IMG/VR virus record: IMGVR_UViG_3300017970_000189
Source: an uncultured virus (IMG/VR IMGVR_UViG_3300017970_000189)
Taxonomy: Duplodnaviria > Heunggongvirae > Uroviricota > Caudoviricetes
DNA length: 64,000 nt
Strand: one strand, 5' to 3'
A program made the translations under genes and the position numbers. Positions 1 through 64,000 of the stretch are shown here, in pieces. Under the pieces are notes generated by a model. It saw nothing but the letters and a program-made list of their open reading frames with translations. It was not told the DNA's origin and did not search any database. Numbering within the stretch: the first letter of the stretch is position 1; each line of letters starts with the position of its first letter.

Positions 1-6
1 CCTTCA

Positions 7-246
7 TCACCCAAGCCGCCTCTGGATCTCGCGACCCAATTCCCTGAACTCTTCCCCGTAAATCTTCGCATCCCTCTCCCAGTCCCGCACCTGGAACTTC
101 CGGCTGTTCTTCGCCCAGTCGTCCAGCACCTTCTGGATCATCCGGAGGATCGAATCCCCGCCGAACCCCATGTCATAGAAGACGTCGGCCAGGGCGAAGA
201 GGTGCTGCCTGGCCTCCTCCCTCGTGAGCGGGACCGGATGCGCCAT
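7..246 (-). CDS. hypothetical protein
   Basis: 79 aa ORF abutting the upstream gene; protein-like composition. Confidence 0.6.
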   Translation of the reverse strand: MAHPVPLTREEARQHLFALADVFYDMGFGGDSILRMIQKVLDDWAKNSRKFQVRDWERDAKIYGEEFRELGREIQRRLG

Positions 247-564
247 CTACTTCTTGACCGGAATCAGGCAAGCTCCGGCGAACGCCAGAAGCGCGACCGC
301 TCCCACGATGTACTTCGTGGCCGGGCTCGCGGGCGCCTTCGCAGGAGCCGGAGGCGGCTGAATTGGCGCGGCGGCCGCCGGAGCGGGTGCGGGAGCCGGA
401 GCCGGCGCGGGCGCGGGCGGAGCCGCTGGCGCAGCCGCCGCGGCGCCCTGGTCCGGCGCCGGAGGCGTGGCCTGCGCCTGATAGATGAAAGCCGGTCCAG
501 AAGGATTGACCGAAGACCAGGGCTGGCCGATCACCTTCACTTCCTGAGGATGCGGGAATTGCAT
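247..564 (-). CDS. Pro/Ala-rich protein with C-terminal TM anchor (VIGQ motif)
   Basis: SD aggagag; AP linker; hydrophobic C-terminus then KK; shares QEVK(V/I)(I/V)G and QAQATPP with 586..1140. Confidence 0.75.
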   Translation of the reverse strand: MQFPHPQEVKVIGQPWSSVNPSGPAFIYQAQATPPAPDQGAAAAAPAAPPAPAPAPAPAPAPAAAAPIQPPPAPAKAPASPATKYIVGAVALLAFAGACLIPVKK

Positions 565-585
565 GGCTCTCTCCTTTTTCGAGGA

Positions 586-1140
586 CTACTTCCAAGGAAT
601 CAGGACCGCCGCGAGAAGCACCGCAGCGGCGATTCCCCCGGTGATGTACAGCGACTTTGAGCTTCCCACGGCAGCCGGAGCCTTCGGTGCAGGAGCCGGA
701 GCCGCGCCGCCGCCAGTGGGCACGTTCGGCGCGCAGCCGGTCGGCGTCTGCGTGGTCCCCGCGGGGCACGGACCTACGAACTCATCCGGCGCAGGAGCCG
801 TAGGAGGCGTCGCCTGAGCCTGAAAGACCGTCTCATAGGTCTGGTAGCGTCCGGTCTGCCCTTTGCCGGGAGAAATGGCTGGACCCCAGGGAGGAACCCC
901 ATAGCGGCCGGCCTGCCCCTCGGCTGCATAGACGGCCTCAGCCGTATAAATGGGCTTAGTGCCATACTGAGCGCCCTGGTGCTGAACCGGGACATACGGC
1001 ACTCTTTGCCATGCCCCATTCACATAGATCCTCGTATACATCGGCGGTGGGCCACTTTGTTGGGCCGGGGTCGCAGGCGCCCCCATGCCCACGATTTTCA
1101 CTTCCTGAAACATCGGACTCCACATGACCATCCTCCTCAT
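586..1140 (-). CDS. Pro-rich protein with C-terminal TM anchor and CPxGTTxTPxGC minidomain
   Basis: TM LYITGGIAAAVLLAAVLIPWK; start may be a few codons downstream. Confidence 0.75.
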   Translation of the reverse strand: MRRMVMWSPMFQEVKIVGMGAPATPAQQSGPPPMYTRIYVNGAWQRVPYVPVQHQGAQYGTKPIYTAEAVYAAEGQAGRYGVPPWGPAISPGKGQTGRYQTYETVFQAQATPPTAPAPDEFVGPCPAGTTQTPTGCAPNVPTGGGAAPAPAPKAPAAVGSSKSLYITGGIAAAVLLAAVLIPWK

Positions 1141-1158
1141 TCCCCGAAGGGCAAAATT

Positions 1159-1497
1159 TTACAGAAGCGCCCGGCGTCCCAGACCCGGCGCGAGCCGGAT
1201 CCCCGCCATCCCGGCCTGCTGCCGCTGACATTGCTGAAGATTGAGCAGGGCCTGCTGGTAATTGGCCTTTGCCGTATTCCAGGCCTGTTCCACGCTATTA
1301 AGCTGCGGAGCCAAGCCGTTCACCGTGTCCGTATCTCCGGCCGCCGTCGCCGCCTTGACCTGGGCGGCGTAATTCGCGAGCTGATTCCCTGCATCATCGA
1401 CATCGGCCTGGGCCGCAGACAGGAGCGCCTCGTAGGCCGCGCATGGCAGATTGGGGATCGCCTGTCCCAGGCCTCCCATGACGAAGATCGTCCGCAT
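1159..1497 (-). CDS. helical/coiled-coil protein (GLGQ motif)
   Basis: SD gagag; Ala/Gln-rich helix flanked by two Cys. Confidence 0.7.
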   Translation of the reverse strand: MRTIFVMGGLGQAIPNLPCAAYEALLSAAQADVDDAGNQLANYAAQVKAATAAGDTDTVNGLAPQLNSVEQAWNTAKANYQQALLNLQQCQRQQAGMAGIRLAPGLGRRALL

Positions 1498-1506
1498 GGA
1501 GCTCTC

Positions 1507-1788
1507 CTAGAGAATTTTCATGAGAATGATTCCTCCCAGGATCACCGCGCCTCCGATCACGACGGTCTGCGCGGGGATTCCATAGATCTTCCCCGGGACC
1601 TGGACCCCGACGATGGGCACCGTATAAGGCGCCTCCCCCGGGGCCGCATGGACTGGCGGAGCTCCTCCCCCTCCTGCACCCTGCTGGCCGGGCATCTGAT
1701 CCCGCGGCGTGGGAACGAGCGGGGCGATCTGTCCCATCCAGGGGGAAGAGCGCGGTCCCCTGAAATCTCCGACGTACATCGCGTTCAT
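1507..1788 (-). CDS. small TM-anchored protein (WMGQ motif)
   Basis: ATGA overlap with upstream gene; hydrophobic C-terminus. Confidence 0.7.
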   Translation of the reverse strand: MNAMYVGDFRGPRSSPWMGQIAPLVPTPRDQMPGQQGAGGGGAPPVHAAPGEAPYTVPIVGVQVPGKIYGIPAQTVVIGGAVILGGIILMKIL

Positions 1789-2282
1789 CTTTGGAGGCCC
1801 TTATAAATGAGTCCCGCTCCGCCGATCAGCGCGGCTCCCGAGGCAAGAGCCTGAGTCGTCGTCTTTTCCTGCGCGAAGAGCCGCGTCCCCAGCCCTACGA
1901 GAGCAAGACCGATCCCCCCGAAGATCATCGTCAGATCCGCCTGCTTGGGAGCGAGCGCCGCGGCGATGTCCTTGGCCGCCGGGGTCGGCGCCGGCGTCCC
2001 GGCCGGAAGCGGAGGCGGCACCGAAGACTGTCCGATCCCCTTGGGCTCGATAAACAGCATCTTCTGCCGATCCGCCTCCCGCACCCGGTCCTGCGCCTGC
2101 ATCTCGAGGATGTCCGATGGCGCGATCGGCGCACCCTTCGCCTCAAGCGGCTTTCTCACCGAAGTCGGCCAGATGCCGAAGGGAGGCGGTCCGTAGACGT
2201 GCGGCCCGGGAGGGATCGGATCCGCATACTGTACGAACCCACCCATCCAGCCGCTCCTTTGGAACAAATCTATCCCGGGCAT
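1785..2282 (-). CDS. Pro-rich two-TM membrane protein (GIGQ motif)
   Basis: SD aaggaag; two Gly-rich hydrophobic segments at C-terminus. Confidence 0.7.
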   Translation of the reverse strand: MPGIDLFQRSGWMGGFVQYADPIPPGPHVYGPPPFGIWPTSVRKPLEAKGAPIAPSDILEMQAQDRVREADRQKMLFIEPKGIGQSSVPPPLPAGTPAPTPAAKDIAAALAPKQADLTMIFGGIGLALVGLGTRLFAQEKTTTQALASGAALIGGAGLIYKGLQR

Positions 2283-2293
2283 CGGCGTCTTCC

Positions 2294-2575
2294 TTAAAGC
2301 TGAATGAGAGGCCCGACTGTGCCTTTCCCGTAATCAATGTACTGTGCGGTCTGGTCCGCGTAGACGATGTATTCCCCGGACGTATTCACCTTGATGATCT
2401 TCGGATACGTCCCCACCCAGCCTGGCTGGACAGGCTGAAGCCTGAGAAGATCCCGCGCCTGCTGCTCGATCTGCTCCTGCGTCAGGTTGATATGGAGCGG
2501 ACCGACTCCCTGGCCCTGTCCCATAAAGGAAAACGGATTTCCACCAAAACCCATCTCAAAAAAGCTCCGTGACAT
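2294..2575 (-). CDS. hypothetical protein with MSRSFFEMGF leader and FMGQ motif
   Basis: start reassigned to ATG 2575 (SD ggag); leader resembles those of 59851..60405 and 60402..60812. Confidence 0.7.
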   Translation of the reverse strand: MSRSFFEMGFGGNPFSFMGQGQGVGPLHINLTQEQIEQQARDLLRLQPVQPGWVGTYPKIIKVNTSGEYIVYADQTAQYIDYGKGTVGPLIQL

Positions 2576-2577
2576 AG

Positions 2578-3297
2578 CTACTCCGGTATCTCCACGGTCG
2601 GAAGTTTTCCTTGGATCCTCGAGAGAACCTGGAGGAACATCCTCCCTTCCCGAATCATGTGAAGCGCCAGGACCGGGTGGATGATGGACTCCACCTGGGC
2701 CGTCCCGATCCCATTCTGGGTGAAATATTTGTCGAGCAGGATCCCCGCCTTCTGCGAGAGCACGATGAACCCCTGCTCCATCGATTGGCAGCCCGACTCC
2801 AGGTCCTCCAGTTTTTCTTGAAGGGCTTCCGCCTGCTTGATCAGGAGCTTTTCTTCCGGGTCGAGCAGATGCGCCGTAAACGCCGCGTGATCCGCCATGA
2901 ACCCCAGCCACGCGCAGAGCTCGTCCGACGCCTGAGCTAAGCCCGCCTTCTTGGACACCACCGTGAGACTCGTCATGAAATAATCGAGTTCGTCCCGCCA
3001 GTGCCTGACCATTGAGGCGAAGAGCCACCCCAGCCATTCCCCGGCCTGGAGGCGACCATAAACCCGGGTCTTGAACTGCCGGAGCTGATTGGCGAGGGGC
3101 TTTACCATTTCGACAAGGGATACCTCATCCGAAGGAGAGGCCTGAGCGGGAAGAGAGGTCCTAAACGCTTCCCAGTCGGAATGCAGTTTCTGTGCCTGGT
3201 TTTTCAGATCCTGGGGATCCAGACCGAGTTGCAAAAACAGGCAGTGTTCACTCATCTGGCGCGACCAGAATCGGACGAGTTCGAGCGTATTGGCCAT
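2578..3297 (-). CDS. DUF2935-like protein (duplicated helical His/Glu repeat)
   Basis: FWxxQMxEH...ELDYF and WLxFMADHA...HxxRE repeats; start reassigned to ATG 3297. Confidence 0.7.
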   Translation of the reverse strand: MANTLELVRFWSRQMSEHCLFLQLGLDPQDLKNQAQKLHSDWEAFRTSLPAQASPSDEVSLVEMVKPLANQLRQFKTRVYGRLQAGEWLGWLFASMVRHWRDELDYFMTSLTVVSKKAGLAQASDELCAWLGFMADHAAFTAHLLDPEEKLLIKQAEALQEKLEDLESGCQSMEQGFIVLSQKAGILLDKYFTQNGIGTAQVESIIHPVLALHMIREGRMFLQVLSRIQGKLPTVEIPE

Positions 3298-3737
3298 CAG
3301 AAGCTCCGCGCTCCAGGAACAGCCGTTACGCCAGGGGCCGCAGGAACCGGTTCCGGAACCGTTACCGGTGCTTTGGGACAGCCTTCCGGAGGATGGACGC
3401 CGGCGATCCGCTTTCCAACGCTGATCAAGTCGGCTATTCCGGCCAGACCGTTTCCTACGGCCAGAATCCAGGCGATCCCCGAAACCCACCGGTTCTTTTC
3501 CTTCAGGCCCACGGAAATGCCCAGCCATGTGGTGCCGCCGTGGAACAGCAGACGAAGGACATCCCCCATATAGGATGGCCAACCCATGATCTGATCAAAA
3601 GTCTGCCCAATCCGAGGATGGCCGCCGCTCAAATCAGGATGTGAAATATCGGTCAATAGCGAAATGCTTCGAACTGCCGACACCAGGGGCACCTGCCCCA
3701 GGAAAGGTTTCTGGACTGGTGGTCGATAATTTAACAC
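3297..3737 (-). CDS. membrane protein, WxGxxxGL(K/R)EK hairpin family (FLGQ, RIGQ)
   Basis: TWLGISVGLKEKNRWVSGIAW. Confidence 0.7.
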   Translation of the reverse strand: MLNYRPPVQKPFLGQVPLVSAVRSISLLTDISHPDLSGGHPRIGQTFDQIMGWPSYMGDVLRLLFHGGTTWLGISVGLKEKNRWVSGIAWILAVGNGLAGIADLISVGKRIAGVHPPEGCPKAPVTVPEPVPAAPGVTAVPGARSF

Positions 3738-3889
3738 GGGATTCTGATATTCACAGGATCATCGCACTGAGCCCCGTCAGACGACGAAAGCCCCGTGCCC
3801 AAGGATTTCCGACGGGATACATAGCCCCTCCCAAAAAGATGAGCCAAACTAGGACGGCAGGAGGGGGAGAAGATAGAGCCGTCTGACTA

Positions 3890-4086
3890 TAAAATTTACC
3901 CGAGAACCCTCCAAAATACAAGCCTTAGAACTTATGCTCCTGACTACCTCAGAAGACTTGTTGAAAAAGGAAATTTTTATTATAGTCTATAAAAGTAAAC
4001 GCCGGGTATTCTCGAGATACCCGTAAATGTACATCCAAGCGCGTTTTTCTTTGAAAATCAGGCCTCTAAAAGGCTTTATTCGAATG
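3890..4086 (+). promoter_or_regulatory. AT-rich CRISPR leader with candidate sigma70 promoter
   Basis: AT-rich stretch before repeat 1; TTGTTG(3958)-17 nt-TATAGT(3981). Confidence 0.55.
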
Positions 4087-5422
4087 GTCTTTTCTCCATC
4101 TATGGAGATCACCCGGCCGGCTGATAATTCAGTACGCAACCTCCAGTCTTCTCCACACCCACGGAGATCGCCCCCGGATCCGCAGCCATCCGAACCTCGA
4201 GCGATGGTCTTCTCCCTACGCCCGGAGATCAACCTCCCTTGAACCCAACGATCGCGGGCATGTACTGGTCTTCTCCATATGCACGGAGATCGCCCCGTCG
4301 TCCGACTTCAATGGATAGCGTGCCGGAGTTTTCTCCATACGCACGGAGATCGCCCGCAGGTTAGCCTAACACCCTACGAGACTCCCACACCTTCTTCCTC
4401 GCACGAAGATCACCCCAGCACTAGCGTGGTCATACACCACCCCTTCGGCCTTCTCCTCACACACAGAGATCCTTCGGTCGCGAGCAGCTCCTGCATGCAC
4501 TCCGCCTCGTTTTCTCCACTCGCGCGGAGATCAACCTCCCTCGAGCTTTTCCGCTTCCATGCTGGTGAGGTCTTCTCCATGCGCACGGAGATCACCCCTT
4601 CGAACCTTGGCCTCCAACCTCTACGACTTTGTCTTCTCACTTAGAGATTGTCCACACCGAGGCGTAACCGGACGGTCTCTCCAGTCGCCTTCTCCAAATA
4701 CATGGAGATCATTCTGCGGCTGAATAGCCGATGTACCCCTTAAAATCACCTTCTCCCACAGCCGGAGATCGCCCCCATCGCCCCTGGGAAGCCTTCTCCT
4801 CTCCTTCTATCTTCTCCCTCACGCGGAGATCACCCAACCGCCAGCACCGGCCGCGATCAGCCACGCGAGTCTTTTCCCACGCGCGGAGATCACCCTGGAA
4901 CGGCTTGGGCGGAATGGCTCTAAGTTTTCTCCAGACTCGCGGAGATCACCCGGTGTTTCGCTTTACGAAGTCCGGATTCAGGACATCTTCTCCACCTGAA
5001 GATTCCCCTGGCGGACCGCTTAATGTTAGTGAACCCCTCGACTCTTCTCTCCGCATCTCCGGAGATCCCCCCGCCTCCTACGCCTTGACGCTGATCAGCG
5101 GATTTTTTCTCTCGAAGCAGAGATTATCCAGGCGTCGGCAATAGACCGGCCGTTTACCGGAAGCTTTCTCCCGTACGGAGATGACCCCTCGTGATTCCTT
5201 GGCCTACCGCTCGCCTAGTTTCCTTCTCTGGTTACAGAGATTTTCCTGCGCGAATCGACCGCGTGGACCTTGGAAACCTCGTTTCTCCAGACGTGGAGAT
5301 CCTCCTGCGGACATCCTGACGTTATTCGGAGTGCGTGTGTTTATTCTCTACTCGAGAGATAATCCTTGGCCCATACAGGCGAGCGGCGCAGACGTGATCC
5401 CTTCTCCTTACGGAGATTTATC
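4087..5422 (+). CRISPR. orphan type I-E-like CRISPR array, 23 degenerate repeats and 22 spacers
   Basis: consensus about GTCTTCTCCACNCGCACGGAGATCACCC; period about 55-61 nt; starts near 4087,4146,4207,4268,4328,4389,4448,4509,4570,4631,4687,4748,4809,4869,4924,4985,5043,5103,5163,5221,5280,5341,5399; spacers unique, mostly 32-33 nt. Confidence 0.88.
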
Positions 5423-5723
5423 TCAGCGAGACGATCCCGACGATCGCCGCGACAAGAACTCCCCCGGCAATATATACCCCGAGCGGGATGTTCTTGGTCG
5501 ATGGCGTGGGCGCCGGCGCGGGAGCCGGTTGAGGCGTCTGGGCCTGGCTGAGCACTGGAGGCTGCTGCCACGCAGGCGCCGGAAGCGCCCGATTCAGCGA
5601 TGCAAACACCTTGTGAGGGTTGTTCCACAGTCCCGAAGTGGCGGCCTGCATCGCTCCCCCATAAGAATCCGAAGAAGGGGGGAGGAGATTCAGGATTCTA
5701 TACGCCCATGAATTATTTAGCAA
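5418..5723 (-). CDS. small TM-anchored Pro-rich protein (VLSQ motif)
   Basis: PAPAP linker and C-terminal TM. Confidence 0.7.
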   Translation of the reverse strand: MLNNSWAYRILNLLPPSSDSYGGAMQAATSGLWNNPHKVFASLNRALPAPAWQQPPVLSQAQTPQPAPAPAPTPSTKNIPLGVYIAGGVLVAAIVGIVSLR

Positions 5724-5733
5724 GACCTATTTT

Positions 5734-6624
5734 TCACGGAAACTTCGGCCAGACCACGTCCTTCAGCACCGGCCGATGCTCCCGCTCGACATTTCCCATC
5801 AGCACGTCGAACACAAACCCCACGTCCAAAGCCGTCTTCCCGCTCTGCCAGATCCGCCATGCCAGGGGTTTTGCGGTACCTCCACAAGCCAGGAGCGCCA
5901 CGTCGAAATCCATCCTGGCCGCCTCCCCAAGCACCCGCTCGTAATCCGCCCAGGCTCCCCCCGCCTCCCGCGGCTTCGTCTGAATCACCCCGGCAACCTT
6001 CAATTGGTCAATCGGCCCGAGGAACGCATAAGCATCCAAGAATGCTTTTACCTTAAAACACTCGGAAAGCCTCCAGGCGGTCGAACCGATGAAGATCACC
6101 TTCTTGCCCGCCAGATACCGAAACAGCGTCCCGTCGACGAGAAGCTGATAGGGAAGATGCGCCTCCACCCCGGTCGGCGCCGGAAGAGGCATCCCGAGCA
6201 TATAAAGCAGCATCGCCGTCTTCACCGTGATCGGCGCCCAGTTCTGCTGAAGCCCCAGGAGCTCCGCTTCCCGCACCGCACTCACGAAATCCTTCCGGAG
6301 CGGAAACGCCTTTCTGGAGAATCCGGCGAAGCCGAACTGGGTATTCAGATCATGATGGATCGGGACGAATCCGGCGCCCAAGAGCCCGATCTCGCAGTCC
6401 CCGACCCTAATCAGGCAAAACGGATCCTTGCACTCGAGGAATCTTCGCTCTCCGGCATGAAGCTGGGGTGCCATCCCGAACCCATGGCCGTAAGGGATGA
6501 GCCGCGTTCCCGCCCCCGCCGACTCCGCGAAGAGCTCGTCGATCGGGCGCCGCTCGTCCGACGAAAGCTCATCCGCCCACGCCCGCAGCCCCAGGAATTG
6601 CTCTACCGCCATCCCTTTCCCCAC
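5734..6624 (-). CDS. GT-D fold (DUF1792-like) glycosyltransferase domain protein
   Basis: IRVGDCE; DFDVALLACGGTAKPLA...GKTALDVG. Confidence 0.65.
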   Translation of the reverse strand: MGKGMAVEQFLGLRAWADELSSDERRPIDELFAESAGAGTRLIPYGHGFGMAPQLHAGERRFLECKDPFCLIRVGDCEIGLLGAGFVPIHHDLNTQFGFAGFSRKAFPLRKDFVSAVREAELLGLQQNWAPITVKTAMLLYMLGMPLPAPTGVEAHLPYQLLVDGTLFRYLAGKKVIFIGSTAWRLSECFKVKAFLDAYAFLGPIDQLKVAGVIQTKPREAGGAWADYERVLGEAARMDFDVALLACGGTAKPLAWRIWQSGKTALDVGFVFDVLMGNVEREHRPVLKDVVWPKFP

Positions 6625-6630
6625 TCCCCT

Positions 6631-6822
6631 CTAGGAGACCTTCTTCAGCCCGCCTTTTTTGTGTTTCACCACCGTCCCATCCCGGGCCCGCTGCTGGGTC
6701 GGTCGCCAAGCCGTGAACTTATCCACGTACTTGGGAACAATCTCCGCGTGTCCGTTCTTCCAGGTGCTCCAGTACACGTAACAGTGAAGGAAATGATCCC
6801 AATGCACAGTGTTCTCGTGCAT
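6631..6822 (-). CDS. hypothetical protein
   Basis: 63 aa; TAATG coupling to the upstream gene. Confidence 0.5.
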   Translation of the reverse strand: MHENTVHWDHFLHCYVYWSTWKNGHAEIVPKYVDKFTAWRPTQQRARDGTVVKHKKGGLKKVS

Positions 6823-7916
6823 TACTTCGCCGCCTTCCTCTCCTCGAGCGCCGCTTGGACCCGGGCGTTTTCCCCATTACAGAAATCCAGGACATCCTGG
6901 AGCGCCGAACCGTCCCACACTCCCTGCACGTTCAAATGGAAATCCGGCTTCGCCGTGGCCGGGATCGCGAAGGCCTTCTCGATGGTCTCGATTGCATCGT
7001 CGAGGCGCATGACCTTGATGAGCCCGATCGCCTTGTAATAGAGGATTTCCCGCCGCTCCGGAGCTTCCTGGAGTGCATCGTCGAAGAACTGCTCGGCCAT
7101 GTCGTACCGGCCCATGCAAGAATGGCAGCGCCCGAGCAGCATCAAGGTCTCGCTTCGGTCCATCCGATCCGTCTTCACCATGTCGTGATAAAACTTAAGA
7201 TATTTCGCCGCGCTCTGCCAATCCTCCCGGGCAAAGAACTCCATCCCAAGCTGGCGGCTGTTCCGGACGTATTCCGGACTTTCCTTGACCGAGATCTGGA
7301 GCAAATCCAGGTTCTGCTGGTGCCGGGCCGCCTTGTTGGCCGACGGAATATGCTCGATCACCGCCTCCGGCAGATTCTCCACCGTCATCGGCTCCCGCTT
7401 GCACATCAGCACCTCGTGGACCCGGTATTTCCATTCCCAGCGCCCATGCCGGAACACCTTCAGCTTCATCAGGCTTCCCGGATTCTGCTTATTCTCGTCG
7501 TAAAGCGTGAAGGTCACGTTGAATCCCACCGCCTTGGGCTTCTGCCAGAATGCCTTCCGGATAATGTCGATCGACCCTTCCTTCACCACCTCGTCCGCAT
7601 CGATCGTGAGCGCCCAGTCCTGCTTCACGAACTGAAGCGCAAAATTCCGGGCCACCGAGAAATCAAACGGCTCGATCTTGGGCGCGATCTTGACGTCCGA
7701 CGTGAAGCTCTTCGCGATCTCCACCGTCCGATCCGTCGAGCCTGTGTCCGCAACCACGATCTGATCGACCCTCTCCAGGCTCTTGAGACACCGCTCGAGC
7801 ACCTCCTCCTCGTTCTTCACAATCAAGACCGCCGCGATGCCGTTCCTGCTGCCCTTCGCCGGCTTGTCCGGCTTCTGCCGATGCCAGGAATTCACCCTCG
7901 GCTTGTAGCTGCTCAC
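6822..7916 (-). CDS. GT2 glycosyltransferase with C-terminal TPRs (SunS-like)
   Basis: IVKNEE, DTGSTD, DFSVARN, IDADE, RVHE motifs followed by TPR helices. Confidence 0.88.
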
Positions 7917-8779
7917 GCCAGGATCTCCTTGAGGTAGGTGCCGTACGAATTCCCCGCGTACTTATTCGCCAGCTCGGCAAGCTGTTCCGCCTTGATGAAA
8001 CCCTTCCGATAGGCCACTTCCTCCGGACAGCCAACCATCATGCCCTGGCGATCCTGGATCGCCTGGACAAAATTGCTCGCCTGAAGAAGGCTTTCATGCG
8101 TCCCGGCATCCAACCATGCCGTTCCACGGCCGAGGCGATGGACCTTGAGAAGCTTCTCTTCCAGGTAAATCCGGTTGATATCCGTGATCTCGAGCTCTCC
8201 CCGAAGCGACGGCTTAAGATCGGCCGCCATGCCTACGACTCGATTGTCATAGAAATAAAGCCCAGGAACCGCCAGCTTTGACCTCGGATTTTTTGGCTTT
8301 TCCTCGATCGCGATGGGCAATCCATAGGGATCCAGCTCCACAACTCCGTACCTTTCCGGATCCTTCACCTCATATCCGAAGATGACCGCCCCCATCTCGG
8401 CTTTCTGAACCGCACCTTCGATCTGCTTGGTCAAGTCGTGGCCGAAGAACAAATTATCGCCGAGACATAAAGAGACCGGATCTCTTCCAATGAACTTCTT
8501 CCCGACGATGAAGGCGTCGGCCAGTCCTCGCGGCGCAGTCTGCTCCGCATAGGTGAAGTTCATCCCCCATTGCCTGCCATCTCCAAGAAGTCTCCGATAC
8601 TGAGGAAGATCCTCGGTGCTCGAGATGACCAGGATCTCTCGAATCCCACCCAACATGAGCGTGGTAATCGGGTAATAGATCATGGGCTTGTCGTAAATCG
8701 GCAGGGCCTGTTTCGAAATGGCCAGGGTCACCGGATAAAGCCGCGTCCCCTTCCCTCCGGCCAAAATAATCCCCTTCAT
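7913..8779 (-). CDS. rfbA: glucose-1-phosphate thymidylyltransferase
   Basis: [39 protein letters not shown]. Confidence 0.97.
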
Positions 8780-9849
8780 GCCCCCTCCCTCAGCTCATAA
8801 TTTTTCTTCATCCACTCGGCATGGCCGCCCCTCTCCCTTACCCCGGCCACCCACTTGCCGTTCGCGACGTACCACTGGATTGTCTTCTTGAGGCCTTCCC
8901 ACATCTTATGGGCCGGCTGCCACCCAAGCTTTTCGTAGATCTTCGAAAAATCGATCGCATAGCGCCGGTCATGCCCCGGCCGATCCGGGACATGCCGGAT
9001 CAGCTCCTCCCTCGGCCGGTAGCTCCCGTTCACCAGAAGAGGCTTCGTCCCATCCAGGATCGCGCACACCTGCTTCACGATCCACAGATTCTCCTTCTCG
9101 CAATCTCCCCCCACGTTGTAAGTCTCTCCAGTCTCTCCTTTCTCCAGGATCGCGAGAATCGCGTCGCAATGGTCCTCCACGTAAAGCCAGTCGCGCACCT
9201 GCTTCCCATCCCCGTAGACCGGCAGCTCCTTTCCCTCCAAGGCATGGAGCACGATGACCGGGATCAGCTTCTCCGGATACTGGAACGGCCCATAGTTGTT
9301 CGAGCAGTTCGAGATCGTCACCGGCAGCTTGTAGGTCCGGAAATAAGCCCGGACCAGGTGATCCGCCGCGGCCTTCGAGGCTGAATAAGGCGAGCTCGGA
9401 TCGTACGGAGTCGTCTCCCGGAAGGCCGGGTCCTTCGGTCCAAGCGACCCGTAGACCTCGTCTGTCGAGACGTGATGAAACCGCACGTCCTTCTTCCCTT
9501 CCCAAGCCCGCCTCGCCGCCTCGAGCAGCACGAATGTTCCCGTGATGTTCGTCCGGATGAAAGCCCCTGGATCGTGGATCGACCGGTCGACGTGCGACTC
9601 TGCCGCGAAATGCACGACAGTATCGATATTCAACTTCTGGAAGGTCCAGCCGACCTTCTCCGGATCCGCGATGTCTCCTTCGACGAAGACATACTTCCCC
9701 CGGTCGATCCCTTCGAGATTATCCAGGTTGCCGGCGTAGGTCAGGGAATCGAAGACCACCGCACAGGTATCCGGATGTTTTTCCGTCAAGCGACGCACGA
9801 AGTTCGACCCGATGAATCCCGCCCCCCCCGTAACCAGGACGTGCTTCAT
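8776..9849 (-). CDS. rfbB: dTDP-glucose 4,6-dehydratase
   Basis: [40 protein letters not shown]. Confidence 0.97.
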
Positions 9850-10205
9850 CCGTTGACAACCGTACTACCTGGAGCCAGCGGCGTGGGAACGGGCGGTATG
9901 GCTCCCTGTACTCCGTATTTCGCCTTGAGCTCCTGGACGCGCGCCTCTTGCTCCTTCCGGTACCGAGCCCACTCCTCCCCATTCTTCTCCAGGCGCGCCT
10001 CCGTCTGTTTCGACTGATCGATCAATTCGCCAATCTTGTCCGTCATCCCCTTCAGGAAGCCCGAAGGATCGCCCTTCTTCCCCTTCTTCCCGATCCTCGC
10101 CACTTCCTTCCAGGTCAGCATCTTGTGCCACACCTGTTTCCTTTCCACGACCAGGATCAGGATGCCTTCGGGCATGAACTGGACGCTGACCGCCGGAATT
10201 TTCAT
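9846..10205 (-). CDS. hypothetical protein
   Basis: SD-supported ATG 10205; ATGA overlap with rfbB. Confidence 0.6.
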   Translation of the reverse strand: MKIPAVSVQFMPEGILILVVERKQVWHKMLTWKEVARIGKKGKKGDPSGFLKGMTDKIGELIDQSKQTEARLEKNGEEWARYRKEQEARVQELKAKYGVQGAIPPVPTPLAPGSTVVNG

Positions 10206-10215
10206 CTTCCCCTCC

Positions 10216-10911
10216 CTACTCCCTCGCCCCATCCACCTTGCCAGCATAGTATTCCTTCAGATTGCTCTGAAGGTTCTTCTTGTGGACCCGCTTCACCGCC
10301 GAAAAGACCGGCACGGGATAGAACGGGAACGTCCGAGAGACATCCTTGAAGAAATAGGCATCCGGACCGCCCACGACCTTGGGGTCCTCTGACCAGAGGA
10401 GCGGCGGATCGAACCGGCGGTGCATCGCCTGGTTGTGGTCGACCTTGTCGAAGGGGTTGGGCAGGACCTGATTGAAGAAGCGCAGATTGACCGGCGCCGG
10501 ATTCTGCGGAAACACCATGTCCGGGGAATCGGAATAGGTCAGCTTTCCGAACACCGCCCCCACCTGGGGATTCCGCTTGAAGTAGCCCACCGCGTCGGCG
10601 AACCAGGTCGGATAGAAATAATCGTCGTCCGCCAGGTAGCAGACCACATCCCCCGTCGCGCGGCGGAGCCCCGCATTGATGTTGATGCTCAAGCGGTTCA
10701 TCGTGGCGCGCTGGCGCGGATCCACGGGGCTGAAGAGCGGAACCACCTCGGTCAGGTTGAATTCCTTAACCAGTTTGTGGATATCGAACAGATTGCTCTC
10801 GTCCACGACGACGAGCTGGTAGTTCTTATGGGTCTGGTTCACGATGCTTTGGATCGATTGCCGGACCCATTTGGGACGATTGAAGCTGGTCAGGATGACG
10901 GATACTTTCAT
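10216..10911 (-). CDS. GT2 glycosyltransferase
   Basis: KVSVILTSFNR, VVVDE, YLADDD. Confidence 0.85.
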   Translation of the reverse strand: MKVSVILTSFNRPKWVRQSIQSIVNQTHKNYQLVVVDESNLFDIHKLVKEFNLTEVVPLFSPVDPRQRATMNRLSININAGLRRATGDVVCYLADDDYFYPTWFADAVGYFKRNPQVGAVFGKLTYSDSPDMVFPQNPAPVNLRFFNQVLPNPFDKVDHNQAMHRRFDPPLLWSEDPKVVGGPDAYFFKDVSRTFPFYPVPVFSAVKRVHKKNLQSNLKEYYAGKVDGARE

Positions 10912-12917
10912 TAAATGCCGCCCCATTTCTGCACGAACAGCTTGCGGTTGTGCTCCATGATCTCCTGGATGTTGGGCTTGGTCCTGAACGTCGAATTCCC
11001 GGCCGTGGAGTGCTCGACGACGCAGCCGTCGTAGATCGAAAGCCCCAGACCCGCCTTCTTCGCCCGCGCGCAGTAATCATTATCCTCATAGCCATAGCCG
11101 GTGAAGCGTTCATCCAAGGGCCCGATCCGATCGAAGGTGCTTTTGGGGATGTACGCGGCGACAAAAGCCAGGTTATGCGGCTCGTACCGCATGCCCGCGG
11201 CCACGAGCCAGGGCTGCTGACTCGGATTCCCCACCACGCCGGAAATCGCCGCCGAGCAGATCCCGACATCTGGCCTCGAGCGCGTGGCAAAACTCAGGCT
11301 CGTGAAGCCATATTTCGTCATCAACTTGGCATCGTCGTTCAGGAGCACGACATCGGTGCCCGCTTCGCGGATTCCGATATTGGCATTACGGGCGAAAACG
11401 AAGGGTTTTACCCCCTTCACCCATCGGACTCCCGGACCCTGACCCTGCCATTCCGCCTGGGCGCCGTCGTCGACCACGATGATCCGGTTCCTGGGGAGCA
11501 TAGGCTCCTTCTCGAAGAGCCACGCCAGGCATTGCCGGAGATTCGGAGCCATGGCGGAAAGGATGACGACGCTGTAGGTCGGCGCGACCGGCTTCTGACC
11601 CGGCGCGCGCGTCCCGGCCGTTTCGCTCGTCCGATGGCTGAATTTGTAGTGGTAGAGGACCTTATCGATGAAGAATTCGTTCTTGATCGCCTTGTCCCGG
11701 ACCATGGCCATCGCCCATTCGGAATCCTCGCCGAAATTCTTGTCCGGGAAGCGGTAGCGCTGGGCGATCGAGCGCCGGATCGGCGTCAAGTGGCCTGCCG
11801 GGCGGTAATAGATCCCTTCCCGATCGTAAATTCCCTGATTGTGGACGGAATAAATGACCTGGCGGGGATCCGCTCCATTCACCGTGATCATCCCGCGCAT
11901 GCCGATGCAATCCACCTTCGGATGATCGAGGATCGCGGTATAGATCTGGAAGACGTAATCGTCAGAGAGCTCGTCATCGTCGTCCACGTACACGACGAAA
12001 TCCCCCTTCGCCTCCATGAGGAGTTTGTTCCTCTTGAAGCCGACGGGATTCTCCTTGTTGTCCTCGTAAATGACGACTTCGACTTCCGGCACGGGCCCGA
12101 GCTCCTTGATCTGATGCTCCAGCTTCTGGAGAAGTGGCCCTAGCATGGCCGCGCGGTTGAGCAAGGTCGGGATCAGGATGGAGAGCTTGAGCTGCCCGGG
12201 AGCATAGTTGACGAGCGGCGGCCGGTTTCTCCGGTCTACTTTCGCGAGCGTGGGTGCGGGCCCCACGTATCTCGAGTAGGTCTGATTTATGGCATTCGGA
12301 GCGATGCCGATCATCGGTCCCATGACTCCGTGTCTCGGAGAAGGCGGCGCATGGTTGGGCACCGCTCCCAGGGTCGGGGGCGTCGGATTGTACAGCGGAT
12401 GCATCCCCACCGAGGCCGAGACATTATTCGGCACCGTCCCCAAAGTCGCAGGAGTGGCCACATGATTCGGCACACGGGTCGCCGCCTCGGTGCTTCCCTG
12501 CTTCAAGCCTGGCCTTCCCCCCGGGTTGCCTTGGGCATGGATCTGTCCAGCCACTCCGGGGACGGGCGACGGCGGAACTGCACCTAGAGTGGAAGGCGTC
12601 GGGTTATGGATCGGCATCTGAGCGGGACCGTTCGAGATGCCCGAGGCCGCGGGAGCCGGACCCGCCGGATGATGCGGCCTTCCCGGAGCATTGGACTGGG
12701 GCACCGCCCCAAGAGTCGCCGGGGTCGGATTATGCCCACCGCTCGGGGCACTCGCTTGCCGGAGCGCGCCCAGAGTCGAAGGCGTGGGATTATGGATGGA
12801 CGGAGCGCCCTGGGGCGCCCCTTGCGGAGTTCCCTGTTGGGCTCCCTGCGGCGTCCCCTGAGCCTTGACGGGCCCGACATTGGGCTTATGCGGGATCGAT
12901 CCGAATCCCCCGAACAT
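10911..12917 (-). CDS. double GT2 glycosyltransferase with repetitive low-complexity N-terminus
   Basis: LSILIPT..YVDDDD..GEDSEW, then VVDDG..LLNDD..GYEDND; N-terminal NPTPxTLGAVP repeats. Confidence 0.88.
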   Translation of the reverse strand: MFGGFGSIPHKPNVGPVKAQGTPQGAQQGTPQGAPQGAPSIHNPTPSTLGALRQASAPSGGHNPTPATLGAVPQSNAPGRPHHPAGPAPAASGISNGPAQMPIHNPTPSTLGAVPPSPVPGVAGQIHAQGNPGGRPGLKQGSTEAATRVPNHVATPATLGTVPNNVSASVGMHPLYNPTPPTLGAVPNHAPPSPRHGVMGPMIGIAPNAINQTYSRYVGPAPTLAKVDRRNRPPLVNYAPGQLKLSILIPTLLNRAAMLGPLLQKLEHQIKELGPVPEVEVVIYEDNKENPVGFKRNKLLMEAKGDFVVYVDDDDELSDDYVFQIYTAILDHPKVDCIGMRGMITVNGADPRQVIYSVHNQGIYDREGIYYRPAGHLTPIRRSIAQRYRFPDKNFGEDSEWAMAMVRDKAIKNEFFIDKVLYHYKFSHRTSETAGTRAPGQKPVAPTYSVVILSAMAPNLRQCLAWLFEKEPMLPRNRIIVVDDGAQAEWQGQGPGVRWVKGVKPFVFARNANIGIREAGTDVVLLNDDAKLMTKYGFTSLSFATRSRPDVGICSAAISGVVGNPSQQPWLVAAGMRYEPHNLAFVAAYIPKSTFDRIGPLDERFTGYGYEDNDYCARAKKAGLGLSIYDGCVVEHSTAGNSTFRTKPNIQEIMEHNRKLFVQKWGGI

Positions 12918-12973
12918 AGTCTCTCCCGTGCTCGATGTAGACCAAGTGTACTTGATGAAGCCCTTAGATGCAA

Positions 12974-13615
12974 TTATTTCAAGTGGGGGACGTACGCGAA
13001 TCCCTGGTCGATCGCCAAGCCCTCCATGAGCCGGTACTCAAGCCTCGAGAACCAGGTTGCAAAGGGAAACGACACCTGATCCCGCCGGCATCCATGGACG
13101 ATCTCGTTCCACCAGCAGTCATTGAAGAGCGCAACCGTCTTGGTGTTCTTCCTGAGCAGGATTCTCGTCTCGGCCAGGCCTTTCCCGGGTGGAAACCCGA
13201 GCGCGCGATACCGGCCGATCTGGGACTTGATGATCTCCGGCTTGTCCCTCAGGAAATGCGACACGATCGTCGCTTCCTGATAAAGACAGTCGCGCTCGGG
13301 ATGCTGAAAAGTAGCCAGATCCTTCCCCTGCAACCACGACTCGATCAGCCGGTCCGAATCGAAGTCCGGGGCCCGCACGCACCCATCCATCCAGAGCGTG
13401 TATTCATACTCAGGAAACCATTTGTGGGAGAGGATCTTGATCTTCCGGGCATCCCTCGTGGGATCCTCAAATTCCGGCTTGATGACCCTGAGCTTTCCCC
13501 ATCCGGGGCCGCGTTCCACGTCGCTGAACAAAAACAGGTCATAATTCCCTTGGGGCGGCTGCACGTACTGGTCATATCCCCCGATGATCGCCGTGTAGAC
13601 CGCGAGTTTTCTCAT
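12974..13615 (-). CDS. DUF616-family glycosyltransferase
   Basis: VYTAIIGGYD, KILSH, LWMDG, HPERDCLYQE, RRDQVSF. Confidence 0.8.
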   Translation of the reverse strand: MRKLAVYTAIIGGYDQYVQPPQGNYDLFLFSDVERGPGWGKLRVIKPEFEDPTRDARKIKILSHKWFPEYEYTLWMDGCVRAPDFDSDRLIESWLQGKDLATFQHPERDCLYQEATIVSHFLRDKPEIIKSQIGRYRALGFPPGKGLAETRILLRKNTKTVALFNDCWWNEIVHGCRRDQVSFPFATWFSRLEYRLMEGLAIDQGFAYVPHLK

Positions 13616-13998
13616 GGCTTGAATAATATTTTGGAATCCATTCTGACCTGATTCTCAATGACCTCCATTTTCCTAATTATCGCTACCAGATCCTTTAAGA
13701 AAGTCTCTTCATATTCTTGGTAGGAGATTCCTTCAAAACTAGGAAGCGGCTGTTCCCCAAAGGCACCTTTTTCATATTTCGGCGCTTTTCCCGTCTCGAA
13801 GATCTTTTGAGCCTCCTTGAGAATCAAACCTTCATCTTTTTCCCCATCATTGACTCCAATCTTTGGTTCTCCGAAAGAAGCCCGTCGTTCCGAAAAAATA
13901 ACCACCGCTAATTCAGGATTATATAAAACCTGAGCATTTGAGAAAAAAGTGATATGAAGCCCTGAGGCTTGGAATCGTTTATAGGTGACGACCTTCAT
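13612..13998 (-). CDS. hypothetical protein (AT-rich)
   Basis: coupled to neighbours by ATGA overlaps. Confidence 0.65.
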   Translation of the reverse strand: MKVVTYKRFQASGLHITFFSNAQVLYNPELAVVIFSERRASFGEPKIGVNDGEKDEGLILKEAQKIFETGKAPKYEKGAFGEQPLPSFEGISYQEYEETFLKDLVAIIRKMEVIENQVRMDSKILFKP

Positions 13999-14654
13999 GA
14001 CAGTCCATGCTTCTTCTTCACCGTACTATACCATCCTCCGGATTCCCCGATTCCAGACAGATCTCCAGGCTGATAGTGCGCTCGGAAGAGCACCTGATCG
14101 ATCATCGCCCCGACTTTCCCCTTCTCCGCCATCGTAAGCCACAGATCCCAATCCTCGTACCGCTTCAAGGTCTCGTCAAGCGGCGGCCGGGGAAGATCCT
14201 TCGTCCGCACCATGCTGACCATCGAAATATAATTCATGTCCCGGAGCGCCCGAAGATCCCAGGGCTTGGCCGCCAGACGGTCCACCCGGGATCCCACCCG
14301 CTCGTAATGCCCGTAGGCGATGCTCACCTCCGGATGCCGGTTCAACTTCTCCTCCAGCACCGCCAGCATGTCCGGCATCATCTCCAGATCCCCGTCCAGG
14401 AAGATCGTGTAATCCCCCTTCACCCGCTCGAAGCCGACATTCCGGGCATGGGACTGCCCCCGATTCTCCGACAATTTTATGGTATGCCACCCGATGCACA
14501 GGCGTCCCACGAGATCCTGCGTCCCATCCGTCGAAGCATCGTCCACGACGATAACCTGCTCTGGGCGCCTGAGCTGCTTATGGAGGGATTCCACGAATTT
14601 CTGAAAGATATAGGCCTTGTTGTAGGAGAGGACGACGGCGCTGATCGTCGTCAC
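13995..14654 (-). CDS. GT2 glycosyltransferase
   Basis: VVDDASTD, ARNVG, FLDGD, EDWDLW. Confidence 0.9.
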   Translation of the reverse strand: MTTISAVVLSYNKAYIFQKFVESLHKQLRRPEQVIVVDDASTDGTQDLVGRLCIGWHTIKLSENRGQSHARNVGFERVKGDYTIFLDGDLEMMPDMLAVLEEKLNRHPEVSIAYGHYERVGSRVDRLAAKPWDLRALRDMNYISMVSMVRTKDLPRPPLDETLKRYEDWDLWLTMAEKGKVGAMIDQVLFRAHYQPGDLSGIGESGGWYSTVKKKHGLS

Positions 14655-15529
14655 AATAGTTCGGTGAGGACCGACCGGGCCCGGTGGATGGAAAGGTGCC
14701 TTTCCATCGCCGCCTTCTTCCCATTGGCCGCGATCCGGATCCCTTCCTGAGGATCGAGCAGCAGCTTGGCCAGTTTTTCCTGGAATTCATCCGGACCCGT
14801 GAAAAACACTGCTTCCTCGCCGTCCACGAAATTCTTTGGGATCGTGATCGGCAGGCGCTCGGAAAGCAAACACGCCCCGAAATAAGGAATCTCCCAGTAC
14901 CGATAGGTATCCCACCCAAACCCCCTGACCGATACCGCCACCAGGCTTCCTCGGAGCAGCCGGTTGTAATGCTCCTTCGTCGAGCCTCCCCCTGAGGCCG
15001 GCCAGCCCATGTGCCTGAGCCGCGCGGCAATTTCGGCTCTCGCGGGAACGCCGTTATGGCCCATGAAAAACACCATCCGCTCGATCTCGGGAGCCCGCGC
15101 GGAAGGCTCCTCAGGCAGCGCTGCAAACGGCAGCGGCCTCACGTTCCCCGGATACTGCCGGTCCCCGAAATGCTCCCTCTTGAAGTAGATCTTGGCCGCG
15201 GCTTGGAGCTCCGGGATGAGGTGAACATCATCGTTCCCGTCCAGCACCCCCACTGTCTTCTTTCCGGTTCGAGAGACCCACTCCTGGAGCGGAGCCAGCC
15301 CGGACCGGGTCGAAATCACCAGAGCATCCGCTTCGTAGAGTCCAAACGAATTCGGACGATCAAAAAACCCCTTGGCCAGGTGCGTGTACCGGATATCTCC
15401 ACCCATGTGCGTGATCTTGTAATGCAGATGGACGTTCTCCCTCCCGAGCTCTCGGATCAACCCATCCGTGACAATATCCACGAGATAGTCGTAGCTGCCC
15501 AGGCTGATGACCGCGACCTTCGGCTTCAT
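14651..15529 (-). CDS. GT-B glycosyltransferase (Glyco_trans_1_2-like C-terminus)
   Basis: YFKRE, GFGWDTYRYWEIP, FVDGEE..IAANG. Confidence 0.75.
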   Translation of the reverse strand: MKPKVAVISLGSYDYLVDIVTDGLIRELGRENVHLHYKITHMGGDIRYTHLAKGFFDRPNSFGLYEADALVISTRSGLAPLQEWVSRTGKKTVGVLDGNDDVHLIPELQAAAKIYFKREHFGDRQYPGNVRPLPFAALPEEPSARAPEIERMVFFMGHNGVPARAEIAARLRHMGWPASGGGSTKEHYNRLLRGSLVAVSVRGFGWDTYRYWEIPYFGACLLSERLPITIPKNFVDGEEAVFFTGPDEFQEKLAKLLLDPQEGIRIAANGKKAAMERHLSIHRARSVLTELL

Positions 15530-16056
15530 GGCTTGAGAACTACCCCTAGACCGCTGTTGTGCGGATAGTTCCTGAAGGCATAGTTCGGATGCTCCTTCAG
15601 GAATTCATTGATCGGATCCAAAACCCCGTGAGCATGCGTCGTCGTGTCGTGAAAGATCAGCCTCCCCCCGGGCCGCACCAGCGGCTCAAAGGCCACGATC
15701 TCCTTCTTCGTATGCTCGTACTGGTGGGAAGTGTCCACGAATACAATGTCCACAGGGACTGCCTTGTCCCACTTCGCCGCGAATTCGATGTCATCCCCCT
15801 GCACGAACCTCCACCGGGGCAGCATCCCGTACACCTTCACCATCTCCTGCGTCATCAAGCACGGATCCACGTCCACGCTCCAGAGATGCCCCTCCGTCTG
15901 ATGCACCCCCTCAAGCAACGCCACCGTGCTCTCCCCGCTCCGGACCCCGAGCTCGATCACCGTCTTCGCCTTCATCTCGAGCACCATGTTGTAGAGCGGA
16001 ACGAGATGCTGATTGATGTCGGTGGGTCGTTTCGAATGAATTTGCGTATACTTCAT
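15526..16056 (-). CDS. class I SAM methyltransferase (Methyltransf_24-like)
   Basis: IELGVRSGEST, DIVFVDTSH, GGRLIFHD; alternative start at 16098. Confidence 0.85.
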   Translation of the reverse strand: MKYTQIHSKRPTDINQHLVPLYNMVLEMKAKTVIELGVRSGESTVALLEGVHQTEGHLWSVDVDPCLMTQEMVKVYGMLPRWRFVQGDDIEFAAKWDKAVPVDIVFVDTSHQYEHTKKEIVAFEPLVRPGGRLIFHDTTTHAHGVLDPINEFLKEHPNYAFRNYPHNSGLGVVLKP

Positions 16057-16102
16057 CGGCCCCTCATCCCCGCCTGCCTGAATCTTCCTGACGATCATTT
16101 TA

Positions 16103-16657
16103 TCATGGAACCCTGGGTTTTAGAATAACTCCCATGCCGCTATTATACGAGGCATTCTCGAATCCATACCCTGGATGCCCCTTCAAGAACTCCTGGATCG
16201 GCTTCATCACCCCCTCCGGGTGCGTCGTCGTGTCGTGAAAAATCAACACTCCTCCCGGCCGGACGATCGGCTCGAACACCTCAATCTCCCTCTTCGTGTG
16301 CTCGTACAGATGCGACGTGTCCACGAATACGATATCCACCTTCCGGCTCCGGTCCCACCCCTTCCCGAACTCGATATCGTCACTTCTGACGAACGTCCAT
16401 CTCCCCCCCAGCCCGTACCTCTCCACCATCTCCCGCGCCTTCGGACACTCCTCGATATCCACGCTCACCACCCGCCCATCCGTCCGATTCACCCCCTCCA
16501 GGAACGCCACCGTGCTCTCCCCACTCCTCACCCCCAGCTCCACCACCAGCTTCGCGCTCATCTGGAGCGTGATGAAATAAAGCGAAGTCAAGTGCTCGTT
16601 GATGTCCGTCCGCTTCCTGGAATGTTCCAACGTGTGTTTCATGGGCCTGGCCGACAT
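16103..16657 (-). CDS. class I SAM methyltransferase, tandem paralog of the previous gene
   Basis: VELGVRSGEST, DIVFVDTSH, GGVLIFHD. Confidence 0.85.
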   Translation of the reverse strand: MSARPMKHTLEHSRKRTDINEHLTSLYFITLQMSAKLVVELGVRSGESTVAFLEGVNRTDGRVVSVDIEECPKAREMVERYGLGGRWTFVRSDDIEFGKGWDRSRKVDIVFVDTSHLYEHTKREIEVFEPIVRPGGVLIFHDTTTHPEGVMKPIQEFLKGHPGYGFENASYNSGMGVILKPRVP

Positions 16658-16687
16658 ACATACCGATACTGCGATTTTCTTGGTTAA

Positions 16688-17575
16688 TTACTTTCCAGTT
16701 ACTCTAGAGAAGAGATTATTCCATCGACTAATAAACTTCTTACTACAAAAAATATCTCGCGCACTAGTCTGAGCCACACGTCCCATATTAAGCGCTAACT
16801 CCGGATCCTCAAGGAGCTTCGCCAACCTCAAAAGCGCTCCATCAACAGTATCTACGACATAGCCATTGATTCCATCAGCGATTAGATTTCTAAGGTTGAT
16901 TGGCCTGAAGGTAACTATTGGCAGGCCTGCCATCATAGCCTCTGCTACGCTAATGCCAATAATTGGGCCCGGGTTAAAATAGACTCGAGCATGGCTATAG
17001 ATATCCATCAGCTTTTCGTATGGAATAACTCCTAAAGCTCCAGGAAGGTCCTCATTACCAGACCCAACCAGTGAAAGTGGAATGAATGTATTGACAGTGA
17101 CATAAGGGCAATGACCCTTATCCCATCGCCTTCCGATACGCTTTCCCACGGTAAGCACGATTCTGGTGTCACCAACATGAGGAAGAAATGGAGAGTCGTC
17201 CACCCCCATCTCGATTACAACCTTCTTAGCTGGGTCCCTCATAGTCCAACGTTCAGAAACTTCCTTAGCTAGGAATGCCACCGCAGAGGACCGTTCCTCG
17301 ATCTCTTCAGGGAAAATTCCTTCTGAACAATCCGCGATAATCGCAAAAATCATAGGACCTTTGAAGGCTTTCAACTTCTCGAACATAGCCCAGTGGTTAT
17401 TAATTAGGATGCAATCAAACTCCCCCTCGGGCTGCTCCGTGAACTTCCAATTGTCGGGCAGTTTTCGAATAAGAGGATCCCACTGCCCTTGGTCTCCTAC
17501 AACAGAAAATTCATGACCTGTTTTCGCTAGTTCTGCATCATAACTGGTGTGAGCGTGATGGGTCAGTATCCTCAT
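16688..17575 (-). CDS. GT4 glycosyltransferase
   Basis: EAMMAGLPIV, IADGINGY. Confidence 0.8.
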   Translation of the reverse strand: MRILTHHAHTSYDAELAKTGHEFSVVGDQGQWDPLIRKLPDNWKFTEQPEGEFDCILINNHWAMFEKLKAFKGPMIFAIIADCSEGIFPEEIEERSSAVAFLAKEVSERWTMRDPAKKVVIEMGVDDSPFLPHVGDTRIVLTVGKRIGRRWDKGHCPYVTVNTFIPLSLVGSGNEDLPGALGVIPYEKLMDIYSHARVYFNPGPIIGISVAEAMMAGLPIVTFRPINLRNLIADGINGYVVDTVDGALLRLAKLLEDPELALNMGRVAQTSARDIFCSKKFISRWNNLFSRVTGK

Positions 17576-18297
17576 TGAAAGGATTCCGAAGGTTTAATTC
17601 CTTCATCCCACCACAGCCTCAGCTTCTTGGGCCAGGGTACCGGCTCCACCGCCACCCCTTTGTCCGGCCATCCATCGATCGTCGCCCGAGCCGATTCGTC
17701 ATCCCCAGATTTTTCTCCAAGACAGTAATGAAGATGATGATGGAAATGACCGTAAACCCGAATCAACTGAAGCCCAGCCGGCTGCACTGGAACCGGATGT
17801 CTCTCGGGATTCCCGTCATATTTAGGATGAGATCTCCAAGCTAAATTTTCCGAAATCGCTACATTCCTTTTCGTTGGCCATAACCGTGGATGCCATTCGG
17901 ATGCTCCAAAAACATAAGGCTTTCCGTCCTTCATCCAATGAGCGGTCATTACCTCCACCATAGCTTTTTCAGCCCAAGGGAAAAGCTGATCGACTGATTC
18001 CTTTACATAGAATTCATCTGAATCCAAGTACACTTGAACATCTGCAGCAAACGCCCGCGCTTTCCTCATCGCCCTCTCAAGAGCGCTTCTAACCTTGAAC
18101 TCCTTCCAGCCATGCCCAAAAACAGGTTCATGAAGCCAGATCACGCTATCCGGAAGTTTCGAGAACTTGATCGCGCGATCTGGAGGTGAGGTGTCGAGCA
18201 CCAGATGCGATCCCATCTCGGCATGGTGCTCAATCGCACCGAGAAGGAAATCGTAATCCCGATTGCAAGTTACGGTGAAGAAGCAGACCTTAGGCAT
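17572..18297 (-). CDS. GT-A-like glycosyltransferase
   Basis: YLDSDEF DxD motif, late His cluster, operon context. Confidence 0.55.
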   Translation of the reverse strand: MPKVCFFTVTCNRDYDFLLGAIEHHAEMGSHLVLDTSPPDRAIKFSKLPDSVIWLHEPVFGHGWKEFKVRSALERAMRKARAFAADVQVYLDSDEFYVKESVDQLFPWAEKAMVEVMTAHWMKDGKPYVFGASEWHPRLWPTKRNVAISENLAWRSHPKYDGNPERHPVPVQPAGLQLIRVYGHFHHHLHYCLGEKSGDDESARATIDGWPDKGVAVEPVPWPKKLRLWWDEGIKPSESFQ

Positions 18298-18301
18298 CGA
18301 C

Positions 18302-18643
18302 CTAGGATGACACCCTCATGGCCGGCAGGCCCACCAGCGTCGTCACGCCCGTGCGGCCCCCAAGATAGAGCACCCCGAGCAGCGCCGAGCCTACGCCACC
18401 AACCCAGCCGGCCACCTTGAGATAGTCGTTCCCTTTCTCCCTCAATCCCGTCCGGATCCCCACCCATGCTGCGGCACCAGTGATCGTCAGCACTGAGACC
18501 ATTTCGATAAACCCAGGAATCCCAGTGTATCCCGTGAACAAGAAATCCGGTGCAGGAGGAGGCACCGCAGGCGTTGATGGCGATGTTGACGCTTGAGCCA
18601 AGGCTGTATATACCGGACGATATGCCTGTTGATAAGCGATCAT
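18302..18643 (-). CDS. membrane protein, WxGxxxGL(K/R)EKG hairpin family (ALAQ)
   Basis: MIAYQQAYRP leader; AWVGIRTGLREKG. Confidence 0.75.
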   Translation of the reverse strand: MIAYQQAYRPVYTALAQASTSPSTPAVPPPAPDFLFTGYTGIPGFIEMVSVLTITGAAAWVGIRTGLREKGNDYLKVAGWVGGVGSALLGVLYLGGRTGVTTLVGLPAMRVSS

Positions 18644-18672
18644 AAAATTCCTCAAGGCATTACAGTCTTAGG

Positions 18673-19608
18673 TCATTTCCCTTCAAATGACCCACCCTTT
18701 AGAGCTTCTCTTCCATCCAACTTTACAGATACATCGTCCACCCAAAGAGTCCCTTTTTTGGATGCCATCGAAACTCCGAACTGGAATCTTGCCGCATTCC
18801 TTGGGATATCTGCCTTTGTATAAACCCTCTGCCAGAAAGGGGTATCCATAGGTATAAATGGTCCTATAGTCGAAAAACCAACTCCATTTTGGTCAAAAAG
18901 ATTTACATAAACATGATCATTCCCACTGTCAGTACCATCTGCCAGCACATAAGCTGATACTTCTATCGTTTTCCCGGATACTGGGATCAAATCGGTACTA
19001 AAACCGCTAGTAGCATTTTTTATTTTCTCATCTGAAGGTAATACTTTTATCGAATATGATCCCACATGTGAAACAGTGCCATCTAATATTGGCGCTCTAG
19101 ATCCTGGAGATGTTCCGGGATTCCATCCTGTCGGCAATTGTTTTTGTGAAGTTCCGGGAGGCCTTGCAGCAGCCAGCTTTAACCCCTGCTCCCTTGTTTT
19201 CATCTTCCATAGAGGATCAAGATCAGGCCAACCCTCTGCATACCAGTATGAGGCACGGTCATAGAAAACCCTAAATAACGCAGGAAACTTTTTAGCTGCA
19301 GATACCCATTCATCACCCATTCCAACCTTCTTTGGACCTGAATCTGTATAAAGTGGTGCGCGTTCATGCTCTGCCAAAGTTCTTAATATTTGGTCTGAGG
19401 ATTTTGCCAGAAAAGGCATCGCCCCAGGATAATCTCCAAGAACGAATGCGATATACTTCCCTGCTATTGTATTCGCATCAGGATCCTCTGGCGCGGTTTT
19501 CAGTTTCTCCAAAGATTTCTTGTAGTCGGCCTCAGAGGGAAGTGGAGACGGAGGAGTAAGGAGAAGAGCTGCGCCAGCAATACCGGCAAGCGCTAATAAG
19601 ATTTCCAT
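18673..19608 (-). CDS. exported protein with Planctomycetota-type helical domain and CBM-like beta domain
   Basis: signal/TM N-terminus; PEDPDAN..GKYIAFVLGDY..LAK..GDEW..ASYWY; C-terminal GTLWVDDVSV. Confidence 0.65.
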   Translation of the reverse strand: MEILLALAGIAGAALLLTPPSPLPSEADYKKSLEKLKTAPEDPDANTIAGKYIAFVLGDYPGAMPFLAKSSDQILRTLAEHERAPLYTDSGPKKVGMGDEWVSAAKKFPALFRVFYDRASYWYAEGWPDLDPLWKMKTREQGLKLAAARPPGTSQKQLPTGWNPGTSPGSRAPILDGTVSHVGSYSIKVLPSDEKIKNATSGFSTDLIPVSGKTIEVSAYVLADGTDSGNDHVYVNLFDQNGVGFSTIGPFIPMDTPFWQRVYTKADIPRNAARFQFGVSMASKKGTLWVDDVSVKLDGREALKGGSFEGK

Positions 19609-19695
19609 TTCATAACTCCACAGAGAAATTATATTACCAAATTCTTAACCTAGCAATACATTGTAGACAACCACCGGAAACCGACCAGAACAATC

Positions 19696-20466
19696 TTAAT
19701 CATTCAAAACACCACTATCTCCATTGAGAATTTTTCTTCGTCCAACCTTTACCGCGCGCGTGTAACAAGGAAGGCAGTCCACAAAAACCGGGGAATCATT
19801 CATCCATTTTCCATAAGTCTGCCAACCTCGATTTATCCTATCCTCCGCATTATTCCTCATCTGCTCTGGGCTTCGATATAAATAATGCCGTAATGGGTAG
19901 CTAGTAAGCCTCGTTTCCCCACAATTCGTTGGGATCGTACAAAAATGATTCCTTATGTTATATTTCGTACGACTATCGTATCTGAATTGCCGCAATTCGA
20001 CCCAGCCAGGAAAACATGCCCAAGTCACTTGGTCGACGACTGACTTTGATTCATCATACTTATATGTGTTCTTCTCTGAGATATGTAAAAAAAAATTGAC
20101 CAACCTCCATCCTACAACACCAAAACCTTCTTTAGCTGACTCCTCTGCTACATCGCGAGGATTAACATCGAGAAATATCTCATCCGAGTGAAGTAGAGTT
20201 ATCCATCCGCCATCTGGATGGTCTTTTTGAATTTTCTGAAGAAGAAATTGGCGTGCCCCATCACGGATCGGCTTGTATTCAGGAGGAAGATGTACATCTC
20301 GGACGTAAAATACTATGTTCTTGTGTTTTTCTATAATCTGTTTCGGCTTACCCCAACACGATCCATCTAGTGCATAAACAGCGTCGAAAAACTGGCAATT
20401 ATTTTTTAGAACTTCATCGAGCACATCAAGATCGCCCCGAAACATTAGTAATCCAAAATGCTTCAC
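19696..20466 (-). CDS. GT2-like glycosyltransferase (Glyco_tranf_2_4-like)
   Basis: YALDGS, WITLLHSDE, LRHYLYRSPEQ. Confidence 0.65.
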   Translation of the reverse strand: MKHFGLLMFRGDLDVLDEVLKNNCQFFDAVYALDGSCWGKPKQIIEKHKNIVFYVRDVHLPPEYKPIRDGARQFLLQKIQKDHPDGGWITLLHSDEIFLDVNPRDVAEESAKEGFGVVGWRLVNFFLHISEKNTYKYDESKSVVDQVTWACFPGWVELRQFRYDSRTKYNIRNHFCTIPTNCGETRLTSYPLRHYLYRSPEQMRNNAEDRINRGWQTYGKWMNDSPVFVDCLPCYTRAVKVGRRKILNGDSGVLND

Positions 20467-21083
20467 AATAACTCACCCGGAAAATGTATTAAATAATTAT
20501 AGAATGCTAATGTTCGGTCTATAAATTCGAACTCCTCGGGATACTTATCGTAAATTTCTCTGAAAAACAAAAAGTCCTCAATACCCGCTTTGGTTAGATC
20601 ATAACGAAGATCACCAATCAATTTCCTGTGAACAACAAATTGTGAATTATCAATATGGCATGGTCTCATATTCTCATGCTTAGCCCTCAACAACCCGTGG
20701 ATATCCCAGCGTTGCTGATTGAACACAAATGCCTTTTTTTTATCACACCGCCCAAAGGCCTCTTTCATCTCACAAAACAAACCTGGGTGAACAATGTTAT
20801 CATCATCCAAAATATAGACAAACCCATCTTCAATTAAATCAATCCCGTAGTTTTTTTGTTTTATACCAAAACGGGATGAACCTCCCGAAAAGGTAACCAT
20901 CCTAATCTTTATCCCACATGAAGATCTAAGTGCATCATCGATGTAGTTAGGGATACTAATTGGAGCGTCTACAATCATTAACCAACAAACATCAAGATTC
21001 ACGTCACAATTAGATTCCTCCATAGAGGCTAGGATAGTTGGTAAATTATTCAGGCGTGATACTGCTGTCACAACTGTCAACAT
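20463..21083 (-). CDS. GT-A glycosyltransferase (GT43-like DDDN motif)
   Basis: VVTAVSR, WLMIVD, GFVYILDDDNIVHP. Confidence 0.65.
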   Translation of the reverse strand: MLTVVTAVSRLNNLPTILASMEESNCDVNLDVCWLMIVDAPISIPNYIDDALRSSCGIKIRMVTFSGGSSRFGIKQKNYGIDLIEDGFVYILDDDNIVHPGLFCEMKEAFGRCDKKKAFVFNQQRWDIHGLLRAKHENMRPCHIDNSQFVVHRKLIGDLRYDLTKAGIEDFLFFREIYDKYPEEFEFIDRTLAFYNYLIHFPGELL

Positions 21084-21089
21084 GCTTAA

Positions 21090-21881
21090 TTATTTTTCGA
21101 AGTTATCGATATGTTCTCTGATTAACATGACTCTATCTTCTAGGACTTGAACTTCTGGAAGTTTTCCTTTTACAGATTCATATGCATCTGCCATGACCTT
21201 ATTTCCTACGTTCCTAAATTTCTCAATCTCGAAATCCAGTAAACCAAACGCATGCGCATATATCGGGCCGCAGGCATGAAACACTTTCATTCGCGTACAA
21301 AGGCAGCCGAGCCGACCAAGCGACTTCAACTTTCCCCACACAAAACTACCAAGGTAAAAATGACGTTCATAGGGAGCCTCGAGAAGAATCGGCAGAATAC
21401 TTCTCCGGTAAATACTAAACCAACCATCAATAGGTCCATCATAAAGACCATCCTTAAGATTGATATTTACATAGGAATCCATTCCGGGCCTTGCGCCCGT
21501 AGTAAATTCGTCTTGCCAAACATCGGAAACAAGCTGGTCGACATTCTTATTTCTAGCAAATATTTCAAGAGCGATTTCACCTATTCTTTTTGATATAAAC
21601 AACACGTCTTCATCCATCTGCACAATAAAGTCATACTTCGCCTCCAAAAATAGTTCCTTATACGCATTCATCCCGATATTTCCAGGGGTATGACCTACAA
21701 TTCGTACTGGCACCCCGTCTCTTTGTTTCTTCGAGATGTAATTGCGATATTCACCATCCTTATCTAAAAAGTTCATCCACAAAAGAATCTCATAAGGGCG
21801 ACAAGTAGTCTTACGGGACAATTCCTCTATAACAAGCATGCTATAGTCCGGCCGAATACTAACAACGCAATAAGAGATCAT
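21090..21881 (-). CDS. GT2-like glycosyltransferase
   Basis: YEILLW, NIGM, IVQMDEDV. Confidence 0.65.
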   Translation of the reverse strand: MISYCVVSIRPDYSMLVIEELSRKTTCRPYEILLWMNFLDKDGEYRNYISKKQRDGVPVRIVGHTPGNIGMNAYKELFLEAKYDFIVQMDEDVLFISKRIGEIALEIFARNKNVDQLVSDVWQDEFTTGARPGMDSYVNINLKDGLYDGPIDGWFSIYRRSILPILLEAPYERHFYLGSFVWGKLKSLGRLGCLCTRMKVFHACGPIYAHAFGLLDFEIEKFRNVGNKVMADAYESVKGKLPEVQVLEDRVMLIREHIDNFEK

Positions 21882-21941
21882 TTTGGCAATCCCAATAATC
21901 GATAATACAAATGCTGCTTCAGCAAACAGGTAAAACCTGTT

Positions 21942-22673
21942 TCAGCAGGAATTCTTTTGCCGCAAAATCGGATCATGTTCGCAGTAATTCAAAGCCACTT
22001 CCCGGTTGTATGGCCTCGAGAACTGCTCGTGATCCGGCTCGCCTCCCCATTTCCGGATATAGTAGTCCCTCAGATTCCCGGTGATTTGAGCGAACTTCTT
22101 CTCGAGAACCGGATCCGACTTCACCGTCGAGCTCCCCCAGTGGGGAGCTTCACCATGGACAAACTTGAAGTCGGGGATGCCGACGGCCTTCGCTCCGCTC
22201 AACTTCACGCGCCGGAAATGATCCAAGTCTTCATAGTAGGCAGGAAAGAAATTTTCATCGAAGAATCCGACCGTTTTCAGTCCAAGCTCCGTCATGCAGA
22301 AAATCGAGTACCCGTCCGCACAGACGATCGAAACATTTGGATCCTCATCCAAGGCTCTCGAGATCTTCCCCACGTTTCCGGGCATGAATTGGATGTCGTT
22401 TCCGCAGATCAACCAGGGACTGGAAGAAAGAGTCATGATCCGGTTCCAGGATCCGGCGCAGCCCAGGTTCTCATGGGTTTCGGTACGAATCTGCCGAAAC
22501 AGCTTGGAATTGGGAATCTTCTTTTTCTGGATCTGATCGATCGCCTTCGCCACTTCTCCGCTTGTCCCGTTATTGATGATGAAGAGCGTATCAATCGGGT
22601 GATCCACGCTGGCCACGCATCTGAGAAGAAGGTCGCCGCGGTTGACGATCGGGATCCCCAGCGTGCTGATCAT
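21942..22673 (-). CDS. GT2 glycosyltransferase
   Basis: IINNG, NLGCAGSWN, GFFDENFFPAYYEDLD. Confidence 0.8.
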   Translation of the reverse strand: MISTLGIPIVNRGDLLLRCVASVDHPIDTLFIINNGTSGEVAKAIDQIQKKKIPNSKLFRQIRTETHENLGCAGSWNRIMTLSSSPWLICGNDIQFMPGNVGKISRALDEDPNVSIVCADGYSIFCMTELGLKTVGFFDENFFPAYYEDLDHFRRVKLSGAKAVGIPDFKFVHGEAPHWGSSTVKSDPVLEKKFAQITGNLRDYYIRKWGGEPDHEQFSRPYNREVALNYCEHDPILRQKNSC

Positions 22674-23974
22674 CCCTGGCAGAGTTCCTTCAGTCGATCG
22701 ACCACATTCTTGGCCGCCGCATCCCAGGTATACTTCGTTCGGACCAGGTCCTTGTACCGCGAAGCGATGACGAGTGAGCTGTTATACCCGTTCCTCACCA
22801 TCCGAAGGAGGCGAATCAGCTCCAGATGAGACCTCTCCCCAAAATCCGGGAAGGCAATCCCGTCGAACCAGGGAGAAATCTCCTTCGCGCTCGGGAACAC
22901 TGTCGTATGGTCCGAATTGAAGAGGAATCCACAGCCCTCCGGAATCAAGTCTCCATGGGCGGACGTCCGGGGCGCGATCACGGGGAGCCCACAAGCCGCC
23001 GCTTCCATGAGCGGAAGATTCCAGCCCTCGCCCCGTGAAGCGCATACGTAGACCTGGCAGGCCCGGTACACCGCTGCCAGATCCTTTTCCGACAGCGAAG
23101 CATTGAGCAGCCAGATCCTGGGCTTCAAACTCTTGTCCGGTGTGAAGAGCGAAGATGAATGCGCCGTCGAAGCGATGATAAGACCCGTCTCCGGATCCGA
23201 CCCGAAAGCCTCCCCGAAAGCCTCGATCACCACCTCGATCCCCTTCCGGAAGCTCGGCTGGCAGACATAGATGAACAGGAATCCGGTCGGAAACTCGTAC
23301 TTCCCCGCCCCGCTGCCGGTCAACCGATAGGCCTTCGGCATGTACGCATGTCCGCCGGGATAATACACATCCGGATCGATCCCGAGCGGCATCACCCGGA
23401 TCGGCAGTGTGAGACCGCTCTTCTTAAACGTGTTGGCATTCCACTGGGTCGGCGTCCAGCATTCCTGGTATTGCTGGCTCATGACCTTGATCATGTCCGG
23501 ATGCACGACCTCGGTCTCCATCATCGTGTAGATCACGCGGTAACCAGCTCGTGATTCGCTCCGGGGAGGATGGAACGTCACCTGCGGCGCGCGATCGTCG
23601 ATCGTACTGGCCCGAAGAGCCCGGAGCAGTTCCAGCGCCTCGGGATTCTTCTCCGATGCATCCCAAGGAGAGTCCATGGAAAAGGACAACTTAACCCCTT
23701 TCATCGCCCTTCTCAGGATCTCCCGGTTCGCCTTCGCGTACCCGGAATATCCGTGGATCACGCCAGCCCACATAGCCTGGGGAGTCAGCTTCGGCAACGG
23801 CCCCGTATTTTTCTTTGGGAACAAAATGGGCGTCGGCCCTTTCCCGAGCCCCCCCTGCCTCATCTCCTTGATGCCCTGGATCTGATTCTCCACCGGTCCG
23901 AGAGTAGAATCCTGGCTCGGTCCCAAAGCCCCGTGCTTCCGAGGCATGTTCGAAAAACCGCCGAAAATGCCCAT
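22670..23974 (-). CDS. GT4 glycosyltransferase
   Basis: SGYA, RKGIE, SRGEGWNLPLMEAAACGLPVI; start reassigned to MGIFGGF. Confidence 0.88.
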   Translation of the reverse strand: MGIFGGFSNMPRKHGALGPSQDSTLGPVENQIQGIKEMRQGGLGKGPTPILFPKKNTGPLPKLTPQAMWAGVIHGYSGYAKANREILRRAMKGVKLSFSMDSPWDASEKNPEALELLRALRASTIDDRAPQVTFHPPRSESRAGYRVIYTMMETEVVHPDMIKVMSQQYQECWTPTQWNANTFKKSGLTLPIRVMPLGIDPDVYYPGGHAYMPKAYRLTGSGAGKYEFPTGFLFIYVCQPSFRKGIEVVIEAFGEAFGSDPETGLIIASTAHSSSLFTPDKSLKPRIWLLNASLSEKDLAAVYRACQVYVCASRGEGWNLPLMEAAACGLPVIAPRTSAHGDLIPEGCGFLFNSDHTTVFPSAKEISPWFDGIAFPDFGERSHLELIRLLRMVRNGYNSSLVIASRYKDLVRTKYTWDAAAKNVVDRLKELCQG

Positions 23975-23976
23975 CC

Positions 23977-25005
23977 TCACCCTCTCAGGGGCATTCCCAC
24001 CAGGGTCCGCAGCCATTTATCCTTGAGCGCCTTCCAGGAATAACTCTCTTCCACCCTCCGTCTCGCCTGCTTCGAAAGATCCCGGATATCCCGTCCCATG
24101 ACTCCCCCGACCGTCTTTTTGATCTCCTCCACGGAAGGAACGTACGTGGTGATCTCCTTGCCGGACAATTGCACCCTCCTGATCTCCTGGATCTGTATCG
24201 GCAGATCCGGCGCGATCTCGTTCATCGGCGGGCCGTCCATGGCGATCACCGGCATCCCCGAAGCCTGAGCCTCGAGCATCGTGACCCCTATCCCCTCATA
24301 TCGGGAAGGCTGAAGCGCGATATCGAAACCCGTGAATAAATCAGCCGGCTCGGGCAGATTCCCGATCTCGATTTTCGACATCGGAGGATAAGCGCTCTCT
24401 CCTGGAGGGAAAGGATCGCACTGGGCCCGGATCACAAGCTCCGGCGGCGTATTCATCGTCTTCCAGGCCTTCAGGATCTCCCCCAGCGACCGCCTCTGCT
24501 CGGGACCCCCGTATCCATAGACCGACAGGAATCTCAGGGCGTTCTTCCTCTCCGTAAACCGGATCCTTTCCGTATCCACGGGAACCGGCAGCAGCGTCGA
24601 CTTGAGTCCCACCTCCTCCAGATGCAGCTTGCAAAACCGATTGGGAGACACGAGCGTCGCGAGTTTCAGGTAATCCTTGTACTTGGGATCGAAATAATCC
24701 CAATGCACCACATGGACCCAGTGGATGCCCGCAGACTTCCACATCGTCGGGAACATCCAGTCCCCCGGCAGCTCCCAGGTCAGCACGACATCCGGCCGAT
24801 GCTCCCGCAGGAATCCATGCATCTCCGCATGCGGGCTTTGGCCGTTCGCCTGATACACCGGGATCCTGGAAAGAAGATCTGCTCGAGAGGGCTTGTTCGG
24901 ACTTGGCAAAATATACGCCGATCCCACCGGCAGATTCCTGACCGCATCGATCAGCTCCCTGCCGATGCCCGAATCCGTCGCCCAACCGGCTACCGCGAGT
25001 CTCAT
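23977..25005 (-). CDS. GT4 glycosyltransferase
   Basis: PSRYEGIGVTMLEAQASGMPVI. Confidence 0.88.
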   Translation of the reverse strand: MRLAVAGWATDSGIGRELIDAVRNLPVGSAYILPSPNKPSRADLLSRIPVYQANGQSPHAEMHGFLREHRPDVVLTWELPGDWMFPTMWKSAGIHWVHVVHWDYFDPKYKDYLKLATLVSPNRFCKLHLEEVGLKSTLLPVPVDTERIRFTERKNALRFLSVYGYGGPEQRRSLGEILKAWKTMNTPPELVIRAQCDPFPPGESAYPPMSKIEIGNLPEPADLFTGFDIALQPSRYEGIGVTMLEAQASGMPVIAMDGPPMNEIAPDLPIQIQEIRRVQLSGKEITTYVPSVEEIKKTVGGVMGRDIRDLSKQARRRVEESYSWKALKDKWLRTLVGMPLRG

Positions 25006-26027
25006 CGCTCGTTCCCATTCGCCAGATGCCAGGCCACCGTCTCCTTGAGCCCTTCCGCAAGCTTCGTCTCCGGCTCCCAGTCGAGAAGATCCCTGGCCTG
25101 CGTCCCATCCAGGACCCCGTACTTCCTCCCCTCTGGCTTCGATTCATTCCACAGGATCGTCCCCTCATACCCCACAAGCTTCGCAATCAAGGATGCCGTC
25201 TCCCCGACCGTCCGCTCCTCCGGTCCGGGCAGATTGACCGGCTCGTCCTGATCGAGCTGGGCGGCGGCGATCGCCACTGCTCTCGCCGCATCGGCGGCAA
25301 ACAGGAACGACCGGACCGCCTTTCCCGTCCCCCAAAGCGTCACCTGCGGGATCTTCTTGCTCTTTGCCTCCATAAACATATTGATCAAGGAAGGAATCAC
25401 GCTAGAAACGACCCCATGAAACAAATCTCCGGGTCCGTAAAGATTGCTCGGAATGAGATAGGCAAACCTGAGCTGATACTCCTGCCGGTAAGCCTGCGCG
25501 AGCGCAAGGAGCGTGCGCTTGGCGATCCCGAGCGGCGCCGCCGCCGGCTCGGGAAACCCACTCCAAATCTGCTCCTCCGAAAGCGCCTCGACCTCCTCTG
25601 CTTCCGGATAGCTCGCGATCGATCCCATCGCGACCAGCTTCACCCTTCCCACCGCTGCCGCATGGGTGACGTTCATCCCCATGAGCAGATTGTCCCTGAG
25701 AAACGTCGCCGGCCGACCCAGGATCGCCCCGATCCCTCCCACCAGACCCGCCAGATGCACCAGAATATCCGGCTGCATCTCGAGCACCGCCTGGAGAGCC
25801 TCCCCCTCGTTCCGGAGATCGTAGCCGCTCCGCCTCGAGATCGGAATCGTCGCCGCTCCCGCCTCTCCCAGGGCCGCCATCACGTAACGCCCGAAAAAAC
25901 CGTTCGCTCCCGTCACCACCACCCGGGCGCCGGAAAGATCCACCTTCCTCTCCTCCGACCTCTCCCGCGGCTGCTCCTCCGCCGGCTTCTGGACCTGCTT
26001 ATTCCGTTTCGTCGCTGAGGTGCTCAT
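25002..26027 (-). CDS. NAD-dependent epimerase/reductase (GDP-L-fucose synthase-like)
   Basis: TGANGFFG, HLAGLVGGI, PSNLYGPGD, WGTGKAVRSF; catalytic YxxxK appears as LGIAK. Confidence 0.8.
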   Translation of the reverse strand: MSTSATKRNKQVQKPAEEQPRERSEERKVDLSGARVVVTGANGFFGRYVMAALGEAGAATIPISRRSGYDLRNEGEALQAVLEMQPDILVHLAGLVGGIGAILGRPATFLRDNLLMGMNVTHAAAVGRVKLVAMGSIASYPEAEEVEALSEEQIWSGFPEPAAAPLGIAKRTLLALAQAYRQEYQLRFAYLIPSNLYGPGDLFHGVVSSVIPSLINMFMEAKSKKIPQVTLWGTGKAVRSFLFAADAARAVAIAAAQLDQDEPVNLPGPEERTVGETASLIAKLVGYEGTILWNESKPEGRKYGVLDGTQARDLLDWEPETKLAEGLKETVAWHLANGNER

Positions 26028-26047
26028 GGAATGCCTCTTTCAGAGAC

Positions 26048-26446
26048 TCACACATCCAAGCCATGCGAAAGTTTTTCCACAAGAACATGAACAAAATAGC
26101 TAAACGCCACCGCCGCCAAACTGTCCATGACCATCGCCTCCCACCAGATCGGCACCAGAGCCCGGGAAGGAGACAGGATGAACGCCGAAAACGCCATCCC
26201 GATGTAAAACGAAATGCACGGCGGACAATAGAAGATATCCCCGAAGAATGGAATCCTCCCCAGGAACCTCCGATGCTCCTTCGGATGCCCTTCCTTCTTC
26301 AGGATCTCATCGCAGGAACAGTCGGCCACCGGACAATCCTTCTTCTTGCAGTAGCCGATCCCGAAGAAATACTGCCCGAACTTGAGCACCGTAAGCGCGC
26401 TGGCCAGGCCATAGACGGCCAACAGGAAGACGACGAGCGCGAGCAT
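26048..26446 (-). CDS. membrane protein, DUF1360-like (CxxC)
   Basis: TM segments; FGDIFYCPPCISFYIG. Confidence 0.6.
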   Translation of the reverse strand: MLALVVFLLAVYGLASALTVLKFGQYFFGIGYCKKKDCPVADCSCDEILKKEGHPKEHRRFLGRIPFFGDIFYCPPCISFYIGMAFSAFILSPSRALVPIWWEAMVMDSLAAVAFSYFVHVLVEKLSHGLDV

Positions 26447-26461
26447 CCGCTCCCCCTCCCT

Positions 26462-26857
26462 CTACTTCGCGTGAGCCGGAGCCCCCGAGGTTGCCGCCGG
26501 CGTGGCCCCTCCCCCGATCAGCTTCCCCTTCTCTCTTGCGTCGTCGACCATCTTGTTCCACTCTTCGTTCGAGATATCCCCCTTGAGGGGCACCGCGGTC
26601 TTCAGCACCTGCCGGCCGGTCGCTGCTTGAAGATCCTTCGCGATCGCCATGATGAAATCGACCGCATTCACGTTCTCCAGCAGCGTCTTCTCGTCCTCGG
26701 CGAAGATGCAGTACCCGTTGATGTTCGGGAAGTTGATCGAGGTCGCGATCGCCGCCATGTGCGAAACGCTCTCCTGGTTGATCGCGCGCACGGGCAGCTT
26801 GACATCCCCGGTTCCGGGAACCTTGAGGATCACGTAGAAAAGCTTGTTGTCAGGCAT
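26462..26857 (-). CDS. hypothetical protein
   Basis: SD aaggag. Confidence 0.65.
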   Translation of the reverse strand: MPDNKLFYVILKVPGTGDVKLPVRAINQESVSHMAAIATSINFPNINGYCIFAEDEKTLLENVNAVDFIMAIAKDLQAATGRQVLKTAVPLKGDISNEEWNKMVDDAREKGKLIGGGATPAATSGAPAHAK

Positions 26858-26869
26858 CTTTCATTCTCC

Positions 26870-27331
26870 TTATTGCTGGGGCTTGGGTGCTGAAGGAATC
26901 GCGCTTCCCGTCAGCTCCGGAGCGGGCATCGCAACCGGGATCGAAACTCCCATCGGCTGCACCGGTTCGGCCATGGTCACCGGCCGGGGCTCCTCGCGGT
27001 TCCCATTCCCGTGCATCGAAAGCTTGACCCGGAGCATCATCGTCTCTTCCTGGAGCTTGTCATACTCCGCCTGAAGCCGAGTCAGGGACCGGAGCAGGGA
27101 CTGCTTGTCGCTTTCCAGCTCCTTGATGTGCTGGGCAGTCGATCTCCGGAGATTGTCCAGGTTCTCCACACCCCGCCTCTTCTCCTCGTTCACCCGGCGC
27201 TCCGCGGTCCGGTTGGCTTCCAGGATCGAATGATTCGCCTGGACCAGGCGATCCAGAAGCTCCTGTTGGGAAAGCTTCTTGAAATCCTGCATGGACGGCA
27301 CCGGGGCTCCGGAATCTGGCTGCTGCGTCAT
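26870..27331 (-). CDS. coiled-coil protein
   Basis: SD gagga before ATG 27331; heptad pattern. Confidence 0.65.
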   Translation of the reverse strand: MTQQPDSGAPVPSMQDFKKLSQQELLDRLVQANHSILEANRTAERRVNEEKRRGVENLDNLRRSTAQHIKELESDKQSLLRSLTRLQAEYDKLQEETMMLRVKLSMHGNGNREEPRPVTMAEPVQPMGVSIPVAMPAPELTGSAIPSAPKPQQ

Positions 27332-27335
27332 TTCC

Positions 27336-27836
27336 TCACGCCTTTTGGGCGCCCTTCTTGATCTCTTCCAATTCCCCATGCAACCGCGACACGATCGAAA
27401 GGAGATTCCGATTCTCGGCCTCGAGCTGGGTGATCCTGGATTCCGCAAGCATGAGCCTCTCCACGCGCACCAGGAAGGCCAGGCGCTCATGGGAGATCTC
27501 CGCTGTGCCCGCACCCACTCCTCCCGCCACAGCACCGGTGCCTGTTGCTACGCCTTTATCGACGTCTCCCGCCACGCCGCCGCTCGCACCTGGACTATCG
27601 ACCGCGGGCTTTATCGATGGCCTTAAAGGCGGCAAATACCCGGGATGCATCCCGGTCATCTCAATGACGTCATGCGGGACCTTCGGCACTTCCCGAGCAC
27701 GCCGGGGCACGATCGGAGTGAAACTGACAACCTTCCCTAATTGAGGCTCTAAAGGTGCCGTGATCGGAATATCCGAGCCCGAGCCCGACGGAATAAAGGC
27801 CCTATTATCCGATGGCGCCATCCTGGGTTCGCCCAT
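27336..27836 (-). CDS. hypothetical protein with C-terminal coiled coil
   Basis: RITQLEAENRNLLSIVSRL, similar to the C-terminus of 27846..28469. Confidence 0.65.
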   Translation of the reverse strand: MGEPRMAPSDNRAFIPSGSGSDIPITAPLEPQLGKVVSFTPIVPRRAREVPKVPHDVIEMTGMHPGYLPPLRPSIKPAVDSPGASGGVAGDVDKGVATGTGAVAGGVGAGTAEISHERLAFLVRVERLMLAESRITQLEAENRNLLSIVSRLHGELEEIKKGAQKA

Positions 27837-27845
27837 GATCTCCCC

Positions 27846-28469
27846 CTATTTCTTCGCTTTGAGGACCTTGTTCTCGGCCGCCAGGCGCGCCACGATCCCG
27901 AGCAGCACCGCGTTCTCGGCCTCGAGCTCGGCGATCCTGGGACTCTGGTCGACCACGATGGGCTCATGCTTGGGCAGTTCCACCACGGGAGGCGCCGGCG
28001 GCAGGTGGATCACGACGGGGTTTTCCCGAGACCTCTCGGCGATCTCTTCCTGGATCGGACCCGGGCGAAGCTCCTGGATCGACCTCAAAAGCGGACCCGG
28101 GACCTGCCCCTTCAACGGAACTGACCTTTGCATGTCCGACTCCCGCTTCCTCTCCATGTTCGATGCCAGATCCAAAGGATTGGGCAGGTGGTCAGGCATC
28201 ATCCCCACTACCTTAACCGTCCCTTGGTCTGCCGAAAATCGGCTGGCTGAAAGAATCGGCTGGCCCCGGACAATCTTGGAATCCATCATCGACATGCTCG
28301 CTTCTGCTTCCCGGTTCCTGGTTCCCAGCTTCGTCTGCATGGCCAGGGTATCCACGAAAGCCACCTCGGTCTTGTCCGAAAGCTTCGGAGTCTCCCCCAC
28401 CCGGACCGGGACCTCGGTGCGCCCGGTCGGCTCGAAGGCTGCCAGACGCTCCGCTGTGTCTCTCATCAT
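27846..28469 (-). CDS. hypothetical protein with C-terminal coiled coil
   Basis: RIAELEAENAVLLGIVARL; SD ggagg. Confidence 0.65.
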   Translation of the reverse strand: MMRDTAERLAAFEPTGRTEVPVRVGETPKLSDKTEVAFVDTLAMQTKLGTRNREAEASMSMMDSKIVRGQPILSASRFSADQGTVKVVGMMPDHLPNPLDLASNMERKRESDMQRSVPLKGQVPGPLLRSIQELRPGPIQEEIAERSRENPVVIHLPPAPPVVELPKHEPIVVDQSPRIAELEAENAVLLGIVARLAAENKVLKAKK

Positions 28470-28474
28470 CCCTC

Positions 28475-29005
28475 CTAGAGAATCCCGTTGTCCTTGGCGA
28501 ACTGTGCCAGCGCCTTTGCTACCGACCCCTTAAGCACCGTCTGCTGGCCCAGGATCCTGAGCACCAGGCCCGGATCCTCCGCATCCTCCAGGTATTCCAA
28601 GGCCCCGAGCTCCCCCAGAATCGGCGCCACGATCGACGTCGCCCGGTCCCCCTGCTTCCGCGGCCGCCGGGTGACCTCCGGCTTCACCTTCTCGAACATC
28701 GTCACGCCCTTCCACTTCACCGGATGGCCCCTGCAGAGCCACGCGCCGGTCCCGTGGTTGACCAGGTTCTGGCAGCAGGGATTGAGCACGAGGCAGACCC
28801 CGTCCTCTTCCGTCTCGAACACATGAATGACCTGGAATTCGTTCGGCCACCCTACCGAATAGAGCCTCCTGGCCGACAAGAGCCTCGGGCCTACCTTGAT
28901 GCCCTTTTCCGTGAGGCCCACGATATCTCCGGGCTTGAAGTCCTCCAGAGACCGTTCCTTCTTCACCCCGTCCTGGACGTTCCCGTGCCCATTCGACTTG
29001 CTCAT
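28475..29005 (-). CDS. hypothetical protein
   Basis: ATGA overlap start at 29005. Confidence 0.6.
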   Translation of the reverse strand: MSKSNGHGNVQDGVKKERSLEDFKPGDIVGLTEKGIKVGPRLLSARRLYSVGWPNEFQVIHVFETEEDGVCLVLNPCCQNLVNHGTGAWLCRGHPVKWKGVTMFEKVKPEVTRRPRKQGDRATSIVAPILGELGALEYLEDAEDPGLVLRILGQQTVLKGSVAKALAQFAKDNGIL

Positions 29006-29355
29006 GAGGCCTTCTCCTCGACCTTCACGCCGTCCACCTTGAGGAGACGGCGAAGCGTCTCGTCGATCGAATCGTTCCACTTCGCCTTGCTCGCCAGATA
29101 GTCCCTAAGATATTGGCTTACCTTGACCGTCGTCATGACAGAGGATTTCCGCACATTATAGTGGTTCTTGCGGAGCTTCCCTTTGGGCGGAAACTGACCC
29201 GGCACTATCTTGAGGCCGAGGAGCCGCCGGATCGTTCGGTCGATGGGTTCGTTGAGATCCGTGCTTTCCGCAAGGAAATCGCGGACAGGCTTGGAGACTT
29301 TGATCGTTACCGTGGATTTCTGCGCCGCTGGCGCAGAACCGTTCGATTGACCCAT
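29002..29355 (-). CDS. tandem ribbon-helix-helix-like DNA-binding protein
   Basis: two copies of T(I/V)KVSxxxRD(F/Y)LA...IDxT(I/L)RRLL; first gene after a promoter. Confidence 0.6.
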   Translation of the reverse strand: MGQSNGSAPAAQKSTVTIKVSKPVRDFLAESTDLNEPIDRTIRRLLGLKIVPGQFPPKGKLRKNHYNVRKSSVMTTVKVSQYLRDYLASKAKWNDSIDETLRRLLKVDGVKVEEKAS

Positions 29356-29399
29356 TCCGCTCCCCCCTGATTACCCCTGGTTCACTCGGAAGTAGACAG

Positions 29400-29429
29400 A
29401 GTTTACTCCGAAACTATGGGTAATGTCAA
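29400..29429 (-). promoter_or_regulatory. sigma70-like promoter
   Basis: TTGACA-18 nt-TAAACT. Confidence 0.55.
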
Positions 29430-29460
29430 ACAATTCGAGACAGGACTATCCGGACGGTCT

Positions 29461-30918
29461 CTACCTCAGGACCGCGTAAAGCAGTCCGAGGGCCGCCAGT
29501 CCCCCCGCCGCATAGGGAAGCACGTTCGTCGCCGTGACCGGAGTCGCTCCTCCAGCCGGCGCGGCTCCCGCGGTCCCGGTCGTCCCAGCCTGCCGCGGAG
29601 GCGGAGGCTGAGCCTGGATGATCCCGTTCGTCACCACATCCGGCGCGATCCCCGGCGAGAAATACTGCTCCGGCGGCGTGTGCGGGCACCCGGGCGGGAA
29701 ATACTGCCCATTCGAACACACGGCGTTTCCACGCGCGTCCCGCTGGCAGTTGAGGGTCGGATCAAGCGTGGGACCGCTGATCGGGCAGGGATAGCTCTGG
29801 GCTTGGCCCAGATATCCATGCGCGCCCAAGCAGCGCCTTCTCTGCCCCATCAGGTACGCATCGTAGGGAGGCTCCTTCCCTTCCTCATGAATGAAGGGAA
29901 TCGATTCTCCACCTCTCCCACTACCACCCATCACGAGCGGCACCTGCCCGAGCATTCTCCCCTGTCCAAGATCGAGCGTCGCTTCCGACGTCTCCAGGGC
30001 GTATTCCGCTTCCTCATAGGGAACCGATCTTCCCCCATGTCCGCCGTTCCCCATGACAAGCGGCACCTGCCCCATGAAGCCGCCCCAGCGGGCTTGAGCG
30101 AGCGATGACTGCTCTGCAGTCGAATGACTGCCTCCCCATTCGGCGTTGTAGTCCCCGTGGACGATGTCCCCCATTCCTCTCCGGCCCAGATCGAGCGTCG
30201 GCTCGGACGTCTCCTCGCCCACCCATTCCATGCCCAGGCCGACGAGAGGCACCTGTCCGAGCATCCCCCTGGGACCGCCGAGGTCAAGCGTCGGCTCCGA
30301 GGTCTCGTCAAACACCCACTGCTTATTGGCGAGCGGCACCTGCCGGAGCATGGGGCCCCTCAGGTTCAGGATGCCGCTCGGGAAGAGATCGAGATTATTC
30401 CTGGCGGCCGCCGCGCGCCGCCGTTTCTTCCCCTTCTGGCACTTGTCGCAGCCGAGATCCAGCGTCGCCTCGGACGTCTCGTTGGGATTCCGCTTCCTCT
30501 TTTTCTTCTGGCACTCGTCGCAGCCAAGATCCAGGGTCGCTTCCGACGTCTCCTCCGGCGGCTCGTATCCGCATCCAACGCTCGTACGACCCAAATCCAG
30601 CGTCGCTTCCGACGTCTCGTCCCACTTCTTCTTCCGCTTCTGGCACTCGTCGCACCCGAGGTCGAGCGTCGCCTCGCTCGTCTCTCCCTCAACCTCGACC
30701 GAGGCTGCACTCGGTCCAGGACAACCTATTCCACCACCCCGTCTTCCCAGATCGAGCGTAGCCTCGTAAGTCTCCTGCCGCCTCTTCTTTGCGCATTTCT
30801 CGCACACCCAGGGAGGAGATTCCTTGTTCCTCTTCTTACACCGGGTATCCCCTCCCCCACAACCCAAGTTGGGAGGCGGAGGGAGCGGCGGAAGATTGAG
30901 CACCGGGAATCTTAACAT
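29461..30918 (-). CDS. repetitive putative polyprotein (8x ET(S/Y)E(A/P)TLDLG, 4x QVPL) with C-terminal TM
   Basis: SD aggagag before ATG 30918 (MLRFPVLNL); repeats are visible in the translation. Confidence 0.8.
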   Translation of the reverse strand: MLRFPVLNLPPLPPPPNLGCGGGDTRCKKRNKESPPWVCEKCAKKRRQETYEATLDLGRRGGGIGCPGPSAASVEVEGETSEATLDLGCDECQKRKKKWDETSEATLDLGRTSVGCGYEPPEETSEATLDLGCDECQKKKRKRNPNETSEATLDLGCDKCQKGKKRRRAAAARNNLDLFPSGILNLRGPMLRQVPLANKQWVFDETSEPTLDLGGPRGMLGQVPLVGLGMEWVGEETSEPTLDLGRRGMGDIVHGDYNAEWGGSHSTAEQSSLAQARWGGFMGQVPLVMGNGGHGGRSVPYEEAEYALETSEATLDLGQGRMLGQVPLVMGGSGRGGESIPFIHEEGKEPPYDAYLMGQRRRCLGAHGYLGQAQSYPCPISGPTLDPTLNCQRDARGNAVCSNGQYFPPGCPHTPPEQYFSPGIAPDVVTNGIIQAQPPPPRQAGTTGTAGAAPAGGATPVTATNVLPYAAGGLAALGLLYAVLR

Positions 30919-30929
30919 CGCCTCTCCTT

Positions 30930-31155
30930 TTGCCCCCCCCAGGGGGGAGCCGCTAGTGACAGACCGGGCAGGGCCCGCTAAACGGACTCCGCCCTGGATA
31001 CGCCGGCGGATGAAACCCCGGCGATGGACCAACCGCAGCGCCCGGAGGTGGGGGAGGAGAGGCTTCCGGGGCGCTTCGGCCCGTGACATCGCTCAGAACC
31101 GGCCGCCGGGCACCTACCAGGCGCACCGGCGATCCGAATAAAGCGACATCACGAT
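30930..31155 (-). ncRNA. candidate structured RNA / long 5' UTR
   Basis: 12-bp stem CGUGAUGUCGCU/AGCGAUGUCACG plus several further GC hairpins. Confidence 0.4.
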
Positions 31156-31235
31156 TGAATACCGTCTTCACTCCTCAAATGGTACCTCGGGACCATCAGC
31201 CATGCAAATGGTTTCTGGAGCCTCATTCGGGAACG

Positions 31236-31259
31236 AAAAAGGCTCCTTTGCGGAGCCTT
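31236..31259 (-). terminator. intrinsic terminator
   Basis: AAGGCUCC-GCAA..GGAGCC-UUUUU. Confidence 0.7.
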
Positions 31260-31308
31260 CAAAGGAGGGGTTAACTCTACGCCTTCATTCTAACCTGCAT
31301 TCACCAAT

Positions 31309-31337
31309 AAAAAAAGGGCCCCTTTGCGGGGCCCTTT
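31309..31337 (-). terminator. intrinsic terminator
   Basis: GGGCCCC-GCAAA-GGGGCCC-U7. Confidence 0.8.
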
Positions 31338-31365
31338 CGACTGGGGTGGGGTATTAGGATTCTTC

Positions 31366-31986
31366 CTACGCCTCAAGCTCGACTTCCCAGTATGCACGGC
31401 TCAGGAAGTGCTCCCAGGACTCGCGCCGCATCTTGGGCGGCACCTGGACCAGCGTCTTCCAGCTCGGCTTCTTCGGCACCTTCCGGAGCCTCATGCCGGC
31501 CTGTTCGGGCGTCCGGTCCGCCTTCTCCTTGTTGCACTCCAGGCACGCCAGGACCGTGTTCTCCCAAGTGGACTTTCCACCCTTCGAACGCGGGACGATG
31601 TGATCCATCGTCAGATCCTCATGGTTCGTCGGCTGCGCCCCGCAATACTGGCACGTATAGCGGTCACGCTTGAACAGGTTCCTCCGGGAGAACACCACCG
31701 ACCGCTCGCCCTGCTTCTCGTAGGTCGTCACCATGATGACCTCCGGAGGCACGAGAGCCAGATGACAGGACCGGATCCTGCCCTCACCGAACTCCTTCTG
31801 GGCCTTCGACACATCGTTCCAGGAGTTCAGCTCATGGGTCGCAAAATCGTTCTTCGCGTCGATGATGAGAGCGTGACCCTTAGCGACCAAGCCGATTGCG
31901 TCCTGAACCGTCGTCACCCGCAGGGGGCTCCAAAGCTTATTGAGCACCAGCACGGGTCTTTCCAGGACCTTCGCTTCCGCCGTCAT
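31366..31986 (-). CDS. HNH endonuclease (McrA-like)
   Basis: VLVLN, FSRRNLFKRDRYTCQYCG, DHIVPRSKGG, CLECN. Confidence 0.9.
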   Translation of the reverse strand: MTAEAKVLERPVLVLNKLWSPLRVTTVQDAIGLVAKGHALIIDAKNDFATHELNSWNDVSKAQKEFGEGRIRSCHLALVPPEVIMVTTYEKQGERSVVFSRRNLFKRDRYTCQYCGAQPTNHEDLTMDHIVPRSKGGKSTWENTVLACLECNKEKADRTPEQAGMRLRKVPKKPSWKTLVQVPPKMRRESWEHFLSRAYWEVELEA

Positions 31987-32023
31987 CGTTCCTCCCTTCC
32001 AACCAGGCCAAAATCCAAAGCGC

Positions 32024-32284
32024 TCAGTCGTACGTCTCCTTATGCCACCCGTTCCACTTCGCCTTTTTTTTCTTGATCGCCCTAGATATTTCCCGCTTCC
32101 CCTCCGCCTGGCTCCGCCAACTATCCTCCCCCACCGCCTCCCAAAATTTCATCGCCACCCTCTCCGCTTCCTTGCTCGGCGTATCCGGCCGCAGATTCAT
32201 GTACCAGCGCCCATCCGCCTCATAGACGGACACATTGAATCCACGCCCTTCCACCACGACGTCCGTATGGGAGATCTTCCTCAT
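32024..32284 (-). CDS. hypothetical protein
   Basis: ATGA coupling. Confidence 0.55.
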   Translation of the reverse strand: MRKISHTDVVVEGRGFNVSVYEADGRWYMNLRPDTPSKEAERVAMKFWEAVGEDSWRSQAEGKREISRAIKKKKAKWNGWHKETYD

Positions 32285-32781
32285 ATCTTGAAATTCAAAA
32301 CTTTCTCAAATTCGGCGTCGAGCTCAGGAGCCCATTTCCCCTTCCAACGTTCCATCACGATCTCTTTCGTCATGTTGACCCTGAATTTCAAGGCATCGAG
32401 AATGTTTTCCGCCCTCTTCAGTCTTGCCTCCCGATGCTCCGTAGGATGCTTCCCCTCTTTCAGAAGAAGCTCGATGACGATGAACTCGATATCCCTCGCT
32501 ACCCTCAGGTCCTCAATATTTTCCTCGAAAGTCTTGGGAAGCTTCGGATACCGTCCCTCAAGCCTGGGAGATCCTTCCAGCATCGCCCAAACATCATCCA
32601 AAACCCGGTCCATCATCATCCAGGCTTCTTCCTTCTCCTTCGGCCGGCCATAATAGTCCGCCCTCTCGATGATTTCAGAAAGACTGACTGCAAGGCGGCT
32701 CATCGCCAGAAGAATGTCCGGATCACCCAAGGGTTTTGAAGAGTATGCATACTCAAAAATAAACTTTTCCTCCAGGCTCAA
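32281..32781 (-). CDS. hypothetical protein
   Basis: 166 aa, protein-like composition, TTG start. Confidence 0.55.
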   Translation of the reverse strand: MSLEEKFIFEYAYSSKPLGDPDILLAMSRLAVSLSEIIERADYYGRPKEKEEAWMMMDRVLDDVWAMLEGSPRLEGRYPKLPKTFEENIEDLRVARDIEFIVIELLLKEGKHPTEHREARLKRAENILDALKFRVNMTKEIVMERWKGKWAPELDAEFEKVLNFKI

Positions 32782-33061
32782 ACCCCCATCTCCTCATCTC
32801 CCCCGCCTTCGATTCCAGCGCCATGAACGTCCGCCGGGGAGCCTCCATCGTCTCGAGCTCCGGATGAATCGTCCGCTTCGCGAGAACCGTGAAATCCTCC
32901 GCAATGAACGCAAGATCGAAATCTTCCCTCACGTTCCGCGAATGGAACAGCGCCCCCTCGTTGATGAGGGGGAAAACAAACAGCGTGCCCGGCTCGATGT
33001 ACTGCCGATACTGCAGGCCCATGGCCTGTCCTTCCGGCGTGCCGAAGATGATCAGACGCAT
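32753..33061 (-). CDS. DUF192-like protein
   Basis: MGLQYR..LFVFP..FHSRNV..DLAFI..ALE..G. Confidence 0.65.
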   Translation of the reverse strand: MRLIIFGTPEGQAMGLQYRQYIEPGTLFVFPLINEGALFHSRNVREDFDLAFIAEDFTVLAKRTIHPELETMEAPRRTFMALESKAGEMRRWGFEPGGKVYF

Positions 33062-33092
33062 CTTCAGGATTGTACGACACCAGCTTCATAAA

Positions 33093-33169
33093 TGGTACCC
33101 CCGGTAGGACTCGAACCTACATTTCCCACGTTCGTAGCGTGGTCCGTTATCCAATTACGGGACGGGGGC
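33093..33169 (-). tRNA. tRNA-Arg(ACG)
   Basis: cloverleaf, loop CT-ACG-AA, encoded CCA. Confidence 0.9.
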
Positions 33170-33763
33170 CCCTTTGTCTTGCTGAGGTTCTCCTGAATGC
33201 TGGCGCTCCAAATGGCGAGCGAGAATCTTCCTGGCTTGTTTCTTGAATAGCTGGAATATCAAGATCCTTCGGATTCCCGTCTTCTGCGTGGTCGCCGTCT
33301 CAAGCGTCTGGCAGAAAACGATCAGCTCCTCGTAGGTCCGGTCCGATTTCAGCCCATTGCAGGTGTAACAAGCAGCCACCAGATTCTGATCATCGCTCTT
33401 TCCTCCCTTGGCACGGGGGTAGAAGTGATCGATCGTCTGAGCCACTTCTCCGCAAAAATAGCACGGATCCTTCAGGATCCTGGCTCTCCGGCTATCCCCT
33501 ACCTGAGCTCCCTTGTACCGTTTCTTCTCACGGACTTCCGCGGCTGATCTCCCGGTCGCCTTGACGAACAGCGCCCCGTTCATGTCCCGAGTCCACCCGC
33601 AAAGGCAATCCCACGCCTGACACCCTCCATGGCTGGCGTGAATGATCCTCCCATGCGAGCATTCCGGACACCGATTGACCTCTCGCTTCTTCACCGGCAA
33701 CCCATTCCCTTCCGCATCCGGCCATAACGGATGAAACATGGCTTCCTCCAACGGCTCTCTCAA
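33155..33763 (-). CDS. HNH endonuclease with N-terminal Zn-binding motif
   Basis: CYFCG..TIDHFYPRAKGG..NLVAACYTCN. Confidence 0.8.
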   Translation of the reverse strand: MREPLEEAMFHPLWPDAEGNGLPVKKREVNRCPECSHGRIIHASHGGCQAWDCLCGWTRDMNGALFVKATGRSAAEVREKKRYKGAQVGDSRRARILKDPCYFCGEVAQTIDHFYPRAKGGKSDDQNLVAACYTCNGLKSDRTYEELIVFCQTLETATTQKTGIRRILIFQLFKKQARKILARHLERQHSGEPQQDKGAPVP

Positions 33764-33785
33764 TCAGCCGGTTACAATATTAGCG

Positions 33786-34268
33786 ATGTGGAGAGATCCC
33801 GATGCCCGTGTCGGACAGGCCTACGGGTACGAGCGCGGCAAAAACTGGAACCGCGCCCGGCGCCTTCACCTACGCGAACAACCTTCCTGCGTCGCCTGCA
33901 AGAAACAATACCGCGGGTTCCTGGGCTGGTTCGTCCGGCTCTGGACCGGAACCGTCGTCCACCAGATCATCCCCCTCCACATCTGCTTCGCCCTCGATCG
34001 CCCCGACCTCGAGACCGACAGCCGCAACCTCGTCACGCTCTGCGCCGGCCACCACTTCCTCATCGGCCACCTCGGACATTTTCGATGCTTCAACCTTTAC
34101 GTCAAAGCCACCGTCATCCGCTGTTTCGGAAGAACCCCTCAGGAATTCCTGGAAAGCCCAGACTTCGAATACTTCGCCAGCAAAGGCTACAAGCCTTTCG
34201 ATGAATGGACCGGCGAAGAAATGGCCGAGTTCCGCCAGAAACTCGACGAAAAGTTCCCACCGAAATGA
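33786..34268 (+). CDS. phage-type HNH-like protein
   Basis: WNRARR..CVACK..VHQIIP..NLVTLCAGHH; one of the rare + strand genes. Confidence 0.7.
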   Translation: MWRDPDARVGQAYGYERGKNWNRARRLHLREQPSCVACKKQYRGFLGWFVRLWTGTVVHQIIPLHICFALDRPDLETDSRNLVTLCAGHHFLIGHLGHFRCFNLYVKATVIRCFGRTPQEFLESPDFEYFASKGYKPFDEWTGEEMAEFRQKLDEKFPPK

Positions 34269-34269
34269 T

Positions 34270-34347
34270 TGGTACCCCCAGAAGGATTCGAACCTTCACA
34301 ATTCCTCCTTCGGAGGGAGGTGACCTATCCAATTGGTCAATGGGGGC
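34270..34347 (-). tRNA. tRNA-Arg(CCG)
   Basis: loop CT-CCG-AA, CCA end. Confidence 0.88.
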
Positions 34348-34626
34348 CTATTCCATAACCCCATGCTCCAGGTAATCCACGATCGTGTCGCCGTGGCAGG
34401 CCAGAGGATGGCAGTAACACAGCAAAACTTTCCCCTTCAACCCCTCCACCTTCTTCTTGAATTCCGGATCCATCCGGAGACGCGCAAAAAAATACGACTG
34501 AAACTTCCGAATCACCGCCGCGCGATCCCCGTCCTCCCCGATCGCGTACGGATTCCCGAAAGGACTCGGGCGGCCAATATAAACCCCCTTTACCCCAGGG
34601 GTCCTCATATTGACCACCCGGGTCAG
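34348..34626 (-). CDS. DUF4326-family protein
   Basis: VYIGRPSPFGNPY..LKGKVLLCYCHPLACHGD; start uncertain. Confidence 0.8.
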   Translation of the reverse strand: MTRVVNMRTPGVKGVYIGRPSPFGNPYAIGEDGDRAAVIRKFQSYFFARLRMDPEFKKKVEGLKGKVLLCYCHPLACHGDTIVDYLEHGVME

Positions 34627-35069
34627 GCCGTTTGATTTCTCGTCTCTTCCCACTGGATGAAGCACCGATCGCAAAGAACCTTGAAGACCCCGATCAAAAA
34701 TCTCTTCCTCCCCTCCCCTCCGCACTGCTCGCAGATCTCCGCCGATTTAACCCTCGCCCCATCAATCAAAGAATAAAAATTCGTCGATCTCACCCTGTGG
34801 TCCTCGACTACCTTGGCCGGCGCGCTCATCGTGCTCTTCATCGAAATTTCCGCATGCACCACAAGCGACCCCATCTTCTCCTTCACCTGGAGAATCTGCC
34901 AGCATTCCCTCCCCGTCAGGATCTCGTCGTATCCCTCCCACACCTTGTCGAGCGCCGCACACAACTTCACCACCAAAGGCTGCCAGCCTGGCCCGCAATC
35001 CACCCTCACCAAGCAGCCCTTCTTGAACCTCTCCTTCACGCTCGCCCAAATATCCTGCTGCTCTGCCAT
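34623..35069 (-). CDS. phage hypothetical protein
   Basis: CGPGW..QVKEKMG..CEQCG..VLCDRC. Confidence 0.7.
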   Translation of the reverse strand: MAEQQDIWASVKERFKKGCLVRVDCGPGWQPLVVKLCAALDKVWEGYDEILTGRECWQILQVKEKMGSLVVHAEISMKSTMSAPAKVVEDHRVRSTNFYSLIDGARVKSAEICEQCGGEGRKRFLIGVFKVLCDRCFIQWEETRNQTA

Positions 35070-35134
35070 CAGGAGACAATTTTACCCACCCTCCAAACCA
35101 GACCTCAAGATCCTTCTCATCCTCTTCATTTTTT

Positions 35135-35212
35135 TGGTACCCCGGGCGTGACTCGAACACGCATTATGTCCGTTTAGGAAACGGATGCCCTATCCAGTTA
35201 GGCGACCGGGGC
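35135..35212 (-). tRNA. tRNA-Arg(CCT)
   Basis: loop TT-CCT-AA, CCA end. Confidence 0.88.
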
Positions 35213-35224
35213 GTGTAGAAAATC

Positions 35225-35830
35225 TTATCTTGCAGGAGCTTCGCCCGGTGCCGGCGAGATTTCAACCATCTCCATCGCCTCCCGGCCGCGCTGTCCAACA
35301 ACGTTCCAGTTGACGTTCCCAAAGAATGCACCGATATAGCCAGATTTGTCGAGGCCATATTCGCGCATATAGGCATGCTCGTAGCAATCCAGCACCAAGA
35401 GCGGCCAGGATCCCGCTACGTATCCCTGTCCGTGCTCCTTCATCGTGAACAGGAATTCCTGCCCTCTCCAAAGGTCCATCGCGAGCACCACCCAGCCGGT
35501 CGATCCGAGCGCCAGCACCGACATCCGATCGAGCAGCTCATCCGTATCCTTCTCAAACAGATGCTCGGGATTTCCCATCCCTCCCTTGGTCAATTGCTCG
35601 AAGTAGAGCTCGTGAAGATAGATCGCGTTCCTCAAGAACCCCTCTTCCGACATCAACCGCTGGTACTCGAAGCGATCGACTTTCTTCGGAAGATCTGCGA
35701 TCTTCTTCTCGATCGCGTTGAAGCGATCAAGATATCCCAGGTAAAGTTTGAAGTGATCCGACAAGAGCTTCTTCGAAAGCCCCGGAAGCTCTTTGTACTC
35801 AAGATCGATCGGTTTCCAGACTTCGCTCAC
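35225..35830 (-). CDS. Fe/Mn superoxide dismutase-family protein
   Basis: HFKLYLGY, LHELYF, PLLVLDCYEHAY, NVNW. Confidence 0.85.
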   Translation of the reverse strand: MSEVWKPIDLEYKELPGLSKKLLSDHFKLYLGYLDRFNAIEKKIADLPKKVDRFEYQRLMSEEGFLRNAIYLHELYFEQLTKGGMGNPEHLFEKDTDELLDRMSVLALGSTGWVVLAMDLWRGQEFLFTMKEHGQGYVAGSWPLLVLDCYEHAYMREYGLDKSGYIGAFFGNVNWNVVGQRGREAMEMVEISPAPGEAPAR

Positions 35831-36636
35831 CCACCCCTCCCGAAGATCGCAAAGGCCGTCAGCCCCGCCGCCATGATCCCTCCCCCAGCCACCAGCGTCA
35901 TGTTGCTGGTCTGGGCCGGTGCGGCCGCTCCGGGAGCCGGCGTAACCGCGGCTGGCGTTCCTGCCGGAGCCGGCGTCCCCTGCGAACCAATAATATCCAG
36001 AATATTCCCTGCCTGAGTCACATCCGCCGAAAAAGCCGGATCGCTCGTCGCAAAGTCCTGCGCGGCTTCATCCATGTCCTTCGCCGCTTCCTTCGCGTTT
36101 TGAACTTGCACGTAAGCCTGCGTCGCCGACTGGACCGCAGAAATAATCCCCATGATCGCCGCCGGCGCCGCTATCCCCACGATCACCGCCCCCACCGCCT
36201 CCGCGATCGCATCCCTCATGGCCACCCGCCTTCTGCGCTCCGCCCTCTTCTTGGCGTCCGCCTCGATTTCGTCTGACCAGGCATTGTAGTTCGCCAATAC
36301 CTGGAGCGTAATCCAGACGGTGATCGTACCCGTATCGAGCGGCTGGCCGATCGTCGCCAGAGTCCTTAAATCCGGAGTCAGATACTTCTTGAAGAAGATG
36401 ACCGCATCGGAGAGCTCAAAGGGAGCTGGGAATGGAAATGCAAACAGCGTCTTCCAAATCAACTGCGCATTCGATTGGATCAGCGCATTCTGCGCATCCG
36501 TGTTGCTCGAACTTACGCCCCACTGATCCGGAGTCGGCATGTCACAGTCCGCTGCAACCACGCATGGAGAAACGGCCCCCAGGAAAGGACTGGCTCCGAA
36601 GATATGCCTGCCGAGTCCCACCACTCTCATCCCCAA
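35827..36636 (-). CDS. membrane protein with PFLG motif and C-terminal TM
   Basis: internal and C-terminal hydrophobic helices, PA linker. Confidence 0.7.
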   Translation of the reverse strand: MGMRVVGLGRHIFGASPFLGAVSPCVVAADCDMPTPDQWGVSSSNTDAQNALIQSNAQLIWKTLFAFPFPAPFELSDAVIFFKKYLTPDLRTLATIGQPLDTGTITVWITLQVLANYNAWSDEIEADAKKRAERRRRVAMRDAIAEAVGAVIVGIAAPAAIMGIISAVQSATQAYVQVQNAKEAAKDMDEAAQDFATSDPAFSADVTQAGNILDIIGSQGTPAPAGTPAAVTPAPGAAAPAQTSNMTLVAGGGIMAAGLTAFAIFGRGG

Positions 36637-36669
36637 CAGTATATCCGGAGGCGGCTTCGAGTTCGATAA

Positions 36670-36982
36670 TTCTGGAGCGTCCGCTGACCTCGGTTGAGCC
36701 CCTCAACTCACGCACGGGGGACTTTCGCCGGTACTTCCAAGTCCGCACTCGCTTTATGGTCCCTCTCGGCCCCGGAGGGCCGGTGCGATTGACACAAAGA
36801 TCGGAGGCTCTTCGCCTCCCCGGCCCGGCCATGATTTGCCTCACAGGCGCGTGGTCGGATAACGGACCCTGAGGCCCTGCCACTCCTGCGCTCTCCGAGG
36901 CGGATCGAGAGCTGAGGCATTACTGAGATCCTTTTGCGCCGGTCTCGCATGGATTTTCACCGACAGACCGGACGCTCCAGAA
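36670..36982 (-). ncRNA. candidate novel ~310-nt structured RNA
   Basis: perfect 14-bp terminal inverted repeat TTCTGGAGCGTCCG enclosing several hairpins; directly downstream of tRNA-Pro. Confidence 0.6.
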
Positions 36983-36986
36983 GTTT

Positions 36987-37063
36987 TGGTCGGGGTGACT
37001 GGATTTGAACCAGCGATCTCCTGCTCCCAGGGCAGGCGCGATTCCAAACTTCGCTACACCCCG
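36987..37063 (-). tRNA. tRNA-Pro(TGG)
   Basis: loop CC-TGG-GA (C33), CCA end. Confidence 0.88.
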
Positions 37064-37071
37064 AAATTATT

Positions 37072-37147
37072 TGGTAGGCCGGGTGGGAGTCGAACCCATC
37101 GTCGAGCGCTTATAAAGCGCCTACTCTGACCGTTGAGCTACCGGCCC
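37072..37147 (-). tRNA. tRNA-Ile(TAT)
   Basis: loop TT-TAT-AA, A73, CCA end. Confidence 0.85.
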
Positions 37148-37192
37148 GAATTACGGATGAGGCTTTGGCGTCCTCTCTTGACCGGAACATGG

Positions 37193-37528
37193 CTAGCCCA
37201 ACTGCCTGAGATCCTCTTCCAAGATCTCGATGACTCGGAGAAGGCTCTCTTTTGCTTCACTTTCTGCGGATCCCATCTTATGCCGACCGTTTCCTGCTGA
37301 AATTCTGAGAGACATTGCCAGCGTCTCCATGTTTGCATGAAGCTCCGCAAGCTTCTGCTGGTCATGACGCGAAAGCTTAAGCACTTCTTCTCCATGAAGC
37401 AGATAAACCACCTTGATCATCGCCAAAGTCTGACCGTAATGATAAGCGGCTTCATAGAGCAAGCCATTCCTGGCATAGCGCTTCCCTGCCACGAAGGTTT
37501 GAAGAATCAGCCGGATGACCGTTTGCAT
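37193..37528 (-). CDS. hypothetical protein
   Basis: 111 aa helical ORF between tRNAs. Confidence 0.55.
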   Translation of the reverse strand: MQTVIRLILQTFVAGKRYARNGLLYEAAYHYGQTLAMIKVVYLLHGEEVLKLSRHDQQKLAELHANMETLAMSLRISAGNGRHKMGSAESEAKESLLRVIEILEEDLRQLG

Positions 37529-37571
37529 ATGACTATATTACCAACCAATGCCGTACAAACAGTTATAACTT

Positions 37572-37647
37572 TGGTCCGGCTACCCGGACTCGAACCGGGA
37601 TGATCCTGTACCCGAAACAGGCGGGTTACCAATTACCCTATAGCCGG
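37572..37647 (-). tRNA. tRNA-Pro(CGG)
   Basis: loop TT-CGG-GT, CCA end. Confidence 0.88.
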
Positions 37648-37704
37648 GGAAATGAAAAATTACCGACTTCCGATAACCCGATAATTTTTTGAAATGAACC
37701 CTTG

Positions 37705-37995
37705 CTATATCTGCGCCGATCTGAAGCCGATAAGATCCAGTATCATAAAGATCAGCCCAATCCCCGCCATGCCCCCGCCTGCGTGGACCAGAAGATCCCC
37801 TACAGGCTTCCTTCTGTAAGGATAGGCTCCCACCCCGATCGCCACCCCGGACCCGATAATGATCAAATTCACTCCCCAGGATGGGATCTTCACGCTTTCC
37901 GGAGGCTTCGGTGGAGTCGGCGTCAATTGCCCGATCATCCGAATTGGCAACGGCCGTGCGACTGGAATCAGATTTGCCGGTGTGTACCGAAGCAT
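37705..37995 (-). CDS. small two-TM protein (MIGQ motif)
   Basis: Pro linker and two hydrophobic helices. Confidence 0.7.
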   Translation of the reverse strand: MLRYTPANLIPVARPLPIRMIGQLTPTPPKPPESVKIPSWGVNLIIIGSGVAIGVGAYPYRRKPVGDLLVHAGGGMAGIGLIFMILDLIGFRSAQI

Positions 37996-38018
37996 CTTTC
38001 AAAGTATAGCAAAAAGAT

Positions 38019-38105
38019 TGGTGCAGCCGAGAGGATTCGAACCTCCACGCCTTTCAGCATCCGCCCCTCAAACGGACGTGTCTACCTGAGTTCCACCACG
38101 GCTGC
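38019..38105 (-). tRNA. tRNA-Leu(GAG)
   Basis: long V arm, loop TT-GAG-GG. Confidence 0.85.
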
Positions 38106-38112
38106 GAATTTT

Positions 38113-38186
38113 TGGTACCCCGTGAGGGACTTGCACCCCCATCTTCCGGGTGTAAGCCGGAAATTCTTCTATTGAAATAACGGGGC
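38113..38186 (-). tRNA. tRNA-Val(TAC)
   Basis: loop CT-TAC-AC; T-loop TGCAAGT. Confidence 0.82.
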
Positions 38187-38248
38187 TCGGGGGCACCCAA
38201 AAACGGGGCCCAAATCGTAGAAAAAAGCCGCCCTAGGGCGGACAAATC

Positions 38249-38322
38249 TGGTACCCACGGAGGGAATCGAACCCCCGAATGCTCCATGTGAGGGAGCCGG
38301 TTTACCACTAACCTACGCGGGT
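38249..38322 (-). tRNA. tRNA-Val(CAC)
   Basis: loop CT-CAC-AT. Confidence 0.85.
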
Positions 38323-38832
38323 GAATCTTTTCTTCTCCGAGCAATCCGGGCACTTCGGATACCTATCCCCATACTTCTTCGAGATCTCCTTCCAGCTCGA
38401 CTCCCCAGGCTCCACCATGACGTGCCCCACCAGATATCCACATAGGCACGTCACCTTCATCCGCCGCGGATCCCGACGCCTCCCGCTCTTCCGGTCGCTC
38501 CCATGGAATTCTCTCTCCACCTCCAGCTTTTGCTCATCCTTGTACTCGTTAATCCGATCTCCCTCCCACCCATTGCAGGACCTCTGGCGATGGTTCATGG
38601 ATGGGGTATCCTTGAACCTTGCCATCCCTTTGAAGGAAGGATCGTAGAAGCACGCGCAGAGCGTCGTCTCCGCCCAGATCGAGCAGTCGGCCTTCTGCTT
38701 GGAGTACCACGGATGGACCCAGACGTAATTCCAGTTCCAGCCGTGCGTCGCCCAGTCGTGCTTCAAGCGCCGCATCCAGACGCACCGCGACCGCCAACGC
38801 CGTTGTGAACGGCGCATGCTCTTTTGGAGCAT
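38308..38832 (-). CDS. basic Cys/Trp-rich hypothetical protein
   Basis: 174 aa; C-terminal CLCG/CPDC; preceded by an attenuator-like leader. Confidence 0.6.
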   Translation of the reverse strand: MLQKSMRRSQRRWRSRCVWMRRLKHDWATHGWNWNYVWVHPWYSKQKADCSIWAETTLCACFYDPSFKGMARFKDTPSMNHRQRSCNGWEGDRINEYKDEQKLEVEREFHGSDRKSGRRRDPRRMKVTCLCGYLVGHVMVEPGESSWKEISKKYGDRYPKCPDCSEKKRFTRVG

Positions 38833-38930
38833 AAAACCTGTCCCTTCCGGACAGGCGGCCTGATAGCCTATTCCAGCAGGCGCCTGTCCTAAGCCATGAG
38901 GCTTGTAGACAGGTTCGAGAAGTGATTCAT
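38833..38930 (-). promoter_or_regulatory. leader peptide (MNHFSNLSTSLMA) with 1-2-3-4 attenuator-like element
   Basis: alternating CCTGTC/GACAGG segments at 38906-15, 38881-89, 38849-57 and 38837-43. Confidence 0.55.
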
Positions 38931-38935
38931 CGTTT

Positions 38936-39163
38936 TCATCCGATCTTCTTCAAGACGTCGAGCACTATCATACGCTCCTCGCCCGGCGTCTGTGGCGGAT
39001 CCTTGTGAAATTCCCTGGAAACCTCCTGGACGATCTCGACGGCCTTCTGGTGTTCAGCCTTCGATCCGCCCTGGATGTGGTAGTCCTTCCCCTTCGAGAC
39101 CCTGACCTTGTCTTCCGGATGAGTCCGAACCGCACCGAGAAAGAAGTACGACTTTGCCATCAA
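38936..39163 (-). CDS. hypothetical protein
   Basis: 75 aa, coupled to the upstream lipoprotein gene. Confidence 0.6.
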   Translation of the reverse strand: MMAKSYFFLGAVRTHPEDKVRVSKGKDYHIQGGSKAEHQKAVEIVQEVSREFHKDPPQTPGEERMIVLDVLKKIG

Positions 39164-39741
39164 GGCTTTTTCTCGGATGTCGGCGGCGTCGATGACGCGG
39201 GCGCTGGAGCCGCGGGCGCTGGAGTTGCAGGCGCCGGAGTCGGCGTCACTGGAGCCGGGCTGGGCAACCCTTCCGCCTGCTCGATCCCTTGAGCCAGACC
39301 CGTAAAGAACCCTACAGCCGCTCCCGCCGCCCGTGAACTTAGTTTGTCAGCCGGATTGGCGGGGAGAGGCAAACTGATGATCACCCCCTGGACCACGATC
39401 TCATATTCACTCAGCGTCGTGTTCTGGACCAGCGTGGAAACCTGCTGGATGAGTCCCGAGAGAACCGCCGAGGTCGGCGCGCCAGACAGCGCCGGGATGA
39501 CCGTATTCCGGAGGAAGCCGTCGATCTGGGTCGCATCGCCCTTGATCCGGGCCGCATCCTTCGGATACTTGGCCTGGGCCGCCGTAATGCCATACTTCGC
39601 GGCATAAAGCGCGCCTTCCTGAAGGTAAGCCGCAAGCTGAGCATCGCTCAGGCTGTCGAGCTTCGTCTCGAGCGCCGTGATGGCCTTGCAGCCGCTGGTG
39701 GAGAGGACAATCCCAAGAATACCGACCGCGAGAAGTCTCAT
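39160..39741 (-). CDS. putative lipoprotein
   Basis: MRLLAVGILGIVLSTSG-C lipobox-like; SD ggagg. Confidence 0.75.
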   Translation of the reverse strand: MRLLAVGILGIVLSTSGCKAITALETKLDSLSDAQLAAYLQEGALYAAKYGITAAQAKYPKDAARIKGDATQIDGFLRNTVIPALSGAPTSAVLSGLIQQVSTLVQNTTLSEYEIVVQGVIISLPLPANPADKLSSRAAGAAVGFFTGLAQGIEQAEGLPSPAPVTPTPAPATPAPAAPAPASSTPPTSEKKP

Positions 39742-39787
39742 ATTTCCTCCTATCTCTCCACCTAGTCTACTTCCAGACCTTCAAGAG

Positions 39788-39916
39788 TCAATGATCCTTT
39801 TTCCTCTTCCTGAACACCAGCATCCCGATCACGAAGCCCACCGCCAGGGCTCCAACCACCGAGATCACCGGATAGGCCGCCACCCAGACACTCAGGATGT
39901 CATGGAGCTTCCCCAT
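39788..39916 (-). CDS. 42-aa tail-anchored membrane peptide (not in ORF track)
   Basis: SD ggagg; MGKLHDILSVWVAAYPVISVVGALAVGFVIGMLVFRKRKKDH. Confidence 0.6.
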   Translation of the reverse strand: MGKLHDILSVWVAAYPVISVVGALAVGFVIGMLVFRKRKKDH

Positions 39917-39948
39917 AAGCCCTCCTTGATACCCTGATTATACAAGAT

Positions 39949-40031
39949 TGGTGGGCATGGAGGGATTCGAACCCTCACCCTTTCGGAGCCGGTTCTGAAC
40001 CGACAGCGTATACCAGTTCCGCCACATGCCC
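39949..40031 (-). tRNA. tRNA-Leu(CAG)
   Basis: loop TT-CAG-AA, V arm. Confidence 0.85.
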
Positions 40032-40038
40032 GAATTTT

Positions 40039-40115
40039 TGGTAGGCGTGGTGAGAGTCGAACTCACAAACATCCGATCTTAAATCGGGTCGCTATGCCAA
40101 TTCGCGTACACGCCC
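40039..40115 (-). tRNA. tRNA-Leu(TAA), short variable loop
   Basis: loop TT-TAA-GA; V loop only TGTTT. Confidence 0.82.
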
Positions 40116-40121
40116 GAATTA

Positions 40122-40206
40122 TGGTGGGCTCGGGGAGACTCGAACTCCCACGCCTTTCGGCGCCAGATCCTAAATCTGGTGCGTCTACCAATTCCGCCAC
40201 GAGCCC
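40122..40206 (-). tRNA. tRNA-Leu(TAG)
   Basis: loop TT-TAG-GA. Confidence 0.9.
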
Positions 40207-40291
40207 TGGTACCCGGGAGAGGACTCGAACCTCCACGCCTTTCAGCGTCCGCTCTTGAGGCGGATGTGTCTACCGGTTCCACCACCCGGGC
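40207..40291 (-). tRNA. tRNA-Leu(CAA)
   Basis: loop CT-CAA-GA; abuts the neighbouring tRNA with no spacer. Confidence 0.9.
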
Positions 40292-40307
40292 CTATCATAA
40301 TGAATTC

Positions 40308-40383
40308 TGGTGCGCTCGGAGGGGCTCGAACCCTCACATCCCCGGGTAAGAACCGGGTACGCTGCCACTCGCGTCCCGAGCGC
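40308..40383 (-). tRNA. tRNA-Lys(CTT)
   Basis: loop TT-CTT-AC. Confidence 0.85.
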
Positions 40384-40400
40384 ATCATTGTCAAATTTTT

Positions 40401-40477
40401 TGGTGCGCCCGGTCGGGCTCGAACCGACACTAATCCTGATTAAAAGTCAGGTGTCCTACCATTTGGACGACGAGCGC
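40401..40477 (-). tRNA. tRNA-Lys(TTT)
   Basis: loop CT-TTT-AA. Confidence 0.88.
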
Positions 40478-40506
40478 ACATCAGGGATCCCGTTTGCCAT
40501 CGCGTT

Positions 40507-40695
40507 TCATACGCGGCCTCCTTTCTCTTCATGGAATTCGTGACAGTTCCCACAGTACCGCTGACGGACGTCTTCCGGATGATGGCTCGTCATCCCACAA
40601 GCCCTGCATTTGATCGCCTTCCCCCCGTCGAGGATGACGAACCGTAACTCGACGGGGGGAGAAGCGGTCTTCTTCTTGAACCGCCACCATCCCAT
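40507..40695 (-). CDS. small Zn-finger protein
   Basis: CRACG..YCGNCHEFH. Confidence 0.65.
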   Translation of the reverse strand: MGWWRFKKKTASPPVELRFVILDGGKAIKCRACGMTSHHPEDVRQRYCGNCHEFHEEKGGRV

Positions 40696-42015
40696 CTAGT
40701 CGTTGCCTTTGATACAGGCGACGGGACGGAGACGGTGAGCCACTCTTGCCAGCTTGGCCTGCTCCAAGGTCGCCAGGACCGCATCCAGGCTCTTGTAGCA
40801 GGGATCCGATTCGTCGATCGGGGTATTCCTCGTGTTGATCAGGATGTCGGCTTCGGCCATCTCCCGGTCGATCTTTTCCTGATCGAGCGTCCGAGCGGCC
40901 GCCTTCCGGCCCAGGACCCGGCCCGACCCATGATTCACCGAATAGCACGACCGTTCAGCCTGCGGAAGGGCGTAGAGAATCGCGGATCCCTTCTTCATCG
41001 AGCCAGGGATCAGGATCGGATGGCCATCAGCCTCCCACGGAGTTCCGGTCAGCATCTTGTGGCCGGCCGGGAATGCCCGGGTCGATCCTTTCCGGTGGAC
41101 GAGGAATCCGTCCTCTTCCTGGATCAGGTTGTGCGAGATCTCGTAGAAGATCTTCGCTTCTCCTCCAAAAACGTCCATCAGGGCGTCGCAGACCGCTTGG
41201 CCAACCAGGATCCGGTTGGCGATCGCGAAGTTGGCGGCCTGGTTGTGGAGCGACCAGTAGCGCCGGCCGATCTCCGAATCCCGGTAGAACCAGCCCATCT
41301 CCCGATCCTTCCCCTGAAGGCCCAGTAGGCTCGCTCCTTCCTCGAAGTAGTGGTCGGCGATCCCGTGGCCATAACCCCTGGACCCCGTGTGGATCATGAC
41401 CCAGACCTTCCCGGTCGTGTCTTCCACCTGCATCTCGCAGAAATGGTTTCCCCCTCCGAGCGATCCGAGCTGATTCTTGCCCCTTGCCGCCTTGTCCGGC
41501 AGCTTGATCTCCTGATCGACCGGGATGTACTCCCGTTCCGTATAGCCCGGCAGGCGACCCATCGCCTTGGCGCCAAACTTCACGATCTCGTCGAAGGAGA
41601 CCTTCGGCTTGATCTTGCCACACTCGCCTTTTCCGATCCCGATCAGACCCGTCACCTTGTTAATCCAGGCCCGGCGTTTCACCTTGTCAGCCACCTGGTC
41701 GGCCGTCAAGGTCGTCTCGAGCTGGACCATCCCGCAGCCGATGTCATACCCGGCCGCCGTGGGCAGGATCGTCGTGTCGGTCACGATGACGACACCAATC
41801 GGCACCCCATAGCCCTGGTGCGTGTCGGGCATCACCGCCACTTTGACGACGCCCGGAAAGTTCGCCGCAGCCGCCATCTGCTCCCAGGCCGACTCCTCGC
41901 TCGCCTCGTACAGTTCCTTCGAGAGGAAGACATCGACCGGAACCTTGAGATCCGGTGCCTTCGGAAGGATGTAGTGGCCAGGACCTGAGTATTCGGCGCG
42001 TTTCTTGAATGACAT
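40696..42015 (-). CDS. rtcB: RNA ligase RtcB
   Basis: MPDTHQGYG, GYDIGCG, GGGNHF, HTGSRG, SHN, HRKG, HGSGR; start reassigned to MSFKK. Confidence 0.95.
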   Translation of the reverse strand: MSFKKRAEYSGPGHYILPKAPDLKVPVDVFLSKELYEASEESAWEQMAAAANFPGVVKVAVMPDTHQGYGVPIGVVIVTDTTILPTAAGYDIGCGMVQLETTLTADQVADKVKRRAWINKVTGLIGIGKGECGKIKPKVSFDEIVKFGAKAMGRLPGYTEREYIPVDQEIKLPDKAARGKNQLGSLGGGNHFCEMQVEDTTGKVWVMIHTGSRGYGHGIADHYFEEGASLLGLQGKDREMGWFYRDSEIGRRYWSLHNQAANFAIANRILVGQAVCDALMDVFGGEAKIFYEISHNLIQEEDGFLVHRKGSTRAFPAGHKMLTGTPWEADGHPILIPGSMKKGSAILYALPQAERSCYSVNHGSGRVLGRKAAARTLDQEKIDREMAEADILINTRNTPIDESDPCYKSLDAVLATLEQAKLARVAHRLRPVACIKGND

Positions 42016-42062
42016 GATTTTCTCCCTCGCTCGGCAAGAGTGTACCACGCTTACCTTGAAAC

Positions 42063-42136
42063 TGGCAGCCCGCACCGGACTCGCACCGGTATCTTCGGTT
42101 TGAAGGACCGAGATTCTACTCTTAAACTAGCGGGCC
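42063..42136 (-). tRNA. tRNA-Glu(TTC)
   Basis: loop CC-TTC-AA; T-loop TGCGAGT. Confidence 0.8.
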
Positions 42137-42139
42137 AGA

Positions 42140-42445
42140 TGGACGCGCGCTATAAGCCGGGTCCTGTTCCCATTTTCGGGGCGGAAGTCATCAATCTAGA
42201 CCGTGCCTTGCGACACAGCTCAAGCAGCCTACCCGCACGCGATCACGGTCGAGCCAACCCGCGTGCCTATTTGGCTTTGCTCCAGGTGGGGGTTGCCGCG
42301 TTTCACCCCTATCTCTTTCGAGATAGGACTCGTCTCTGTGGCCCTGTCCATCGGCTTGCGCCGTGCGGCCGTTAGCCGCCACCTTGCTCTATGGAGCCCG
42401 GACTTTCCTCCGACCTTGCGGCCGGCGACTTCCCGCTGCGCATCC
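42140..42445 (-). ncRNA. rnpB: RNase P RNA (bacterial A-type, compact)
   Basis: GAGGAAAGTCCGGGCT ... GGGTGAAACG ... ACAGGACCCGGCTTA; terminal P1 pairing. Confidence 0.93.
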
Positions 42446-42451
42446 AAATTT

Positions 42452-42527
42452 TGGCACCTCGCACGAGAGTCGAACTCGTATTTCCGCCTTGAGAGGGCAG
42501 CGTCCTAAGCCGTTAGACGAGCGAGGC
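42452..42527 (-). tRNA. tRNA-Glu(CTC)
   Basis: loop CT-CTC-AA. Confidence 0.88.
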
Positions 42528-42542
42528 TTATTGAAAGATAGG

Positions 42543-42782
42543 TTAGAGCCACCACCAACGGTTCCAAAAAAGCTCCCGTCGCTTCGGGTCAAAGGTGATG
42601 AGCCCAACGAATCCGATGACTAGAACTGAGGCCCCCGTAATCCATATCCAGGAAGGAATAGTATCTATCTTCGCTGGTGGCGGAACAGGGACTACCGGAG
42701 GGACTGCCTGAGCGATTTTAGGCGCTGGTCTTTCCAAACCTATAAGCTTCACCTGACCAAGAAAAGGCTGAAAAGGAATCAT
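42543..42782 (-). CDS. small TM protein (FLGQ motif)
   Basis: Pro linker and TM. Confidence 0.65.
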   Translation of the reverse strand: MIPFQPFLGQVKLIGLERPAPKIAQAVPPVVPVPPPAKIDTIPSWIWITGASVLVIGFVGLITFDPKRRELFWNRWWWL

Positions 42783-42788
42783 GACTTC

Positions 42789-43772
42789 TTATCTCTTTCT
42801 TCCCATTACCGGTGCGGCCGGCCTGTTCCATAGTCCGGCAGCCACCGAGACAACCCCTCCTACCACAAGCACTCCAGCTCCAATCATAAACCATTTGATG
42901 AGATTTATATTCGGCGTCCAGATCTTTCCGATTTGAGTGATGGCATCGGTGAATTCTTTTGCCTTGGAAGAATTTGTTGTCTTCAAGGCCTCAAGGACAT
43001 TCCCAAAAGCGGAATCCCCGAAGACGCTCTCCACCGAATCACCGATAGCAGTCGCTGATGGATAGACCGCAAGATTCCCATTCTGAAGGATCCCCACTAG
43101 CCACAAGCCCACCTGATCAATAAAGACCATGTAGCTCGAGAGCTGAGAACCTGGATTGGCTACCACGGAAGCCACTTCCTTAAGGTCCGAAAGAATGCTC
43201 GTATTGCAAAGGTTCCCGAAGTCCAGAATCTCCGTCATCCCGGCCTGGATGGGCCCCAGTGTCCCGGTCTGCACACAGTCGAGCGTATTATCCGGCCGTA
43301 GGAAAGGACTCATCCCCCGTACTTCGGTCGTGAACCTCTTGGGGAGGATATTAATCTCCATCGCATTCAACAGGTTCCGGATGCTCGACATGAAGTTCGG
43401 GAGCGAAAGCTGTTCGCTGAGCGCGATGAGTCCATTTGATGCGCTGATGAACCCAGCCCGGTTCGAATTCGCATTGATCACGGCCAGCGTCCTAGGGTCC
43501 GTCACGAACTCCCGAAGCTCATAAGCCGAATAGGCGATCTTTTCCCGAATACTCCAGAGGAGGTTCGCCACCTTGAAGGCCGCAACGGCGCTATCCTGCG
43601 CCCATGGCATATTCTCCCAATCGGCCTGCTTGACCACGCTCGGGATATCTCCGATCGTCCGAGTCATCGCATCGATCTGGGGAAGTGCCTGACCCAGGCT
43701 TTGGGATCGATTCCAACCTGAGGTCCAGAGTGGGAGAAGATTCTCGACCCGCATACTACTCTTTGACGGCAT
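42789..43772 (-). CDS. membrane protein (SLGQ; C-terminal VMGRKR), paralog of 43756..44802
   Basis: WAQDSAVAAFKVANL, EINILP; C-terminal TM. Confidence 0.75.
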   Translation of the reverse strand: MPSKSSMRVENLLPLWTSGWNRSQSLGQALPQIDAMTRTIGDIPSVVKQADWENMPWAQDSAVAAFKVANLLWSIREKIAYSAYELREFVTDPRTLAVINANSNRAGFISASNGLIALSEQLSLPNFMSSIRNLLNAMEINILPKRFTTEVRGMSPFLRPDNTLDCVQTGTLGPIQAGMTEILDFGNLCNTSILSDLKEVASVVANPGSQLSSYMVFIDQVGLWLVGILQNGNLAVYPSATAIGDSVESVFGDSAFGNVLEALKTTNSSKAKEFTDAITQIGKIWTPNINLIKWFMIGAGVLVVGGVVSVAAGLWNRPAAPVMGRKR

Positions 43773-44802
43773 GGATGAAGGAGGTAACCAGCCAAATCCC
43801 GACTAGCCCAGCAACTCCAATTCCCACGTACATCAAGACATCCTTGGTATTATCTGATGGAGGATTCCAGAAACTATTGTTTTTCATCACATTCCCCCAG
43901 CATACTTCTGCCAGCTTTGGGGGCAGCGAATTACATAGCTTCTGGATCCTCTCCATCGTATCGGGATCCGTGACAGGAGGCTGGGCAGCTTGCTGGCCAG
44001 ACTTAATCGTGGAACTCACCACCCAACTAATAAAGACCGCAGCGACCGCGATGATCGCAATGGCTGAGAGCGTCAGTGGGTCCATCCCGAGCGACGGGCC
44101 TGCCAGCTTGATCTCCGGCGCAATATCTTGAACTTTTGCGGTCGCAGTCTTAAGCGCATCCATATCGCTTACGACATCGGTCTGCGAGAGGTCCCCGAAG
44201 TTGATGACCTCGTTCTTTCCGGCCGACGTGTCGGTGGATACTGAGTCGAGAATCGCTGGAATCCCGCTGTTTCCTGCCCTGAAGAGCGGACGGATACCCT
44301 TCACCCCTACGTTCCACTGGGGAAGAATGTTTACCTCGAGAGCCTGCTGAAGATTCTTCGTGGAGGCCATCGCATTGGGAAGTGTGGCCCTTTCAAGCAG
44401 ACCATTCAGAGTCGTGATCGTTTGGGAGAGCGCAGGAGCGGCTCCAACTTTCGTCATCGCTGCCAGCACAGTCGGCTGGGACTCCATCTGCGTGAAGACC
44501 GACCTCGAAAATGCAAGCTTCTCCATCAACGCTTGGACGAGGTTCGCCAAGTTAAAGGCAGCAATCGCCTGATCCTTCGTCCAAGCCTGATTTACGAATT
44601 CAACGACTGAAATGACTCTCGGAAGATCTTGAGGCGATGGAGGCGGGGCTTCCTGTCCCAAGATCCGGGGCATTACGAATGGCTGTTTCCTCGTTCCTGC
44701 AAGTCGGACAGGCCCCAAAAAGGCTGGCTCCCAACCCTGAGCGGATGGCCATCCGAGGGCCAATCTGAACACGAAGCCTCCGTCAGAAAGTTCGAGCCGC
44801 AC
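43756..44802 (-). CDS. membrane protein (ILGQ), paralog of 42789..43772
   Basis: WTKDQAIAAFNLANL, EVNILP; two TMs. Confidence 0.75.
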   Translation of the reverse strand: MRLELSDGGFVFRLALGWPSAQGWEPAFLGPVRLAGTRKQPFVMPRILGQEAPPPSPQDLPRVISVVEFVNQAWTKDQAIAAFNLANLVQALMEKLAFSRSVFTQMESQPTVLAAMTKVGAAPALSQTITTLNGLLERATLPNAMASTKNLQQALEVNILPQWNVGVKGIRPLFRAGNSGIPAILDSVSTDTSAGKNEVINFGDLSQTDVVSDMDALKTATAKVQDIAPEIKLAGPSLGMDPLTLSAIAIIAVAAVFISWVVSSTIKSGQQAAQPPVTDPDTMERIQKLCNSLPPKLAEVCWGNVMKNNSFWNPPSDNTKDVLMYVGIGVAGLVGIWLVTSFIHAVKE

Positions 44803-44904
44803 CGACGGAAGGGGGAGGGAATGGATTCCGTACGACCCTAGAGGAAAGTTTAGCCCCTAGGCTCCTTAAAAACAAGATTTATCGTAGGGCCAAATTTCAT
44901 GCCC

Positions 44905-45198
44905 TCAAAAAACATCCTTGTGCTTGATGATCGTCACCATGAGAGGACCATCCCGGGTATCGATGCTCAGCTTCGCTCCGCTGCTCTTCGCAGCCTGAAG
45001 CAAAACCTCCAGAGCCTCCTGGTCGATGACCAGCTCGCGCGAAGAAAGCTGGATGTACACTCCAGTCGCTTTGTGAACATAGCCCACTTCAGGCTCCTCG
45101 AAGTGGCCCAGCACCTCCTTCAGCTTCTCCAAAATAGGCGCTGCTTGATCCAGAAGCTGAGTCGTCGACCCTTCCCAGCACCGGCGAATGTTCACCAT
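44905..45198 (-). CDS. hypothetical protein
   Basis: SD ggagg before ATG 45198. Confidence 0.55.
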   Translation of the reverse strand: MVNIRRCWEGSTTQLLDQAAPILEKLKEVLGHFEEPEVGYVHKATGVYIQLSSRELVIDQEALEVLLQAAKSSGAKLSIDTRDGPLMVTIIKHKDVF

Positions 45199-45234
45199 GG
45201 CACACCTCCAGGACAATTATACCCGATTGAAACT

Positions 45235-45309
45235 TGGTACCCCCGGAAGGAATTGCACCTTCACTTCTGAGGTAGAAGCTCAGCGCGCTATCTGTTACGC
45301 GACGGGGGC
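45235..45309 (-). tRNA. tRNA-Arg(TCT)
   Basis: loop CT-TCT-AC; T-loop TGCAATT. Confidence 0.82.
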
Positions 45310-45311
45310 AT

Positions 45312-45959
45312 CTATGCCCGGAACCGCACCACGCCATCGATGTAGAAAAACCCTGCAAACTGCTCCCAGATCTTTCCACGAGCCAGAAATTTCCTTCGAT
45401 GATTCACCGGCATCCGAGGCGGCACACTGACCGCCAGGACGCAATTCTCCTTCATGCTCCCCGTCCCCCAGCAGTGCGCACAATGGTCTGTATCCACGTA
45501 CCCCCTCATCCCGCACGCCCGGCATCCCTGCCCATAGCAAAGCACGCAGGTATTGTTCATCGGCCGCCGAAGCCTTCCCGACCCGCGGCAATCCGGACAC
45601 TTCCTCTGCCGGGTCAGCGACACCACCTTCTCACACCCCTCCTCAAGCTCCTTCGTATCCAGATCCAGCTCCACGCACATGTCGACCACCGGATAAACCT
45701 GAGCCGACTGGGCCTTCGTCTGAGGGGGCGTCTTGAAGGGGCTGTTCTTGACGAAATCGTACTGGTGACGTCTCTCGACATCGACCAGGATTTCGTAGGC
45801 CTGATTGATGTCCCTGAACTTCCGTTCCGCTTCCTTGTTTCCAGGATCGCGATCCGGATGATACTTCAGGGCAAGTTTTCGGTAAGCGGCGCGAATCTCG
45901 TCAGCGCTCGCTCCCTCTCTCACCCCGAGGAGTTCGTAATAGTCCGACCTCGAGTTCAC
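45312..45959 (-). CDS. dnaJ: DnaJ-family co-chaperone (J domain and CxxCxGxG Zn fingers)
   Basis: [12 protein letters not shown], four CxxCxGxG-like motifs; probable GTG start. Confidence 0.85.
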
Positions 45960-45999
45960 GAACGGATTATAACTCAATCTGTCAGCGAACAAAAAAGAT

Positions 46000-46085
46000 T
46001 GGCACCACGGGCAGGATTCGAACCTGCATACTCTTTCGAGCGCCTCATTAACAGTGAGGTGGGCTACCAGTTACCCGACCGTGGT
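46000..46085 (-). tRNA. tRNA-Asn(GTT) with long variable arm
   Basis: loop CT-GTT-AA, G73, V arm CGCTCGAAAGAGTAT. Confidence 0.82.
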
Positions 46086-46086
46086 A

Positions 46087-46160
46087 TGGAGCCGAGTGCG
46101 AGAATCGAACTCGCGTCTGCCGTTTACGAAACGGCCGTTCTGCCATTGAACTAACGCGGC
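46087..46160 (-). tRNA. tRNA-Thr(CGT)
   Basis: loop TT-CGT-AA. Confidence 0.88.
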
Positions 46161-46198
46161 CTTTTCTTACCAATGAACATCGCGTAGAATTACTGCAT

Positions 46199-46447
46199 AT
46201 GGATCCGGGAAAGATCGCTCAATTCGCCAGGATCTACCGCGTCTTCGACCCCTTCCGCATCCTTCGCCCCAAACTCCCTCTCACCCATCTCCCCAACAAC
46301 CTCCCCTTCTTCAAGCCCACCCAGGGCCCCGGCACCGGCCCAGGCTCCGGCGGCGGCAGCATCGCCGCCCTCCGACTCCCCATCCTAGGCCCTGTCCCAG
46401 GCCAGAATGAAGTCTTCCCCATCCCTCCGCGACCGAACCCGATCTGA
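46199..46447 (+). CDS. Pro-rich hypothetical protein
   Basis: fills the inter-tRNA gap; TAGAAT just upstream. Confidence 0.45.
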   Translation: MDPGKIAQFARIYRVFDPFRILRPKLPLTHLPNNLPFFKPTQGPGTGPGSGGGSIAALRLPILGPVPGQNEVFPIPPRPNPI

Positions 46448-46451
46448 TCTT

Positions 46452-46526
46452 TGGAGGGCGCGGCGGGTGTCGAGCCCGCTCATGACGGTTTTGCAGACCG
46501 TCGTGTTCCCGTTTCACCACACGCCC
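46452..46526 (-). tRNA. tRNA-Cys(GCA)
   Basis: loop CT-GCA-AA, U73. Confidence 0.85.
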
Positions 46527-46534
46527 CTGATTTT

Positions 46535-46608
46535 TGGTAGCGGGTTACGGAGTCGAACCGTCTCGCCAGGCTTATGAGACCCAGCCAGCCCCACGGCTTA
46601 AACCCGCA
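46535..46608 (-). tRNA. tRNA-Met(CAT), atypical
   Basis: loop CT-CAT-AA; weak D and anticodon stems; CCA end. Confidence 0.65.
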
Positions 46609-46614
46609 GTATTT

Positions 46615-46728
46615 TGATGCATGGCTACACGAATCGAACGTGCGCGGATATATCCAACGCTTTGCGGCATTAGAGTCCGGATGACCCCCATCTCCCGACG
46701 CGCAAACGCCGGGGGCCATCAGCCACGC
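46615..46728 (-). ncRNA. tRNA-like RNA (8-bp acceptor, T arm, greatly extended D region)
   Basis: GCGTGGCT/AGCCATGC stem; GCACG-TTCGATT-CGTGT; 3' end ATCA. Confidence 0.55.
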
Positions 46729-46734
46729 GAATAT

Positions 46735-46811
46735 TGGTAGCGGGGGCAGGATTCGCACCTGCGACCTCCAGGTTATGAGTCTGGCGAGCTACTGGGCTGC
46801 TCCACCCCGCA
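46735..46811 (-). tRNA. tRNA-fMet-like (CAT)
   Basis: GCGGGGTGGAGCAG body, 1:72 mismatch, loop CT-CAT-AA. Confidence 0.85.
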
Positions 46812-46880
46812 GTATTTTGTCCGGTGAACGGGGTCGTCGTGCTGGGCACGCTATCCTGACCCTTCTGCCGGGAATAATTT

Positions 46881-47010
46881 TAGGATCCCCAGGCCGGGAT
46901 TTGCACCCGGAACGGAAGGCGACTCCGTTTCTTTCGTCCCTATTGTACCCACGCCCATCTCAGGTATCGTCGAGACTAGACACCCGTTTACGTCGGTGCC
47001 TCCTGGGGGA
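46881..47010 (-). ncRNA. tRNA-like RNA with extra arms
   Basis: CCCCAGG/CCTGGGG acceptor; CCGGG-TGCAAAT-CCCGG T arm; 3-4 internal hairpins. Confidence 0.5.
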
Positions 47011-47014
47011 ATTT

Positions 47015-47100
47015 TGGCGGAGAGGACAGGACTCGAACCTGCATGCCAGTTACGGCGCGTCTTTAGCAAAGACGTGGCTTACCAATTAGCCTACCTCTCC
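47015..47100 (-). tRNA. tRNA-Ser(GCT)
   Basis: loop TT-GCT-AA, V arm, G73. Confidence 0.88.
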
Positions 47101-47105
47101 AAAGC

Positions 47106-47849
47106 CTACCAAAGCGGGCTGGCAGGCCGATTCGTGAACATCGGAACTCCCAGAGGATCCAGAGGTTCTTGTTTTGGAGCAAGGATGATTTGAGGCACTT
47201 GATCTCGCTTTTGCGAATCGATCTCGACGACGACCACCCCATGATTGGGTTTGTAGTCCTCGCCACAGATCGCCGCATTTACAAAAAGCGTCCTCCCTTG
47301 CACCGCCATCCCGTAACTCAGATGGATATGCCCAAAGGTATGAAGCCTCGGCTTCACCCGCTTCGTCACCACCTCATAGAGATCCCCACAACCGACATGC
47401 TCCCCGTCCAGGTTGCGATCGAGGATCCGAAGCGGAGGCGTGTGCGTCACCAGAATGTCGATCCCATTCGGGATCTTGTTCCACTTCTCCCTTAGTCTAT
47501 GACCCCGAGGGAGATTGAAAGCCCACCTCATGAACTCAGGCTGCCAGGGCGACCCATAGATCTTCAGCCCTTCCACCTCGACCATGTTGTCTTCGAGGTA
47601 GATCATGTCCTTCCTGAGCATCGACTGTCCCAGATTCGGATTCTTCTGGAAGATCCAGTCGTGATTCCCGGGGACGAAGATCTTGTATTTGTATGGAAGC
47701 TTGTCGAACCACTCCACGAACGCCCCCACCTCATTCAGCTTCCCCCGGAAGGTCGCGTCTCCGGAGTGGATCACCATGTCGGCTTCTGGCATCTTGATTT
47801 TATATTGCAGATGCATGAGGTGTGTATCGGACATCAACGCAATTTTCAT
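47106..47849 (-). CDS. calcineurin-like metallophosphoesterase
   Basis: SDTH, HSGD, PGNHD, THTPP, FGHIH. Confidence 0.92.
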   Translation of the reverse strand: MKIALMSDTHLMHLQYKIKMPEADMVIHSGDATFRGKLNEVGAFVEWFDKLPYKYKIFVPGNHDWIFQKNPNLGQSMLRKDMIYLEDNMVEVEGLKIYGSPWQPEFMRWAFNLPRGHRLREKWNKIPNGIDILVTHTPPLRILDRNLDGEHVGCGDLYEVVTKRVKPRLHTFGHIHLSYGMAVQGRTLFVNAAICGEDYKPNHGVVVVEIDSQKRDQVPQIILAPKQEPLDPLGVPMFTNRPASPLW

Positions 47850-47875
47850 ACTAAAACCAGTCTACCTTTCAAATT

Positions 47876-47961
47876 TGGCGGAGGCGAGAGGACTTGCACC
47901 TCCCCGCCTGTTACAGCGCCTCGCTTCCAACGAGGGGGGCCTCCTGCTGCCCAACGCCTCC
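47876..47961 (-). tRNA. tRNA-Ser(GGA)
   Basis: loop TT-GGA-AG; T-loop TGCAAGT. Confidence 0.8.
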
Positions 47962-47968
47962 GAATTTT

Positions 47969-48058
47969 TGGAGGAGACGGCGCGACTTGCACGCGCGCCC
48001 CAGTTTCCCGGGTCCGACGCTTTCAAGGCGTAGTGGCACGCTCACTGCCTTCGTCTCC
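47969..48058 (-). tRNA. tRNA-Ser(TGA)
   Basis: loop CT-TGA-AA; T-loop TGCAAGT. Confidence 0.8.
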
Positions 48059-48152
48059 TGGCGGAGGGCGGAAGTCTTGATCTCCACACCCGGGTTGACC
48101 GAATGCCATCCGCTTTCGAGGCGGCGGTGGGCTCCCACCCACTTCACCCTCC
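48059..48152 (-). tRNA. tRNA-Ser(CGA)
   Basis: loop CT-CGA-AA, V arm. Confidence 0.78.
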
Positions 48153-48223
48153 ATAAGGCGCGAGGAAGGCTTGGACGGCTCCGTGTCTTGGAGTACCGGA
48201 TCAACACATCCTCGCGCAAAGCT

Positions 48224-48298
48224 TGGTACCTGCGGCCGGACCTGCCCCGGCATCCTCCGCTTATGAGACGGATGCACTTCTCATTGTGCTACGCAGGC
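48224..48298 (-). tRNA. tRNA-Met(CAT), elongator- or Ile2-like
   Basis: loop CT-CAT-AA; T-loop GGCAGGT. Confidence 0.75.
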
Positions 48299-48334
48299 AT
48301 GTGATAGAATAGTTCCTGAAGTGACCCGCCCTTG

Positions 48335-48364
48335 AGCCCCGGGATGTTCCCGGGGCTTTTTTTT
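48335..48364 (+). terminator. intrinsic terminator oriented against the tRNA array
   Basis: AGCCCCGGGA-TGT-TCCCGGGGC followed by a T-tract. Confidence 0.65.
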
Positions 48365-48437
48365 GGAGCCGCCATCCCGAATTGCACGGGAACCGCCTCG
48401 CTACAAGGGAGGCAGACTACTTTTATCCTATGGCGGC
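48364..48437 (-). tRNA. tRNA-Thr(TGT)
   Basis: loop CT-TGT-AG. Confidence 0.78.
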
Positions 48438-48443
48438 CAATTA

Positions 48444-48519
48444 TGGAGCCGGCGGCGGGTGTTGATCCCGCACCTCAGCATTACCAATGCCGTGTACAGA
48501 GCCGCTATACTACGCCGGC
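48444..48519 (-). tRNA. tRNA-Thr(GGT)
   Basis: loop TT-GGT-AA. Confidence 0.8.
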
Positions 48520-48536
48520 GAAATCAATCGAGAGAT

Positions 48537-48610
48537 TGGTGGGCACGGGTGGAATCGAACCACCGATTCCTCGATGTCATCGAGGCGGGTTACCTCTATC
48601 CCACGCGCCC
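48537..48610 (-). tRNA. tRNA-Val(GAC)
   Basis: loop AT-GAC-AT. Confidence 0.85.
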
Positions 48611-48688
48611 TGGTCGGGCTCCGCGGACTTGCACCGCGCTTAACTCCTGTACCCCAAACAGGCGGGTCGCTATCTACCCCTGAGCCCG
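48611..48688 (-). tRNA. tRNA-Pro(GGG)
   Basis: loop TT-GGG-GT. Confidence 0.82.
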
Positions 48689-48696
48689 GATTTTTT

Positions 48697-48772
48697 TGGA
48701 GGGACCGCGGGGAATCGAACCCCGTCTGAGTGGGCCACGGCCACTCGTGCAAAACCATTACACTTCGGCCCC
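48697..48772 (-). tRNA. tRNA-His(GTG)
   Basis: loop CC-GTG-GC, extra 5' G. Confidence 0.8.
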
Positions 48773-48778
48773 AAATCT

Positions 48779-48853
48779 TGGTCCGCCTAGAAGGAGTCGA
48801 ACCTTCGTCGTTCGGTTATCAACCAAATGCTCTGACCGTTGAGCTACAGGCGG
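48779..48853 (-). tRNA. tRNA-Ile(GAT)
   Basis: loop TT-GAT-AA. Confidence 0.85.
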
Positions 48854-48884
48854 TTCTATTTTTGACCTACACGCCGTGAAAAGT

Positions 48885-48924
48885 TGGACCGGGTAGCGGG
48901 AATCGAACGCTCCTCGCCACGTTG
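48885..48924 (-). pseudogene. 3' half of interrupted tRNA (Gly-like, U73)
   Basis: CAACGTGG..TTCGATT..TACCCGG-T-CCA; pairs with the 5' half at 49573-49604. Confidence 0.75.
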
Positions 48925-48929
48925 AATTT

Positions 48930-49005
48930 TGGAGCGGGTGATGGGATTCGCACCCACGATCTGCTCGTTGGCAACGAGCCGTGTTGGCTCCTACACTACA
49001 CCCGC
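48930..49005 (-). tRNA. tRNA-Gly(GCC)
   Basis: loop TT-GCC-AA, U73. Confidence 0.88.
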
Positions 49006-49535
49006 ATATTTGGCCGTCGAGGACGTCCATTCCCCTTGTTAAGTGCTCCGTAGTTCGGAGTTAGGGAGTGACAGTTTGGACAGATAAGCTCAAGATTTCT
49101 TGGTGAAGAATCCCTCCACTTTCCGTTCTTATGGTTTACCGTCAGAGGAACTTTCCCCGTCGTAGGATTCACAACACCCCAGCCGCACTTCTCGCACTTC
49201 GACTTGTTCTTCTCGTATAGATAGCGACGAATAGGGTTCGCAATTGACTGCCCTCTGGTTCCGTCCTCCTCACCCCTGAGCCACCGCTTGATAAAGCCCC
49301 TGTAAACAAACTCCCGATAACATCTCGGAGAGCAGTAGTCATTATCCTTATGACGATCTGTGGTATCACTTCCACAAGATCGGCACTTTGGCCTCTTTCT
49401 CAGCGGCCTTGCTGTTGAGATCCCGAACTTTGCCGCCCAGTATCGGATATTTGCGATGGAGCACCTCAACTTAGTTGCAGCCCCCTGTAGCGTATGCCTC
49501 TGCTTGAGAGCGCGTCTAAGAACCGAGCACTTCAT
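48996..49535 (-). CDS. HNH homing-type endonuclease
   Basis: YCSPRC, CEKCGW, LTVNHKNG, NLELICPNCHSLT; lower GC. Confidence 0.88.
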   Translation of the reverse strand: MKCSVLRRALKQRHTLQGAATKLRCSIANIRYWAAKFGISTARPLRKRPKCRSCGSDTTDRHKDNDYCSPRCYREFVYRGFIKRWLRGEEDGTRGQSIANPIRRYLYEKNKSKCEKCGWGVVNPTTGKVPLTVNHKNGKWRDSSPRNLELICPNCHSLTPNYGALNKGNGRPRRPNMRV

Positions 49536-49572
49536 GATATTGTTATAGCATAAATGGTGTGGTCGTACAAAT

Positions 49573-49604
49573 AACGTTGCACATTACCACTATGCTATAC
49601 CCGG
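49573..49604 (-). pseudogene. 5' half of interrupted tRNA (Gly-like)
   Basis: CCGGGTA-TA-GCATAGTGGTAATGT-G-CAACG-TT. Confidence 0.75.
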
Positions 49605-49613
49605 ATTAATTTT

Positions 49614-49689
49614 TGGCTGGGGCGGAAGGGCTCGAACCTTCATAGCGGGGTCCAAAGTCCCGCGTCCTACCAAATTAGACGACACCCCA
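49614..49689 (-). tRNA. tRNA-Gln(TTG)
   Basis: loop CT-TTG-GA. Confidence 0.88.
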
Positions 49690-49690
49690 C

Positions 49691-49782
49691 TGGTGCATGG
49701 GAGAGGATTCGAACCTCCAAGCCTTTCGGCGGGCGGGTTACAGCCGCTTGAGCTCGTTGTCCCAGACCTGCTCAGCCCATGC
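49691..49782 (-). tRNA. tRNA-Tyr(GTA)
   Basis: loop CT-GTA-AC, V arm, enlarged D loop. Confidence 0.82.
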
Positions 49783-49793
49783 AGATGAAGATT

Positions 49794-49869
49794 TGGTGGA
49801 ACCGACCGGCATCGAACCGGCAACCTCCTGCTTGCAAGGCAGGCGCTCTCCCAATTGAGCTACGGCCCC
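49794..49869 (-). tRNA. tRNA-Ala(TGC)
   Basis: canonical; G3:U70. Confidence 0.93.
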
Positions 49870-49877
49870 AGGGATAG

Positions 49878-49952
49878 TGGTGGATCCAGAGGGAGTTGCA
49901 CCCTCACTTCCGCGATGCGAACGCAGCGGTCTCCTGTTGATCCTATGGACCC
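49878..49952 (-). tRNA. tRNA-Ala(CGC)
   Basis: loop TT-CGC-AT; G3:U70. Confidence 0.82.
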
Positions 49953-49996
49953 AGACTAAGAGATTTGAAAGAGGAAGAAGTCTGCGCTTGAAACCG

Positions 49997-50179
49997 CTAA
50001 GGTACTCCGGTCACCGGCCCCAGAACCGGAGGATACCCGAACTCGGGAACGACTCCCGGTCCGGCCACTCCGATGTCCGGACCTACTGAGCTCGGAGGAG
50101 AGATCCCAAGTGCAACGCCGATGACGGGCGGATAAATATCGGGACCCACCCCACCGATGACGCCCAATTGTGGATTCAT
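49997..50179 (-). CDS. Pro/Gly/Val-rich peptide with VGPDI repeats
   Basis: SD gagg; SSVGPDIGV shared with 50188..50550. Confidence 0.55.
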   Translation of the reverse strand: MNPQLGVIGGVGPDIYPPVIGVALGISPPSSVGPDIGVAGPGVVPEFGYPPVLGPVTGVP

Positions 50180-50187
50180 GATAACCT

Positions 50188-50550
50188 CTAAAGAATGAAC
50201 GGAGGGTTGTTCGGTCCTGTTGGCCCCAGGGTCGGAGGTTCAGGAGTCGTATCCGGCGGAAACCCCTGAAAGACGAACACTCCAAAATCAGGACCTGGAG
50301 CATCCGGGTTGGCTGGAGGAACCGTTTGAGCCTGTCCCACGATCGGAGGAAGCATGGACTGGTCGATCGGCGTCACGCTGACGCTCGTATCCACCCCGAT
50401 ATCCGGTCCTACACTTGAAGCAGGCTGCAGACCTTCGACAGGACCAACGTCACTGAAAAAGAACTCGTCTTCCGGCGTGACGCTTGGACCCTCGGGACCC
50501 AAGCCGGGCCCGATGATGCTCGCGCTTTCTGGTTCCTCGATCTCATCCAT
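50188..50550 (-). CDS. acidic Pro-rich protein with GPD repeats (IVGQ)
   Basis: start reassigned to MDEIEE. Confidence 0.55.
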   Translation of the reverse strand: MDEIEEPESASIIGPGLGPEGPSVTPEDEFFFSDVGPVEGLQPASSVGPDIGVDTSVSVTPIDQSMLPPIVGQAQTVPPANPDAPGPDFGVFVFQGFPPDTTPEPPTLGPTGPNNPPFIL

Positions 50551-50591
50551 ACCATAATGATAGCCGCCACTTCCCTGAAAAACCACGATTT

Positions 50592-50900
50592 TTAAGGCCC
50601 TGGCCAGTAACAAGTCCCGCACCGATCCATTCCGGCCATGAAGAGAAGGATGTACTTATTTCCTCTCTCAAGGCACCTTGGACAGAACCGGATCTCCCTG
50701 GTCGAACCGGGCAGAAGGGATTCCCTGATCTCCCAGATATGAAGCTCATGCGTCTTCGCCGCCGCCTCGTCTCCAGCCCGACCGAGCGATCGATGAGCCT
50801 CCGCGGCGATCCCCCGCCATTCCGTCTCGGACTGCGGAAGCTTCTCAGCCAGCCTTGCGAACGTGGTCGTCGCCATCTCAAGCTCCCTCTCTAGGAACAT
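50592..50900 (-). CDS. hypothetical Zn-ribbon protein
   Basis: FCPRC..RCGTCYWP. Confidence 0.55.
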   Translation of the reverse strand: MFLERELEMATTTFARLAEKLPQSETEWRGIAAEAHRSLGRAGDEAAAKTHELHIWEIRESLLPGSTREIRFCPRCLERGNKYILLFMAGMDRCGTCYWPGP

Positions 50901-50938
50901 TGAATAGGACGACAAGCGAGGCTGATTATGACGTTTTC

Positions 50939-51012
50939 TGGTGGACCCACGGGGAGTCGCACCCCGGTTTCGACAATGCCATTGTCGCGTGATCCTGCTT
51001 CACCATGGGCCC
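50939..51012 (-). tRNA. tRNA-Ala(GGC)
   Basis: loop AT-GGC-AT; G3:U70. Confidence 0.82.
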
Positions 51013-51018
51013 AAATTT

Positions 51019-51092
51019 TGGTGCCGCCCCCGGGTAACGCTCCCGGTCCACCGGCTTTTCAGACCAGTGTGCAACTTCTACACCAGAGCGGC
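51019..51092 (-). tRNA. tRNA-Phe(GAA)
   Basis: loop CT-GAA-AA; T-loop AGCGTTA. Confidence 0.78.
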
Positions 51093-51098
51093 AGATCT

Positions 51099-51172
51099 TG
51101 GTTCCCACGCCTGGACTCGAACCAGGATAATCAGATCCAGAGTCTGCTGTGTTACCGTTACACTACGTGGGA
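51099..51172 (-). tRNA. tRNA-Gln(CTG)
   Basis: loop CT-CTG-GA. Confidence 0.88.
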
Positions 51173-51186
51173 GTACAACAGAAGCT

Positions 51187-51262
51187 TGGCACCACCGAGG
51201 AGACTCGCACTCCCTAACACCGGCTTGACAAGCCGGCGGCTCGACTCTTTGCCTTCGGTGGT
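51187..51262 (-). tRNA. tRNA-Asp(GTC)
   Basis: loop TT-GTC-AA, G73. Confidence 0.82.
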
Positions 51263-51263
51263 A

Positions 51264-51335
51264 TGGCGGGCCGTGGAGGTGCCGCCCCTCCCTTCCCGGT
51301 TTTGGAGACCAGGATGATCTCTGGATCACGACCCG
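51264..51335 (-). tRNA. tRNA-Trp(CCA)
   Basis: loop CT-CCA-AA, G73; atypical T-loop. Confidence 0.75.
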
Positions 51336-51340
51336 GACGA

Positions 51341-51459
51341 TGGCCCTAGAAAGTGGGCTCCCTGGTGGTCAGTTATTCCCCGGCTGGGACCACTCCGCGG
51401 CATGCCGGGCCAGATGCTGCCTGCACAGGAGCCCGTTGGCAGCCCACGGCCTAGGGCCA
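51341..51459 (-). ncRNA. candidate ~120-nt structured RNA
   Basis: terminal 9-bp IR TGGCCCTAG/CTAGGGCCA and inner GTGGGCT/AGCCCAC stem. Confidence 0.45.
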
Positions 51460-51465
51460 TCAAAT

Positions 51466-51924
51466 CTAGTTCGAACCATTCTTACGAAAGAGGATCTTGG
51501 CGCGCTCGTCTTCCGCCCGATCGATGGCTTCGCGCATGACCTTGAACCCGATGTCCGCCAGGATCACCCGAACTCCCTGCCAGACCACCGGCTGACCATG
51601 GACAAGATCTTCGAAATCTTTCGTTGCAAGAATGAGCCGGACCTCCTCCTTGGGAACGACGACAGGCTCTTCCACAACAGACTTCGGAGGAGGAGGCGGA
51701 AGAAGAGCCATCCTGCTGACCGGCTTTTCCTCTATGGTGGCATGCACCGGGGAAGGCATTGCCGGAAAAGCTTGACCTGGACGGCGCCTCTGCCGGCACG
51801 GGAAACAGCGCCTGGGCATCGAAAAACCCTGGATGCTCTTCATCAGTTCTTCGAACCTGACCTTTTCCGACGCCGTGATGACAAACGTCTGACCGCAATC
51901 AATACAGACCAGTGGACCCATCAA
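51466..51924 (-). CDS. zinc-ribbon (zf-trcl-like) domain protein
   Basis: LVCIDCGQTFVIT..E..F..GF..PRRCFPCR. Confidence 0.75.
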   Translation of the reverse strand: MMGPLVCIDCGQTFVITASEKVRFEELMKSIQGFSMPRRCFPCRQRRRPGQAFPAMPSPVHATIEEKPVSRMALLPPPPPKSVVEEPVVVPKEEVRLILATKDFEDLVHGQPVVWQGVRVILADIGFKVMREAIDRAEDERAKILFRKNGSN

Positions 51925-51946
51925 GGATCTCCTTTCTTATTTTTCT

Positions 51947-52021
51947 TGGACCGGGCGACGGGAATCGAACCCGCCATCTTCTCCTTGGGAAGGAGACGTG
52001 TTACCGATACACCACGCCCGG
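51947..52021 (-). tRNA. tRNA-Gly(CCC)
   Basis: loop TT-CCC-AA, U73. Confidence 0.9.
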
Positions 52022-52028
52022 GGAAGGT

Positions 52029-52346
52029 TTAATCGAAGCTTCGAGATTCCCATTCGTCTAGAGCTCGGTGAATGGTGGAAACCAGTTCTGGATTCGTCGG
52101 GTCCTGCCAGATATCCGGACCGACATCGAGATAGCGGACCTTGTAGAGCTGATCATGAGGGACAAAGGTCGGCTCCCAGTGATGCATGATCACGATCCGG
52201 TCCGCCCATTCCGAAAGCTGATCGATCGGATCGGGAAAGTTGCTCTGCCAGCCGGATGCCATCGCGTTGTGTCCGCGACTCTTGAGAGCGGTTGCGCAGG
52301 CCACGCTCCGCGTATTTCCCCCGGCACAGATGCACAGGAATTTCAT
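52029..52346 (-). CDS. low-molecular-weight PTP-family phosphatase
   Basis: FLCICAGGNTRS (Cx5RS); WADRIVIM. Confidence 0.82.
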   Translation of the reverse strand: MKFLCICAGGNTRSVACATALKSRGHNAMASGWQSNFPDPIDQLSEWADRIVIMHHWEPTFVPHDQLYKVRYLDVGPDIWQDPTNPELVSTIHRALDEWESRSFD

Positions 52347-52597
52347 GGCCCGAATACTTTGGTCTCCAGCCCCTCATCCTTTTCAGGCACCCACCCGACC
52401 AGCCTGACCTTCTCATCAAACGTGCAGTAGAGCCCGGGGCACCGCACGTTCGCCAACACCCAGCCGTCCTCGGCGATCTCCTGGGTAATCAAGCCCACAT
52501 CGCCACATACCGGGCAGGCAAACAGGATACGCCTTTTCCCGGTATTCCACAAATTCCACGTCCCGGGTGGAAGCAGCGGATTCTTACCCAAATCCAT
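52343..52597 (-). CDS. hypothetical Zn-binding protein
   Basis: CPVCG..CPGLYC. Confidence 0.6.
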   Translation of the reverse strand: MDLGKNPLLPPGTWNLWNTGKRRILFACPVCGDVGLITQEIAEDGWVLANVRCPGLYCTFDEKVRLVGWVPEKDEGLETKVFGP

Positions 52598-52668
52598 CAG
52601 GGCCTCCGAACGGCCCCGGTCGCACTTCTATTCTATTCGGCAGAATGCGACATGACACGGAGAATTTT

Positions 52669-52742
52669 TGGACGGCCTGACGGGTACCGCCCCCGCGTCC
52701 CCTGGGTGGAAACCAGGCGCTCTACTATTGAGCTACAGGCCG
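52669..52742 (-). tRNA. tRNA-Gly(TCC)
   Basis: loop TT-TCC-AC, U73; T-loop GGCGGTA. Confidence 0.8.
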
Positions 52743-52750
52743 AAATGGAA

Positions 52751-53100
52751 TGGTGGACCCGCCGGGAGTCGCACCCGGGTCTCAGCCAAGTCGTCAGGGG
52801 CGTCTACGCGCGTAGGCGGCGATTTCTTCTCGGCCTCGGCGCGGGCACCGCCGCCCTCGCTTCGGCCATATTCCGGATTTGATCTCGGCTTCCTTCTCCC
52901 GGACTCTTCAGAATGCCCAGCCGATTATTAACGTCCTTCCATGCCGATCGGCGTAGACACGGCGGACGTCGCGGTCAGGCCGCGAGAGCGAGGCTGCCCT
53001 TGGCAGTTGATTGTTTAGCCGGCTTTTAGCCTGGCCAACCGGCCAACCAGGACGCGCAGCTTGCCTTTCTCCTTAGTTGATCGAAATCTAGTTCGGGCCC
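52751..53100 (-). ncRNA. ssrA: tmRNA, tag peptide (A)AKGSLALAA*
   Basis: GGGCCCG/CGGGUCC-ACCA with G3:U70; AAUCAACU then GCC resume codon; tag ORF 53004-52975. Confidence 0.92.
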
Positions 53101-53104
53101 ATCT

Positions 53105-53378
53105 TGGAGCAGTATACCCTGCTCCCTCTCTAGAACAAGTTTTTCGCGATGGGCTTGACCTTCCCCATCTGCGGGATAGAATGAAGAGCTCGGGGGGCCA
53201 GCCTTTCCCAGGCCGGCCCCCCGGCTCGTTGTGCTCTTTGGACTTCAGCCCGATTGTCAAAACGCGGCGTCTTAACCACGCCGCACGCTTCTCGTCACGC
53301 CGCCGGCCAAGGCCGTTGCATCGTGCCGAGGACTTCAGTCGCCGCCCGTCAGCTCCTTCACCGGGGCTGACGGGCAAA
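53105..53378 (-). ncRNA. candidate structured RNA between the attenuator and tmRNA
   Basis: five strong hairpins; CTGAAGTCC occurs twice. Confidence 0.4.
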
Positions 53379-53396
53379 ATTTTTCGCCCCTACAAC

Positions 53397-53433
53397 AAAA
53401 AAACCCCGCGTCCTCTTCAGGGCGCGGGGTTTT
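53397..53433 (-). terminator. intrinsic terminator (attenuator)
   Basis: CCCCGCGCCCU-GAAG-AGGACGCGGGG-U7. Confidence 0.85.
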
Positions 53434-53448
53434 GATTTTCGGTCCTGT

Positions 53449-53616
53449 TTACGCCACCGTCACCCCCGCGCCCTTTCTCGCCTGTTCGGTGGCTCGAATC
53501 TCGGTGGGCTTCCAATTCGTACCGAGATAATCCACAAACTGGCGATCGACTGACAGACTGTGGCTCCCTGGCAAGGATCGTCCTTGCGGTCGCCTGAGTA
53601 ACGATGTCAGTCGCAT
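53449..53616 (-). CDS. 55-aa putative attenuator leader peptide (not in ORF track)
   Basis: MRLTSLLRRPQGRSLPGSHSLSVDRQFVDYLGTNWKPTEIRATEQARKGAGVTVA*; last codons contain the antiterminator. Confidence 0.6.
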   Translation of the reverse strand: MRLTSLLRRPQGRSLPGSHSLSVDRQFVDYLGTNWKPTEIRATEQARKGAGVTVA

Positions 53617-53663
53617 GATCACGGAAGGTCGTGCTCCTTCTTGAATCCTTTGCTTACTCCAAC

Positions 53664-53692
53664 AGCTTATACGCCGAAAGGTTCGCTGTCAA
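53664..53692 (-). promoter_or_regulatory. sigma70-like promoter of the RNA-gene island
   Basis: TTGACA-17 nt-TAAGCT. Confidence 0.7.
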
Positions 53693-53700
53693 GCGGAAAA

Positions 53701-54570
53701 TTATTTCGCGGGGATCGGATTCATCTGCTTGCAGAGGCCGAACCAGTCGGCGACCGGAATCGGCTGCCCGGGAGCATAGTTGAGCGGCGGCTGAGGCAGA
53801 GCCGGCGGCGGCGGCGGTGGAACCGGGCTTCCACCCGCAGGAGGTGCCGGAGGCGGAATTGGTGGTGGAGGAGGAGGCGCCTGACCTACCACCGGAGGAG
53901 TCTGAGCCACATCGTAGATCGGCTTGTTCGGCGGCACCACCGGCGTCAGCGGCGCGCTTTCACTCCAAGGGAATTGCATCCCCGCAATCGGGAACGTCAC
54001 CTTTTTCGCCCCCGGATTCGAGATGATGCTTGGGGGCGTAGGCGGCGCCGGCTTGGCGCTTGCGCACCGAGGATCCGAGGCGGTCGAAATGGTCAGGCTC
54101 TTGAACGTCGAAAGACATGCATGCGAGACATTCGACATGATGATCGTGTTCGTCGCCGGATCGATGATCGAATAGCCGCCGGGTCCGGGACAGGCGAGGA
54201 CCGGCTTATAAACGGCATCCGGAGGGACTCCGCAAGGATTCTGGTTCTGGCCGACCGAAGGAGATCCCACCGCGGAACAGCGCCAATCTCCCGCCTGCGC
54301 GATCGTGAAATTTCCGAACTGCTTAAGACAGTCCGGGGAAACGCTGCTCATGACCGGAGCGCCGGAGATGGCATCGAGAACATTGTAATAGCCGTTCCCG
54401 ATCGCGCAGGCCACGACCGCACGGCCCCCAGGACCATAGCTTGCCGGAACCAGACAGCCCAAAGGAGCCGGATTGGAAGGTCCCTGTCCCAATCGGCTCG
54501 TCCGAATGGGTCCGGACCCAAGAAGAATGCGACCGCTCATGAGCGGCCGCGTTGGAAACTTTACCTGCAT
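53701..54570 (-). CDS. Cys/Pro-rich protein with duplicated Cys domain (RLGQ, SVGQ, VVGQ)
   Basis: two copies of V(V/L)AC..G.Y..D...MS.VS..CL..F...TI...D.RC. Confidence 0.7.
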   Translation of the reverse strand: MQVKFPTRPLMSGRILLGSGPIRTSRLGQGPSNPAPLGCLVPASYGPGGRAVVACAIGNGYYNVLDAISGAPVMSSVSPDCLKQFGNFTIAQAGDWRCSAVGSPSVGQNQNPCGVPPDAVYKPVLACPGPGGYSIIDPATNTIIMSNVSHACLSTFKSLTISTASDPRCASAKPAPPTPPSIISNPGAKKVTFPIAGMQFPWSESAPLTPVVPPNKPIYDVAQTPPVVGQAPPPPPPIPPPAPPAGGSPVPPPPPPALPQPPLNYAPGQPIPVADWFGLCKQMNPIPAK

Positions 54571-54574
54571 GTTT

Positions 54575-54958
54575 TTAGGTCCGGTTTGCCTCGGATCTGG
54601 CAGCCCCTACAAGGACCCCCAATCCTGCCACCGTAGCCAGAGTGAATAGACCGCTCAGCCCAGCCAGGATACCGACGGTCCAACCGGTGAATGAAAGAAA
54701 CCCTTTTTCCTTGATCCCCGTATGGATGCCCACCCAGGCGGCTCCTACGCTGACCGCTGCCACACCCAGCCCGATCGCCATGCCCGTTCCGGCTGCCTGT
54801 CCTACGGCTTGAGCGACTGATTTCGTAGACACTATCGGCGAAGTCGGAGGCCACGCCGGAGGAGGAGTCGGAGGGAAAGGAGCTCCTCCTTGGCCAAGAA
54901 ACCTTGGACCCAGAGGAACTCTCCTCAGCCTCAGTCCTGTCTCCGCATAAGAAAGCAT
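54575..54958 (-). CDS. membrane protein, WxGxxxG(L/I)KEKG hairpin family (FLGQ)
   Basis: start reassigned (SD aggag); AWVGIHTGIKEKG. Confidence 0.75.
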   Translation of the reverse strand: MLSYAETGLRLRRVPLGPRFLGQGGAPFPPTPPPAWPPTSPIVSTKSVAQAVGQAAGTGMAIGLGVAAVSVGAAWVGIHTGIKEKGFLSFTGWTVGILAGLSGLFTLATVAGLGVLVGAARSEANRT

Positions 54959-54966
54959 CGTCACTC

Positions 54967-55485
54967 CTACTGCTGGATCTCCGTCGTCTTCGGGGGTGCC
55001 ACGTTCTGGTTCTGAATCGCGGGCATCGTGACAAGAGGCGGAGAATTCACCGCATACATACCCACCCCGAAGAGCAGGATCGCCGTGGCCTGAGAGATGA
55101 TGGCCGGGATCCATTCATTGAAGACCATTCCGATGGCGGCCGACGCCGCGGTGCTCAGCCCCAAGCCGATCCAGAGACCTTCCTGCGCAGCACCCTTCGC
55201 CTGTGGCTGCGCGGCAAAGCTCCGGAGCGTAAAGTAGCTCGGATTGACCGCGCTGTGGATGCCCGCAATCGAAAGAGCCGACAGGATGGAGAGCCCCAGG
55301 ACGCTTTCTTTCATGGGATTGCCCAGGCTCGAACCGGCTGCCGGGCGCCAGGGAAACAGCTTGTTCCCCGAGCTCGGGCAACCGCTGCGCATGGAAGGGG
55401 ACCATGGAGGACGCCGATCCAGAGAACGGTTCCCGATGGACTCCCGGGTAAAACTTTCCAGGAGTGATGGCGCCTTTTTCTTCAT
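54967..55485 (-). CDS. three-TM membrane protein
   Basis: SD ggagg; hydrophobic segments after SLGN. Confidence 0.7.
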   Translation of the reverse strand: MKKKAPSLLESFTRESIGNRSLDRRPPWSPSMRSGCPSSGNKLFPWRPAAGSSLGNPMKESVLGLSILSALSIAGIHSAVNPSYFTLRSFAAQPQAKGAAQEGLWIGLGLSTAASAAIGMVFNEWIPAIISQATAILLFGVGMYAVNSPPLVTMPAIQNQNVAPPKTTEIQQ

Positions 55486-55499
55486 CCCAGGATCCTCCT

Positions 55500-56390
55500 T
55501 TAGGTCACGTTGAAGGTGATGTTGGTAACCAGTTGCTGAGCTTCATTCGGCGTCCGCTTCTTATAGACGGCCATGCTGACGCCCATGGAGCTCGTTCCAA
55601 ACCCGGAACTCTGGTAAGGAAGCTCGAACGTCTGATTTTTCTCCTCGTTCGGCCCGAGCGTCACCTGGAACGACTGCGACCCATGATTCGGTCCGCGATT
55701 GACGCCGGCAAACGTCGGGAATTCGTCCCATTCGAATTGCAGGTTGAACGTCACGGTCTCGCTCGAGGGATTGAAGAGACTCATGACGATGGGGATCCTA
55801 TCGCTCGAGAAGAGGCCTCCAAGGTGAGCGATCGTCTGATCCGGTTGAGGCGTCACGACCTGGATCTGGAGCGTGTTGAACGCTGAAGTCGTCGGAGGCT
55901 GGAACGCCTGCGGAGAAGCGGTTGTCGGCGTCGCTCCGGAAGGAGGTGGCGTCGGACCCGCGGGAGCCGCCGGTGCCGCGGTGCCTCCTTTGATGAGGGT
56001 ATAGACCCCCCATCCCAAAAGCCCCAAGCCGATCACCGTCGTGACCGGTCGGAAGCTCTCAGGGATGACGCTTCCGACCAGGAATGAAGCCGCCCCTCCG
56101 GCCATTAATCCGACCGGGAACATGTATTTTTCCAGACCCGTCGAGATCGTGAGATCGACCTTCGGATTGACCGTAACCAGGCTGTTTTGGCCAAGGCCGT
56201 TCTTCCGATGAGCCGAGAACACAGGAAGCTGAGGAACCCGGGGATAGTTCACCGACGGCATGAACACCGAGCTTGCAAAACTCGGACGATAGCCGGAAAG
56301 GGAGACTAAGGTCGGACGGGGAGCGGCCATCAAACCTTGAATCGGGCTCGAGGGAGCCCTTTTGATGATGATCGGCTCTCTGACTGGCAT
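55500..56390 (-). CDS. membrane protein with C-terminal Ig-like beta domain (GLGQ)
   Basis: two TMs, PT linker, NPSSETVTF..VTLGPNEEK. Confidence 0.72.
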   Translation of the reverse strand: MPVREPIIIKRAPSSPIQGLMAAPRPTLVSLSGYRPSFASSVFMPSVNYPRVPQLPVFSAHRKNGLGQNSLVTVNPKVDLTISTGLEKYMFPVGLMAGGAASFLVGSVIPESFRPVTTVIGLGLLGWGVYTLIKGGTAAPAAPAGPTPPPSGATPTTASPQAFQPPTTSAFNTLQIQVVTPQPDQTIAHLGGLFSSDRIPIVMSLFNPSSETVTFNLQFEWDEFPTFAGVNRGPNHGSQSFQVTLGPNEEKNQTFELPYQSSGFGTSSMGVSMAVYKKRTPNEAQQLVTNITFNVT

Positions 56391-56500
56391 GCGCCTCCCC
56401 TATCGGGCAAAATCAAAAATTCCGTCTCGGCACAGCCGCAAACGGAACGGGGGAGGTGTCAAGATAATACCATGACACCCCTCTCGAATTCCACTATTTC

Positions 56501-56803
56501 CTACGACCGCCATTCCCGCCGTCCTCTCTCTAGCAACCCCTCCACAGGCCTCAGGAAGTTCTCCACCCGGATGCGCGATGTCGTTCCGGCCGAGCTCAGC
56601 CTGGGCAGGATCGGCGGCTGAGGGACCACCACATTAACCTGAGCCTCCGGCTGAATTTTTCTTTTCAAGCTGGTCAAGGGACTTGTGGTCGGAGGCTTGA
56701 CGGCCAGCTCGTCATAGCCGCAGCAGCCGAGCTGGTTCTTCGAGAACCCCATCGAAAACATCGAATGATCGCCCATTCTCAGAACTCCTACTTGCACGGA
56801 CAA
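56501..56803 (-). CDS. hypothetical protein
   Basis: fills the gap; QLGCCG; start uncertain. Confidence 0.5.
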   Translation of the reverse strand: MSVQVGVLRMGDHSMFSMGFSKNQLGCCGYDELAVKPPTTSPLTSLKRKIQPEAQVNVVVPQPPILPRLSSAGTTSRIRVENFLRPVEGLLERGRREWRS

Positions 56804-57105
56804 CAGGTCTTCGAGGGCTTCTTTTTCTTCGGATGATAAAGCTGCAAACGATCCAATCCGTAAATACTGATCACGCCTCCAACCTCAAGCGCAACGGTGA
56901 TCGCTCCGGCAACGAGGATAAGGCCGAGCAGGGAAATGCTGCTCTTGTTTTCCTGCAAAGCCGCCTGAGCTTCCGGAGAAGGATGGACATCCACTGTCAG
57001 AGGTCTTGGGGCTTGAGCCTGGCCTAGAACTGGAGGTTGGATGGATACAAAGGGAGAATATCCAAGCATCGGCGGGGTGTACAGAAAACCATGCCGGGTA
57101 ATCAT
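56788..57105 (-). CDS. small TM protein (VLGQ), paralog of 57977..58288
   Basis: MITRHGFLYTPPMLG..SLLG..LEVGGVI. Confidence 0.75.
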   Translation of the reverse strand: MITRHGFLYTPPMLGYSPFVSIQPPVLGQAQAPRPLTVDVHPSPEAQAALQENKSSISLLGLILVAGAITVALEVGGVISIYGLDRLQLYHPKKKKPSKTCCPCK

Positions 57106-57993
57106 CTATCCCTTCCACAATTCTCCATTTTTGAGGTACTCCCAATCCCGGTTCTCCAGCACCTCGATGATGTATTCGTCGGTTTTCTGATACTCGATTT
57201 CCCCGTAACCCGTTTTCTCCATTTCCCTGGAAATATCCTGAATCCGTTCCTCCAGATATTCCTTGAACTCGCCCACCTCAGCTTCCACCTTCTTATACTC
57301 ACGTTCCTGCTGCACTTCAGCTTCCTTATACCAATCGGGAACGATGATCTCTGGCTTTGGGGGTTCCGGGAAATTCAAAGGTGCCGGCTTTGGACCCGGC
57401 TCCCTGGGACTCCATTCCCTAGGATCGTCCGATGGTTTCGAATGCCGCTCGACTTGTTTCGTCCACTCCCGTATTGGAGCCATGTTCATATCTCGAACTC
57501 GATCCCGAGCACGCATCCATTCCAGATCGATTTTATCCCTCTCACCCTGCCACTCACGCATCTTGCTCAGAAGGTCTTCGGGTACAAGATCCTCTTCCTT
57601 CAAATAAAGCTCGACCTCCGTATCCATCGAGTTCCAGTGGCAATCCCGGCCTCGATGAACAATCTTTGCCCCAATCAAACCATCCTGGGCCAGCTTAAGA
57701 ACCCTTTCGAATCTTTTTTCCGCCTTCTCGGCTTTGATGAAGCTTTCGATGTTCACAGATCCCGAAAAACAAACCCCGTCTCCTTGGGTATAATTCAGGC
57801 CCCATCCGACCTTCATATCCCCAAGCCCGTAATGATCCGCCAAGTCTTGTTCGAACATTTCAGTCAACCACTGAGAATCCGATTCGTCCCAAGTCAAATC
57901 TGGATCATCCCTGAAGTCCTGGATTGCCCGCTCCTTCGCTTTCGGAGAGAGTTCCTTGAACGTATAGAGAGTAAATTCATGCTTTCTGGGCAT
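57106..57993 (-). CDS. conserved phage-type acidic protein
   Basis: YTFKELSPKAKERA..QGDG..EY..DEYIIE. Confidence 0.7.
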   Translation of the reverse strand: MPRKHEFTLYTFKELSPKAKERAIQDFRDDPDLTWDESDSQWLTEMFEQDLADHYGLGDMKVGWGLNYTQGDGVCFSGSVNIESFIKAEKAEKRFERVLKLAQDGLIGAKIVHRGRDCHWNSMDTEVELYLKEEDLVPEDLLSKMREWQGERDKIDLEWMRARDRVRDMNMAPIREWTKQVERHSKPSDDPREWSPREPGPKPAPLNFPEPPKPEIIVPDWYKEAEVQQEREYKKVEAEVGEFKEYLEERIQDISREMEKTGYGEIEYQKTDEYIIEVLENRDWEYLKNGELWKG

Positions 57994-58288
57994 GTTTACT
58001 GGAGAGCTTCTCTTGAAGCTTGTTCAAGCCGAAAATATTGATCACTCCTCCCACCTCGAGCCCCACCAGAACCGCCCCTCCCACGATCAAAATCCCAAGC
58101 AAGGACACGCCATCGCTTGAGGGAGCGGCAGGAGCAGGTGCCGCGACCGCCGGTGCTGGAGCCTGTACTACGATCGTCTGCGGAGCGGTAGCCGGAGGAG
58201 CCTGACCAAGCGCCGTCTCTCCACGAGCCTCAAATACCGCATGCCCGAGCATCGGAGGCGCGTACAGGAAACCCGCTCTATTAATCAT
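57977..58288 (-). CDS. small TM protein (ALGQ), paralog of 56788..57105
   Basis: MINRAGFLYAPPMLG..SLLG..LEVGGVI. Confidence 0.75.
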   Translation of the reverse strand: MINRAGFLYAPPMLGHAVFEARGETALGQAPPATAPQTIVVQAPAPAVAAPAPAAPSSDGVSLLGILIVGGAVLVGLEVGGVINIFGLNKLQEKLSSKHAQKA

Positions 58289-58298
58289 TGCTATTCCT

Positions 58299-58703
58299 TT
58301 AGTGAGTCGCTGGAGCAGCCGGAGTCGTTCCCGCTGCGGGAGTCCCCGTTGCCGCGGCCACTCCAGCCGCGATTCCCGCCGCCACCGGATTCGGCGGCGG
58401 CGCGGGAGGCGCCACCGGCTTCGGCGGCGGTGGCGGCGCCGTCGGAGCCGAAGTGAAGACGTGAGTCACCCCGGTCAGCTCAAGCACCGCAAAGGCAACC
58501 GCACCAAGCCCAAGGATAACAGCGATCGTACTCCCCGGGTTCTTCTGTGCCGCCACGATGACCGATGGCGTCGATGAAGAAGCCGGCGCCGATGGGGGAT
58601 TCACCACCACGGTCGTCGGCGCGGCCGCTACCGCCCGCCGCGCGGCTCCCACCCGAAGCGAGGCTGGCCGCCAGCGATACTCAGGCTTCTTCTTCTTCGC
58701 CAT
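58299..58703 (-). CDS. Pro/Ala-rich TM protein with basic N-terminus
   Basis: SD aaggag; central TM. Confidence 0.7.
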   Translation of the reverse strand: MAKKKKPEYRWRPASLRVGAARRAVAAAPTTVVVNPPSAPASSSTPSVIVAAQKNPGSTIAVILGLGAVAFAVLELTGVTHVFTSAPTAPPPPPKPVAPPAPPPNPVAAGIAAGVAAATGTPAAGTTPAAPATH

Positions 58704-58715
58704 GGAGATCTCCTT

Positions 58716-59180
58716 TTACCACCAGCCGCCCCAACCAGGTTCGCCCCACGCCACCGGCCCACGCCAGTTGACGTTCACCACCGGAAAGGTATTCGGCTGA
58801 GGCGTGCAGACCATCTTTGTGTCTTCCTTGGGAGGCTTCTCTTCCCATTCGCAGGCATACTGGGGATTCGGCGCCGGCGGATACATGTAAGGATAGTAGA
58901 AGGGCCACCAGTCCCCTCCTCCATTCCCGAACAAAAAGGTCGTGCCAAACCTTCTGCCACCGCCACCTGGATGTCCACCTACCGGACCAAGGCCTCCCCC
59001 CCAACCAGGACCAGACCAGCCGCCATGGCCACCGCCGCCGCCATGACCGCCACCTCCTCCACCACCTCCTCCACCACCGCCTCCTCCGCGGCCGATCTCA
59101 TTTGCCGCATTCCTTCCGGCAATGGCAGTCGCCAGCGCACCTGCCGCCGCTGCCATGCCGAGCCAAAGTCCGCTCGCCAT
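58716..59180 (-). CDS. Gly-rich protein with CxWE..VCxPQ minidomain
   Basis: poly-G tract; YACEWEE..MVCTPQ. Confidence 0.7.
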   Translation of the reverse strand: MASGLWLGMAAAAGALATAIAGRNAANEIGRGGGGGGGGGGGGGGHGGGGGHGGWSGPGWGGGLGPVGGHPGGGGRRFGTTFLFGNGGGDWWPFYYPYMYPPAPNPQYACEWEEKPPKEDTKMVCTPQPNTFPVVNVNWRGPVAWGEPGWGGWW

Positions 59181-59205
59181 GAAAAACCTCCTATCCTAGA
59201 ATCGC

Positions 59206-59445
59206 TTAAAAGAGCCTCCGCGCAGGAATGATCAACGGTCCGTAGCCGGCCACAGGCGTCGCTGCAACGACTCCAGGAGCCTGGGGCCGGCATACGTACA
59301 CGTCATTCCCACTCGCATCCTTTTCCCAAGCGCACGCCGTTCCCGGAGGGCCCGCTACCCCAGGGGCTTCCACGAGCGGAGTCCCCCAGGGGCTTCCGAC
59401 AGGAACGATCGGCACCTGCCCCAGGAAATGCGGTCTCTTCCACAT
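59206..59445 (-). CDS. small protein (FLGQ) with CxWE..VCxPQ minidomain
   Basis: ACAWEK..YVCRPQ. Confidence 0.65.
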   Translation of the reverse strand: MWKRPHFLGQVPIVPVGSPWGTPLVEAPGVAGPPGTACAWEKDASGNDVYVCRPQAPGVVAATPVAGYGPLIIPARRLF

Positions 59446-59454
59446 AACCCCTCA

Positions 59455-59826
59455 CTAGGCAAAGCGGAACGGGTTGATCTTCTGCGCGAGCGACGGAGAA
59501 GCGATCCCCGTCAGGGTCGCCAGCCCCAGAATACCGCCACCCACTCCGGCCACCCATCCGGCTACAGAATTGATCCCCTTCTGCTTGAGGCCGGCCTGGA
59601 TGCCCGTGTAGACCACCGCAGCCGAAAACCCGACCGTGAGGACGGTCTCAGCTACCCGGACGCCCACCGACGGAGCCGCAGGCTTTCCGGGAGCCGCTGG
59701 AGCACCCGCCGGAGCTGCTGCTGGAGCAGGCGGGGCTGCGGGACCCGCAGGAGCGGCCCCCGCCGGAGCCTGCCCAACCCAATAATCCCGGAACCTCGGC
59801 TGGTACTGCTGCTGGTAGGGGTACAT
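59455..59826 (-). CDS. membrane protein, hairpin family (WVGQ)
   Basis: YTGIQAGLKQKG..SVAGW. Confidence 0.75.
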   Translation of the reverse strand: MYPYQQQYQPRFRDYWVGQAPAGAAPAGPAAPPAPAAAPAGAPAAPGKPAAPSVGVRVAETVLTVGFSAAVVYTGIQAGLKQKGINSVAGWVAGVGGGILGLATLTGIASPSLAQKINPFRFA

Positions 59827-59850
59827 GCGCCATTCCTTAAAAAGAGATCC

Positions 59851-60405
59851 TCACTTCAAAGCAAAAAAGGCAATAGCACCTGCTACCGCCAATCCACCCA
59901 CAATATAAAGGACATCCGACCCTCCCGACGGAGGGGGAGGAGGAGCCATCATGGGAATTCCTCCCTTGGAAGCCGCAGCCGCCTTCTGCGCTGCGCTCTG
60001 AGCGGTAATTTTTTGGACCTCCGCCTTTGAGTAGGCACCGTAGCCGGCGCCTGCTCCAGTAATGGCCGACGTCGCAATTTTCGTCAGATCCGGACTCCCC
60101 CCCGCACCTCCACCCGCGCCCGCTCCTCCTCCACCGCCTCCTCCACCTCCCCCAGCCGGAGCTTGAGGCGCATAGGTAGGCGCAGGAGTCGGCGCCGCTA
60201 CCGGAGCAGGAGAAACTGGCGCTGGCGCAGCCACCGGTGCAGGCGCAGCGGGCAATGAAGGAAGAGACGTGATCGGAGCTCCACCTTCCCCCCAAGGACT
60301 CGTGCCTCCCGCCTCCTGATCCAGTGAGGTGATCATTCCGCCATCATCCTGTCCCATCATGGGACCGAACGAATTGCGGAAGCTCATTTCGAAGAGAGAT
60401 CTCAT
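59851..60405 (-). CDS. Pro/Gly-rich TM-anchored protein (MMGQ)
   Basis: MRSLFEMSF leader; C-terminal TM. Confidence 0.72.
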   Translation of the reverse strand: MRSLFEMSFRNSFGPMMGQDDGGMITSLDQEAGGTSPWGEGGAPITSLPSLPAAPAPVAAPAPVSPAPVAAPTPAPTYAPQAPAGGGGGGGGGGAGAGGGAGGSPDLTKIATSAITGAGAGYGAYSKAEVQKITAQSAAQKAAAASKGGIPMMAPPPPPSGGSDVLYIVGGLAVAGAIAFFALK

Positions 60406-60812
60406 TTTCTCCCCATCACAGCCTGAAGAGGGTTTTCCGTCGAAGTCATTACCACCGCGACTATCCCGGCAGCCAGAGCGAGCCCAACCCCGGCAATAAT
60501 CACCGTATTTTTATCCATTCCGAGAATCTTCCCACTCGGTGGAGGAGCAGCCGGTGCTGCTGCTTGCTGGGTTGCGGCTGCAGTTGCCGCCTGTTGCTGA
60601 GCTTGAGATTGAGCCTGGGCCTCAGCCGCCTGCTTATTGGCGATATCCTCCTGCGTCTTCTTCTGCATTTCCGCGATGGTCTGGTTCATGTGGGCGCCGT
60701 AGACGGCCGCTCCTGCCTGCATGCTCGCGCTGATCAGACTCGGAAGGAAATCAAGCTGCCCAAGTCTGATGGACTTGGGATCCTTGAATCCCATCTCGTA
60801 GAGCGAGCGCAT
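60402..60812 (-). CDS. Gln/Ala-rich TM-anchored protein (RLGQ; C-terminal VMGRK)
   Basis: MRSLYEMGF leader. Confidence 0.72.
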   Translation of the reverse strand: MRSLYEMGFKDPKSIRLGQLDFLPSLISASMQAGAAVYGAHMNQTIAEMQKKTQEDIANKQAAEAQAQSQAQQQAATAAATQQAAAPAAPPPSGKILGMDKNTVIIAGVGLALAAGIVAVVMTSTENPLQAVMGRK

Positions 60813-60815
60813 TCC

Positions 60816-61142
60816 CTAGACCTCGACTGTCCGGCTGATCATTCCCACCGTCCCCAGAAGATTGACCACCGTGAATAACCCGCCTCCCGCAGCAACTGCC
60901 CATCCCAGGATGGAGAAGATCCCCTTCTCCCTAAGACCTGCCCTCACTCCCACCCATGTGGAAAGCGCGCCGAATGCGGTTTCCGCGCTTCCAAGGGCAA
61001 TCGCCATCGTCCGCTGATTGGACGTGAGCGGTGCGGGACCCCTTGCCGGCACAGGAGGTACAGCGGGAACCGGACCTCCCGCCGGAGCCTGGGCAAGCCC
61101 AGCATAGGCTGGCCGATACATCTGCTGGTACTGGATCACCAT
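60816..61142 (-). CDS. membrane protein, hairpin family (GLAQ)
   Basis: TWVGVRAGLREKG..SILGW. Confidence 0.75.
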   Translation of the reverse strand: MVIQYQQMYRPAYAGLAQAPAGGPVPAVPPVPARGPAPLTSNQRTMAIALGSAETAFGALSTWVGVRAGLREKGIFSILGWAVAAGGGLFTVVNLLGTVGMISRTVEV

Positions 61143-61200
61143 CTACCTCCTTTTTTTCAGACTTCGACCTCAAGCCCGAAGTCCGACAACCGACCGCCGC

Positions 61201-61614
61201 TTAAGTCGCGACCGGAACTGCCGGTTGCTGGACCGCCGGACCCACGGGCACCTGGGGAACCGGTAGACCCTTCGCGATATAAATCGCGAGCTCCGCCAGG
61301 CTCACGATGCCGGATACCGCGCTCACCGCGGAAACCGTGTAGCCCAGCACCGAAAGAAGGCCCTTCGCCTTCTGGCCCGTGTAGAAGCCTACCCAGCCTC
61401 CTGCCGCGCCAAGCGCGGTCTCGATCACGAGACCTCCGGTGAGTGCCGTCCGGATAAGCGCGGGCGTCAGCTTGCTGGGTGCCGCCGGTACCGGTGCCGC
61501 TGCTCCCGATGGAGGTGCCGCAGGCGTCGGCGCCGGAGGCGTCGCCTGCGACAACCGAACCGGCGAGAGCCGGCGCGTATACGCCGGAGCATACTCCGTC
61601 TGGTAACCGATCAT
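61201..61614 (-). CDS. membrane protein, hairpin family (RLSQ)
   Basis: start reassigned to MIGYQ; GWVGFYTGQKAKG. Confidence 0.75.
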   Translation of the reverse strand: MIGYQTEYAPAYTRRLSPVRLSQATPPAPTPAAPPSGAAAPVPAAPSKLTPALIRTALTGGLVIETALGAAGGWVGFYTGQKAKGLLSVLGYTVSAVSAVSGIVSLAELAIYIAKGLPVPQVPVGPAVQQPAVPVAT

Positions 61615-61636
61615 GAGATCCCTCCGTTTCCTTCCG

Positions 61637-62218
61637 TTACTTCTTGAAGACACCCAGCGCCGCCATTGCCGCCAGACCGCCTCCCACCACGACGGCGGGA
61701 ATGATGTAGTTCGTGGCTTCGCCTCCCGGCGCCTGCACGACCTTCGTGATCACCTGAGGCTCCGGCAGGATCCCGTAGGTGGCCTCCGCCTGGGCCACGT
61801 CGGTCCCGAAGTCCTTGTTGAAGGACTTCAGCCGGTTCACCCGGTTGATCCCCTCGCGCACTCCGAACTCGTCGTAGTTCGTCGGCGTGTAGCTGTTGGC
61901 GTGGGCGATCATGGTCGCGACGCCGTTCCGGGTGTACTGCGCCTTGTCCTGGTTGGTCGGATCCGTCAGACCGTAGGTATCCGCGATCTTCTCGCGGGCG
62001 GTCTGGTTGGCGATCCGCTTCGTCCGCTCGACGAGCTGGTCGAAGAGCGCGACGGCCGCTCTCGCATCCGCATACTCCTGCTGGGCCTGTCCCAGATAGG
62101 GATGCGGGATGGGCCCGGCAAGACCGGCGTTGAAGTTGTCGCCGATGTTGCCCGAAAAGAGCGATCCACGGGAGCCCCCGCCCGAACTGCCGATCATCAC
62201 CATGCCGAGGTTGTACAT
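61637..62218 (-). CDS. TM-anchored helical protein (YLGQ)
   Basis: SD aggag; C-terminal TM then KK. Confidence 0.75.
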   Translation of the reverse strand: MYNLGMVMIGSSGGGSRGSLFSGNIGDNFNAGLAGPIPHPYLGQAQQEYADARAAVALFDQLVERTKRIANQTAREKIADTYGLTDPTNQDKAQYTRNGVATMIAHANSYTPTNYDEFGVREGINRVNRLKSFNKDFGTDVAQAEATYGILPEPQVITKVVQAPGGEATNYIIPAVVVGGGLAAMAALGVFKK

Positions 62219-62236
62219 CTGCCTTTCTCCTAAAAA

Positions 62237-62590
62237 CTATAAAACAAACAGTTTGCACGCGCCGTAAAGTCCGACCGATCCCGCTAACGTCGCAAGGACC
62301 GTATAGTTTTCCCCCCTTAGCAACCACCAAATCCCAGCAAGAGCCACTCCCGTCACGAGCGCCGCTTCCGGGCGACTCGCCAGCACCGGATTCCCAGGCA
62401 TGATGCAGCGCGGGCTGATCACCATGTAGACCGTGCTGGACAACAAGCCTCCCACCAGGAAATCCGTCACGATGCCGATTGAATCCATCGTCCTCTTGGA
62501 GGGATGGAGCGAGGCGATCGCCGGCCTCCGGGTACGCGATAGACCAAGCTCATACCTGGCCGGAGCCCATTTCACAACCTTCGTCGCCAT
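62237..62590 (-). CDS. multi-TM hypothetical protein
   Basis: three hydrophobic segments. Confidence 0.6.
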   Translation of the reverse strand: MATKVVKWAPARYELGLSRTRRPAIASLHPSKRTMDSIGIVTDFLVGGLLSSTVYMVISPRCIMPGNPVLASRPEAALVTGVALAGIWWLLRGENYTVLATLAGSVGLYGACKLFVL

Positions 62591-62593
62591 CCC

Positions 62594-63505
62594 TTACCTC
62601 AGGAAAACCAGATAGATCGCCGCTCCAACCGAAGCAGCAATCCCCAAAACCGGAACCAGAGAAAGCCCTGTGTCCAAAGGCTTTGCGCTCTCTTTGGAAG
62701 GAAGCACAATCCCTTGTCCTATTCTATCCGGCACTTTTTCACCAGGCCCGACGTTCACACGATTCCTTGCCAAGCTTCCCCTTCCAACCAGAGGAACCCT
62801 CCCCAACCAGACCCTGCCCATGCCGATTCCCATATCCCCAGGAAGCGTCATCGGGCCCATGCCTCCTCCGCCTCCTGCTCCAGTGGCGACTGAAATCAAG
62901 CCGCCACCACCGCGGGTTGCAACCGATGGTTTGCCACTACCACCACCTGTAGCTACTGGAGGCGGTGGAGGTGGTGGAGGCGGTTTAGATGTACCGGTAG
63001 GTACATTTGGAAGGCATCCAGATGGAGTTTTAGTTGTTCCTTCGGGACACGTAGAGACGCTTATCGCAGAAGTAAGAGGTGGAGCTACAGGCGGAGGATT
63101 CCAAATCGGTGGACGGTCTGGCAACGTTGGAACATTCGGCCTGCATCCTGCAGGAGTCATCGTCATTCCTTCTCCACATCCCCCCGGAGGTGTAGGTACC
63201 GGCGGTGGGGGTGGAGGAGGAGGATTTTCTGGAGGATGTGTCAGATATCCAGTTGCTACACTTAATGGCGGAGGATTCATACCAGGCGTTAGAGGCCTTG
63301 GAGGACGAGACGGAGGGCGCTGCTCTGGAGCTGGCCCTTGAGTAACGAATGCCGGAGGTCCAGGAGGAGGACCAAATTCCCTAGGTGTAGGTTCAGGTGG
63401 TGGAGGCTGGTTCAGCTTCGCCTTGAACGCACTGATCTCGTTCTGGTAATCCTCCAGCATACCACTCATTTGGACAGGACGAAGATTGAGCACAGGATAT
63501 CTCAC
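62594..63505 (-). CDS. Pro-rich TM-anchored protein with two CxxGxTxTPxGCxPNVPT repeats
   Basis: GTG start overlapping the upstream stop (MRYPVLNL); SVATG repeats; C-terminal TM. Confidence 0.72.
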   Translation of the reverse strand: MRYPVLNLRPVQMSGMLEDYQNEISAFKAKLNQPPPPEPTPREFGPPPGPPAFVTQGPAPEQRPPSRPPRPLTPGMNPPPLSVATGYLTHPPENPPPPPPPPVPTPPGGCGEGMTMTPAGCRPNVPTLPDRPPIWNPPPVAPPLTSAISVSTCPEGTTKTPSGCLPNVPTGTSKPPPPPPPPPVATGGGSGKPSVATRGGGGLISVATGAGGGGGMGPMTLPGDMGIGMGRVWLGRVPLVGRGSLARNRVNVGPGEKVPDRIGQGIVLPSKESAKPLDTGLSLVPVLGIAASVGAAIYLVFLR

Positions 63506-63957
63506 AGCTTGATGACTCCGGTTGCAAATAGCGCGACCAAGCCGGCTACGCCGGCTCCTCCGGCAACGATGGCGGCCGTCGGCACCGTGGACGACTTCTT
63601 CTCGGGCGCAGGCGCAGGAGCGGTCGGCACGGGAGCTCCAGGAGTTGAAGGAGTCGTCAAAGCAGACCCTGGTTTCTTCTCTACAGGAGGAGCCACAGGC
63701 AGCCCGGTGCAGGGATTGAGCCTGCCGCCCGCAATCCAGGCATCGTAAGCGATTCCTTGTTCGCACCCGGACCAGTTGCCATTGGCATCCAGCGTTCCCT
63801 GCTTGGCGATCACGGTCTGGTTCCCGCGGCTATCCGTATAGAGCCAGATCCCATTTTCCCACTCCGGAACTCCGTGCTTGGGCCAATTGGGAATGAGCTT
63901 ATCGCCCAGCGCAAACGCCCGAGGCGGAAGCACGCCGAAGACATCGATCGCGCGCAT
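63502..63957 (-). CDS. TM-anchored protein (ALGD)
   Basis: SD aaggag; PT linker; C-terminal TM. Confidence 0.7.
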   Translation of the reverse strand: MRAIDVFGVLPPRAFALGDKLIPNWPKHGVPEWENGIWLYTDSRGNQTVIAKQGTLDANGNWSGCEQGIAYDAWIAGGRLNPCTGLPVAPPVEKKPGSALTTPSTPGAPVPTAPAPAPEKKSSTVPTAAIVAGGAGVAGLVALFATGVIKL

Positions 63958-64000
63958 CTAGCCACGCTCCTTATCGAGAGCCGCATAAGCTCCCATGGAT

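What the first reader, a model, noticed from the sequence alone, without database searches (positions are those of the whole stretch)
33093..53100. Complete non-redundant tRNA set plus RNase P RNA, tmRNA and RtcB: a self-contained translation-rescue island
Seen: 46 co-oriented tRNAs cover all 20 amino acids with 44 distinct anticodons (only CAT is repeated). All have encoded CCA and they are often grouped by amino acid (Leu, Ser, Lys, Glu, Ala). rnpB, ssrA, rtcB, a metallophosphoesterase, an LMW phosphatase and a DnaJ are interleaved. No rRNA or synthetase gene is present. Known: tRNA arrays and tmRNA occur in large phages, but a virus-borne RNase P RNA is rare. Inference: the island makes, matures and repairs tRNA and rescues ribosomes against host tRNA-cleaving defences.
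Basis: partly seen in the sequence, partly recalled or inferred. Interest (0 to 1): 0.72.

Follow-up and report, generated by a model that had tools for sequence, protein, structure and literature searches.

The report
Huge-phage tRNA island with own RNase P
A 20-kb stretch of what is most likely a very large uncultured peat-soil phage carries a nearly complete one-of-each set of tRNA genes plus its own shrunken RNase P ribozyme, a tmRNA and an RNA-repair ligase, and a virus-encoded RNase P RNA does not seem to be described in the literature.

Summary
On the minus strand, 33093-53100 holds 44 ordinary tRNA genes, all ending in CCA. It also holds 3 irregular tRNA-like genes (anticodons CAU, CUA, CCA), a class A RNase P RNA (229 bits), a tmRNA (91 bits, tag AKGSLALAA), RtcB, a metallophosphoesterase and a J-domain protein.

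Corrections:
- tRNA-Trp exists only as an irregular, long-acceptor-stem gene.
- The 'LMW phosphatase' rests on a CX5RS motif and a moderate fold match, with no profile hit.
- A raiA-like RNA was missed.
- 'Self-contained' is wrong: the window has no rnpA, smpB or synthetase.

The RNase P RNA is 309 nt and lacks P13/P14. It sits between two tRNA-Glu genes, with gaps of 6 and 0 nt, so tRNA processing would release it.

The same layout recurs in 15 of 52 IMG/VR contigs that carry the P4 motif. One is a complete 168-kb phage with terminase, portal and tape-measure genes.

I found no paper on a phage-encoded RNase P RNA. Earlier notes of this scan report the same kind in other phage genomes.

The window itself has no virion gene. 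Its contig is 427 kb, from peat metagenomes. Three weak clues point to an Acidobacteriota host. The anti-defence purpose is inference only.

The parts
33093..33169 (-). tRNA-Arg(ACG), low-coordinate end of the island
   Evidence: ARAGORN; Rfam 57.6 bits; encoded CCA
33155..33763 (-). HNH endonuclease ORF (202 aa) between tRNA genes
   Evidence: Pfam HNH 1.5e-8; PHROG HNH families
34270..34347 (-). tRNA-Arg(CCG)
34348..34725 (-). DUF4326 protein (125 aa). A homologue (43% identity) lies next to the tRNA array of the complete phage G002.
   Evidence: Pfam; phrog_464; tblastn
35135..35212 (-). tRNA-Arg(CCU)
35225..35830 (-). Divergent Fe/Mn superoxide-dismutase-like ORF (201 aa)
   Evidence: Pfam Sod_Fe_C 4e-14; NCBIfam 63.6 bits, far below cut-off
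36675..36977 (-). raiA-motif-like structured RNA with two insertions, directly downstream of tRNA-Pro(UGG)
   Evidence: Rfam RF03072, 76 bits (gathering 101.3), E 1e-18, full model 1-209
36987..37147 (-). tRNA-Pro(UGG) 36987-37063 and tRNA-Ile(UAU) 37072-37147
37572..37647 (-). tRNA-Pro(CGG)
38019..38322 (-). tRNA-Leu(GAG), tRNA-Val(UAC), tRNA-Val(CAC)
39949..40477 (-). Six-tRNA block: Leu(CAG), Leu(UAA), Leu(UAG), Leu(CAA), Lys(CUU), Lys(UUU). Spacers are 0-17 nt.
40696..42075 (-). RtcB RNA ligase. The listed GTG start overlaps tRNA-Glu by 13 nt, so the real start is probably further in.
   Evidence: Pfam RtcB 3.3e-96; phrog_1075; aligns to P. horikoshii RtcB 4dwr at E 2e-58 with the HGxGR histidine kept
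42063..42136 (-). tRNA-Glu(UUC). Its first base directly follows the last base of the RNase P RNA.
42137..42445 (-). Class A RNase P RNA, 309 nt. P13/P14 are deleted; the P4 core and the CGGGUA (L15) motif are kept.
   Evidence: Rfam RF00010, 229.1 bits, model 1-367, 43 model positions replaced by 1 base; alignments
42452..42527 (-). tRNA-Glu(CUC). Its CCA end lies 6 nt upstream of the RNase P RNA.
42789..44802 (-). Two paralogous ORFs (327 and 348 aa) of unknown function inside the island
   Evidence: AF2 pLDDT 80.6 with no significant fold match
45235..45309 (-). tRNA-Arg(UCU)
45312..45992 (-). J-domain (DnaJ N-terminal domain only) protein, 226 aa
   Evidence: Pfam DnaJ 1.2e-26, residues 17-79; NCBIfam
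46000..46160 (-). tRNA-Asn(GUU) and tRNA-Thr(CGU), 1-nt spacer
46452..46526 (-). tRNA-Cys(GCA)
46539..46607 (-). Irregular 69-nt tRNA(CAU): 4-nt D-loop, long anticodon stem, 3-nt variable loop, 4-bp T stem, CCA displaced by one base
   Evidence: ARAGORN; no Rfam tRNA hit; tRNA-Sec model 22 bits; fold
46619..46728 (-). Irregular 110-nt tRNA-Sec/allo-tRNA-like element: 8-9 bp acceptor stem, 21-nt insertion in the D arm, long variable arm, putative anticodon CUA, 3' end UCA
   Evidence: Rfam RF01852, 30.5 bits (gathering 47), E 2e-4 in the local scan; fold
46735..46811 (-). tRNA(CAU) with a mismatched 1-72 pair
   Evidence: alignment
47015..47100 (-). tRNA-Ser(GCU)
47106..47849 (-). Calcineurin-type metallophosphoesterase (247 aa). 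It is 51% identical to a gene beside the rnpB-bearing tRNA array of IMG/VR contigs G003 and G004.
   Evidence: Pfam Metallophos; phrog_1649; tblastn; alignment A2
47876..48152 (-). tRNA-Ser(GGA), Ser(UGA), Ser(CGA); one spacer of 0 nt
48224..48298 (-). tRNA(CAU), third copy
48364..49005 (-). Seven-tRNA block: Thr(UGU), Thr(GGU), Val(GAC), Pro(GGG), His(GUG), Ile(GAU), Gly(GCC)
48996..49535 (-). HNH endonuclease ORF (179 aa)
   Evidence: PHROG HNH families, best 9.3e-14
49614..49952 (-). tRNA-Gln(UUG), Tyr(GUA; oversized D-loop, sub-threshold), Ala(UGC), Ala(CGC)
50939..51262 (-). tRNA-Ala(GGC), Phe(GAA), Gln(CUG), Asp(GUC)
51264..51338 (-). Irregular tRNA-Trp(CCA) candidate: long acceptor stem, 4-bp T stem, atypical T-loop, G73-CCA, 1 nt from tRNA-Asp
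   Evidence: fold; Rfam tRNA-Sec model 22 bits, E 0.011 in the local scan; missed by ARAGORN and the Rfam tRNA model
51947..52021 (-). tRNA-Gly(CCC)
52029..52346 (-). 105-aa protein with an N-terminal CX5RS loop; probable miniature LMW-PTP/ArsC-fold phosphatase
   Evidence: motif; 7-member family, alignment A6; AF2 pLDDT 88; Foldseek best hits YwlE, LMW-PTP, Wzb and ArsC at E 4e-3 to 2e-2; no Pfam or NCBIfam hit
52669..52742 (-). tRNA-Gly(UCC)
   Evidence: Rfam 53 bits; ARAGORN ps95
52751..53100 (-). tmRNA: G3-U70 acceptor stem, CCA end, tag frame AKGSLALAA followed by a stop
   Evidence: Rfam RF00023, 91.4 bits, model 1-374; tag

Best explanation
This is the stable-RNA region of a very large (about 427 kb) uncultured phage, or phage-like element, from peat.

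Shown:
- It is built of co-oriented clusters of one-of-each tRNA genes with encoded CCA. Spacers are 0-17 nt and A/T-rich.
- HNH endonuclease genes and small orphan ORFs lie between the clusters.
- By standard wobble rules (my inference), the 44 ordinary tRNAs decode 60 of the 61 sense codons. An irregular tRNA(CCA) may cover UGG.
- A 309-nt class A RNase P RNA lacking P13/P14 lies between two tRNA-Glu genes.

Inferred mechanism:
- Each cluster is read as a polycistronic precursor.
- 3' trimming of the upstream tRNA makes the 5' end of the RNase P RNA. RNase P cleavage at +1 of the downstream tRNA makes its 3' end. The ribozyme is thus released by the pathway it serves.
- It keeps the P4 catalytic core and the L15 GGU that pairs with tRNA 3'-RCCA, which fits the encoded CCA ends. 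It would assemble with the host's RnpA protein.
- That would raise or preserve 5'-processing capacity. Capacity matters here because some neighbouring tRNAs have no spacer at all, so RNase P alone separates them.
- The tmRNA, with alanine identity and a tag ending in LALAA, would work with host SmpB to free stalled ribosomes.
- RtcB, perhaps helped by the metallophosphoesterase and the small phosphatase-like protein, would reseal tRNAs cut in the anticodon loop.

Net effect: phage translation continues when the host tRNA pool or its processing falls, whether from phage-induced shut-off or from host anticodon nucleases.
For: The RNAs are real and look intact.
- RNase P RNA scores 229.1 bits over the whole model, with P4 and CGGGUA kept.
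- tmRNA scores 91.4 bits and has G3-U70, CCA and an in-frame tag ending LALAA plus a stop.
- All 44 ordinary tRNAs have CCA.
- Of 24 adjacent tRNA pairs, spacers are 0-17 nt and three are 0 nt.
- The gaps between rnpB and its flanking tRNAs are 6 and 0 nt.

The layout recurs in viral contigs.
- 52 IMG/VR contigs carry the P4 motif, and 15 of them have at least 12 tRNAs within 3 kb.
- 12 of those 15 reach the RF00010 gathering score.
- In 10 such loci, a tRNA starts within 7 nt of the P RNA's 3' end in 7, and a tRNA ends within 6 nt of its 5' end in 7.
- 11 array-embedded copies share a consensus fold. 37 of its 57 pairs show compensatory changes, and P4 is invariant.
- One carrier, G002, is 168.6 kb, has direct terminal repeats and is rated complete. 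It encodes terminase large subunit, portal, tape measure, DNA polymerase and DnaB.
- No rnpA was found in 4 of 4 such records.

Viral flavour of the window.
- About 79% of it is covered by minus-strand ORFs.
- Most ORFs have no family hit.
- There are three HNH genes (31366-31986, 33155-33763, 48996-49535).
- Three orphan ORFs have only 3-11 relatives among 5.8 billion proteins.
- ORF 57106-57993 has weak homologues in 55 large lytic phages.
- The metallophosphoesterase is 51% identical to a gene beside the array in G003 and G004.

Assembly.
- The window's own protein lies on a 426,845-bp contig.
- Depth is an even 44-48x across ORFs and tRNAs in the probable source run. A strain about 2% divergent occurs in another run.

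RtcB keeps its catalytic histidine motif.
Against: - No capsid, portal, terminase or tail gene lies in the 64 kb.
- No close relative of the window was found in IMG/VR or among deposited phages.
- A large glycosyltransferase and rhamnose cluster (5.7-26 kb) looks cell-like.
- There is no expression or processing data. No RNA run was listed.
- Loss of P13/P14 could weaken substrate binding, and activity is untested.
- The covariation among phage copies could be inherited from different bacterial donors rather than maintained within phages.
- No rnpA or smpB is present, so function depends on cross-compatibility with an unknown host.
- The role of the two phosphatase-type proteins in RNA repair is a guess.
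- The link to host defences is not tested at all.
Confidence: 0.62

Rival explanations
1. The window is part of a cellular chromosome, or of a megaplasmid or other non-viral extrachromosomal element. The tRNAs, rnpB and ssrA would then be that replicon's housekeeping or spare copies.
For: - No virion or packaging gene lies in the window.
- The glycosyltransferase/RmlA/RmlB cluster is typical of cells.
- The metallophosphoesterase has about 50%-identical chromosomal homologues in many Acidobacteriota.
- The passages I read of Al-Shayeb 2020 (PMC7162821) note that some large putative plasmids carry similar translation genes.
Against: - There are no rRNA, ribosomal-protein, synthetase, rnpA or smpB genes in 64 kb.
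- Each anticodon occurs once, in a single 20-kb array interrupted by HNH genes.
- The RNase P RNA is 309 nt. Ten cellular genomes sampled had 332-521 nt.
- Orphan ORFs dominate.
- The same rnpB-in-array layout occurs in a verified complete phage.
- The cellular homologues of the phosphoesterase have 0-1 tRNA nearby.
Confidence: 0.13
2. The RNase P RNA is not a working ribozyme for the phage. It could be a decaying passenger captured along with host tRNA genes. Or it could act without catalysis, for example by soaking up host RnpA to shut down host tRNA maturation.
For: - P13/P14 are missing.
- Some relatives are reduced further. Three array copies are below the Rfam gathering score, and three aligned copies lack P18.
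- No rnpA is present in the window or in relatives.
- No close bacterial donor could be identified. Core identity to all 26 comparators is 50-70%.
Against: - The score is 229 bits, with only a few non-canonical pairs.
- P4, J3/4 and the L15 GGU are intact.
- P4 is invariant, and 37 of 57 pairs covary across 11 viral copies of very different G+C content.
- The precise placement between tRNAs is conserved across lineages that have different flanking tRNAs.
- In the ~2% divergent strain, 186 nt of rnpB carry 2 differences, against 34 in 1907 nt of the neighbouring ORFs. These are small numbers.
Confidence: 0.15
3. The island is not a co-ordinated system. It would be an accretion of independent modules (tRNAs, rnpB, ssrA, rtcB, phosphatases, DnaJ) gathered by homing-endonuclease-driven exchange. 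Each would give a small separate benefit such as general translational capacity or codon supply, with no special link to tRNA-cleaving defences.
For: - The protein genes between tRNA clusters are heterogeneous: SOD-like, DUF4326, J-domain and orphan paralogues.
- tmRNA above the family cut-off is absent from the four records G001-G004.
- ARAGORN finds no tmRNA within 3 kb of the P4 motif in any of the 52 IMG/VR stretches.
- RtcB was seen beside the rnpB-bearing array in only one other locus, L152.
- The tRNAs flanking rnpB differ between lineages: Glu/Glu, Cys/Gly, Thr/Gly.
Against: - All elements act on tRNA or on the stalled ribosome, and they share one strand.
- The phosphoesterase is linked to the array in two lineages.

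This rival differs from the best explanation only in purpose, not in parts.
Confidence: 0.3

Closest known systems
Translation-gene sets of huge and jumbo phages: large tRNA arrays with tmRNA (Al-Shayeb et al. 2020, PMC7162821, passages read). Cluster C mycobacteriophages are a further example, recalled and not checked.
   Same: - Dozens of tRNA genes and a tmRNA on a very large phage genome.
- tRNA sequences that differ from the host's.
- Dependence on host SmpB and synthetases unless the phage carries its own.
   Different: The main text of that paper has no occurrence of 'RNase P'. This island adds an RNase P RNA, a raiA-like RNA and three irregular tRNAs. Its set is strictly one gene per anticodon. 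I could not see the supplementary tables of that paper.
Bacterial class A RNase P RNA (Rfam RF00010; E. coli M1 RNA type)
   Same: - The full model is matched at 229 bits.
- The P1-P12 and P15-P18 layout, the P4 core and the GGU of L15 are kept.
   Different: - It is 309 nt, against 332-521 nt in ten sampled bacteria.
- The P13/P14 module is deleted.
- It is encoded on a probable virus, between two tRNA genes, with no rnpA nearby.

Helix names are assigned from my memory of the class A structure.
rnpB embedded in tRNA arrays on IMG/VR viral contigs (found here), and earlier notes of this scan (e1-5649051, e1-6000564, e1-5838253, e1-5988224)
   Same: - A reduced class A RNase P RNA lies within a co-oriented, non-redundant tRNA array and often abuts tRNAs on both sides.
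- No rnpA is present.
   Different: - The window's copy has no close relative among them; the longest blastn alignments are 68-69% identical over 163-190 nt.
- The flanking tRNAs differ.
- None of the four records G001-G004 has a tmRNA above the family cut-off.
Phage tRNA repair against anticodon nucleases (T4 Pnkp plus Rnl1 against PrrC, recalled) and phage tRNAs as a counter to tRNA-targeting defences (PMC10264068, search listing and start of abstract only)
   Same: An RNA ligase and phosphoesterase-type enzymes are encoded next to phage tRNAs. The logic of replacing or repairing cut tRNAs would apply.
   Different: - The ligase is RtcB, which joins a 3'-phosphate or cyclic phosphate to a 5'-OH. 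It is not an ATP-dependent Rnl1.
- No polynucleotide kinase was found.
- No nuclease target is known.
- Nothing was tested.
allo-tRNAs and other tRNA-Sec-like tRNAs with long acceptor stems (Mukai et al., PMC5389517; part of the abstract and other passages read)
   Same: - Three island genes fit the tRNA-Sec model better than the tRNA model. They have acceptor stems of 7-9 bp and 4-bp T stems.
- That paper reports such tRNAs in Acidobacteria, in phages and in peat and forest-soil transcripts, some of them as possible suppressors.
   Different: - Scores are low (22-30 bits).
- One gene has a 21-nt insertion in the D arm and no CCA.
- Anticodons here are CAU, CUA and CCA.
- TAG ends 27 of 83 putative genes in the window, so a constitutive amber suppressor would be costly.

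Membership tests
Bacterial RNase P RNA class A (RF00010) | Covariance-model score at or above the curated gathering score, over the whole model | tested here: met
   229.1 bits against 100, model positions 1-367, E 4e-73
Bacterial RNase P RNA class A (RF00010) | Both strands of P4, with the conserved core sequence | tested here: met
   The GAGGAAAGUCCGGGCUCC and ACAGGACCCGGCUUA stretches align to the consensus. These columns are invariant in 6 and in 11 aligned copies.
Bacterial RNase P RNA class A (RF00010) | GGU in the P15/P16 internal loop, which pairs with the tRNA 3'-RCCA | tested here: met
   CGGGUAGG aligns to the consensus CGGGUAgg. The role of the motif is recalled, not tested.
Bacterial RNase P RNA class A (RF00010) | P13/P14 arm of the specificity domain | tested here: not met
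   43 model positions are replaced by 1 base. The arm is also absent in L039, L040 and L041 and present in L042 and L044. I therefore file this as a reduced variant.
Bacterial RNase P RNA class A (RF00010) | Cleaves pre-tRNA at +1 | not testable with these tools
   Needs a biochemical assay.
tmRNA (RF00023) | Gathering score; tRNA-like domain with G3-U70 and CCA; internal tag frame ending in a degradation signal and a stop | tested here: met
   91.4 bits against 47. The 5' GGGCCCG pairs with the 3' CGGGUCC-A-CCA. The tag is AKGSLALAA followed by a stop, starting at nt 96. ARAGORN does not call it.
tmRNA (RF00023) | Partner SmpB encoded by the same replicon | tested here: not met
   No SmpB family hit among the 137 window ORFs. 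The rest of the contig was not seen.
RtcB RNA ligase (PF01139) | Profile match over the whole domain, with the catalytic histidine motif | tested here: met
   323.6 bits against 27. Aligned to 4dwr residues 21-481; the MPDxHxGYG, GSLGxGNHF and HGxGR motifs are kept.
Low-molecular-weight phosphotyrosine/arginine phosphatase or ArsC fold | Profile match to the LMWPc family | tested here: not met
   No Pfam or NCBIfam hit, even at E <= 1.
Low-molecular-weight phosphotyrosine/arginine phosphatase or ArsC fold | N-terminal CX5R(S/T) phosphate-binding loop on a strand-loop-helix of a Rossmann-like fold | tested here: inconclusive
   C7-X5-R13-S14 is invariant in 7 of 7 family members. The model (pLDDT 88) best matches YwlE, LMW-PTP, Wzb and ArsC at E 4e-3 to 2e-2 and TM 0.58-0.71. 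The protein is 105 aa, against about 150.
Tailed double-stranded DNA phage (huge phage) | Terminase, portal, major capsid or tail genes on the same contig | tested here: inconclusive
   None in the 64-kb window. The other ~363 kb of the contig could not be read.
raiA motif RNA (RF03072) | Covariance-model score at or above the gathering score | tested here: not met
   76 bits against 101.3, but E 1e-18 over the whole model, with two insertions. It is probably a divergent homologue and is not filed as a member.
allo-tRNA / tRNA-Sec-like tRNAs | Acceptor stem of 8-9 bp with a T stem of 3-5 bp, and a long variable arm | tested here: inconclusive
   46619-46728 has a 9-bp (or 8-bp) acceptor stem, a 4-bp T stem and a long variable arm, at 30.5 bits against a cut-off of 47. 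51267-51335 and 46540-46607 score 22 bits. Alternative folds exist.

The most novel reading that the evidence does not exclude
The 309-nt RNA is a working member of an undescribed class: virus-encoded RNase P ribozymes. These would be miniaturised class A RNAs placed inside phage tRNA polycistrons. Their own activity, together with tRNA 3' trimming, would cut them out. They would borrow the host's RnpA protein, which lets huge phages mature their own tRNA sets independently of the host's RNase P RNA. In this phage it comes with two further oddities that may belong to the same takeover kit: a raiA-like RNA, and three long-acceptor-stem tRNAs, including the only tRNA-Trp and a possible amber reader.
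Probability: 0.5. Interest if true: 0.8.

Novelty: new variant of a known kind. Interest (0 to 1): 0.66.

Why it matters
RNase P RNA is one of the few universal ribozymes, and it is treated as a cellular housekeeping gene.

If phages carry working, naturally minimised copies, several things follow:
- Viruses would be shown to take over tRNA 5' maturation, and not only tRNA supply.
- There would be a set of natural small class A ribozymes lacking P13/P14, and in some cases P18, for structure-function work.
- It would raise the question of how a foreign P RNA competes for the host's C5 protein.
- RNase P RNA would no longer be a safe 'cellular marker' in metagenome binning.

The one-of-each tRNA set, the tmRNA whose tag resembles that of Acidobacteriota, and the irregular tRNAs also make this a useful handle on phages of a dominant but poorly cultured soil phylum.

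Tried and rejected
Access to the genome
- No whole genome is held for this window.
- An exact 40-mer from the window's end found nothing in metagenome contigs.

Searches for relatives of the window
- Megablast of the island against deposited phages and plasmids gave only tRNA-sized hits.
- RtcB relatives in IMG/VR are at most 35% identical over most of the query; one 43% match (L037) covers only residues 60-243.
- tblastn of the 542-aa ORF against phages gave no match.
- The ESM Atlas gave nothing for that ORF.
- An IMG/VR scan with the paralogue family failed at first because the alignment was too diverse. A smaller alignment then found no relative.

Searches in related records
- Terminase_6N was not found in G001-G004. 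G002's terminase was found by PHROGs instead.
- tmRNA searches in G001-G004 returned only tRNAs.

Origin of rnpB
- Core identity to 26 viral and cellular comparators is 50-70%, with no clear nearest relative.
- Five Acidobacteriota genomes have a different P4 sequence.
- The donor therefore stays unresolved.

raiA RNA
- No hit in five Acidobacteriota genomes or in G001-G004. The control genomes did not ring either, so this says nothing.
- A motif scan of IMG/VR gave 85 hits, none with the second motifs, so I take them to be chance matches.

The paralogous ORF 43756-44802
- The model has no significant fold match. The best Foldseek E-value is 0.2, and VIA Z is 7.8 or less on generic helical bundles.

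tRNA calls rejected
- A low-threshold ARAGORN 'tRNA-Trp' at 50272-50345 and other ps85 calls have no support.

Other
- Promoter and terminator scans were uninformative: 11 promoter-like sites against 7.4 expected.
- No RNA holder was listed among the sequencing runs, so expression could not be examined.
- TAG recoding is rejected: TAG ends 27 of 83 putative genes.

Full report
**What is there**

All features lie on the minus strand between 33093 and 53100.

- ARAGORN at default settings finds 40 tRNA genes.
- Rfam at its gathering scores finds 38 tRNA hits, 35 of them shared with ARAGORN. The three extra ones are Gly-UCC, Asp-GUC and Ala-CGC.
- Two more genes are below threshold but convincing on inspection. 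Ser-CGA appears at ARAGORN ps95. A class II Tyr-GUA with an oversized D-loop scores 28.1 bits against a cut-off of 29.
- I discarded three ps95 calls and all extra ps85 calls, because none has Rfam support.

Three genes are irregular and fit the tRNA-Sec model better than the general tRNA model:

- a 69-nt CAU gene at 46539-46607;
- a 110-nt element at 46619-46728 with an 8-9 bp acceptor stem, a 21-nt D-arm insertion, a long variable arm, a CUA anticodon and no CCA;
- a gene at 51264-51338 with anticodon CCA, discriminator G and CCA. It is the only candidate tRNA-Trp, and both programs miss it.

The census is therefore 44 ordinary plus 3 irregular tRNA-like genes, with 45 distinct anticodons and CAU three times.

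All 44 ordinary genes encode CCA. By standard wobble rules (my inference) they read 60 of the 61 sense codons. UGG depends on the irregular gene. UGG is used at 17.9 per 1000 codons in the window.

**The other RNAs**

*RNase P RNA.* A class A RNase P RNA lies at 42137-42445: 229.1 bits against a cut-off of 100, with the whole model matched.

- It is 309 nt. Ten bacterial genomes I sampled have 332-521 nt.
- The alignment shows 43 model positions replaced by one base, just after the conserved GGGUGAAA. From my memory of the class A structure, that is the P13/P14 arm.
- P4, J3/4 and the CGGGUA of the P15 loop are intact.
- The gene starts 6 nt after the CCA of tRNA-Glu(CUC). Its last base touches the first base of tRNA-Glu(UUC).

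*tmRNA.* A tmRNA lies at 52751-53100, at 91.4 bits against 47. It has a G3-U70 acceptor stem, a CCA end and the tag AKGSLALAA followed by a stop.

It matches the whole raiA-motif model at 76 bits (E 1e-18). That is below the curated 101.3 bits because of two insertions.

**The proteins**

- Pfam confirms RtcB, a calcineurin-type metallophosphoesterase and a protein with only a J domain.
- RtcB aligns over nearly its whole length to the solved P. horikoshii enzyme, and the histidine motif is kept.
- The 'LMW phosphatase' is the 105-aa ORF 52029-52346.
  - It has no profile hit even at E <= 1.
  - A CX5RS loop is invariant in its seven-member family.
  - A confident model (pLDDT 88) matches YwlE, LMW-PTP, Wzb and ArsC structures best, with modest E-values.
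  - I call this claim partly supported.
- Two HNH endonuclease genes lie inside the island and one lies just outside it.
- Two paralogous ORFs at 42789-44802 stay unexplained.
- No rnpA, smpB, synthetase or rRNA is present in the window. 'Self-contained' therefore does not hold.

**Is it viral?**

The window has no capsid, portal, terminase or tail gene, so the direct test is inconclusive. The indirect evidence is consistent:

- Minus-strand ORFs cover about 79% of the window.
- Most ORFs have no family hit.
- Three orphan ORFs have only 3-11 relatives among 5.8 billion proteins.
- ORF 57106-57993 has weak homologues in 55 large lytic phages.
- The window's own proteins lie on a contig of 426,845 bp.
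- The DNA occurs in four peat-metagenome runs. Depth is an even 44-48x over ORFs and tRNAs in the probable source run. A strain about 2% divergent occurs in a second run. This argues against a chimeric assembly.

I put about 85% on a huge phage or phage-like element, and the rest on a cellular fragment or megaplasmid.

**The RNase P RNA is one of a recurring viral kind**

- A scan of IMG/VR for the P4 motif found 52 contigs.
- In 15 of them, at least 12 tRNAs lie within 3 kb.
- I passed the array loci and some others to Rfam: 8 loci and 18 of the 52. Of the 15 array copies, 12 reach the gathering score. Three are too reduced.
- The arrays are co-oriented and nearly non-redundant, like the one here.
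- In ten such loci, a tRNA starts within 7 nt of the P RNA's 3' end in seven. A tRNA ends within 6 nt of its 5' end in seven. The flanking tRNAs differ between lineages.
- Eleven copies share a consensus fold in which 37 of 57 pairs show compensatory changes and P4 never varies.
- The window's copy and three others lack P13/P14. Others keep it, and some lack P18.
- One carrier, G002, has direct terminal repeats and is rated complete. I fetched it and scanned 24 of its 73 ORFs of 200 aa or more. I found terminase large subunit, portal, tape measure, DNA polymerase, DnaB and ribonucleotide reductase. At least one bona fide phage therefore carries such a gene.
- None of four carriers has rnpA.
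- Among 50,697 deposited phage records, only five gave weak partial core matches. One of these is a Salmonella chromosome record.

**Literature**

Seven full-text searches found no paper describing a phage-encoded RNase P RNA.

- The main text of Al-Shayeb 2020 has no 'RNase P'. I could not see its supplements.
- The passages returned for 'phage-encoded', 'viral' and 'tmRNA' in a 2024 RNase P review mention no viral RNase P gene.
- The P finder paper has no occurrence of phage, virus or plasmid.

Earlier notes of this scan report the same kind of gene in at least four other phage genomes, and they also found no paper. I reached the IMG/VR result before reading them.

**How it probably works**

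The following is inferred.

- Spacers between adjacent tRNAs are 0-17 nt and A/T-rich, and three are zero.
- The clusters must therefore be cut out of polycistronic precursors. At zero-spacer junctions a single RNase P cut makes both the 5' end of one tRNA and the CCA end of the previous one.
- A phage that floods the cell with about 47 extra pre-tRNAs gains from extra RNase P capacity. It also gains from a P RNA that survives host shut-off.
- Placing rnpB between two tRNAs lets the same processing release it.
- The retained GGU fits substrates that carry CCA.
- The RNA must use host RnpA, and the tmRNA must use host SmpB.
- RtcB with phosphoesterase-type partners could reseal tRNAs cut by anticodon nucleases. 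This parallels T4's repair system (recalled).
- Whether the selective force is host defence or general autonomy cannot be told from the sequence.

**Host**

Three weak clues point to Acidobacteriota:

- Of the 80 best cellular homologues of the phosphoesterase, 69 carry Acidobacteriota labels, including the top 48. Identity is about 50%. None of them sits beside a tRNA array.
- The tmRNA tag AKGSLALAA resembles ANQELALAA, which is found in 4 of 4 Acidobacteriota tmRNAs. It resembles the tags of the three other phyla sampled less well.
- The source is peat, and irregular Sec-like tRNAs are reported from Acidobacteria and peat transcripts (PMC5389517, passages).

Against this:

- The P4 sequence of five Acidobacteriota rnpB genes differs from the window's.
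- Neither rnpB nor tmRNA is closer overall to that phylum.

**Verdict**

The tRNA-tmRNA-RtcB set is a known huge-phage theme. The embedded, reduced RNase P RNA is the notable part. It appears to be an unpublished, recurrent viral variant of a universal ribozyme.

Noticed in passing
window 36675-36977 (-): A raiA-motif-like RNA (76 bits, E 1e-18, whole model, two insertions) lies directly after tRNA-Pro(UGG) inside a probable phage tRNA island. No second example turned up in IMG/VR by motif scan, nor in four rnpB-bearing phage records.
   Followed up: partly
window 46539-46607, 46619-46728, 51264-51338 (-): Three irregular tRNA-like genes with long acceptor stems and 4-bp T stems fit the tRNA-Sec model better than the tRNA model. 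Their anticodons are CAU, CUA and CCA. The CCA one is the only tRNA-Trp candidate. The CUA one would read TAG, which ends 27 of 83 putative genes in the window.
   Followed up: partly
window 37072-37147 (-): A tRNA-Ile with the rare UAU anticodon is present alongside three CAU tRNAs. AUA could therefore be read without lysidine modification.
   Followed up: no
window 5734-26027 (-), low-GC part 16688-21881: A 20-kb cluster holds about 14 glycosyltransferase, RmlA/RmlB-type sugar-nucleotide and methyltransferase genes. Within it is a 5-kb stretch of 40-50% G+C (the rest is about 58%) whose ORFs have third-position G+C of 0.34-0.50. This suggests a recent foreign insertion.
   Followed up: no
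window 42789-43772 and 43756-44802 (-): Two adjacent paralogous ORFs belong to a tiny family (32 representatives among 1.8 billion proteins). The confident model is a helical bundle with a three-stranded sheet and has no significant structural match.
   Followed up: yes
window 42459-42539 and 37698-37964, in run X2: In a strain about 2% divergent from another peat run, the stretch holding tRNA-Glu(CUC) is replaced by 77 other letters, and a 267-nt stretch by 255 other letters. Each is seen in one low-depth contig. The tRNA content of the island seems to vary between strains.
   Followed up: no
window 53344-53375: A perfect 13-bp G+C-rich hairpin flanked by A and T runs lies just upstream of the tmRNA. 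It may be a bidirectional terminator that marks the upstream edge of the island.
   Followed up: no
L152 (IMG/VR, 162-kb contig), around locus positions 1416-3131: Another high-G+C viral contig has RtcB within about 130 nt of an rnpB that abuts tRNAs on both sides. The RtcB-rnpB-tRNA linkage therefore occurs in a second lineage.
   Followed up: partly
L134, L184, L153 (IMG/VR): Three array-embedded viral RNase P RNAs lack the P18 hairpin. Three further array copies (L148, L151, L179), and two loci with only 3 tRNAs nearby (L143, L165), are so short that they fall below the Rfam gathering score; their P4-to-P4 distances are 172-212 nt. Together they form a natural series of progressively reduced ribozymes.
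   Followed up: partly

Follow-up and report, generated by a model that had tools for sequence, protein, structure and literature searches.

An intronless HNH endonuclease gene and a linked tRNA-Gly(GCC) lie between the halves of a tRNA-Gly gene in a phage-like tRNA array

Why do an HNH endonuclease gene and an intact tRNA-Gly(GCC) lie between two halves of another glycine-type tRNA gene, and could this arrangement result from homing without an intron? We addressed this question in an uncultured virus of the Caudoviricetes (IMG/VR record IMGVR_UViG_3300017970_000189), for which the whole stretch of 64,000 nucleotides, hereafter the window, was analysed. The reading that best fits the sequence, with a probability of roughly 0.78, is that a free-standing HNH homing-type gene, linked to a complete tRNA-Gly(GCC), was inserted in the anticodon loop of a resident tRNA-Gly(GCC), the dead halves of which now flank it.

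Anatomy and identity of the broken tRNA gene

The locus belongs to a dense island of RNA genes on the minus strand, extending from about 33 to 53 kb of the window. ARAGORN called 40 tRNAs in the window, to which Rfam added four: a tRNA-Ala (CGC by reading, with G3:U70; 49881-49952), a tRNA-Tyr (GUA; 49694-49782; 28.1 bits), a tRNA-Asp (GUC; 51190-51262), and a tRNA-Gly(UCC). Rfam also identified an RNase P RNA of bacterial class A (42137-42445; 229 bits) and a tmRNA (52751-53100), both of bacterial type. RtcB, a DnaJ-like protein, a metallophosphoesterase, and three HNH genes are encoded among the RNA genes of the array; around the second HNH gene of the window (33155-33763), no split tRNA halves were seen. 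Most other ORFs of the window had no matches. Since no phage hallmark genes were found in the window, the label "phage" is a matter of context, the closest contexts of the tested window genes being viral contigs, and the genome is treated here as large and phage-like without a claim of proof.

Direct reading and alignment revealed a resident glycine-type tRNA gene in two pieces on the minus strand, separated by an insert of 648 nt. The 5' half (49573..49604, minus strand), which reads CCGGGTA-TA-GCAT-AGTGGTA-ATGT-G-CAACG-TT from 49604 to 49573, corresponds to positions 1-33, with the acceptor strand, the D arm, the 5' strand of the anticodon stem, and U32 U33. The 3' half (48885..48924, minus strand), which reads CAA-CGTGG-CGAG-GAGCG-TTCGATT-CCCGC-TACCCGG-T-CCA from 48924 to 48885, corresponds to positions 36-76, with CAA, the 3' strand of the anticodon stem, the variable loop, the T arm, the acceptor strand, U73, and CCA. 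In an alignment with four full-length tRNAs-Gly, the halves ended at U33 and resumed at C36, and anticodon positions 34 and 35 were the sole empty columns. The first-pass annotation had described halves about 650 nt apart, with complementary acceptor strands and two mismatches in the orphan T stem. Both features were found again, with 7/7 Watson-Crick pairs in the acceptor stem of the joined halves and 3/5 pairs in the T stem. The D stem of the 5' half was fully paired (4/4, one G-U), and the anticodon stem of the joined halves (4/5 paired) contained an additional mismatch, A28.G42, absent from that description.

When the halves were joined by script, ARAGORN called a tRNA in all eight loop variants tried, and a cloverleaf was obtained. 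Among the controls, shuffled-half constructs were never called (0/5000), and the real 5' half followed by a random 45-mer from the tRNA-rich window was called in 9 out of 5000 cases. Chance resemblance was worth considering, given that the loose version of our half-finder returned tens of chance pairs per window; against it stand the failure of all shuffled constructs, an exact 18-nt match of the D arm to the Gly tRNAs of viral contig L007, and the position of the halves, which lie at ordinary array spacing from the flanking tRNAs (9 nt from the CCA of tRNA-Gln(UUG) to the start of the 5' half, and 31 nt from the end of the 3' half to tRNA-Ile(GAU)). An assembly chimera is opposed by this same spacing, by a contig from the probable source run that spans the whole split region at even depth, and by a 151-nt contig from a second run that reproduces the 5' junction (49525-49675) with zero differences. 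Chance and chimera are both scarcely credible explanations, and the split tRNA-Gly is confirmed as an observation. In the contigs of the four runs, a joint from 48851 to 49691 with a 22-letter side was also seen. This joint was rejected: in all likelihood a paralogous tRNA segment was misplaced there, since each side has a near copy elsewhere in the array (37124 and 38019).

To identify the tRNA to which the halves once belonged, we compared them with 337 tRNAs collected in the window and in the first set of loci. The best matches were Gly(CCC) and Gly(GCC) from L007, the source of the closest Gly tRNAs (34 and 32, respectively, the next match being at 21), and five of the top six matches were tRNAs-Gly. 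The broken tRNA has U73 as discriminator base and shares an unusual C1-G72 acceptor start (CCGGG...CCCGG-T-CCA) with the resident tRNA-Gly(CCC) of the window (51947..52021, minus strand; ARAGORN). Its anticodon arm, CAACG-TT + CAA-CGTGG, can be compared with that of the L007 tRNA-Gly(GCC), CCACG-TTGCCAA-CGTGG. An exact joint with a 7-nt loop, UUUUCAA, reads UUC and would suggest Glu; this identity was rejected, since Gly is indicated by the body, by U73, and by the array content. Apart from the copy within the insert, the array has no Gly(GCC), its other tRNAs-Gly being Gly(CCC) and Gly(UCC) (52672..52742, minus strand; found by Rfam but not by ARAGORN, the T loop being an odd GGCGGTA); the resident tRNA-Gly(GCC) is thus the most likely identity of the broken gene. 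The original anticodon GCC, which had been proposed from the residual loop bases and U73, is still a deduced step, and one that fits this array content.

The insert and its nuclease family

From its left to its right end on the minus strand, the insert (49572-48925; 648 nt) consists of a 37-nt leader (49536..49572), an HNH endonuclease gene of 179 aa (48996..49535), an intact tRNA-Gly(GCC) (48930..49005), the first 10 nt of which overlap the end of the HNH ORF, and a 5-nt spacer, AAATT (48925..48929, by direct reading), preceding the 3' half. The right boundary of the cassette could be shifted by a few nt, since the CCA is followed by AATTCAA both in the window and in the HNH-linked tRNA-Gly(GCC) of L218.

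The nuclease ORF was characterized by PHROG and Pfam searches, alignment, and structure prediction. It matched PHROG 1271 (E 9e-14) and the Pfam HNH family with 19.4 bits, under the cut-off of 21.4; only HNH families matched, and no GIY-YIG domain of the SegB type was found. Residues C114, C117, H135, N147, C152, C155, and H156 were invariant in 17/17 sequences (the ORF and 16 relatives). The AlphaFold model (pLDDT 80) comprised a three-helix N-terminus predicted with low confidence, a zinc ribbon (C51, C54, C68), and an HNH core. With this model, Foldseek returned weak matches to HNH domains (best E 9e-3), and no informative sequence match was found among solved structures. On its catalytic and zinc residues, the ORF is classed as a predicted HNH (His-Me finger) endonuclease. 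In agreement with its description as a lower-GC gene, its GC content was 51% versus 57% for the window, and its GC3 was 56% versus 57-84% in eight other ORFs (62-84% in seven of the eight), both values lying below those of all eight neighbours measured. By contrast, the promoter-like TTGTAC-17-TATAAC of the leader, which ends 6 nt before the ATG, turned out weaker than stated: it agreed with the consensus at 8/12 positions and was not among the sites listed by a promoter scan of the cassette region. Moreover, no Shine-Dalgarno or ribosome-binding motif was seen before the HNH ATG.

The tRNA of the insert, identified by ARAGORN and Rfam, has the loop TTGCCAA, U73, and CCA, scored 60.6 bits against RF00005 (threshold 29), and has no stem mismatches. 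It was thus rightly annotated as an intact, divergent tRNA-Gly(GCC) overlapping the HNH stop. Because its best match among 519 collected tRNAs was the window's own Gly(CCC), this spare tRNA does not appear clearly foreign.

No intron family, RF00028 included, was detected by Rfam at E<=10 in positions 48000-50500. The insert contains no intron ribozyme, and no group I intron in particular; nor is there room for one, since the ORF and the inner tRNA occupy all but 42 of the 648 nt. The HNH gene has a separate frame of its own, outside any intron or intein, and is free-standing, as the first-pass annotation had held.

Relatives of the nuclease were searched for in viral contigs. A first scan of IMG/VR gave 42 HNH loci, the 27 best of which were all within tRNA arrays. 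Of 597 candidate stretches, 467 were confirmed as relatives by a profile scan, the total for IMG/VR being estimated at about 780 stretches, and the family comprises at least 467 relatives on viral contigs, plus members in T5-like, Streptomyces, and Enterococcus phages. Among the best 80 of the 467, which were used as loci, 78 had tRNAs, and in 36 a tRNA started within 40 nt of the HNH stop or overlapped it (28 on the same strand and 8 on the opposite one). The HNH-linked tRNAs included Thr(UGU), Gly(UCC), Gly(GCC), Ala(UGC), Arg(CCU), Lys, Ser, and Trp, among others. Similar settings were observed in cultured phages: the annotated stop of gp177 of the T5-like phage HdH2, a relative of the window's HNH, abuts a tRNA-Thr; in Streptomyces phage Jada, the HNH relative follows a tRNA-Thr(GGU); and Enterococcus phage iF6 has an unannotated HNH copy in its tRNA array. 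No introns were found in 20 of the relatives' loci at gathering thresholds, or in seven at E<=0.1. In L175 and L218, an HNH+Gly(GCC) unit was located between protein genes; the pair therefore exists apart from the halves. The habitat of this HNH family is the tRNA array, which is reported here as new.

Broken tRNA genes in relatives and the state of the halves

To find other broken tRNA genes, we used a half-finder of our own (a script that recovers the window's case). In its loose form it gave 38 matches on reversed sequences versus 29 on the real ones, and it was tightened for this reason. As it is limited to short variable arms and a 7-pair acceptor stem (6/7 when relaxed), the counts given below are lower bounds that depend on the filter; indeed, the stricter version, applied to the first 42 loci, gave only three low-scoring matches and missed L004 and L031. 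On 80 new loci, 13 matches were obtained versus 4 on reversed sequences. Five of these (L198, L207, L215, L241, and L250) bracketed the HNH gene, lay outside intact tRNAs, and had 20-21 of 21 pairs, and script-joined constructs from them were all called tRNA (40/40). The relaxed search added two further two-sided splits, L031 and L004 (a contig also listed as L191), which brings to seven the number of relatives flanked by both parts of a tRNA that is broken at the anticodon loop or next to it. Two other candidates, L193 and L216, were rejected as pairings of separate intact genes. The ARAGORN intron option for split genes was also tried and set aside: it produced chimeras of adjacent intact tRNAs and, after masking, missed the window's own case.

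Three of the seven relatives contain an inner tRNA. In L250, the order is the same as in the window, namely 5' half, HNH gene, tRNA-Arg(CCU) overlapping the stop, and 3' half; the loop remnants TT + CTAA fit TTCCTAA minus one base, and the broken gene is Arg-like. The broken gene of L198 bears the mark of alanine, G3:U70, and a tRNA-Ala(UGC) is located ahead of the HNH gene within the insert, while in L004 a tRNA-Thr(UGU) lies behind the HNH gene. Together with the window, the inner tRNA fits the type of the broken gene in three cases out of four (window, L198, and L250), and in every case the two sequences were clearly different, most of all in the anticodon stem. As no inner tRNA was found in four of the seven relatives (L207, L215, L241, and L031), the spare tRNA is not obligatory. 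In L207, L215, and L241, the complete 7-nt loop stays with one half and the break is at the loop edge. The homing interpretation of the first-pass annotation thus stands as regards its anatomy, a tRNA gene split by a free-standing HNH gene and accompanied by a divergent tRNA-Gly(GCC), in a pattern that recurs in the family, three times with an inner tRNA; the cleavage resistance of the spare and the toxin-antidote style of homing that it also proposed are treated as conjecture here.

These loci also bear on whether the nuclease had any part in the break. The cassette may have arrived without the nuclease cutting the resident gene, by illegitimate recombination between array units or through a lost intron, with the HNH gene as a bystander. 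Such an account would suit the variable insertion points (32/33, 33/36, and after 38) and the position of most relatives, which lie between intact tRNA genes. Against it, an orphan 3' half, consisting of T arm and acceptor strand, closely followed the HNH stop, or the tRNA linked to it, in 11 of 83 distinct loci (72 had no orphan half nearby), versus 11 of 435 after other tRNAs, which corresponds to an about five-fold enrichment beside the HNH family (Fisher p 1.5e-4, or 5e-4 without one of the 11, which is perhaps a mis-ended tRNA-Ser). Moreover, the break is at or beside the anticodon loop in all eight two-sided cases (the window and seven relatives), the inner tRNA suits the broken gene in the three of four cases described above, and no ribozyme remnant was found. 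We consider a bystander role unlikely.

Whether the halves of the window are dead or alive was assessed from their stems. The T stem was perfect in 38 of the 40 array tRNAs and had a single mismatch in another; the remaining one, a tRNA-Met at 46539 counted with three T-stem mismatches, looks mis-parsed by the script. No stem mismatch at all was observed in 24 of the 40, whereas the halves have three in total, two of them in the T stem. The deviating bases A28, A50, and C52 differ from those kept in the Gly tRNAs of L007; at the two T-stem positions altered in the 3' half, the other Gly tRNAs of the window have likewise retained the usual bases. Decay of the halves is also seen in the related contigs L198 and L200, which are syntenic with 76-80% identity: L200 retains the tRNA-Ala and the HNH gene, but not the 5' half, nor the anticodon-stem part of the 3' half. 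Finally, an exact joint of the window's halves would give either a 5-nt loop or UUUUCAA with a Glu anticodon, with no usable Gly anticodon. The mismatches, the loss of half sequence in L200, and the two missing anticodon bases favour the reading of the window's halves as dead, decaying relics.

Could the halves still yield a working tRNA? The transcript would have to fold with the acceptor and anticodon stems paired, after which the insert would be excised, whether by RNase P together with 3' maturation of the inner tRNA or by some unidentified nuclease, the pieces being sealed by the phage RtcB or used as a two-piece tRNA. When the 727-nt stretch was folded at minimum energy, the acceptor strands did pair as its closing helix, although such long-range pairing is expected from seven G+C-rich pairs and decides nothing. 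RtcB is encoded 7 kb away; its proximity, which had been pointed out earlier, is not specific evidence, because phage RtcB genes form their own PHROG family. RNase P and RNase Z leave 5'-phosphate and 3'-OH ends, which by established enzymology are not RtcB substrates. By reading, the junctions have no bulge-helix-bulge, only a 4-bp A-U helix; no EndA was found among the 36 window ORFs scanned with Pfam; and there is no sign of an archaeal-type split or intron-bearing tRNA, though RtcB is present. With no intron model found, anticodon positions 34 and 35 gone (so that the loop would have 5 nt, or the Gly body would carry a Glu anticodon), two of the five T-stem pairs broken, and L200 keeping the cassette after losing one half, a working product from the window's halves is very unlikely. 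The relatives are less uniform in this respect. Five of them have split tRNAs with flawless or near-flawless stems (20-21/21), and L207 and L215, in which the loop is whole on one side, have complementary insert ends by reading (7 and 5 bp, respectively). Such halves fit a recent insertion or could be kept for function, and some split genes with flawless halves may still give a two-piece or re-joined tRNA.

Proposed origin of the split and comparison with known systems

Under the relic reading, the following course of events seems plausible. The HNH nuclease, or a close ancestor, would have cut the resident-type gene in or beside its anticodon loop, and the break would have been repaired by capture of the HNH+tRNA unit without flanking homology, both halves being left as a scar. 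Because the insertion destroys the target, the genome would be immune to further cutting. The spare tRNA, which has the same anticodon loop and a different anticodon stem, would take over the decoding of GGC and GGU and would presumably remain uncut, while the halves left behind would be dead and decaying. The tight HNH-tRNA linkage across the family suggests that the usual mobile unit would be a nuclease gene together with a tRNA allele that this nuclease does not cut. In homing with flanking homology, such a unit would overwrite the resident allele; without homology, it would be captured at the break, so that both halves remain with a base or two lost. By analogy with SegB of phage T4 and other intronless homing genes, the unit may spread in co-infections, by cutting the cassette-free allele and being copied during repair, along with flanking markers.

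An uninterrupted allele or a cassette-free relative of the window genome was sought in several collections. No close relative of the genome was found in IMG/VR, JGI metagenomes, or INPHARED, so that the polarity of the insertion is deduced from the anatomy and from the relatives of the enzyme. Patterns built on either half, on the intact-type anticodon arm, or on the spare tRNA, whether exact or degenerate, retrieved only L007's own Gly(GCC) from IMG/VR, and INPHARED pattern searches gave only look-alikes among tRNAs-Ala. A search with the neighbouring phosphoesterase returned relatives of at most 48% identity without useful tRNA context, and no empty site was present in the contigs of the four sequencing runs. 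Fragments of the genome occur in peat samples, and among the sequencing runs listed as containing it, none was of RNA. Neither the allele nor the relative was found in any of these searches.

On a broader scale, HNH-plus-tRNA cassettes might represent a widespread, undescribed gene drive on phage tRNA arrays, in which an intronless nuclease breaks the resident tRNA at the anticodon loop. We put this forward tentatively, at somewhat less than even odds. On this drive reading, a phage could afford the loss of a tRNA gene, as any one of them would be either dispensable or made good by the accompanying spare. The content of arrays would then be turned over by selfish replacement, and not only by codon usage or evasion of defence. 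If cleavage is confirmed, the scars would show where the members of a large family of tRNA-gene-specific nucleases cut, such loci would offer naturally paired tRNA genes, one sensitive to cutting and the other presumably resistant, and a mechanism would be at hand for the gain, loss, and replacement of tRNA genes in the arrays of large phages. For annotation, orphan tRNA halves beside HNH genes are better regarded as probable relics than as split genes.

The usual view is that homing endonuclease genes survive inside genes only within self-splicing introns or inteins, and otherwise lie between genes. In four of the eight cases described here, the insert also supplies a tRNA that would be able to stand in for the broken gene and is apparently of its type. 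In searches of openly accessible full texts, we found no account of a tRNA gene interrupted at the anticodon by an HNH gene that lacks an intron and is accompanied by a spare.

Several known systems share part of this arrangement. Group I introns with homing endonuclease genes occur in the anticodon loops of bacterial tRNAs, and resemble the present case by their site and their homing endonuclease passenger; they differ from it by their ribozyme, none of which was detected in the window region (E<=10) or in the loci of 27 relatives. The F-Tfl enzymes of phage T5 are reportedly encoded by HNH genes resident in the tRNA gene region, a likeness extended by HdH2 gp177, the relative of the window's enzyme in a T5-like phage.

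A parallel in lifestyle is SegB of phage T4, a free-standing homing endonuclease gene likewise located inside a phage tRNA cluster; according to the part of that report used here, SegB cleaves phages devoid of it inside their tRNA genes, and neighbouring tRNA genes travel with it during homing (PMC2330249). The likeness does not extend to family, as SegB is a GIY-YIG enzyme and that of the window an HNH enzyme. Moreover, SegB recognises a T-arm motif and sits between genes, and the same part of the report describes no halved tRNA or matched spare (PMC2330249). In Aeromonas phage Aeh1, nrdA is split by mobE, a free-standing homing endonuclease gene (PMC3045599), and HNH genes that split phage protein genes have also been reported (PMC5418858). 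As far as the portions consulted go, these too are intronless nuclease genes inside a gene in two adjacent pieces, but there the pieces assemble into a working product, whereas in the window the gene encodes an RNA, the pieces look dead, and a spare lies in the insert (PMC3045599, PMC5418858). In bacterial long tRNA arrays, a conserved HNH homing endonuclease gene has been proposed to aid the spread of the array; it is located upstream of the whole array, and no split tRNA or paired spare is described in the part of that study considered here (PMC8421152). The components, namely nucleases in tRNA clusters, split protein genes, and HNH genes by tRNA arrays, are known; in the window and its seven relatives, an intronless HNH gene is located within a structural RNA gene.

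Fate of the tRNA halves and ends of the insertions

Two syntenic viral contigs carrying relatives of the window's split-tRNA HNH endonuclease represented different stages of decay of the tRNA halves, i.e., the 5' and 3' pieces of a gene broken at or beside its anticodon loop. At L198 (2125-2963), a tRNA-Ala(UGC) and the HNH gene were bracketed by both halves of an Ala-type tRNA, whereas at L200 (2100-2950) the 5' half was lost exactly and the 3' half was reduced to the T arm and acceptor strand. At L185/L187 (2907-2947), the HNH ORF stopped at a TAA contributed by the 3' half of a tRNA-Thr(UGU), an orphan left without its partner, whose U36-A37-A38 make up this codon; the HNH reading frame thus enters the remnant anticodon loop.

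The relatives L207 (2240-2890) and L215 (2422-3000) were HNH-only insertions, in which the 7-nt tRNA loop was intact and kept on one side of the insert. The first and last bases of each insert were complementary (AAAACTT/AAGTTTT in L207 and ATTGC/GCAAT in L215), which may be a coincidence, given that the DNA is A+T-rich, or may mark a helix that draws the ends toward each other.

RNA genes of the tRNA island

Four tRNAs of the window, all on the minus strand, were detected by Rfam and were absent from the ARAGORN calls: tRNA-Ala(CGC), with G3:U70 (49881-49952), tRNA-Tyr(GUA) (49694-49782), tRNA-Asp(GUC) (51190-51262), and tRNA-Gly(UCC), whose T loop is the unusual GGCGGTA (52672-52742); their anticodons are our own reading. 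This tRNA-Gly(UCC) immediately followed a tmRNA gene (52751-53100, minus strand; 91 bits) located at the island's upstream end. The island also contained a bacterial class A RNase P RNA (42137-42445, minus strand; 229 bits), flanked by tRNA-Glu(UUC) and tRNA-Glu(CUC).

Within the 127-nt gap separating two tRNA-Met genes, a tRNA-like sequence (~46612-46727, minus strand), called by neither ARAGORN nor Rfam, exhibited an acceptor of 8 pairs, a perfect T arm, and the loop CTCTAAT, giving the amber-reading anticodon CUA. It could correspond to a suppressor-type or Sec/Pyl-like tRNA. Separately, the array of L207 included an ARAGORN-called tRNA (4193-4270) with the anticodon UUA, which reads the ochre stop.

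Other HNH genes and base composition of the window

GC content was 0.40-0.50 at 16000-22000, within a glycosyltransferase and sugar-nucleotide gene block, versus 0.57 overall. Two minus-strand HNH genes (31366-31986 and 33155-33763) belonged to subfamilies other than that of the split-tRNA HNH. No flanking tRNA halves were seen around the gene at 33155-33763 when these were looked for. This gene overlapped the 5' end of a tRNA-Arg(ACG) by 15 nt, a stop-over-tRNA layout that it shares with the split-tRNA HNH cassette.

Follow-up and report, generated by a model that had tools for sequence, protein, structure and literature searches.

At the head of the tmRNA/tRNA block of a mobile element lies a unit that, to judge from its sequence, looks like a translation-sensing switch: a promoter-like site, a 57-codon open reading frame (ORF), an intrinsic terminator (T1), and a helix that pairs the end of the ORF with the terminator's 5' arm. 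The reading preferred here, held at about even confidence, takes the unit for a conserved terminator/antiterminator switch worked by ribosomes on this ORF; we infer that the ORF is translated and that its translation is coupled to RNA polymerase, and likewise which signal and which target are involved. The window is the whole 64,000-nucleotide stretch that was analyzed, from an uncultured virus, and the features are collected in Table 1. The order given by the first-pass annotation (TTGACA-17-TAAGCT, a 55-codon ORF, the terminator, then the RNA island) was found at exactly the minus-strand coordinates it had reported.

Table 1. Features of the leader, spacer, and RNA island in the window; L001 and L002 are the two related loci
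Feature	Position	Strand	Basis or remark
Promoter-like site TTGACA-17-TAAGCT	-35 53692-53687; -10 53669-53664	-	sequence match
Shine-Dalgarno AAGGAG	53639-53634	-	11 nt upstream of GTG 53622; kept in L001 and L002
57-codon ORF	53622-53449	-	GTG start 53622; TAA stop 53451-53449
CGA codons of the ORF	53613, 53592, 53580, 53496	-	codons 4, 11, 15, 43
Antiterminator 5' arm AGGGCGCGGGG	53474-53464	-	codons 50-53 (K-G-A-G); identical in L001 and L002
Intrinsic terminator T1	53433-53397	-	5' arm 53429-53419; 3' arm 53414-53404; U7 53403-53397
Structured spacer RNA (predicted)	53396-53160	-	RNAalifold; conserved part ~210 nt; strand assignment provisional
Spacer hairpins	H2 53375-53344; Hvar 53330-53291; H3 53284-53264; small hairpin 53179-53160	-	folding
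Hairpin H4	53227-53186	-	-42.5 kcal/mol; U-rich tail CUCUUCAUUCUAU
Promoter-like TTGACC-16-TAGAAT	53155-53182	+	10/12; directed back at T1
Promoter-like TTGTTC-16-TATACT	53138-53111	-	ends 10 nt ahead of tmRNA 5' end
tmRNA	53100-52751	-	Rfam RF00023, 91.4 bits; tag frame AKQSTAKGSLALAA*
tRNA-Gly(tcc)	52742-52669	-	8 nt past tmRNA
Promoter-like GTGTCA-17-TAGAAT	52658-52630	-	beyond the tmRNA-tRNA pair; 9/12
RNase P RNA	42445-42137	-	
RtcB	42075-40696	-	

The argument rests chiefly on the competing helix. The sequence AGGGCGCGGGG is the exact reverse complement of the T1 5' arm CCCCGCGCCCU, giving an 11-bp perfect helix, just as had been proposed along with the single mismatch in the terminator stem. 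In dinucleotide shuffles of the upstream 189 nt, a perfect complement of at least 11 nt arose in 1 of 5000 and one of at least 10 nt in 7 of 5000; the complement between the ORF end and the T1 5' arm is not a product of chance. The stem of T1 begins 19 nt past the ORF stop, has one C.A mismatch on the minus strand, and is more stable than any of 200 shuffles (z = -5.55). The mismatch occupies the same stem position in both lineages, as C.A in the window and C.U in L002, and the U7 tract is identical. In three further contigs, the translated spurious antisense ORFs P0025-P0027 have Asp and Gly/Ala codons that would fix the mismatch. The antiterminator is predicted to be the stronger helix both in the window (-30.9 vs -23.9 kcal/mol for the terminator) and in L002 (-28.9 vs -22.2 kcal/mol), and it is the helix that forms when the whole leader is folded to minimum energy; with either state enforced on the full leader, the energies are -104.4 (antiterminator) and -101.3 (terminator), so that the two states are nearly balanced. 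The two antiterminator strands are separated by a 34-nt loop within which the ORF stop sits, the arm itself falling in codons 50-53 of 57.

Relatives of the unit were found at two loci, L001 and L002, in a search of metagenome contigs, and none were found in phage records (blastn, 3.7 kb), plasmid records (631 nt), viral contigs, or genome contigs. Contigs from sequencing runs brought no new leader sequence: X2 is an L001-like strain, X20 covers the tmRNA end alone, X23 covers 53175-53334 alone, and X3 is without any match. The whole unit, including the promoter-like site, ORF, terminator, and competing helix, is present again in L002, where the antiterminator likewise pairs without a mismatch and exceeds the terminator in strength, so the attenuator geometry of the first-pass annotation forms a conserved unit; the comparison of homologous loci that it had called for found the frame kept and the antiterminator arm identical in both. 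Between the window and L002 the neighboring genes have a third-position identity near 0.5 and dS values of 1.11, 1.96, and 1.35, compared with a dS of 0.11, a dN/dS of 0.73, and a third-position identity of 0.93 for the ORF. Within the region itself, the 5' UTR from the start site to the Shine-Dalgarno sequence and Hvar are saturated. Because the neighbors stand at dS 1.1-2.0 and these internal patches are saturated, conservation of the unit is attributed to constraint rather than to recent transfer. Indels between the window and L002 are all multiples of three (four by eye; three blocks in a MAFFT alignment), and the stop position is kept, as is the frame in L001 and L002; by these comparisons, the ORF evolves like a constrained RNA that keeps its reading frame. 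The leader helices themselves are invariant: 0 of 67 predicted pairs have a compensatory change between the two independent DNA lineages, the only ones covering the leader, and neither helix has covariation support because every predicted pair is unchanged. A trp-like anti-antiterminator was considered and set aside, since the predicted partners of the arm disagree between the window and L002. No Rfam family reached its gathering score over the leader and spacer, where all matches were sub-threshold (E-values up to 10), and no copies of the leader were found elsewhere in the RNA island.

The ORF belongs to a family with 10 database proteins of 57-60 amino acids, and 25 columns are invariant among the 11 sequences. 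As far as this alignment can tell, the peptide core is conserved beyond what a purely positional leader needs, which counts against the switch. An exhaustive protein search returned four matches; three proved to be repetitive translations, CRISPR-repeat-like or otherwise, and were set aside, leaving P0013 as the sole true relative. At the arm the ORF reads AQG or AWG in P0013, P0020, P0022, and P0023. Back-translation of the arm bases, allowing shifted frames, accommodates 7 of the 11 members at 0 mismatches (six xGAG, one WARG) and the other four at 1-2 mismatches; this is a weak test, since shuffling the tails yields 0 mismatches in 2-10% of trials and the level of the other four in 46-87%. 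The GTG at 53622 is most likely the start, rather than the ATG at 53616, as had been suspected from its fit to AAGGAG: all 11 family members begin at the GTG-aligned position, and 8 of them have Met at the ATG position. The 5-bp hairpin enclosing the Shine-Dalgarno sequence (53641-53624, -4.8 kcal/mol) does exist as described, but 39 of 200 shuffles are equally stable, so it stands at chance level. The pattern TTGACA-N16-18-TANNNT occurs twice in the 64-kb window against 0.32 expected, and the promoter-like site is one of the two; a generic scan overlooked it because its -10 matches just 3/6. In L002 the -35 is unchanged and the -10 is TATCCT at equal spacing, retaining T1, A2, and T6.

Recounting the ATG-started version (53616-53449) gave the same composition as before: 55 codons, 40 of them distinct, 19 kinds of amino acid, and four CGA. 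As a contrast with local genes the diversity claimed for these codons stands, 40 of 55 being reached by 0.16% of 1282 windows of local codon-biased genes; as a design feature it does not, for a uniform-61 codon model gives a mean of 36.5 with 9.8% reaching 40, which makes the ORF ordinary for unbiased sequence. Read in its other two frames, this DNA has 38 and 36 distinct codons. A second sense frame across the stretch is likewise open, and openness alone therefore carries little weight. Of the seven Arg codons in the ORF, four are CGA, a codon that makes up 6.6% of Arg codons in 26 local genes (p = 5.6e-4 before correction and about 0.02 once corrected for roughly 40 codons); the L002 ORF, read by eye, also has four, with one lost and one gained. 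No runs of regulatory codons occur in the ORF, where CGA is the sole enriched codon and its four copies are scattered. Read directly, the peptide is basic and without a hydrophobic stretch. It matches no Pfam or PHROG family and has no usable match in the ESM Atlas, and with a low-confidence AlphaFold2 model (mean pLDDT 54.9) the prediction gives no sign of a folded protein.

If the unit works as proposed, transcription would start ~7 nt past TAAGCT, near 53657, and the emerging RNA would pair the arm in the ORF with the T1 5' arm, excluding the weaker terminator hairpin, so that a naked or poorly translated transcript would be read through at T1. With footprint sizes taken from general knowledge, a ribosome in the last ~8 codons or on the stop would unwind or cover the arm and fill the 34-nt loop; T1, left free, would form, and an RNA of ~260 nt would be released. 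Were a ribosome to stall before that point, as it might at codon 43, a conserved rare CGA (53496-53494), the arm would stay free and read-through would be favored. The element would thus report how well its leader is translated, and the immediate target of read-through would be the conserved structured RNA of ~210 nt beyond T1. A further extension, in which an unfinished leader would let polymerase bypass T1 and continue through the spacer into the element's tmRNA and tRNA set as a gate for translation stress, is decidedly doubtful. Its possible triggers would include loss of tRNA-Arg(ICG) or another tRNA to a host anticodon nuclease, host shut-off, and ribosome inhibitors, and backup translation RNAs would then be made on demand.

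What lies beyond T1 bears on the range of the proposed switch. Of the 77 spacer pairs predicted by RNAalifold, 14 carry compensatory changes, and a third lineage, X23, adds more at 53280/53268 and 53217/53197. Hairpin H4 looks like a second stop in the folding predictions, and its G.U pairs occur in the minus-strand sense only, at three positions in three lineages. In H2, by contrast, two adjacent positions stay paired through U.G/C-G exchanges on the plus strand only. The plus-strand promoter-like site at 53155-53182 reads TTGACG-16-TAAAAT in L002, with the hexamers kept and the spacer diverged, as is also the case for TTGTTC-16-TATACT and GTGTCA-17-TAGAAT; the bases of TTGTTC-16-TATACT can alternatively fold as a hairpin, which makes its reading as a promoter ambiguous. 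BoxA-like matches to TGCTCTTT on the spacer plus strand were rejected, three against 1.76 expected being chance level. The island beyond holds 40 tRNA genes by ARAGORN, three more by Rfam, and one more by relaxed ARAGORN, with 41 distinct anticodons identified, against the 44 of the first-pass annotation, and none assigned to the Rfam tRNA at 51262-51190. The downstream promoter-like elements and H4 as an apparent second stop make the regulated target of the switch ambiguous, which counts against it. The claim that ~20 kb is controlled from one site is not upheld, given the spacer RNA, H4, and two promoter-like elements that intervene; the internal promoters that the first-pass annotation named as telling against its own reading, such as the TATACT element near the tmRNA, have part of what they need in this comparative evidence.

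Several other explanations account for parts of the same evidence. One that is unlikely treats the unit as an independent small gene or a dual-function small RNA, equipped with a promoter and terminator for itself alone: the structured transcript of ~260 nt would be the product, it would encode the basic 57-amino acid peptide, and the alternative helix would serve folding, stability, or a translational lock rather than control of read-through. The unit does have its own promoter-like site and strong terminator, synonymous sites are frozen ORF-wide as for a functional RNA (dS 0.11 vs 1.1-2.0 in the neighbors), and indels and variation lie in predicted loops. The minimum-energy fold of the terminated RNA pairs the freed 3' arm with the start-codon region, which would stop translation after release, and the terminated trp attenuator RNA of Sinorhizobium and its peptide, both reported to act in trans, supply a precedent (PMC7298713, 10.1101/606483). 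However, both lineages have a complement stronger than a mismatch-weakened terminator, an arrangement that a switch requires and that would be shunned by a plain terminator, and the conserved structured spacer together with the minus-strand G.U pairs of H4 suggests minus-strand transcription beyond T1. It is improbable that the unit is a structured RNA without a coding role, its frame open by accident and T1 simply ending that RNA or an upstream operon. The dN/dS of 0.73 with frozen synonymous sites would suit it, as would codon usage resembling non-coding sequence, the other open frame, and the lack of a protein family or a good fold prediction; yet the Shine-Dalgarno sequence is conserved, the start codon holds one position in 11 of 11, the indels relative to L002 are all multiples of three, and the stop position is retained even where the frame across the arm seems shifted.

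Equally improbable is a pan-tRNA sensor, in which a stall at almost any codon would open an operon of ~20 kb containing the tmRNA, about 43 tRNAs, RNase P RNA, and RtcB. The unit stands where the RNA island begins on its upstream side, its ORF has 19 amino acids and 40 codons, and the predicted geometry is such that any stall before about codon 45 favors read-through; to this extent the general sensor first suggested for the unit survives, but not its pan-tRNA control of 20 kb. Codon diversity is at the level of unbiased sequence, and constraints of another kind hold the nucleotides fixed; between the switch and most of the island stand H4 and a conserved pair of promoter-like elements; protein genes, including HNH endonuclease genes, are scattered among the tRNA genes; and the ORF uses Asp, Tyr, and Trp codons for which array tRNAs were not identified (the tRNA at 51262-51190 lacks an anticodon). 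Least probable is a convergent pair resembling a type I toxin-antitoxin system, consisting of the ORF mRNA on the minus strand and a structured RNA of ~250 nt on the plus strand, transcribed from TTGACC-16-TAGAAT, with overlapping 3' ends at a bidirectional terminator common to both. The plus-strand promoter-like site and a bidirectional T1 would fit such a convergent small-gene pair: the site matches 10/12 and keeps its hexamers in L002 while its spacer has diverged, T1 also reads as a terminator on the plus strand, where its stem is paired throughout (with one G.U) and followed by a U-rich tail, and the exchanges in H2 hold pairing on the plus strand only. The 3'-overlapping toxins TxpA and BsrG are membrane peptides, however, and the ORF peptide has no hydrophobic stretch. 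Also against the pair are the three H4 positions with G.U pairs in the minus-strand sense only across three lineages, the compensatory changes by which the promoter 'spacer' keeps a small hairpin, suggesting that it is transcribed, and a U7 tract that is perfect on the minus strand when the plus-strand tail is weaker in L002.

Arrays of tRNA genes are common in large phages and other mobile elements, yet to our knowledge little is understood of how they are regulated. Attenuation by leader peptides is known from amino-acid operons and some antibiotic-resistance genes; full-text literature searches listed no paper that places it ahead of tRNA or tmRNA genes, and the one listed paper that brings together a tRNA operon, a leader peptide, and an antiterminator concerns pheL. 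If the terminator/antiterminator switch works as proposed, the state of translation would govern how much of a regulatory RNA is made, and perhaps how much of the rescue RNAs too; should the doubtful translation-stress gate hold and its class be found again ahead of unrelated tRNA arrays in phages, it would amount to a general and unpublished principle for the regulation of mobile-element tRNA genes. On a more modest reading it is a well-defined, conserved, predicted RNA switch of an uncultivated element, and its ORF is a clear example of a reading frame constrained as RNA.

In the amino-acid attenuators trpL, hisL, leuL, thrL, and pheL, the position of the ribosome picks between an antiterminator and a terminator that share a strand. 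The proposed switch resembles these in having a short ORF and in that a ribosome at the leader end would favor termination; it differs in having no run of regulatory codons, a leader 3-4 times longer, a well-conserved peptide, and no 1:2-type anti-antiterminator consistent between the window and L002. The leader is not a member of Thr_leader (RF00506, 22.6 bits vs a gathering threshold of 55) or Leu_leader (RF00512, 23.3 vs 50, on the opposite strand), because both scores fall under the thresholds. The closest known system, by analogy, appears to be the bmrB leader of the Bacillus subtilis bmrBCD operon. This 53-amino acid leader ORF is reported to mediate ribosome-dependent transcription attenuation of an ABC transporter, to sense the general translation rate with rare leader codons tuning read-through, and to have its terminator inside the coding region, and blocked bmrB translation lowered read-through (PMC4191407). 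Both systems have a long leader ORF (53 amino acids in bmrB, 57 here), alternative stem-loops competing with an intrinsic terminator at the ORF end, rare codons, and a sensitivity, here only proposed, to general translation rate rather than to one amino acid. Unlike bmrB, T1 lies 19 nt past the stop, folding predicts read-through of the untranslated RNA, RNA genes rather than an ABC transporter lie downstream, and the sequences are unrelated. The trp leader of Sinorhizobium meliloti has 14 codons and senses tryptophan, and its terminated RNA, rnTrpL, and leader peptide, peTrpL, are each reported to have a function of their own (PMC7298713, 10.1101/606483); by analogy, a dual role of this kind would explain the conservation of both RNA and peptide here.

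The leader ahead of the tmRNA gene is best read, with moderate confidence, as a ribosome-dependent terminator/antiterminator switch, that is, a conserved RNA with a predicted translated frame. The first-pass annotation had described a promoter-like site, a small ORF, an intrinsic terminator and an 11-nt complement to the terminator 5′ arm; all are present, and because 5000 dinucleotide shuffles of the upstream 189 nt gave a complement of at least 11 nt just once (at least 10 nt seven times), the observation is confirmed above chance. The arm that is exactly complementary to the terminator 5′ arm is AGGGCGCGGGG (53474-53464). A single C.A mismatch interrupts the terminator stem, which is followed by seven U, and none of 200 shuffles was equally stable. 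Two sites in the 64 kb fit the pattern TTGACA-N16-18-TANNNT, where 0.32 are expected. Apart from the leader, the window has a perfect TTGACA-N17-TAnnnT only at 29400-29429 (− strand; TTGACA...TAAACT), directly past a 542-aa ORF.

Coordinates of the leader, spacer and island features
Feature	Position	Strand	Basis or remark
Stop (TAA) of 289-aa ORF	53703-53701	-	precedes promoter-like site
Promoter-like site, TTGACA-17 nt-TAAGCT	53692-53687, 53669-53664	-	sequence
Shine-Dalgarno AAGGAG	53639-53634	-	sequence
Small ORF, GTG 53622 and ATG 53616 in one frame	stop TAA 53451-53449	-	sequence
Small-ORF CGA codons 4, 11, 15, 43	53613-53611, 53592-53590, 53580-53578, 53496-53494	-	
Intrinsic terminator	53433-53397	-	sequence, folding
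H2	53375-53344		
Hvar	53330-53291		6 pairs changed on both sides
H3	53284-53264		
H4	53227-53186		-42.5 kcal/mol; then CUCUUCAUUCUAU
Small hairpin of spacer	53179-53160		
tmRNA	53100-52751	-	Rfam, 91.4 bits; missed by ARAGORN default run
tRNA-Gly(tcc)	52669-52742	-	starts 8 nt past tmRNA end
RNase P RNA, class A, 309 nt	42445-42137	-	Rfam, 229 bits

In the protein database the 289-aa neighbour matches ten close relatives, at 55-92% identity, and a further protein weakly and in part. A profile of the ten found two related metagenome loci, L001 (92% identity in this protein, leader almost identical to the window) and L002 (55%). In both, the elements are arranged as in the window: promoter-like site, SD, ORF, arm, terminator, spacer, tmRNA, tRNAs. 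When the window is compared with L002, synonymous sites are saturated in the flanking protein genes but unsaturated in the small ORF: dS is 1.11 for the 289-aa neighbour (dN/dS 0.27, third-position identity 0.51), 1.96 for the 84-aa ORF (0.11, 0.49) and 1.35 for the 105-aa ORF (0.14, 0.52), against 0.11 for the small ORF (0.73, 0.93). For the roughly 600 nt that run from the promoter up to tmRNA, mean column identity across the three aligned loci is about 90%, and because short patches diverged like neutral sequence sit inside this region (the 5′ UTR from start site to SD, Hvar, mid-H4 and the promoter spacers), its conservation argues for constraint and not a recently exchanged segment.

Searched exhaustively against 1.84 billion representatives, the small-ORF product gave four matches, one of them a true relative (P0013, 60 aa); the other three were repeat-derived translations and were discarded. 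A subsequent profile search found 10 proteins, each 57-60 aa long. When 11 small-ORF sequences are aligned, 25 columns are invariant, the start is at the GTG 53622 position in all 11, and the ATG position is Met in eight. The family was found as called proteins, which biases it toward intact frames; L002 was found via its neighbour gene, without that bias, and its indels relative to the window are all multiples of three (−3, +3, +3, +3 read by hand, or three MAFFT blocks). By simple arithmetic, the chance of all indels being in frame is 0.012 for four events and 0.037 for three. Conservation of frame and arm, raised in the earlier annotation as a point to compare across homologous loci, thus holds in L002, where the arm is identical. 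A second sense frame across this stretch is likewise open. The product has no Pfam or PHROG family and no usable ESM Atlas match, and its AlphaFold2 mean pLDDT is 54.9. We read the frame as translated, a prediction from sequence, and its sequence as held mainly by RNA-level constraints; peptide constraints perhaps also act.

The alternative helix with its loop has −30.9 kcal/mol in the window and −28.9 in L002, where it is a perfect 10 bp, against −23.9 and −22.2 for the terminators, and the whole-leader minimum-energy fold contains it, as does the three-sequence consensus fold. Since the full leader has −104.4 versus −101.3 kcal/mol with each state enforced, it is modelled as a near-balanced two-state RNA. 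None of the 67 predicted leader pairs varies on both sides. The terminator mismatch is at one stem position, C.A in the window and C.U in L002. Three translations of spurious antisense ORFs on other contigs (P0025-P0027) read KKPRDL... over the terminator; if the L002 register applies, these contigs would fix the same mismatch, via the Asp second base and the fixed G of the paired Gly/Ala codon. The arm corresponds to codons 50-53, the stop is inside the 34-nt loop, and the terminator stem begins 19 nt past the stop. Given a ribosome footprint of the usual size, a ribosome at the last codons or the stop would block the alternative helix and free the terminator, while one stalled at or before codon 43 would leave the arm free. 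Read-through would first yield the structured spacer RNA. One study (PMC4824070) shows that the ribosome represses a terminator placed very close to a stop codon, and that termination becomes more efficient with distance.

The closest working likeness is the bmrB leader of B. subtilis, which also combines a long leader ORF (53 aa) with alternative stem-loops, responds to ribosome inhibitors and is tuned by rare codons; the polarity differs, however, and abolished bmrB leader translation gives less read-through (PMC4191407). The core logic is that of the trp, his and leu attenuators, although the window leader is without regulatory codon runs. It lies outside the leader families in an Rfam comparison, and a full-text literature search found no report of leader-peptide attenuation before tRNA or tmRNA genes, and nothing relevant on huge phages, tmRNA and RNase P. 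The window leader would be a new variation on known attenuation logic.

Codon diversity had been put forward as a design feature of the small ORF, which the counts do not bear out. From the ATG, the 55 codons include 40 distinct ones, 19 amino-acid kinds and four CGA. Local genes have 30.6 ± 3.1 distinct codons per 55-codon window, with at least 40 in 0.16% (1282 windows, 26 genes). If all 61 codons were used equally, 36.5 distinct ones would be expected, with at least 40 in 9.8% of draws, and the remaining two frames of the same DNA have 38 and 36, so the diversity reflects a lack of codon bias, not design. Four of the seven Arg codons are CGA, a codon used for 6.6% of Arg residues in local genes (p = 5.6e-4, ~0.02 corrected). 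The L002 ORF also has four CGA, three common with the window, one being lost (R15I) and one gained (P18R) (by eye), and a tRNA-Arg(acg) gene is at the array's far end. The enrichment may point to Arg(ICG) sensitivity of the leader, as a lead and not a result.

Between terminator and tmRNA (53396-53160) there is a conserved structured RNA of ~210-240 nt with five hairpins, in which 14 of 77 pairs have compensatory changes (RNAalifold); it matches no Rfam family on either strand. A contig from sequencing run X23, a third lineage, adds changes from C-G to U-A at 53280/53268 and from G-C to C-G at 53217/53197. The evidence on which strand is transcribed conflicts: in H4, G.U pairs occur solely in the − strand sense (three positions, three lineages), whereas H2 keeps two adjacent pairs by U.G/C-G exchange on the + strand only. 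On the + strand, the promoter-like TTGACC-16-TAGAAT (53155-53182, 10/12) points away from tmRNA toward the bidirectional terminator; in L002 (TTGACG-16-TAAAAT) the hexamers are conserved and the spacer diverged.

Further downstream there are two more promoter-like elements: TTGTTC-16-TATACT (53138-53111), which stops 10 nt short of the tmRNA 5′ end, and GTGTCA-17-TAGAAT (52658-52630), which lies past tmRNA and tRNA-Gly; in L002 the hexamers of both are conserved and the spacers diverged. From these two elements, the island probably has several transcription entry points. The bases of the former can also form a hairpin, and it may be part of a precursor instead.

These features bear on the alternatives. 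The pan-tRNA sensor opening one 20-kb operon, as first proposed, is improbable: its leader switch unit stands, while control of 20 kb from a single site is partly contradicted by the promoter-like elements downstream, and the link from switch to tRNA island is attractive and unproven. A stand-alone dual-function small RNA or gene would suit constraints on both RNA and peptide and is possible, if doubtful, beside a terminator and alternative helix that persist in L002. That the open frame is incidental to a non-coding RNA is unlikely; the second open frame would agree with it, the in-frame indels and common start with translation. The + strand site facing the terminator would fit a convergent type I toxin-antitoxin-like pair, but the H4 G.U pairs in the − strand sense speak against it, and this we consider very unlikely. 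The ribosome-dependent switch is retained as the preferred reading.

The tmRNA holds a tag-like frame, AKQSTAKGSLALAA with a stop (52975-53019, −). ARAGORN found 40 tRNA genes, Rfam three more and relaxed ARAGORN one. The RNase P RNA gene is directly flanked by tRNA-Glu genes (42063-42527, −; ctc upstream, ttc downstream), and cleavage of a single precursor could release all three. A tRNA-Ile(TAT) at 37072-37147 (−) reads AUA directly; the array also has tRNA-Ile(gat) and three CAT-anticodon tRNAs. Protein genes downstream of the leader include RtcB, a DnaJ-domain protein, a metallophosphoesterase, a match to the Fe/Mn superoxide dismutase C-terminal domain and HNH endonucleases, ORFs for the last lying among or beside tRNA genes (31366-31986, 33155-33763, 48996-49535, −). 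The 105-aa ORF (52029-52346, −) has no significant Pfam match; by eye, its N-terminus, MKFLCICAGGNTRS, looks like the C-X5-R loop found in proteins of the low-molecular-weight phosphatase or ArsC type.

Nearly all long ORFs are on the − strand. Upstream of the leader they are without known family, one matching a PHROG of unknown function, and beyond the island there are many glycosyltransferases, methyltransferases and epimerases. The window looks like a large phage or some other mobile element, with sequencing-run labels pointing to peat or soil metagenomes as its source. The low GC of 16000-22000 (0.40-0.50 versus ~0.58 elsewhere), with glycosyltransferase and methyltransferase genes, suggests a separately acquired sugar-modification cassette.
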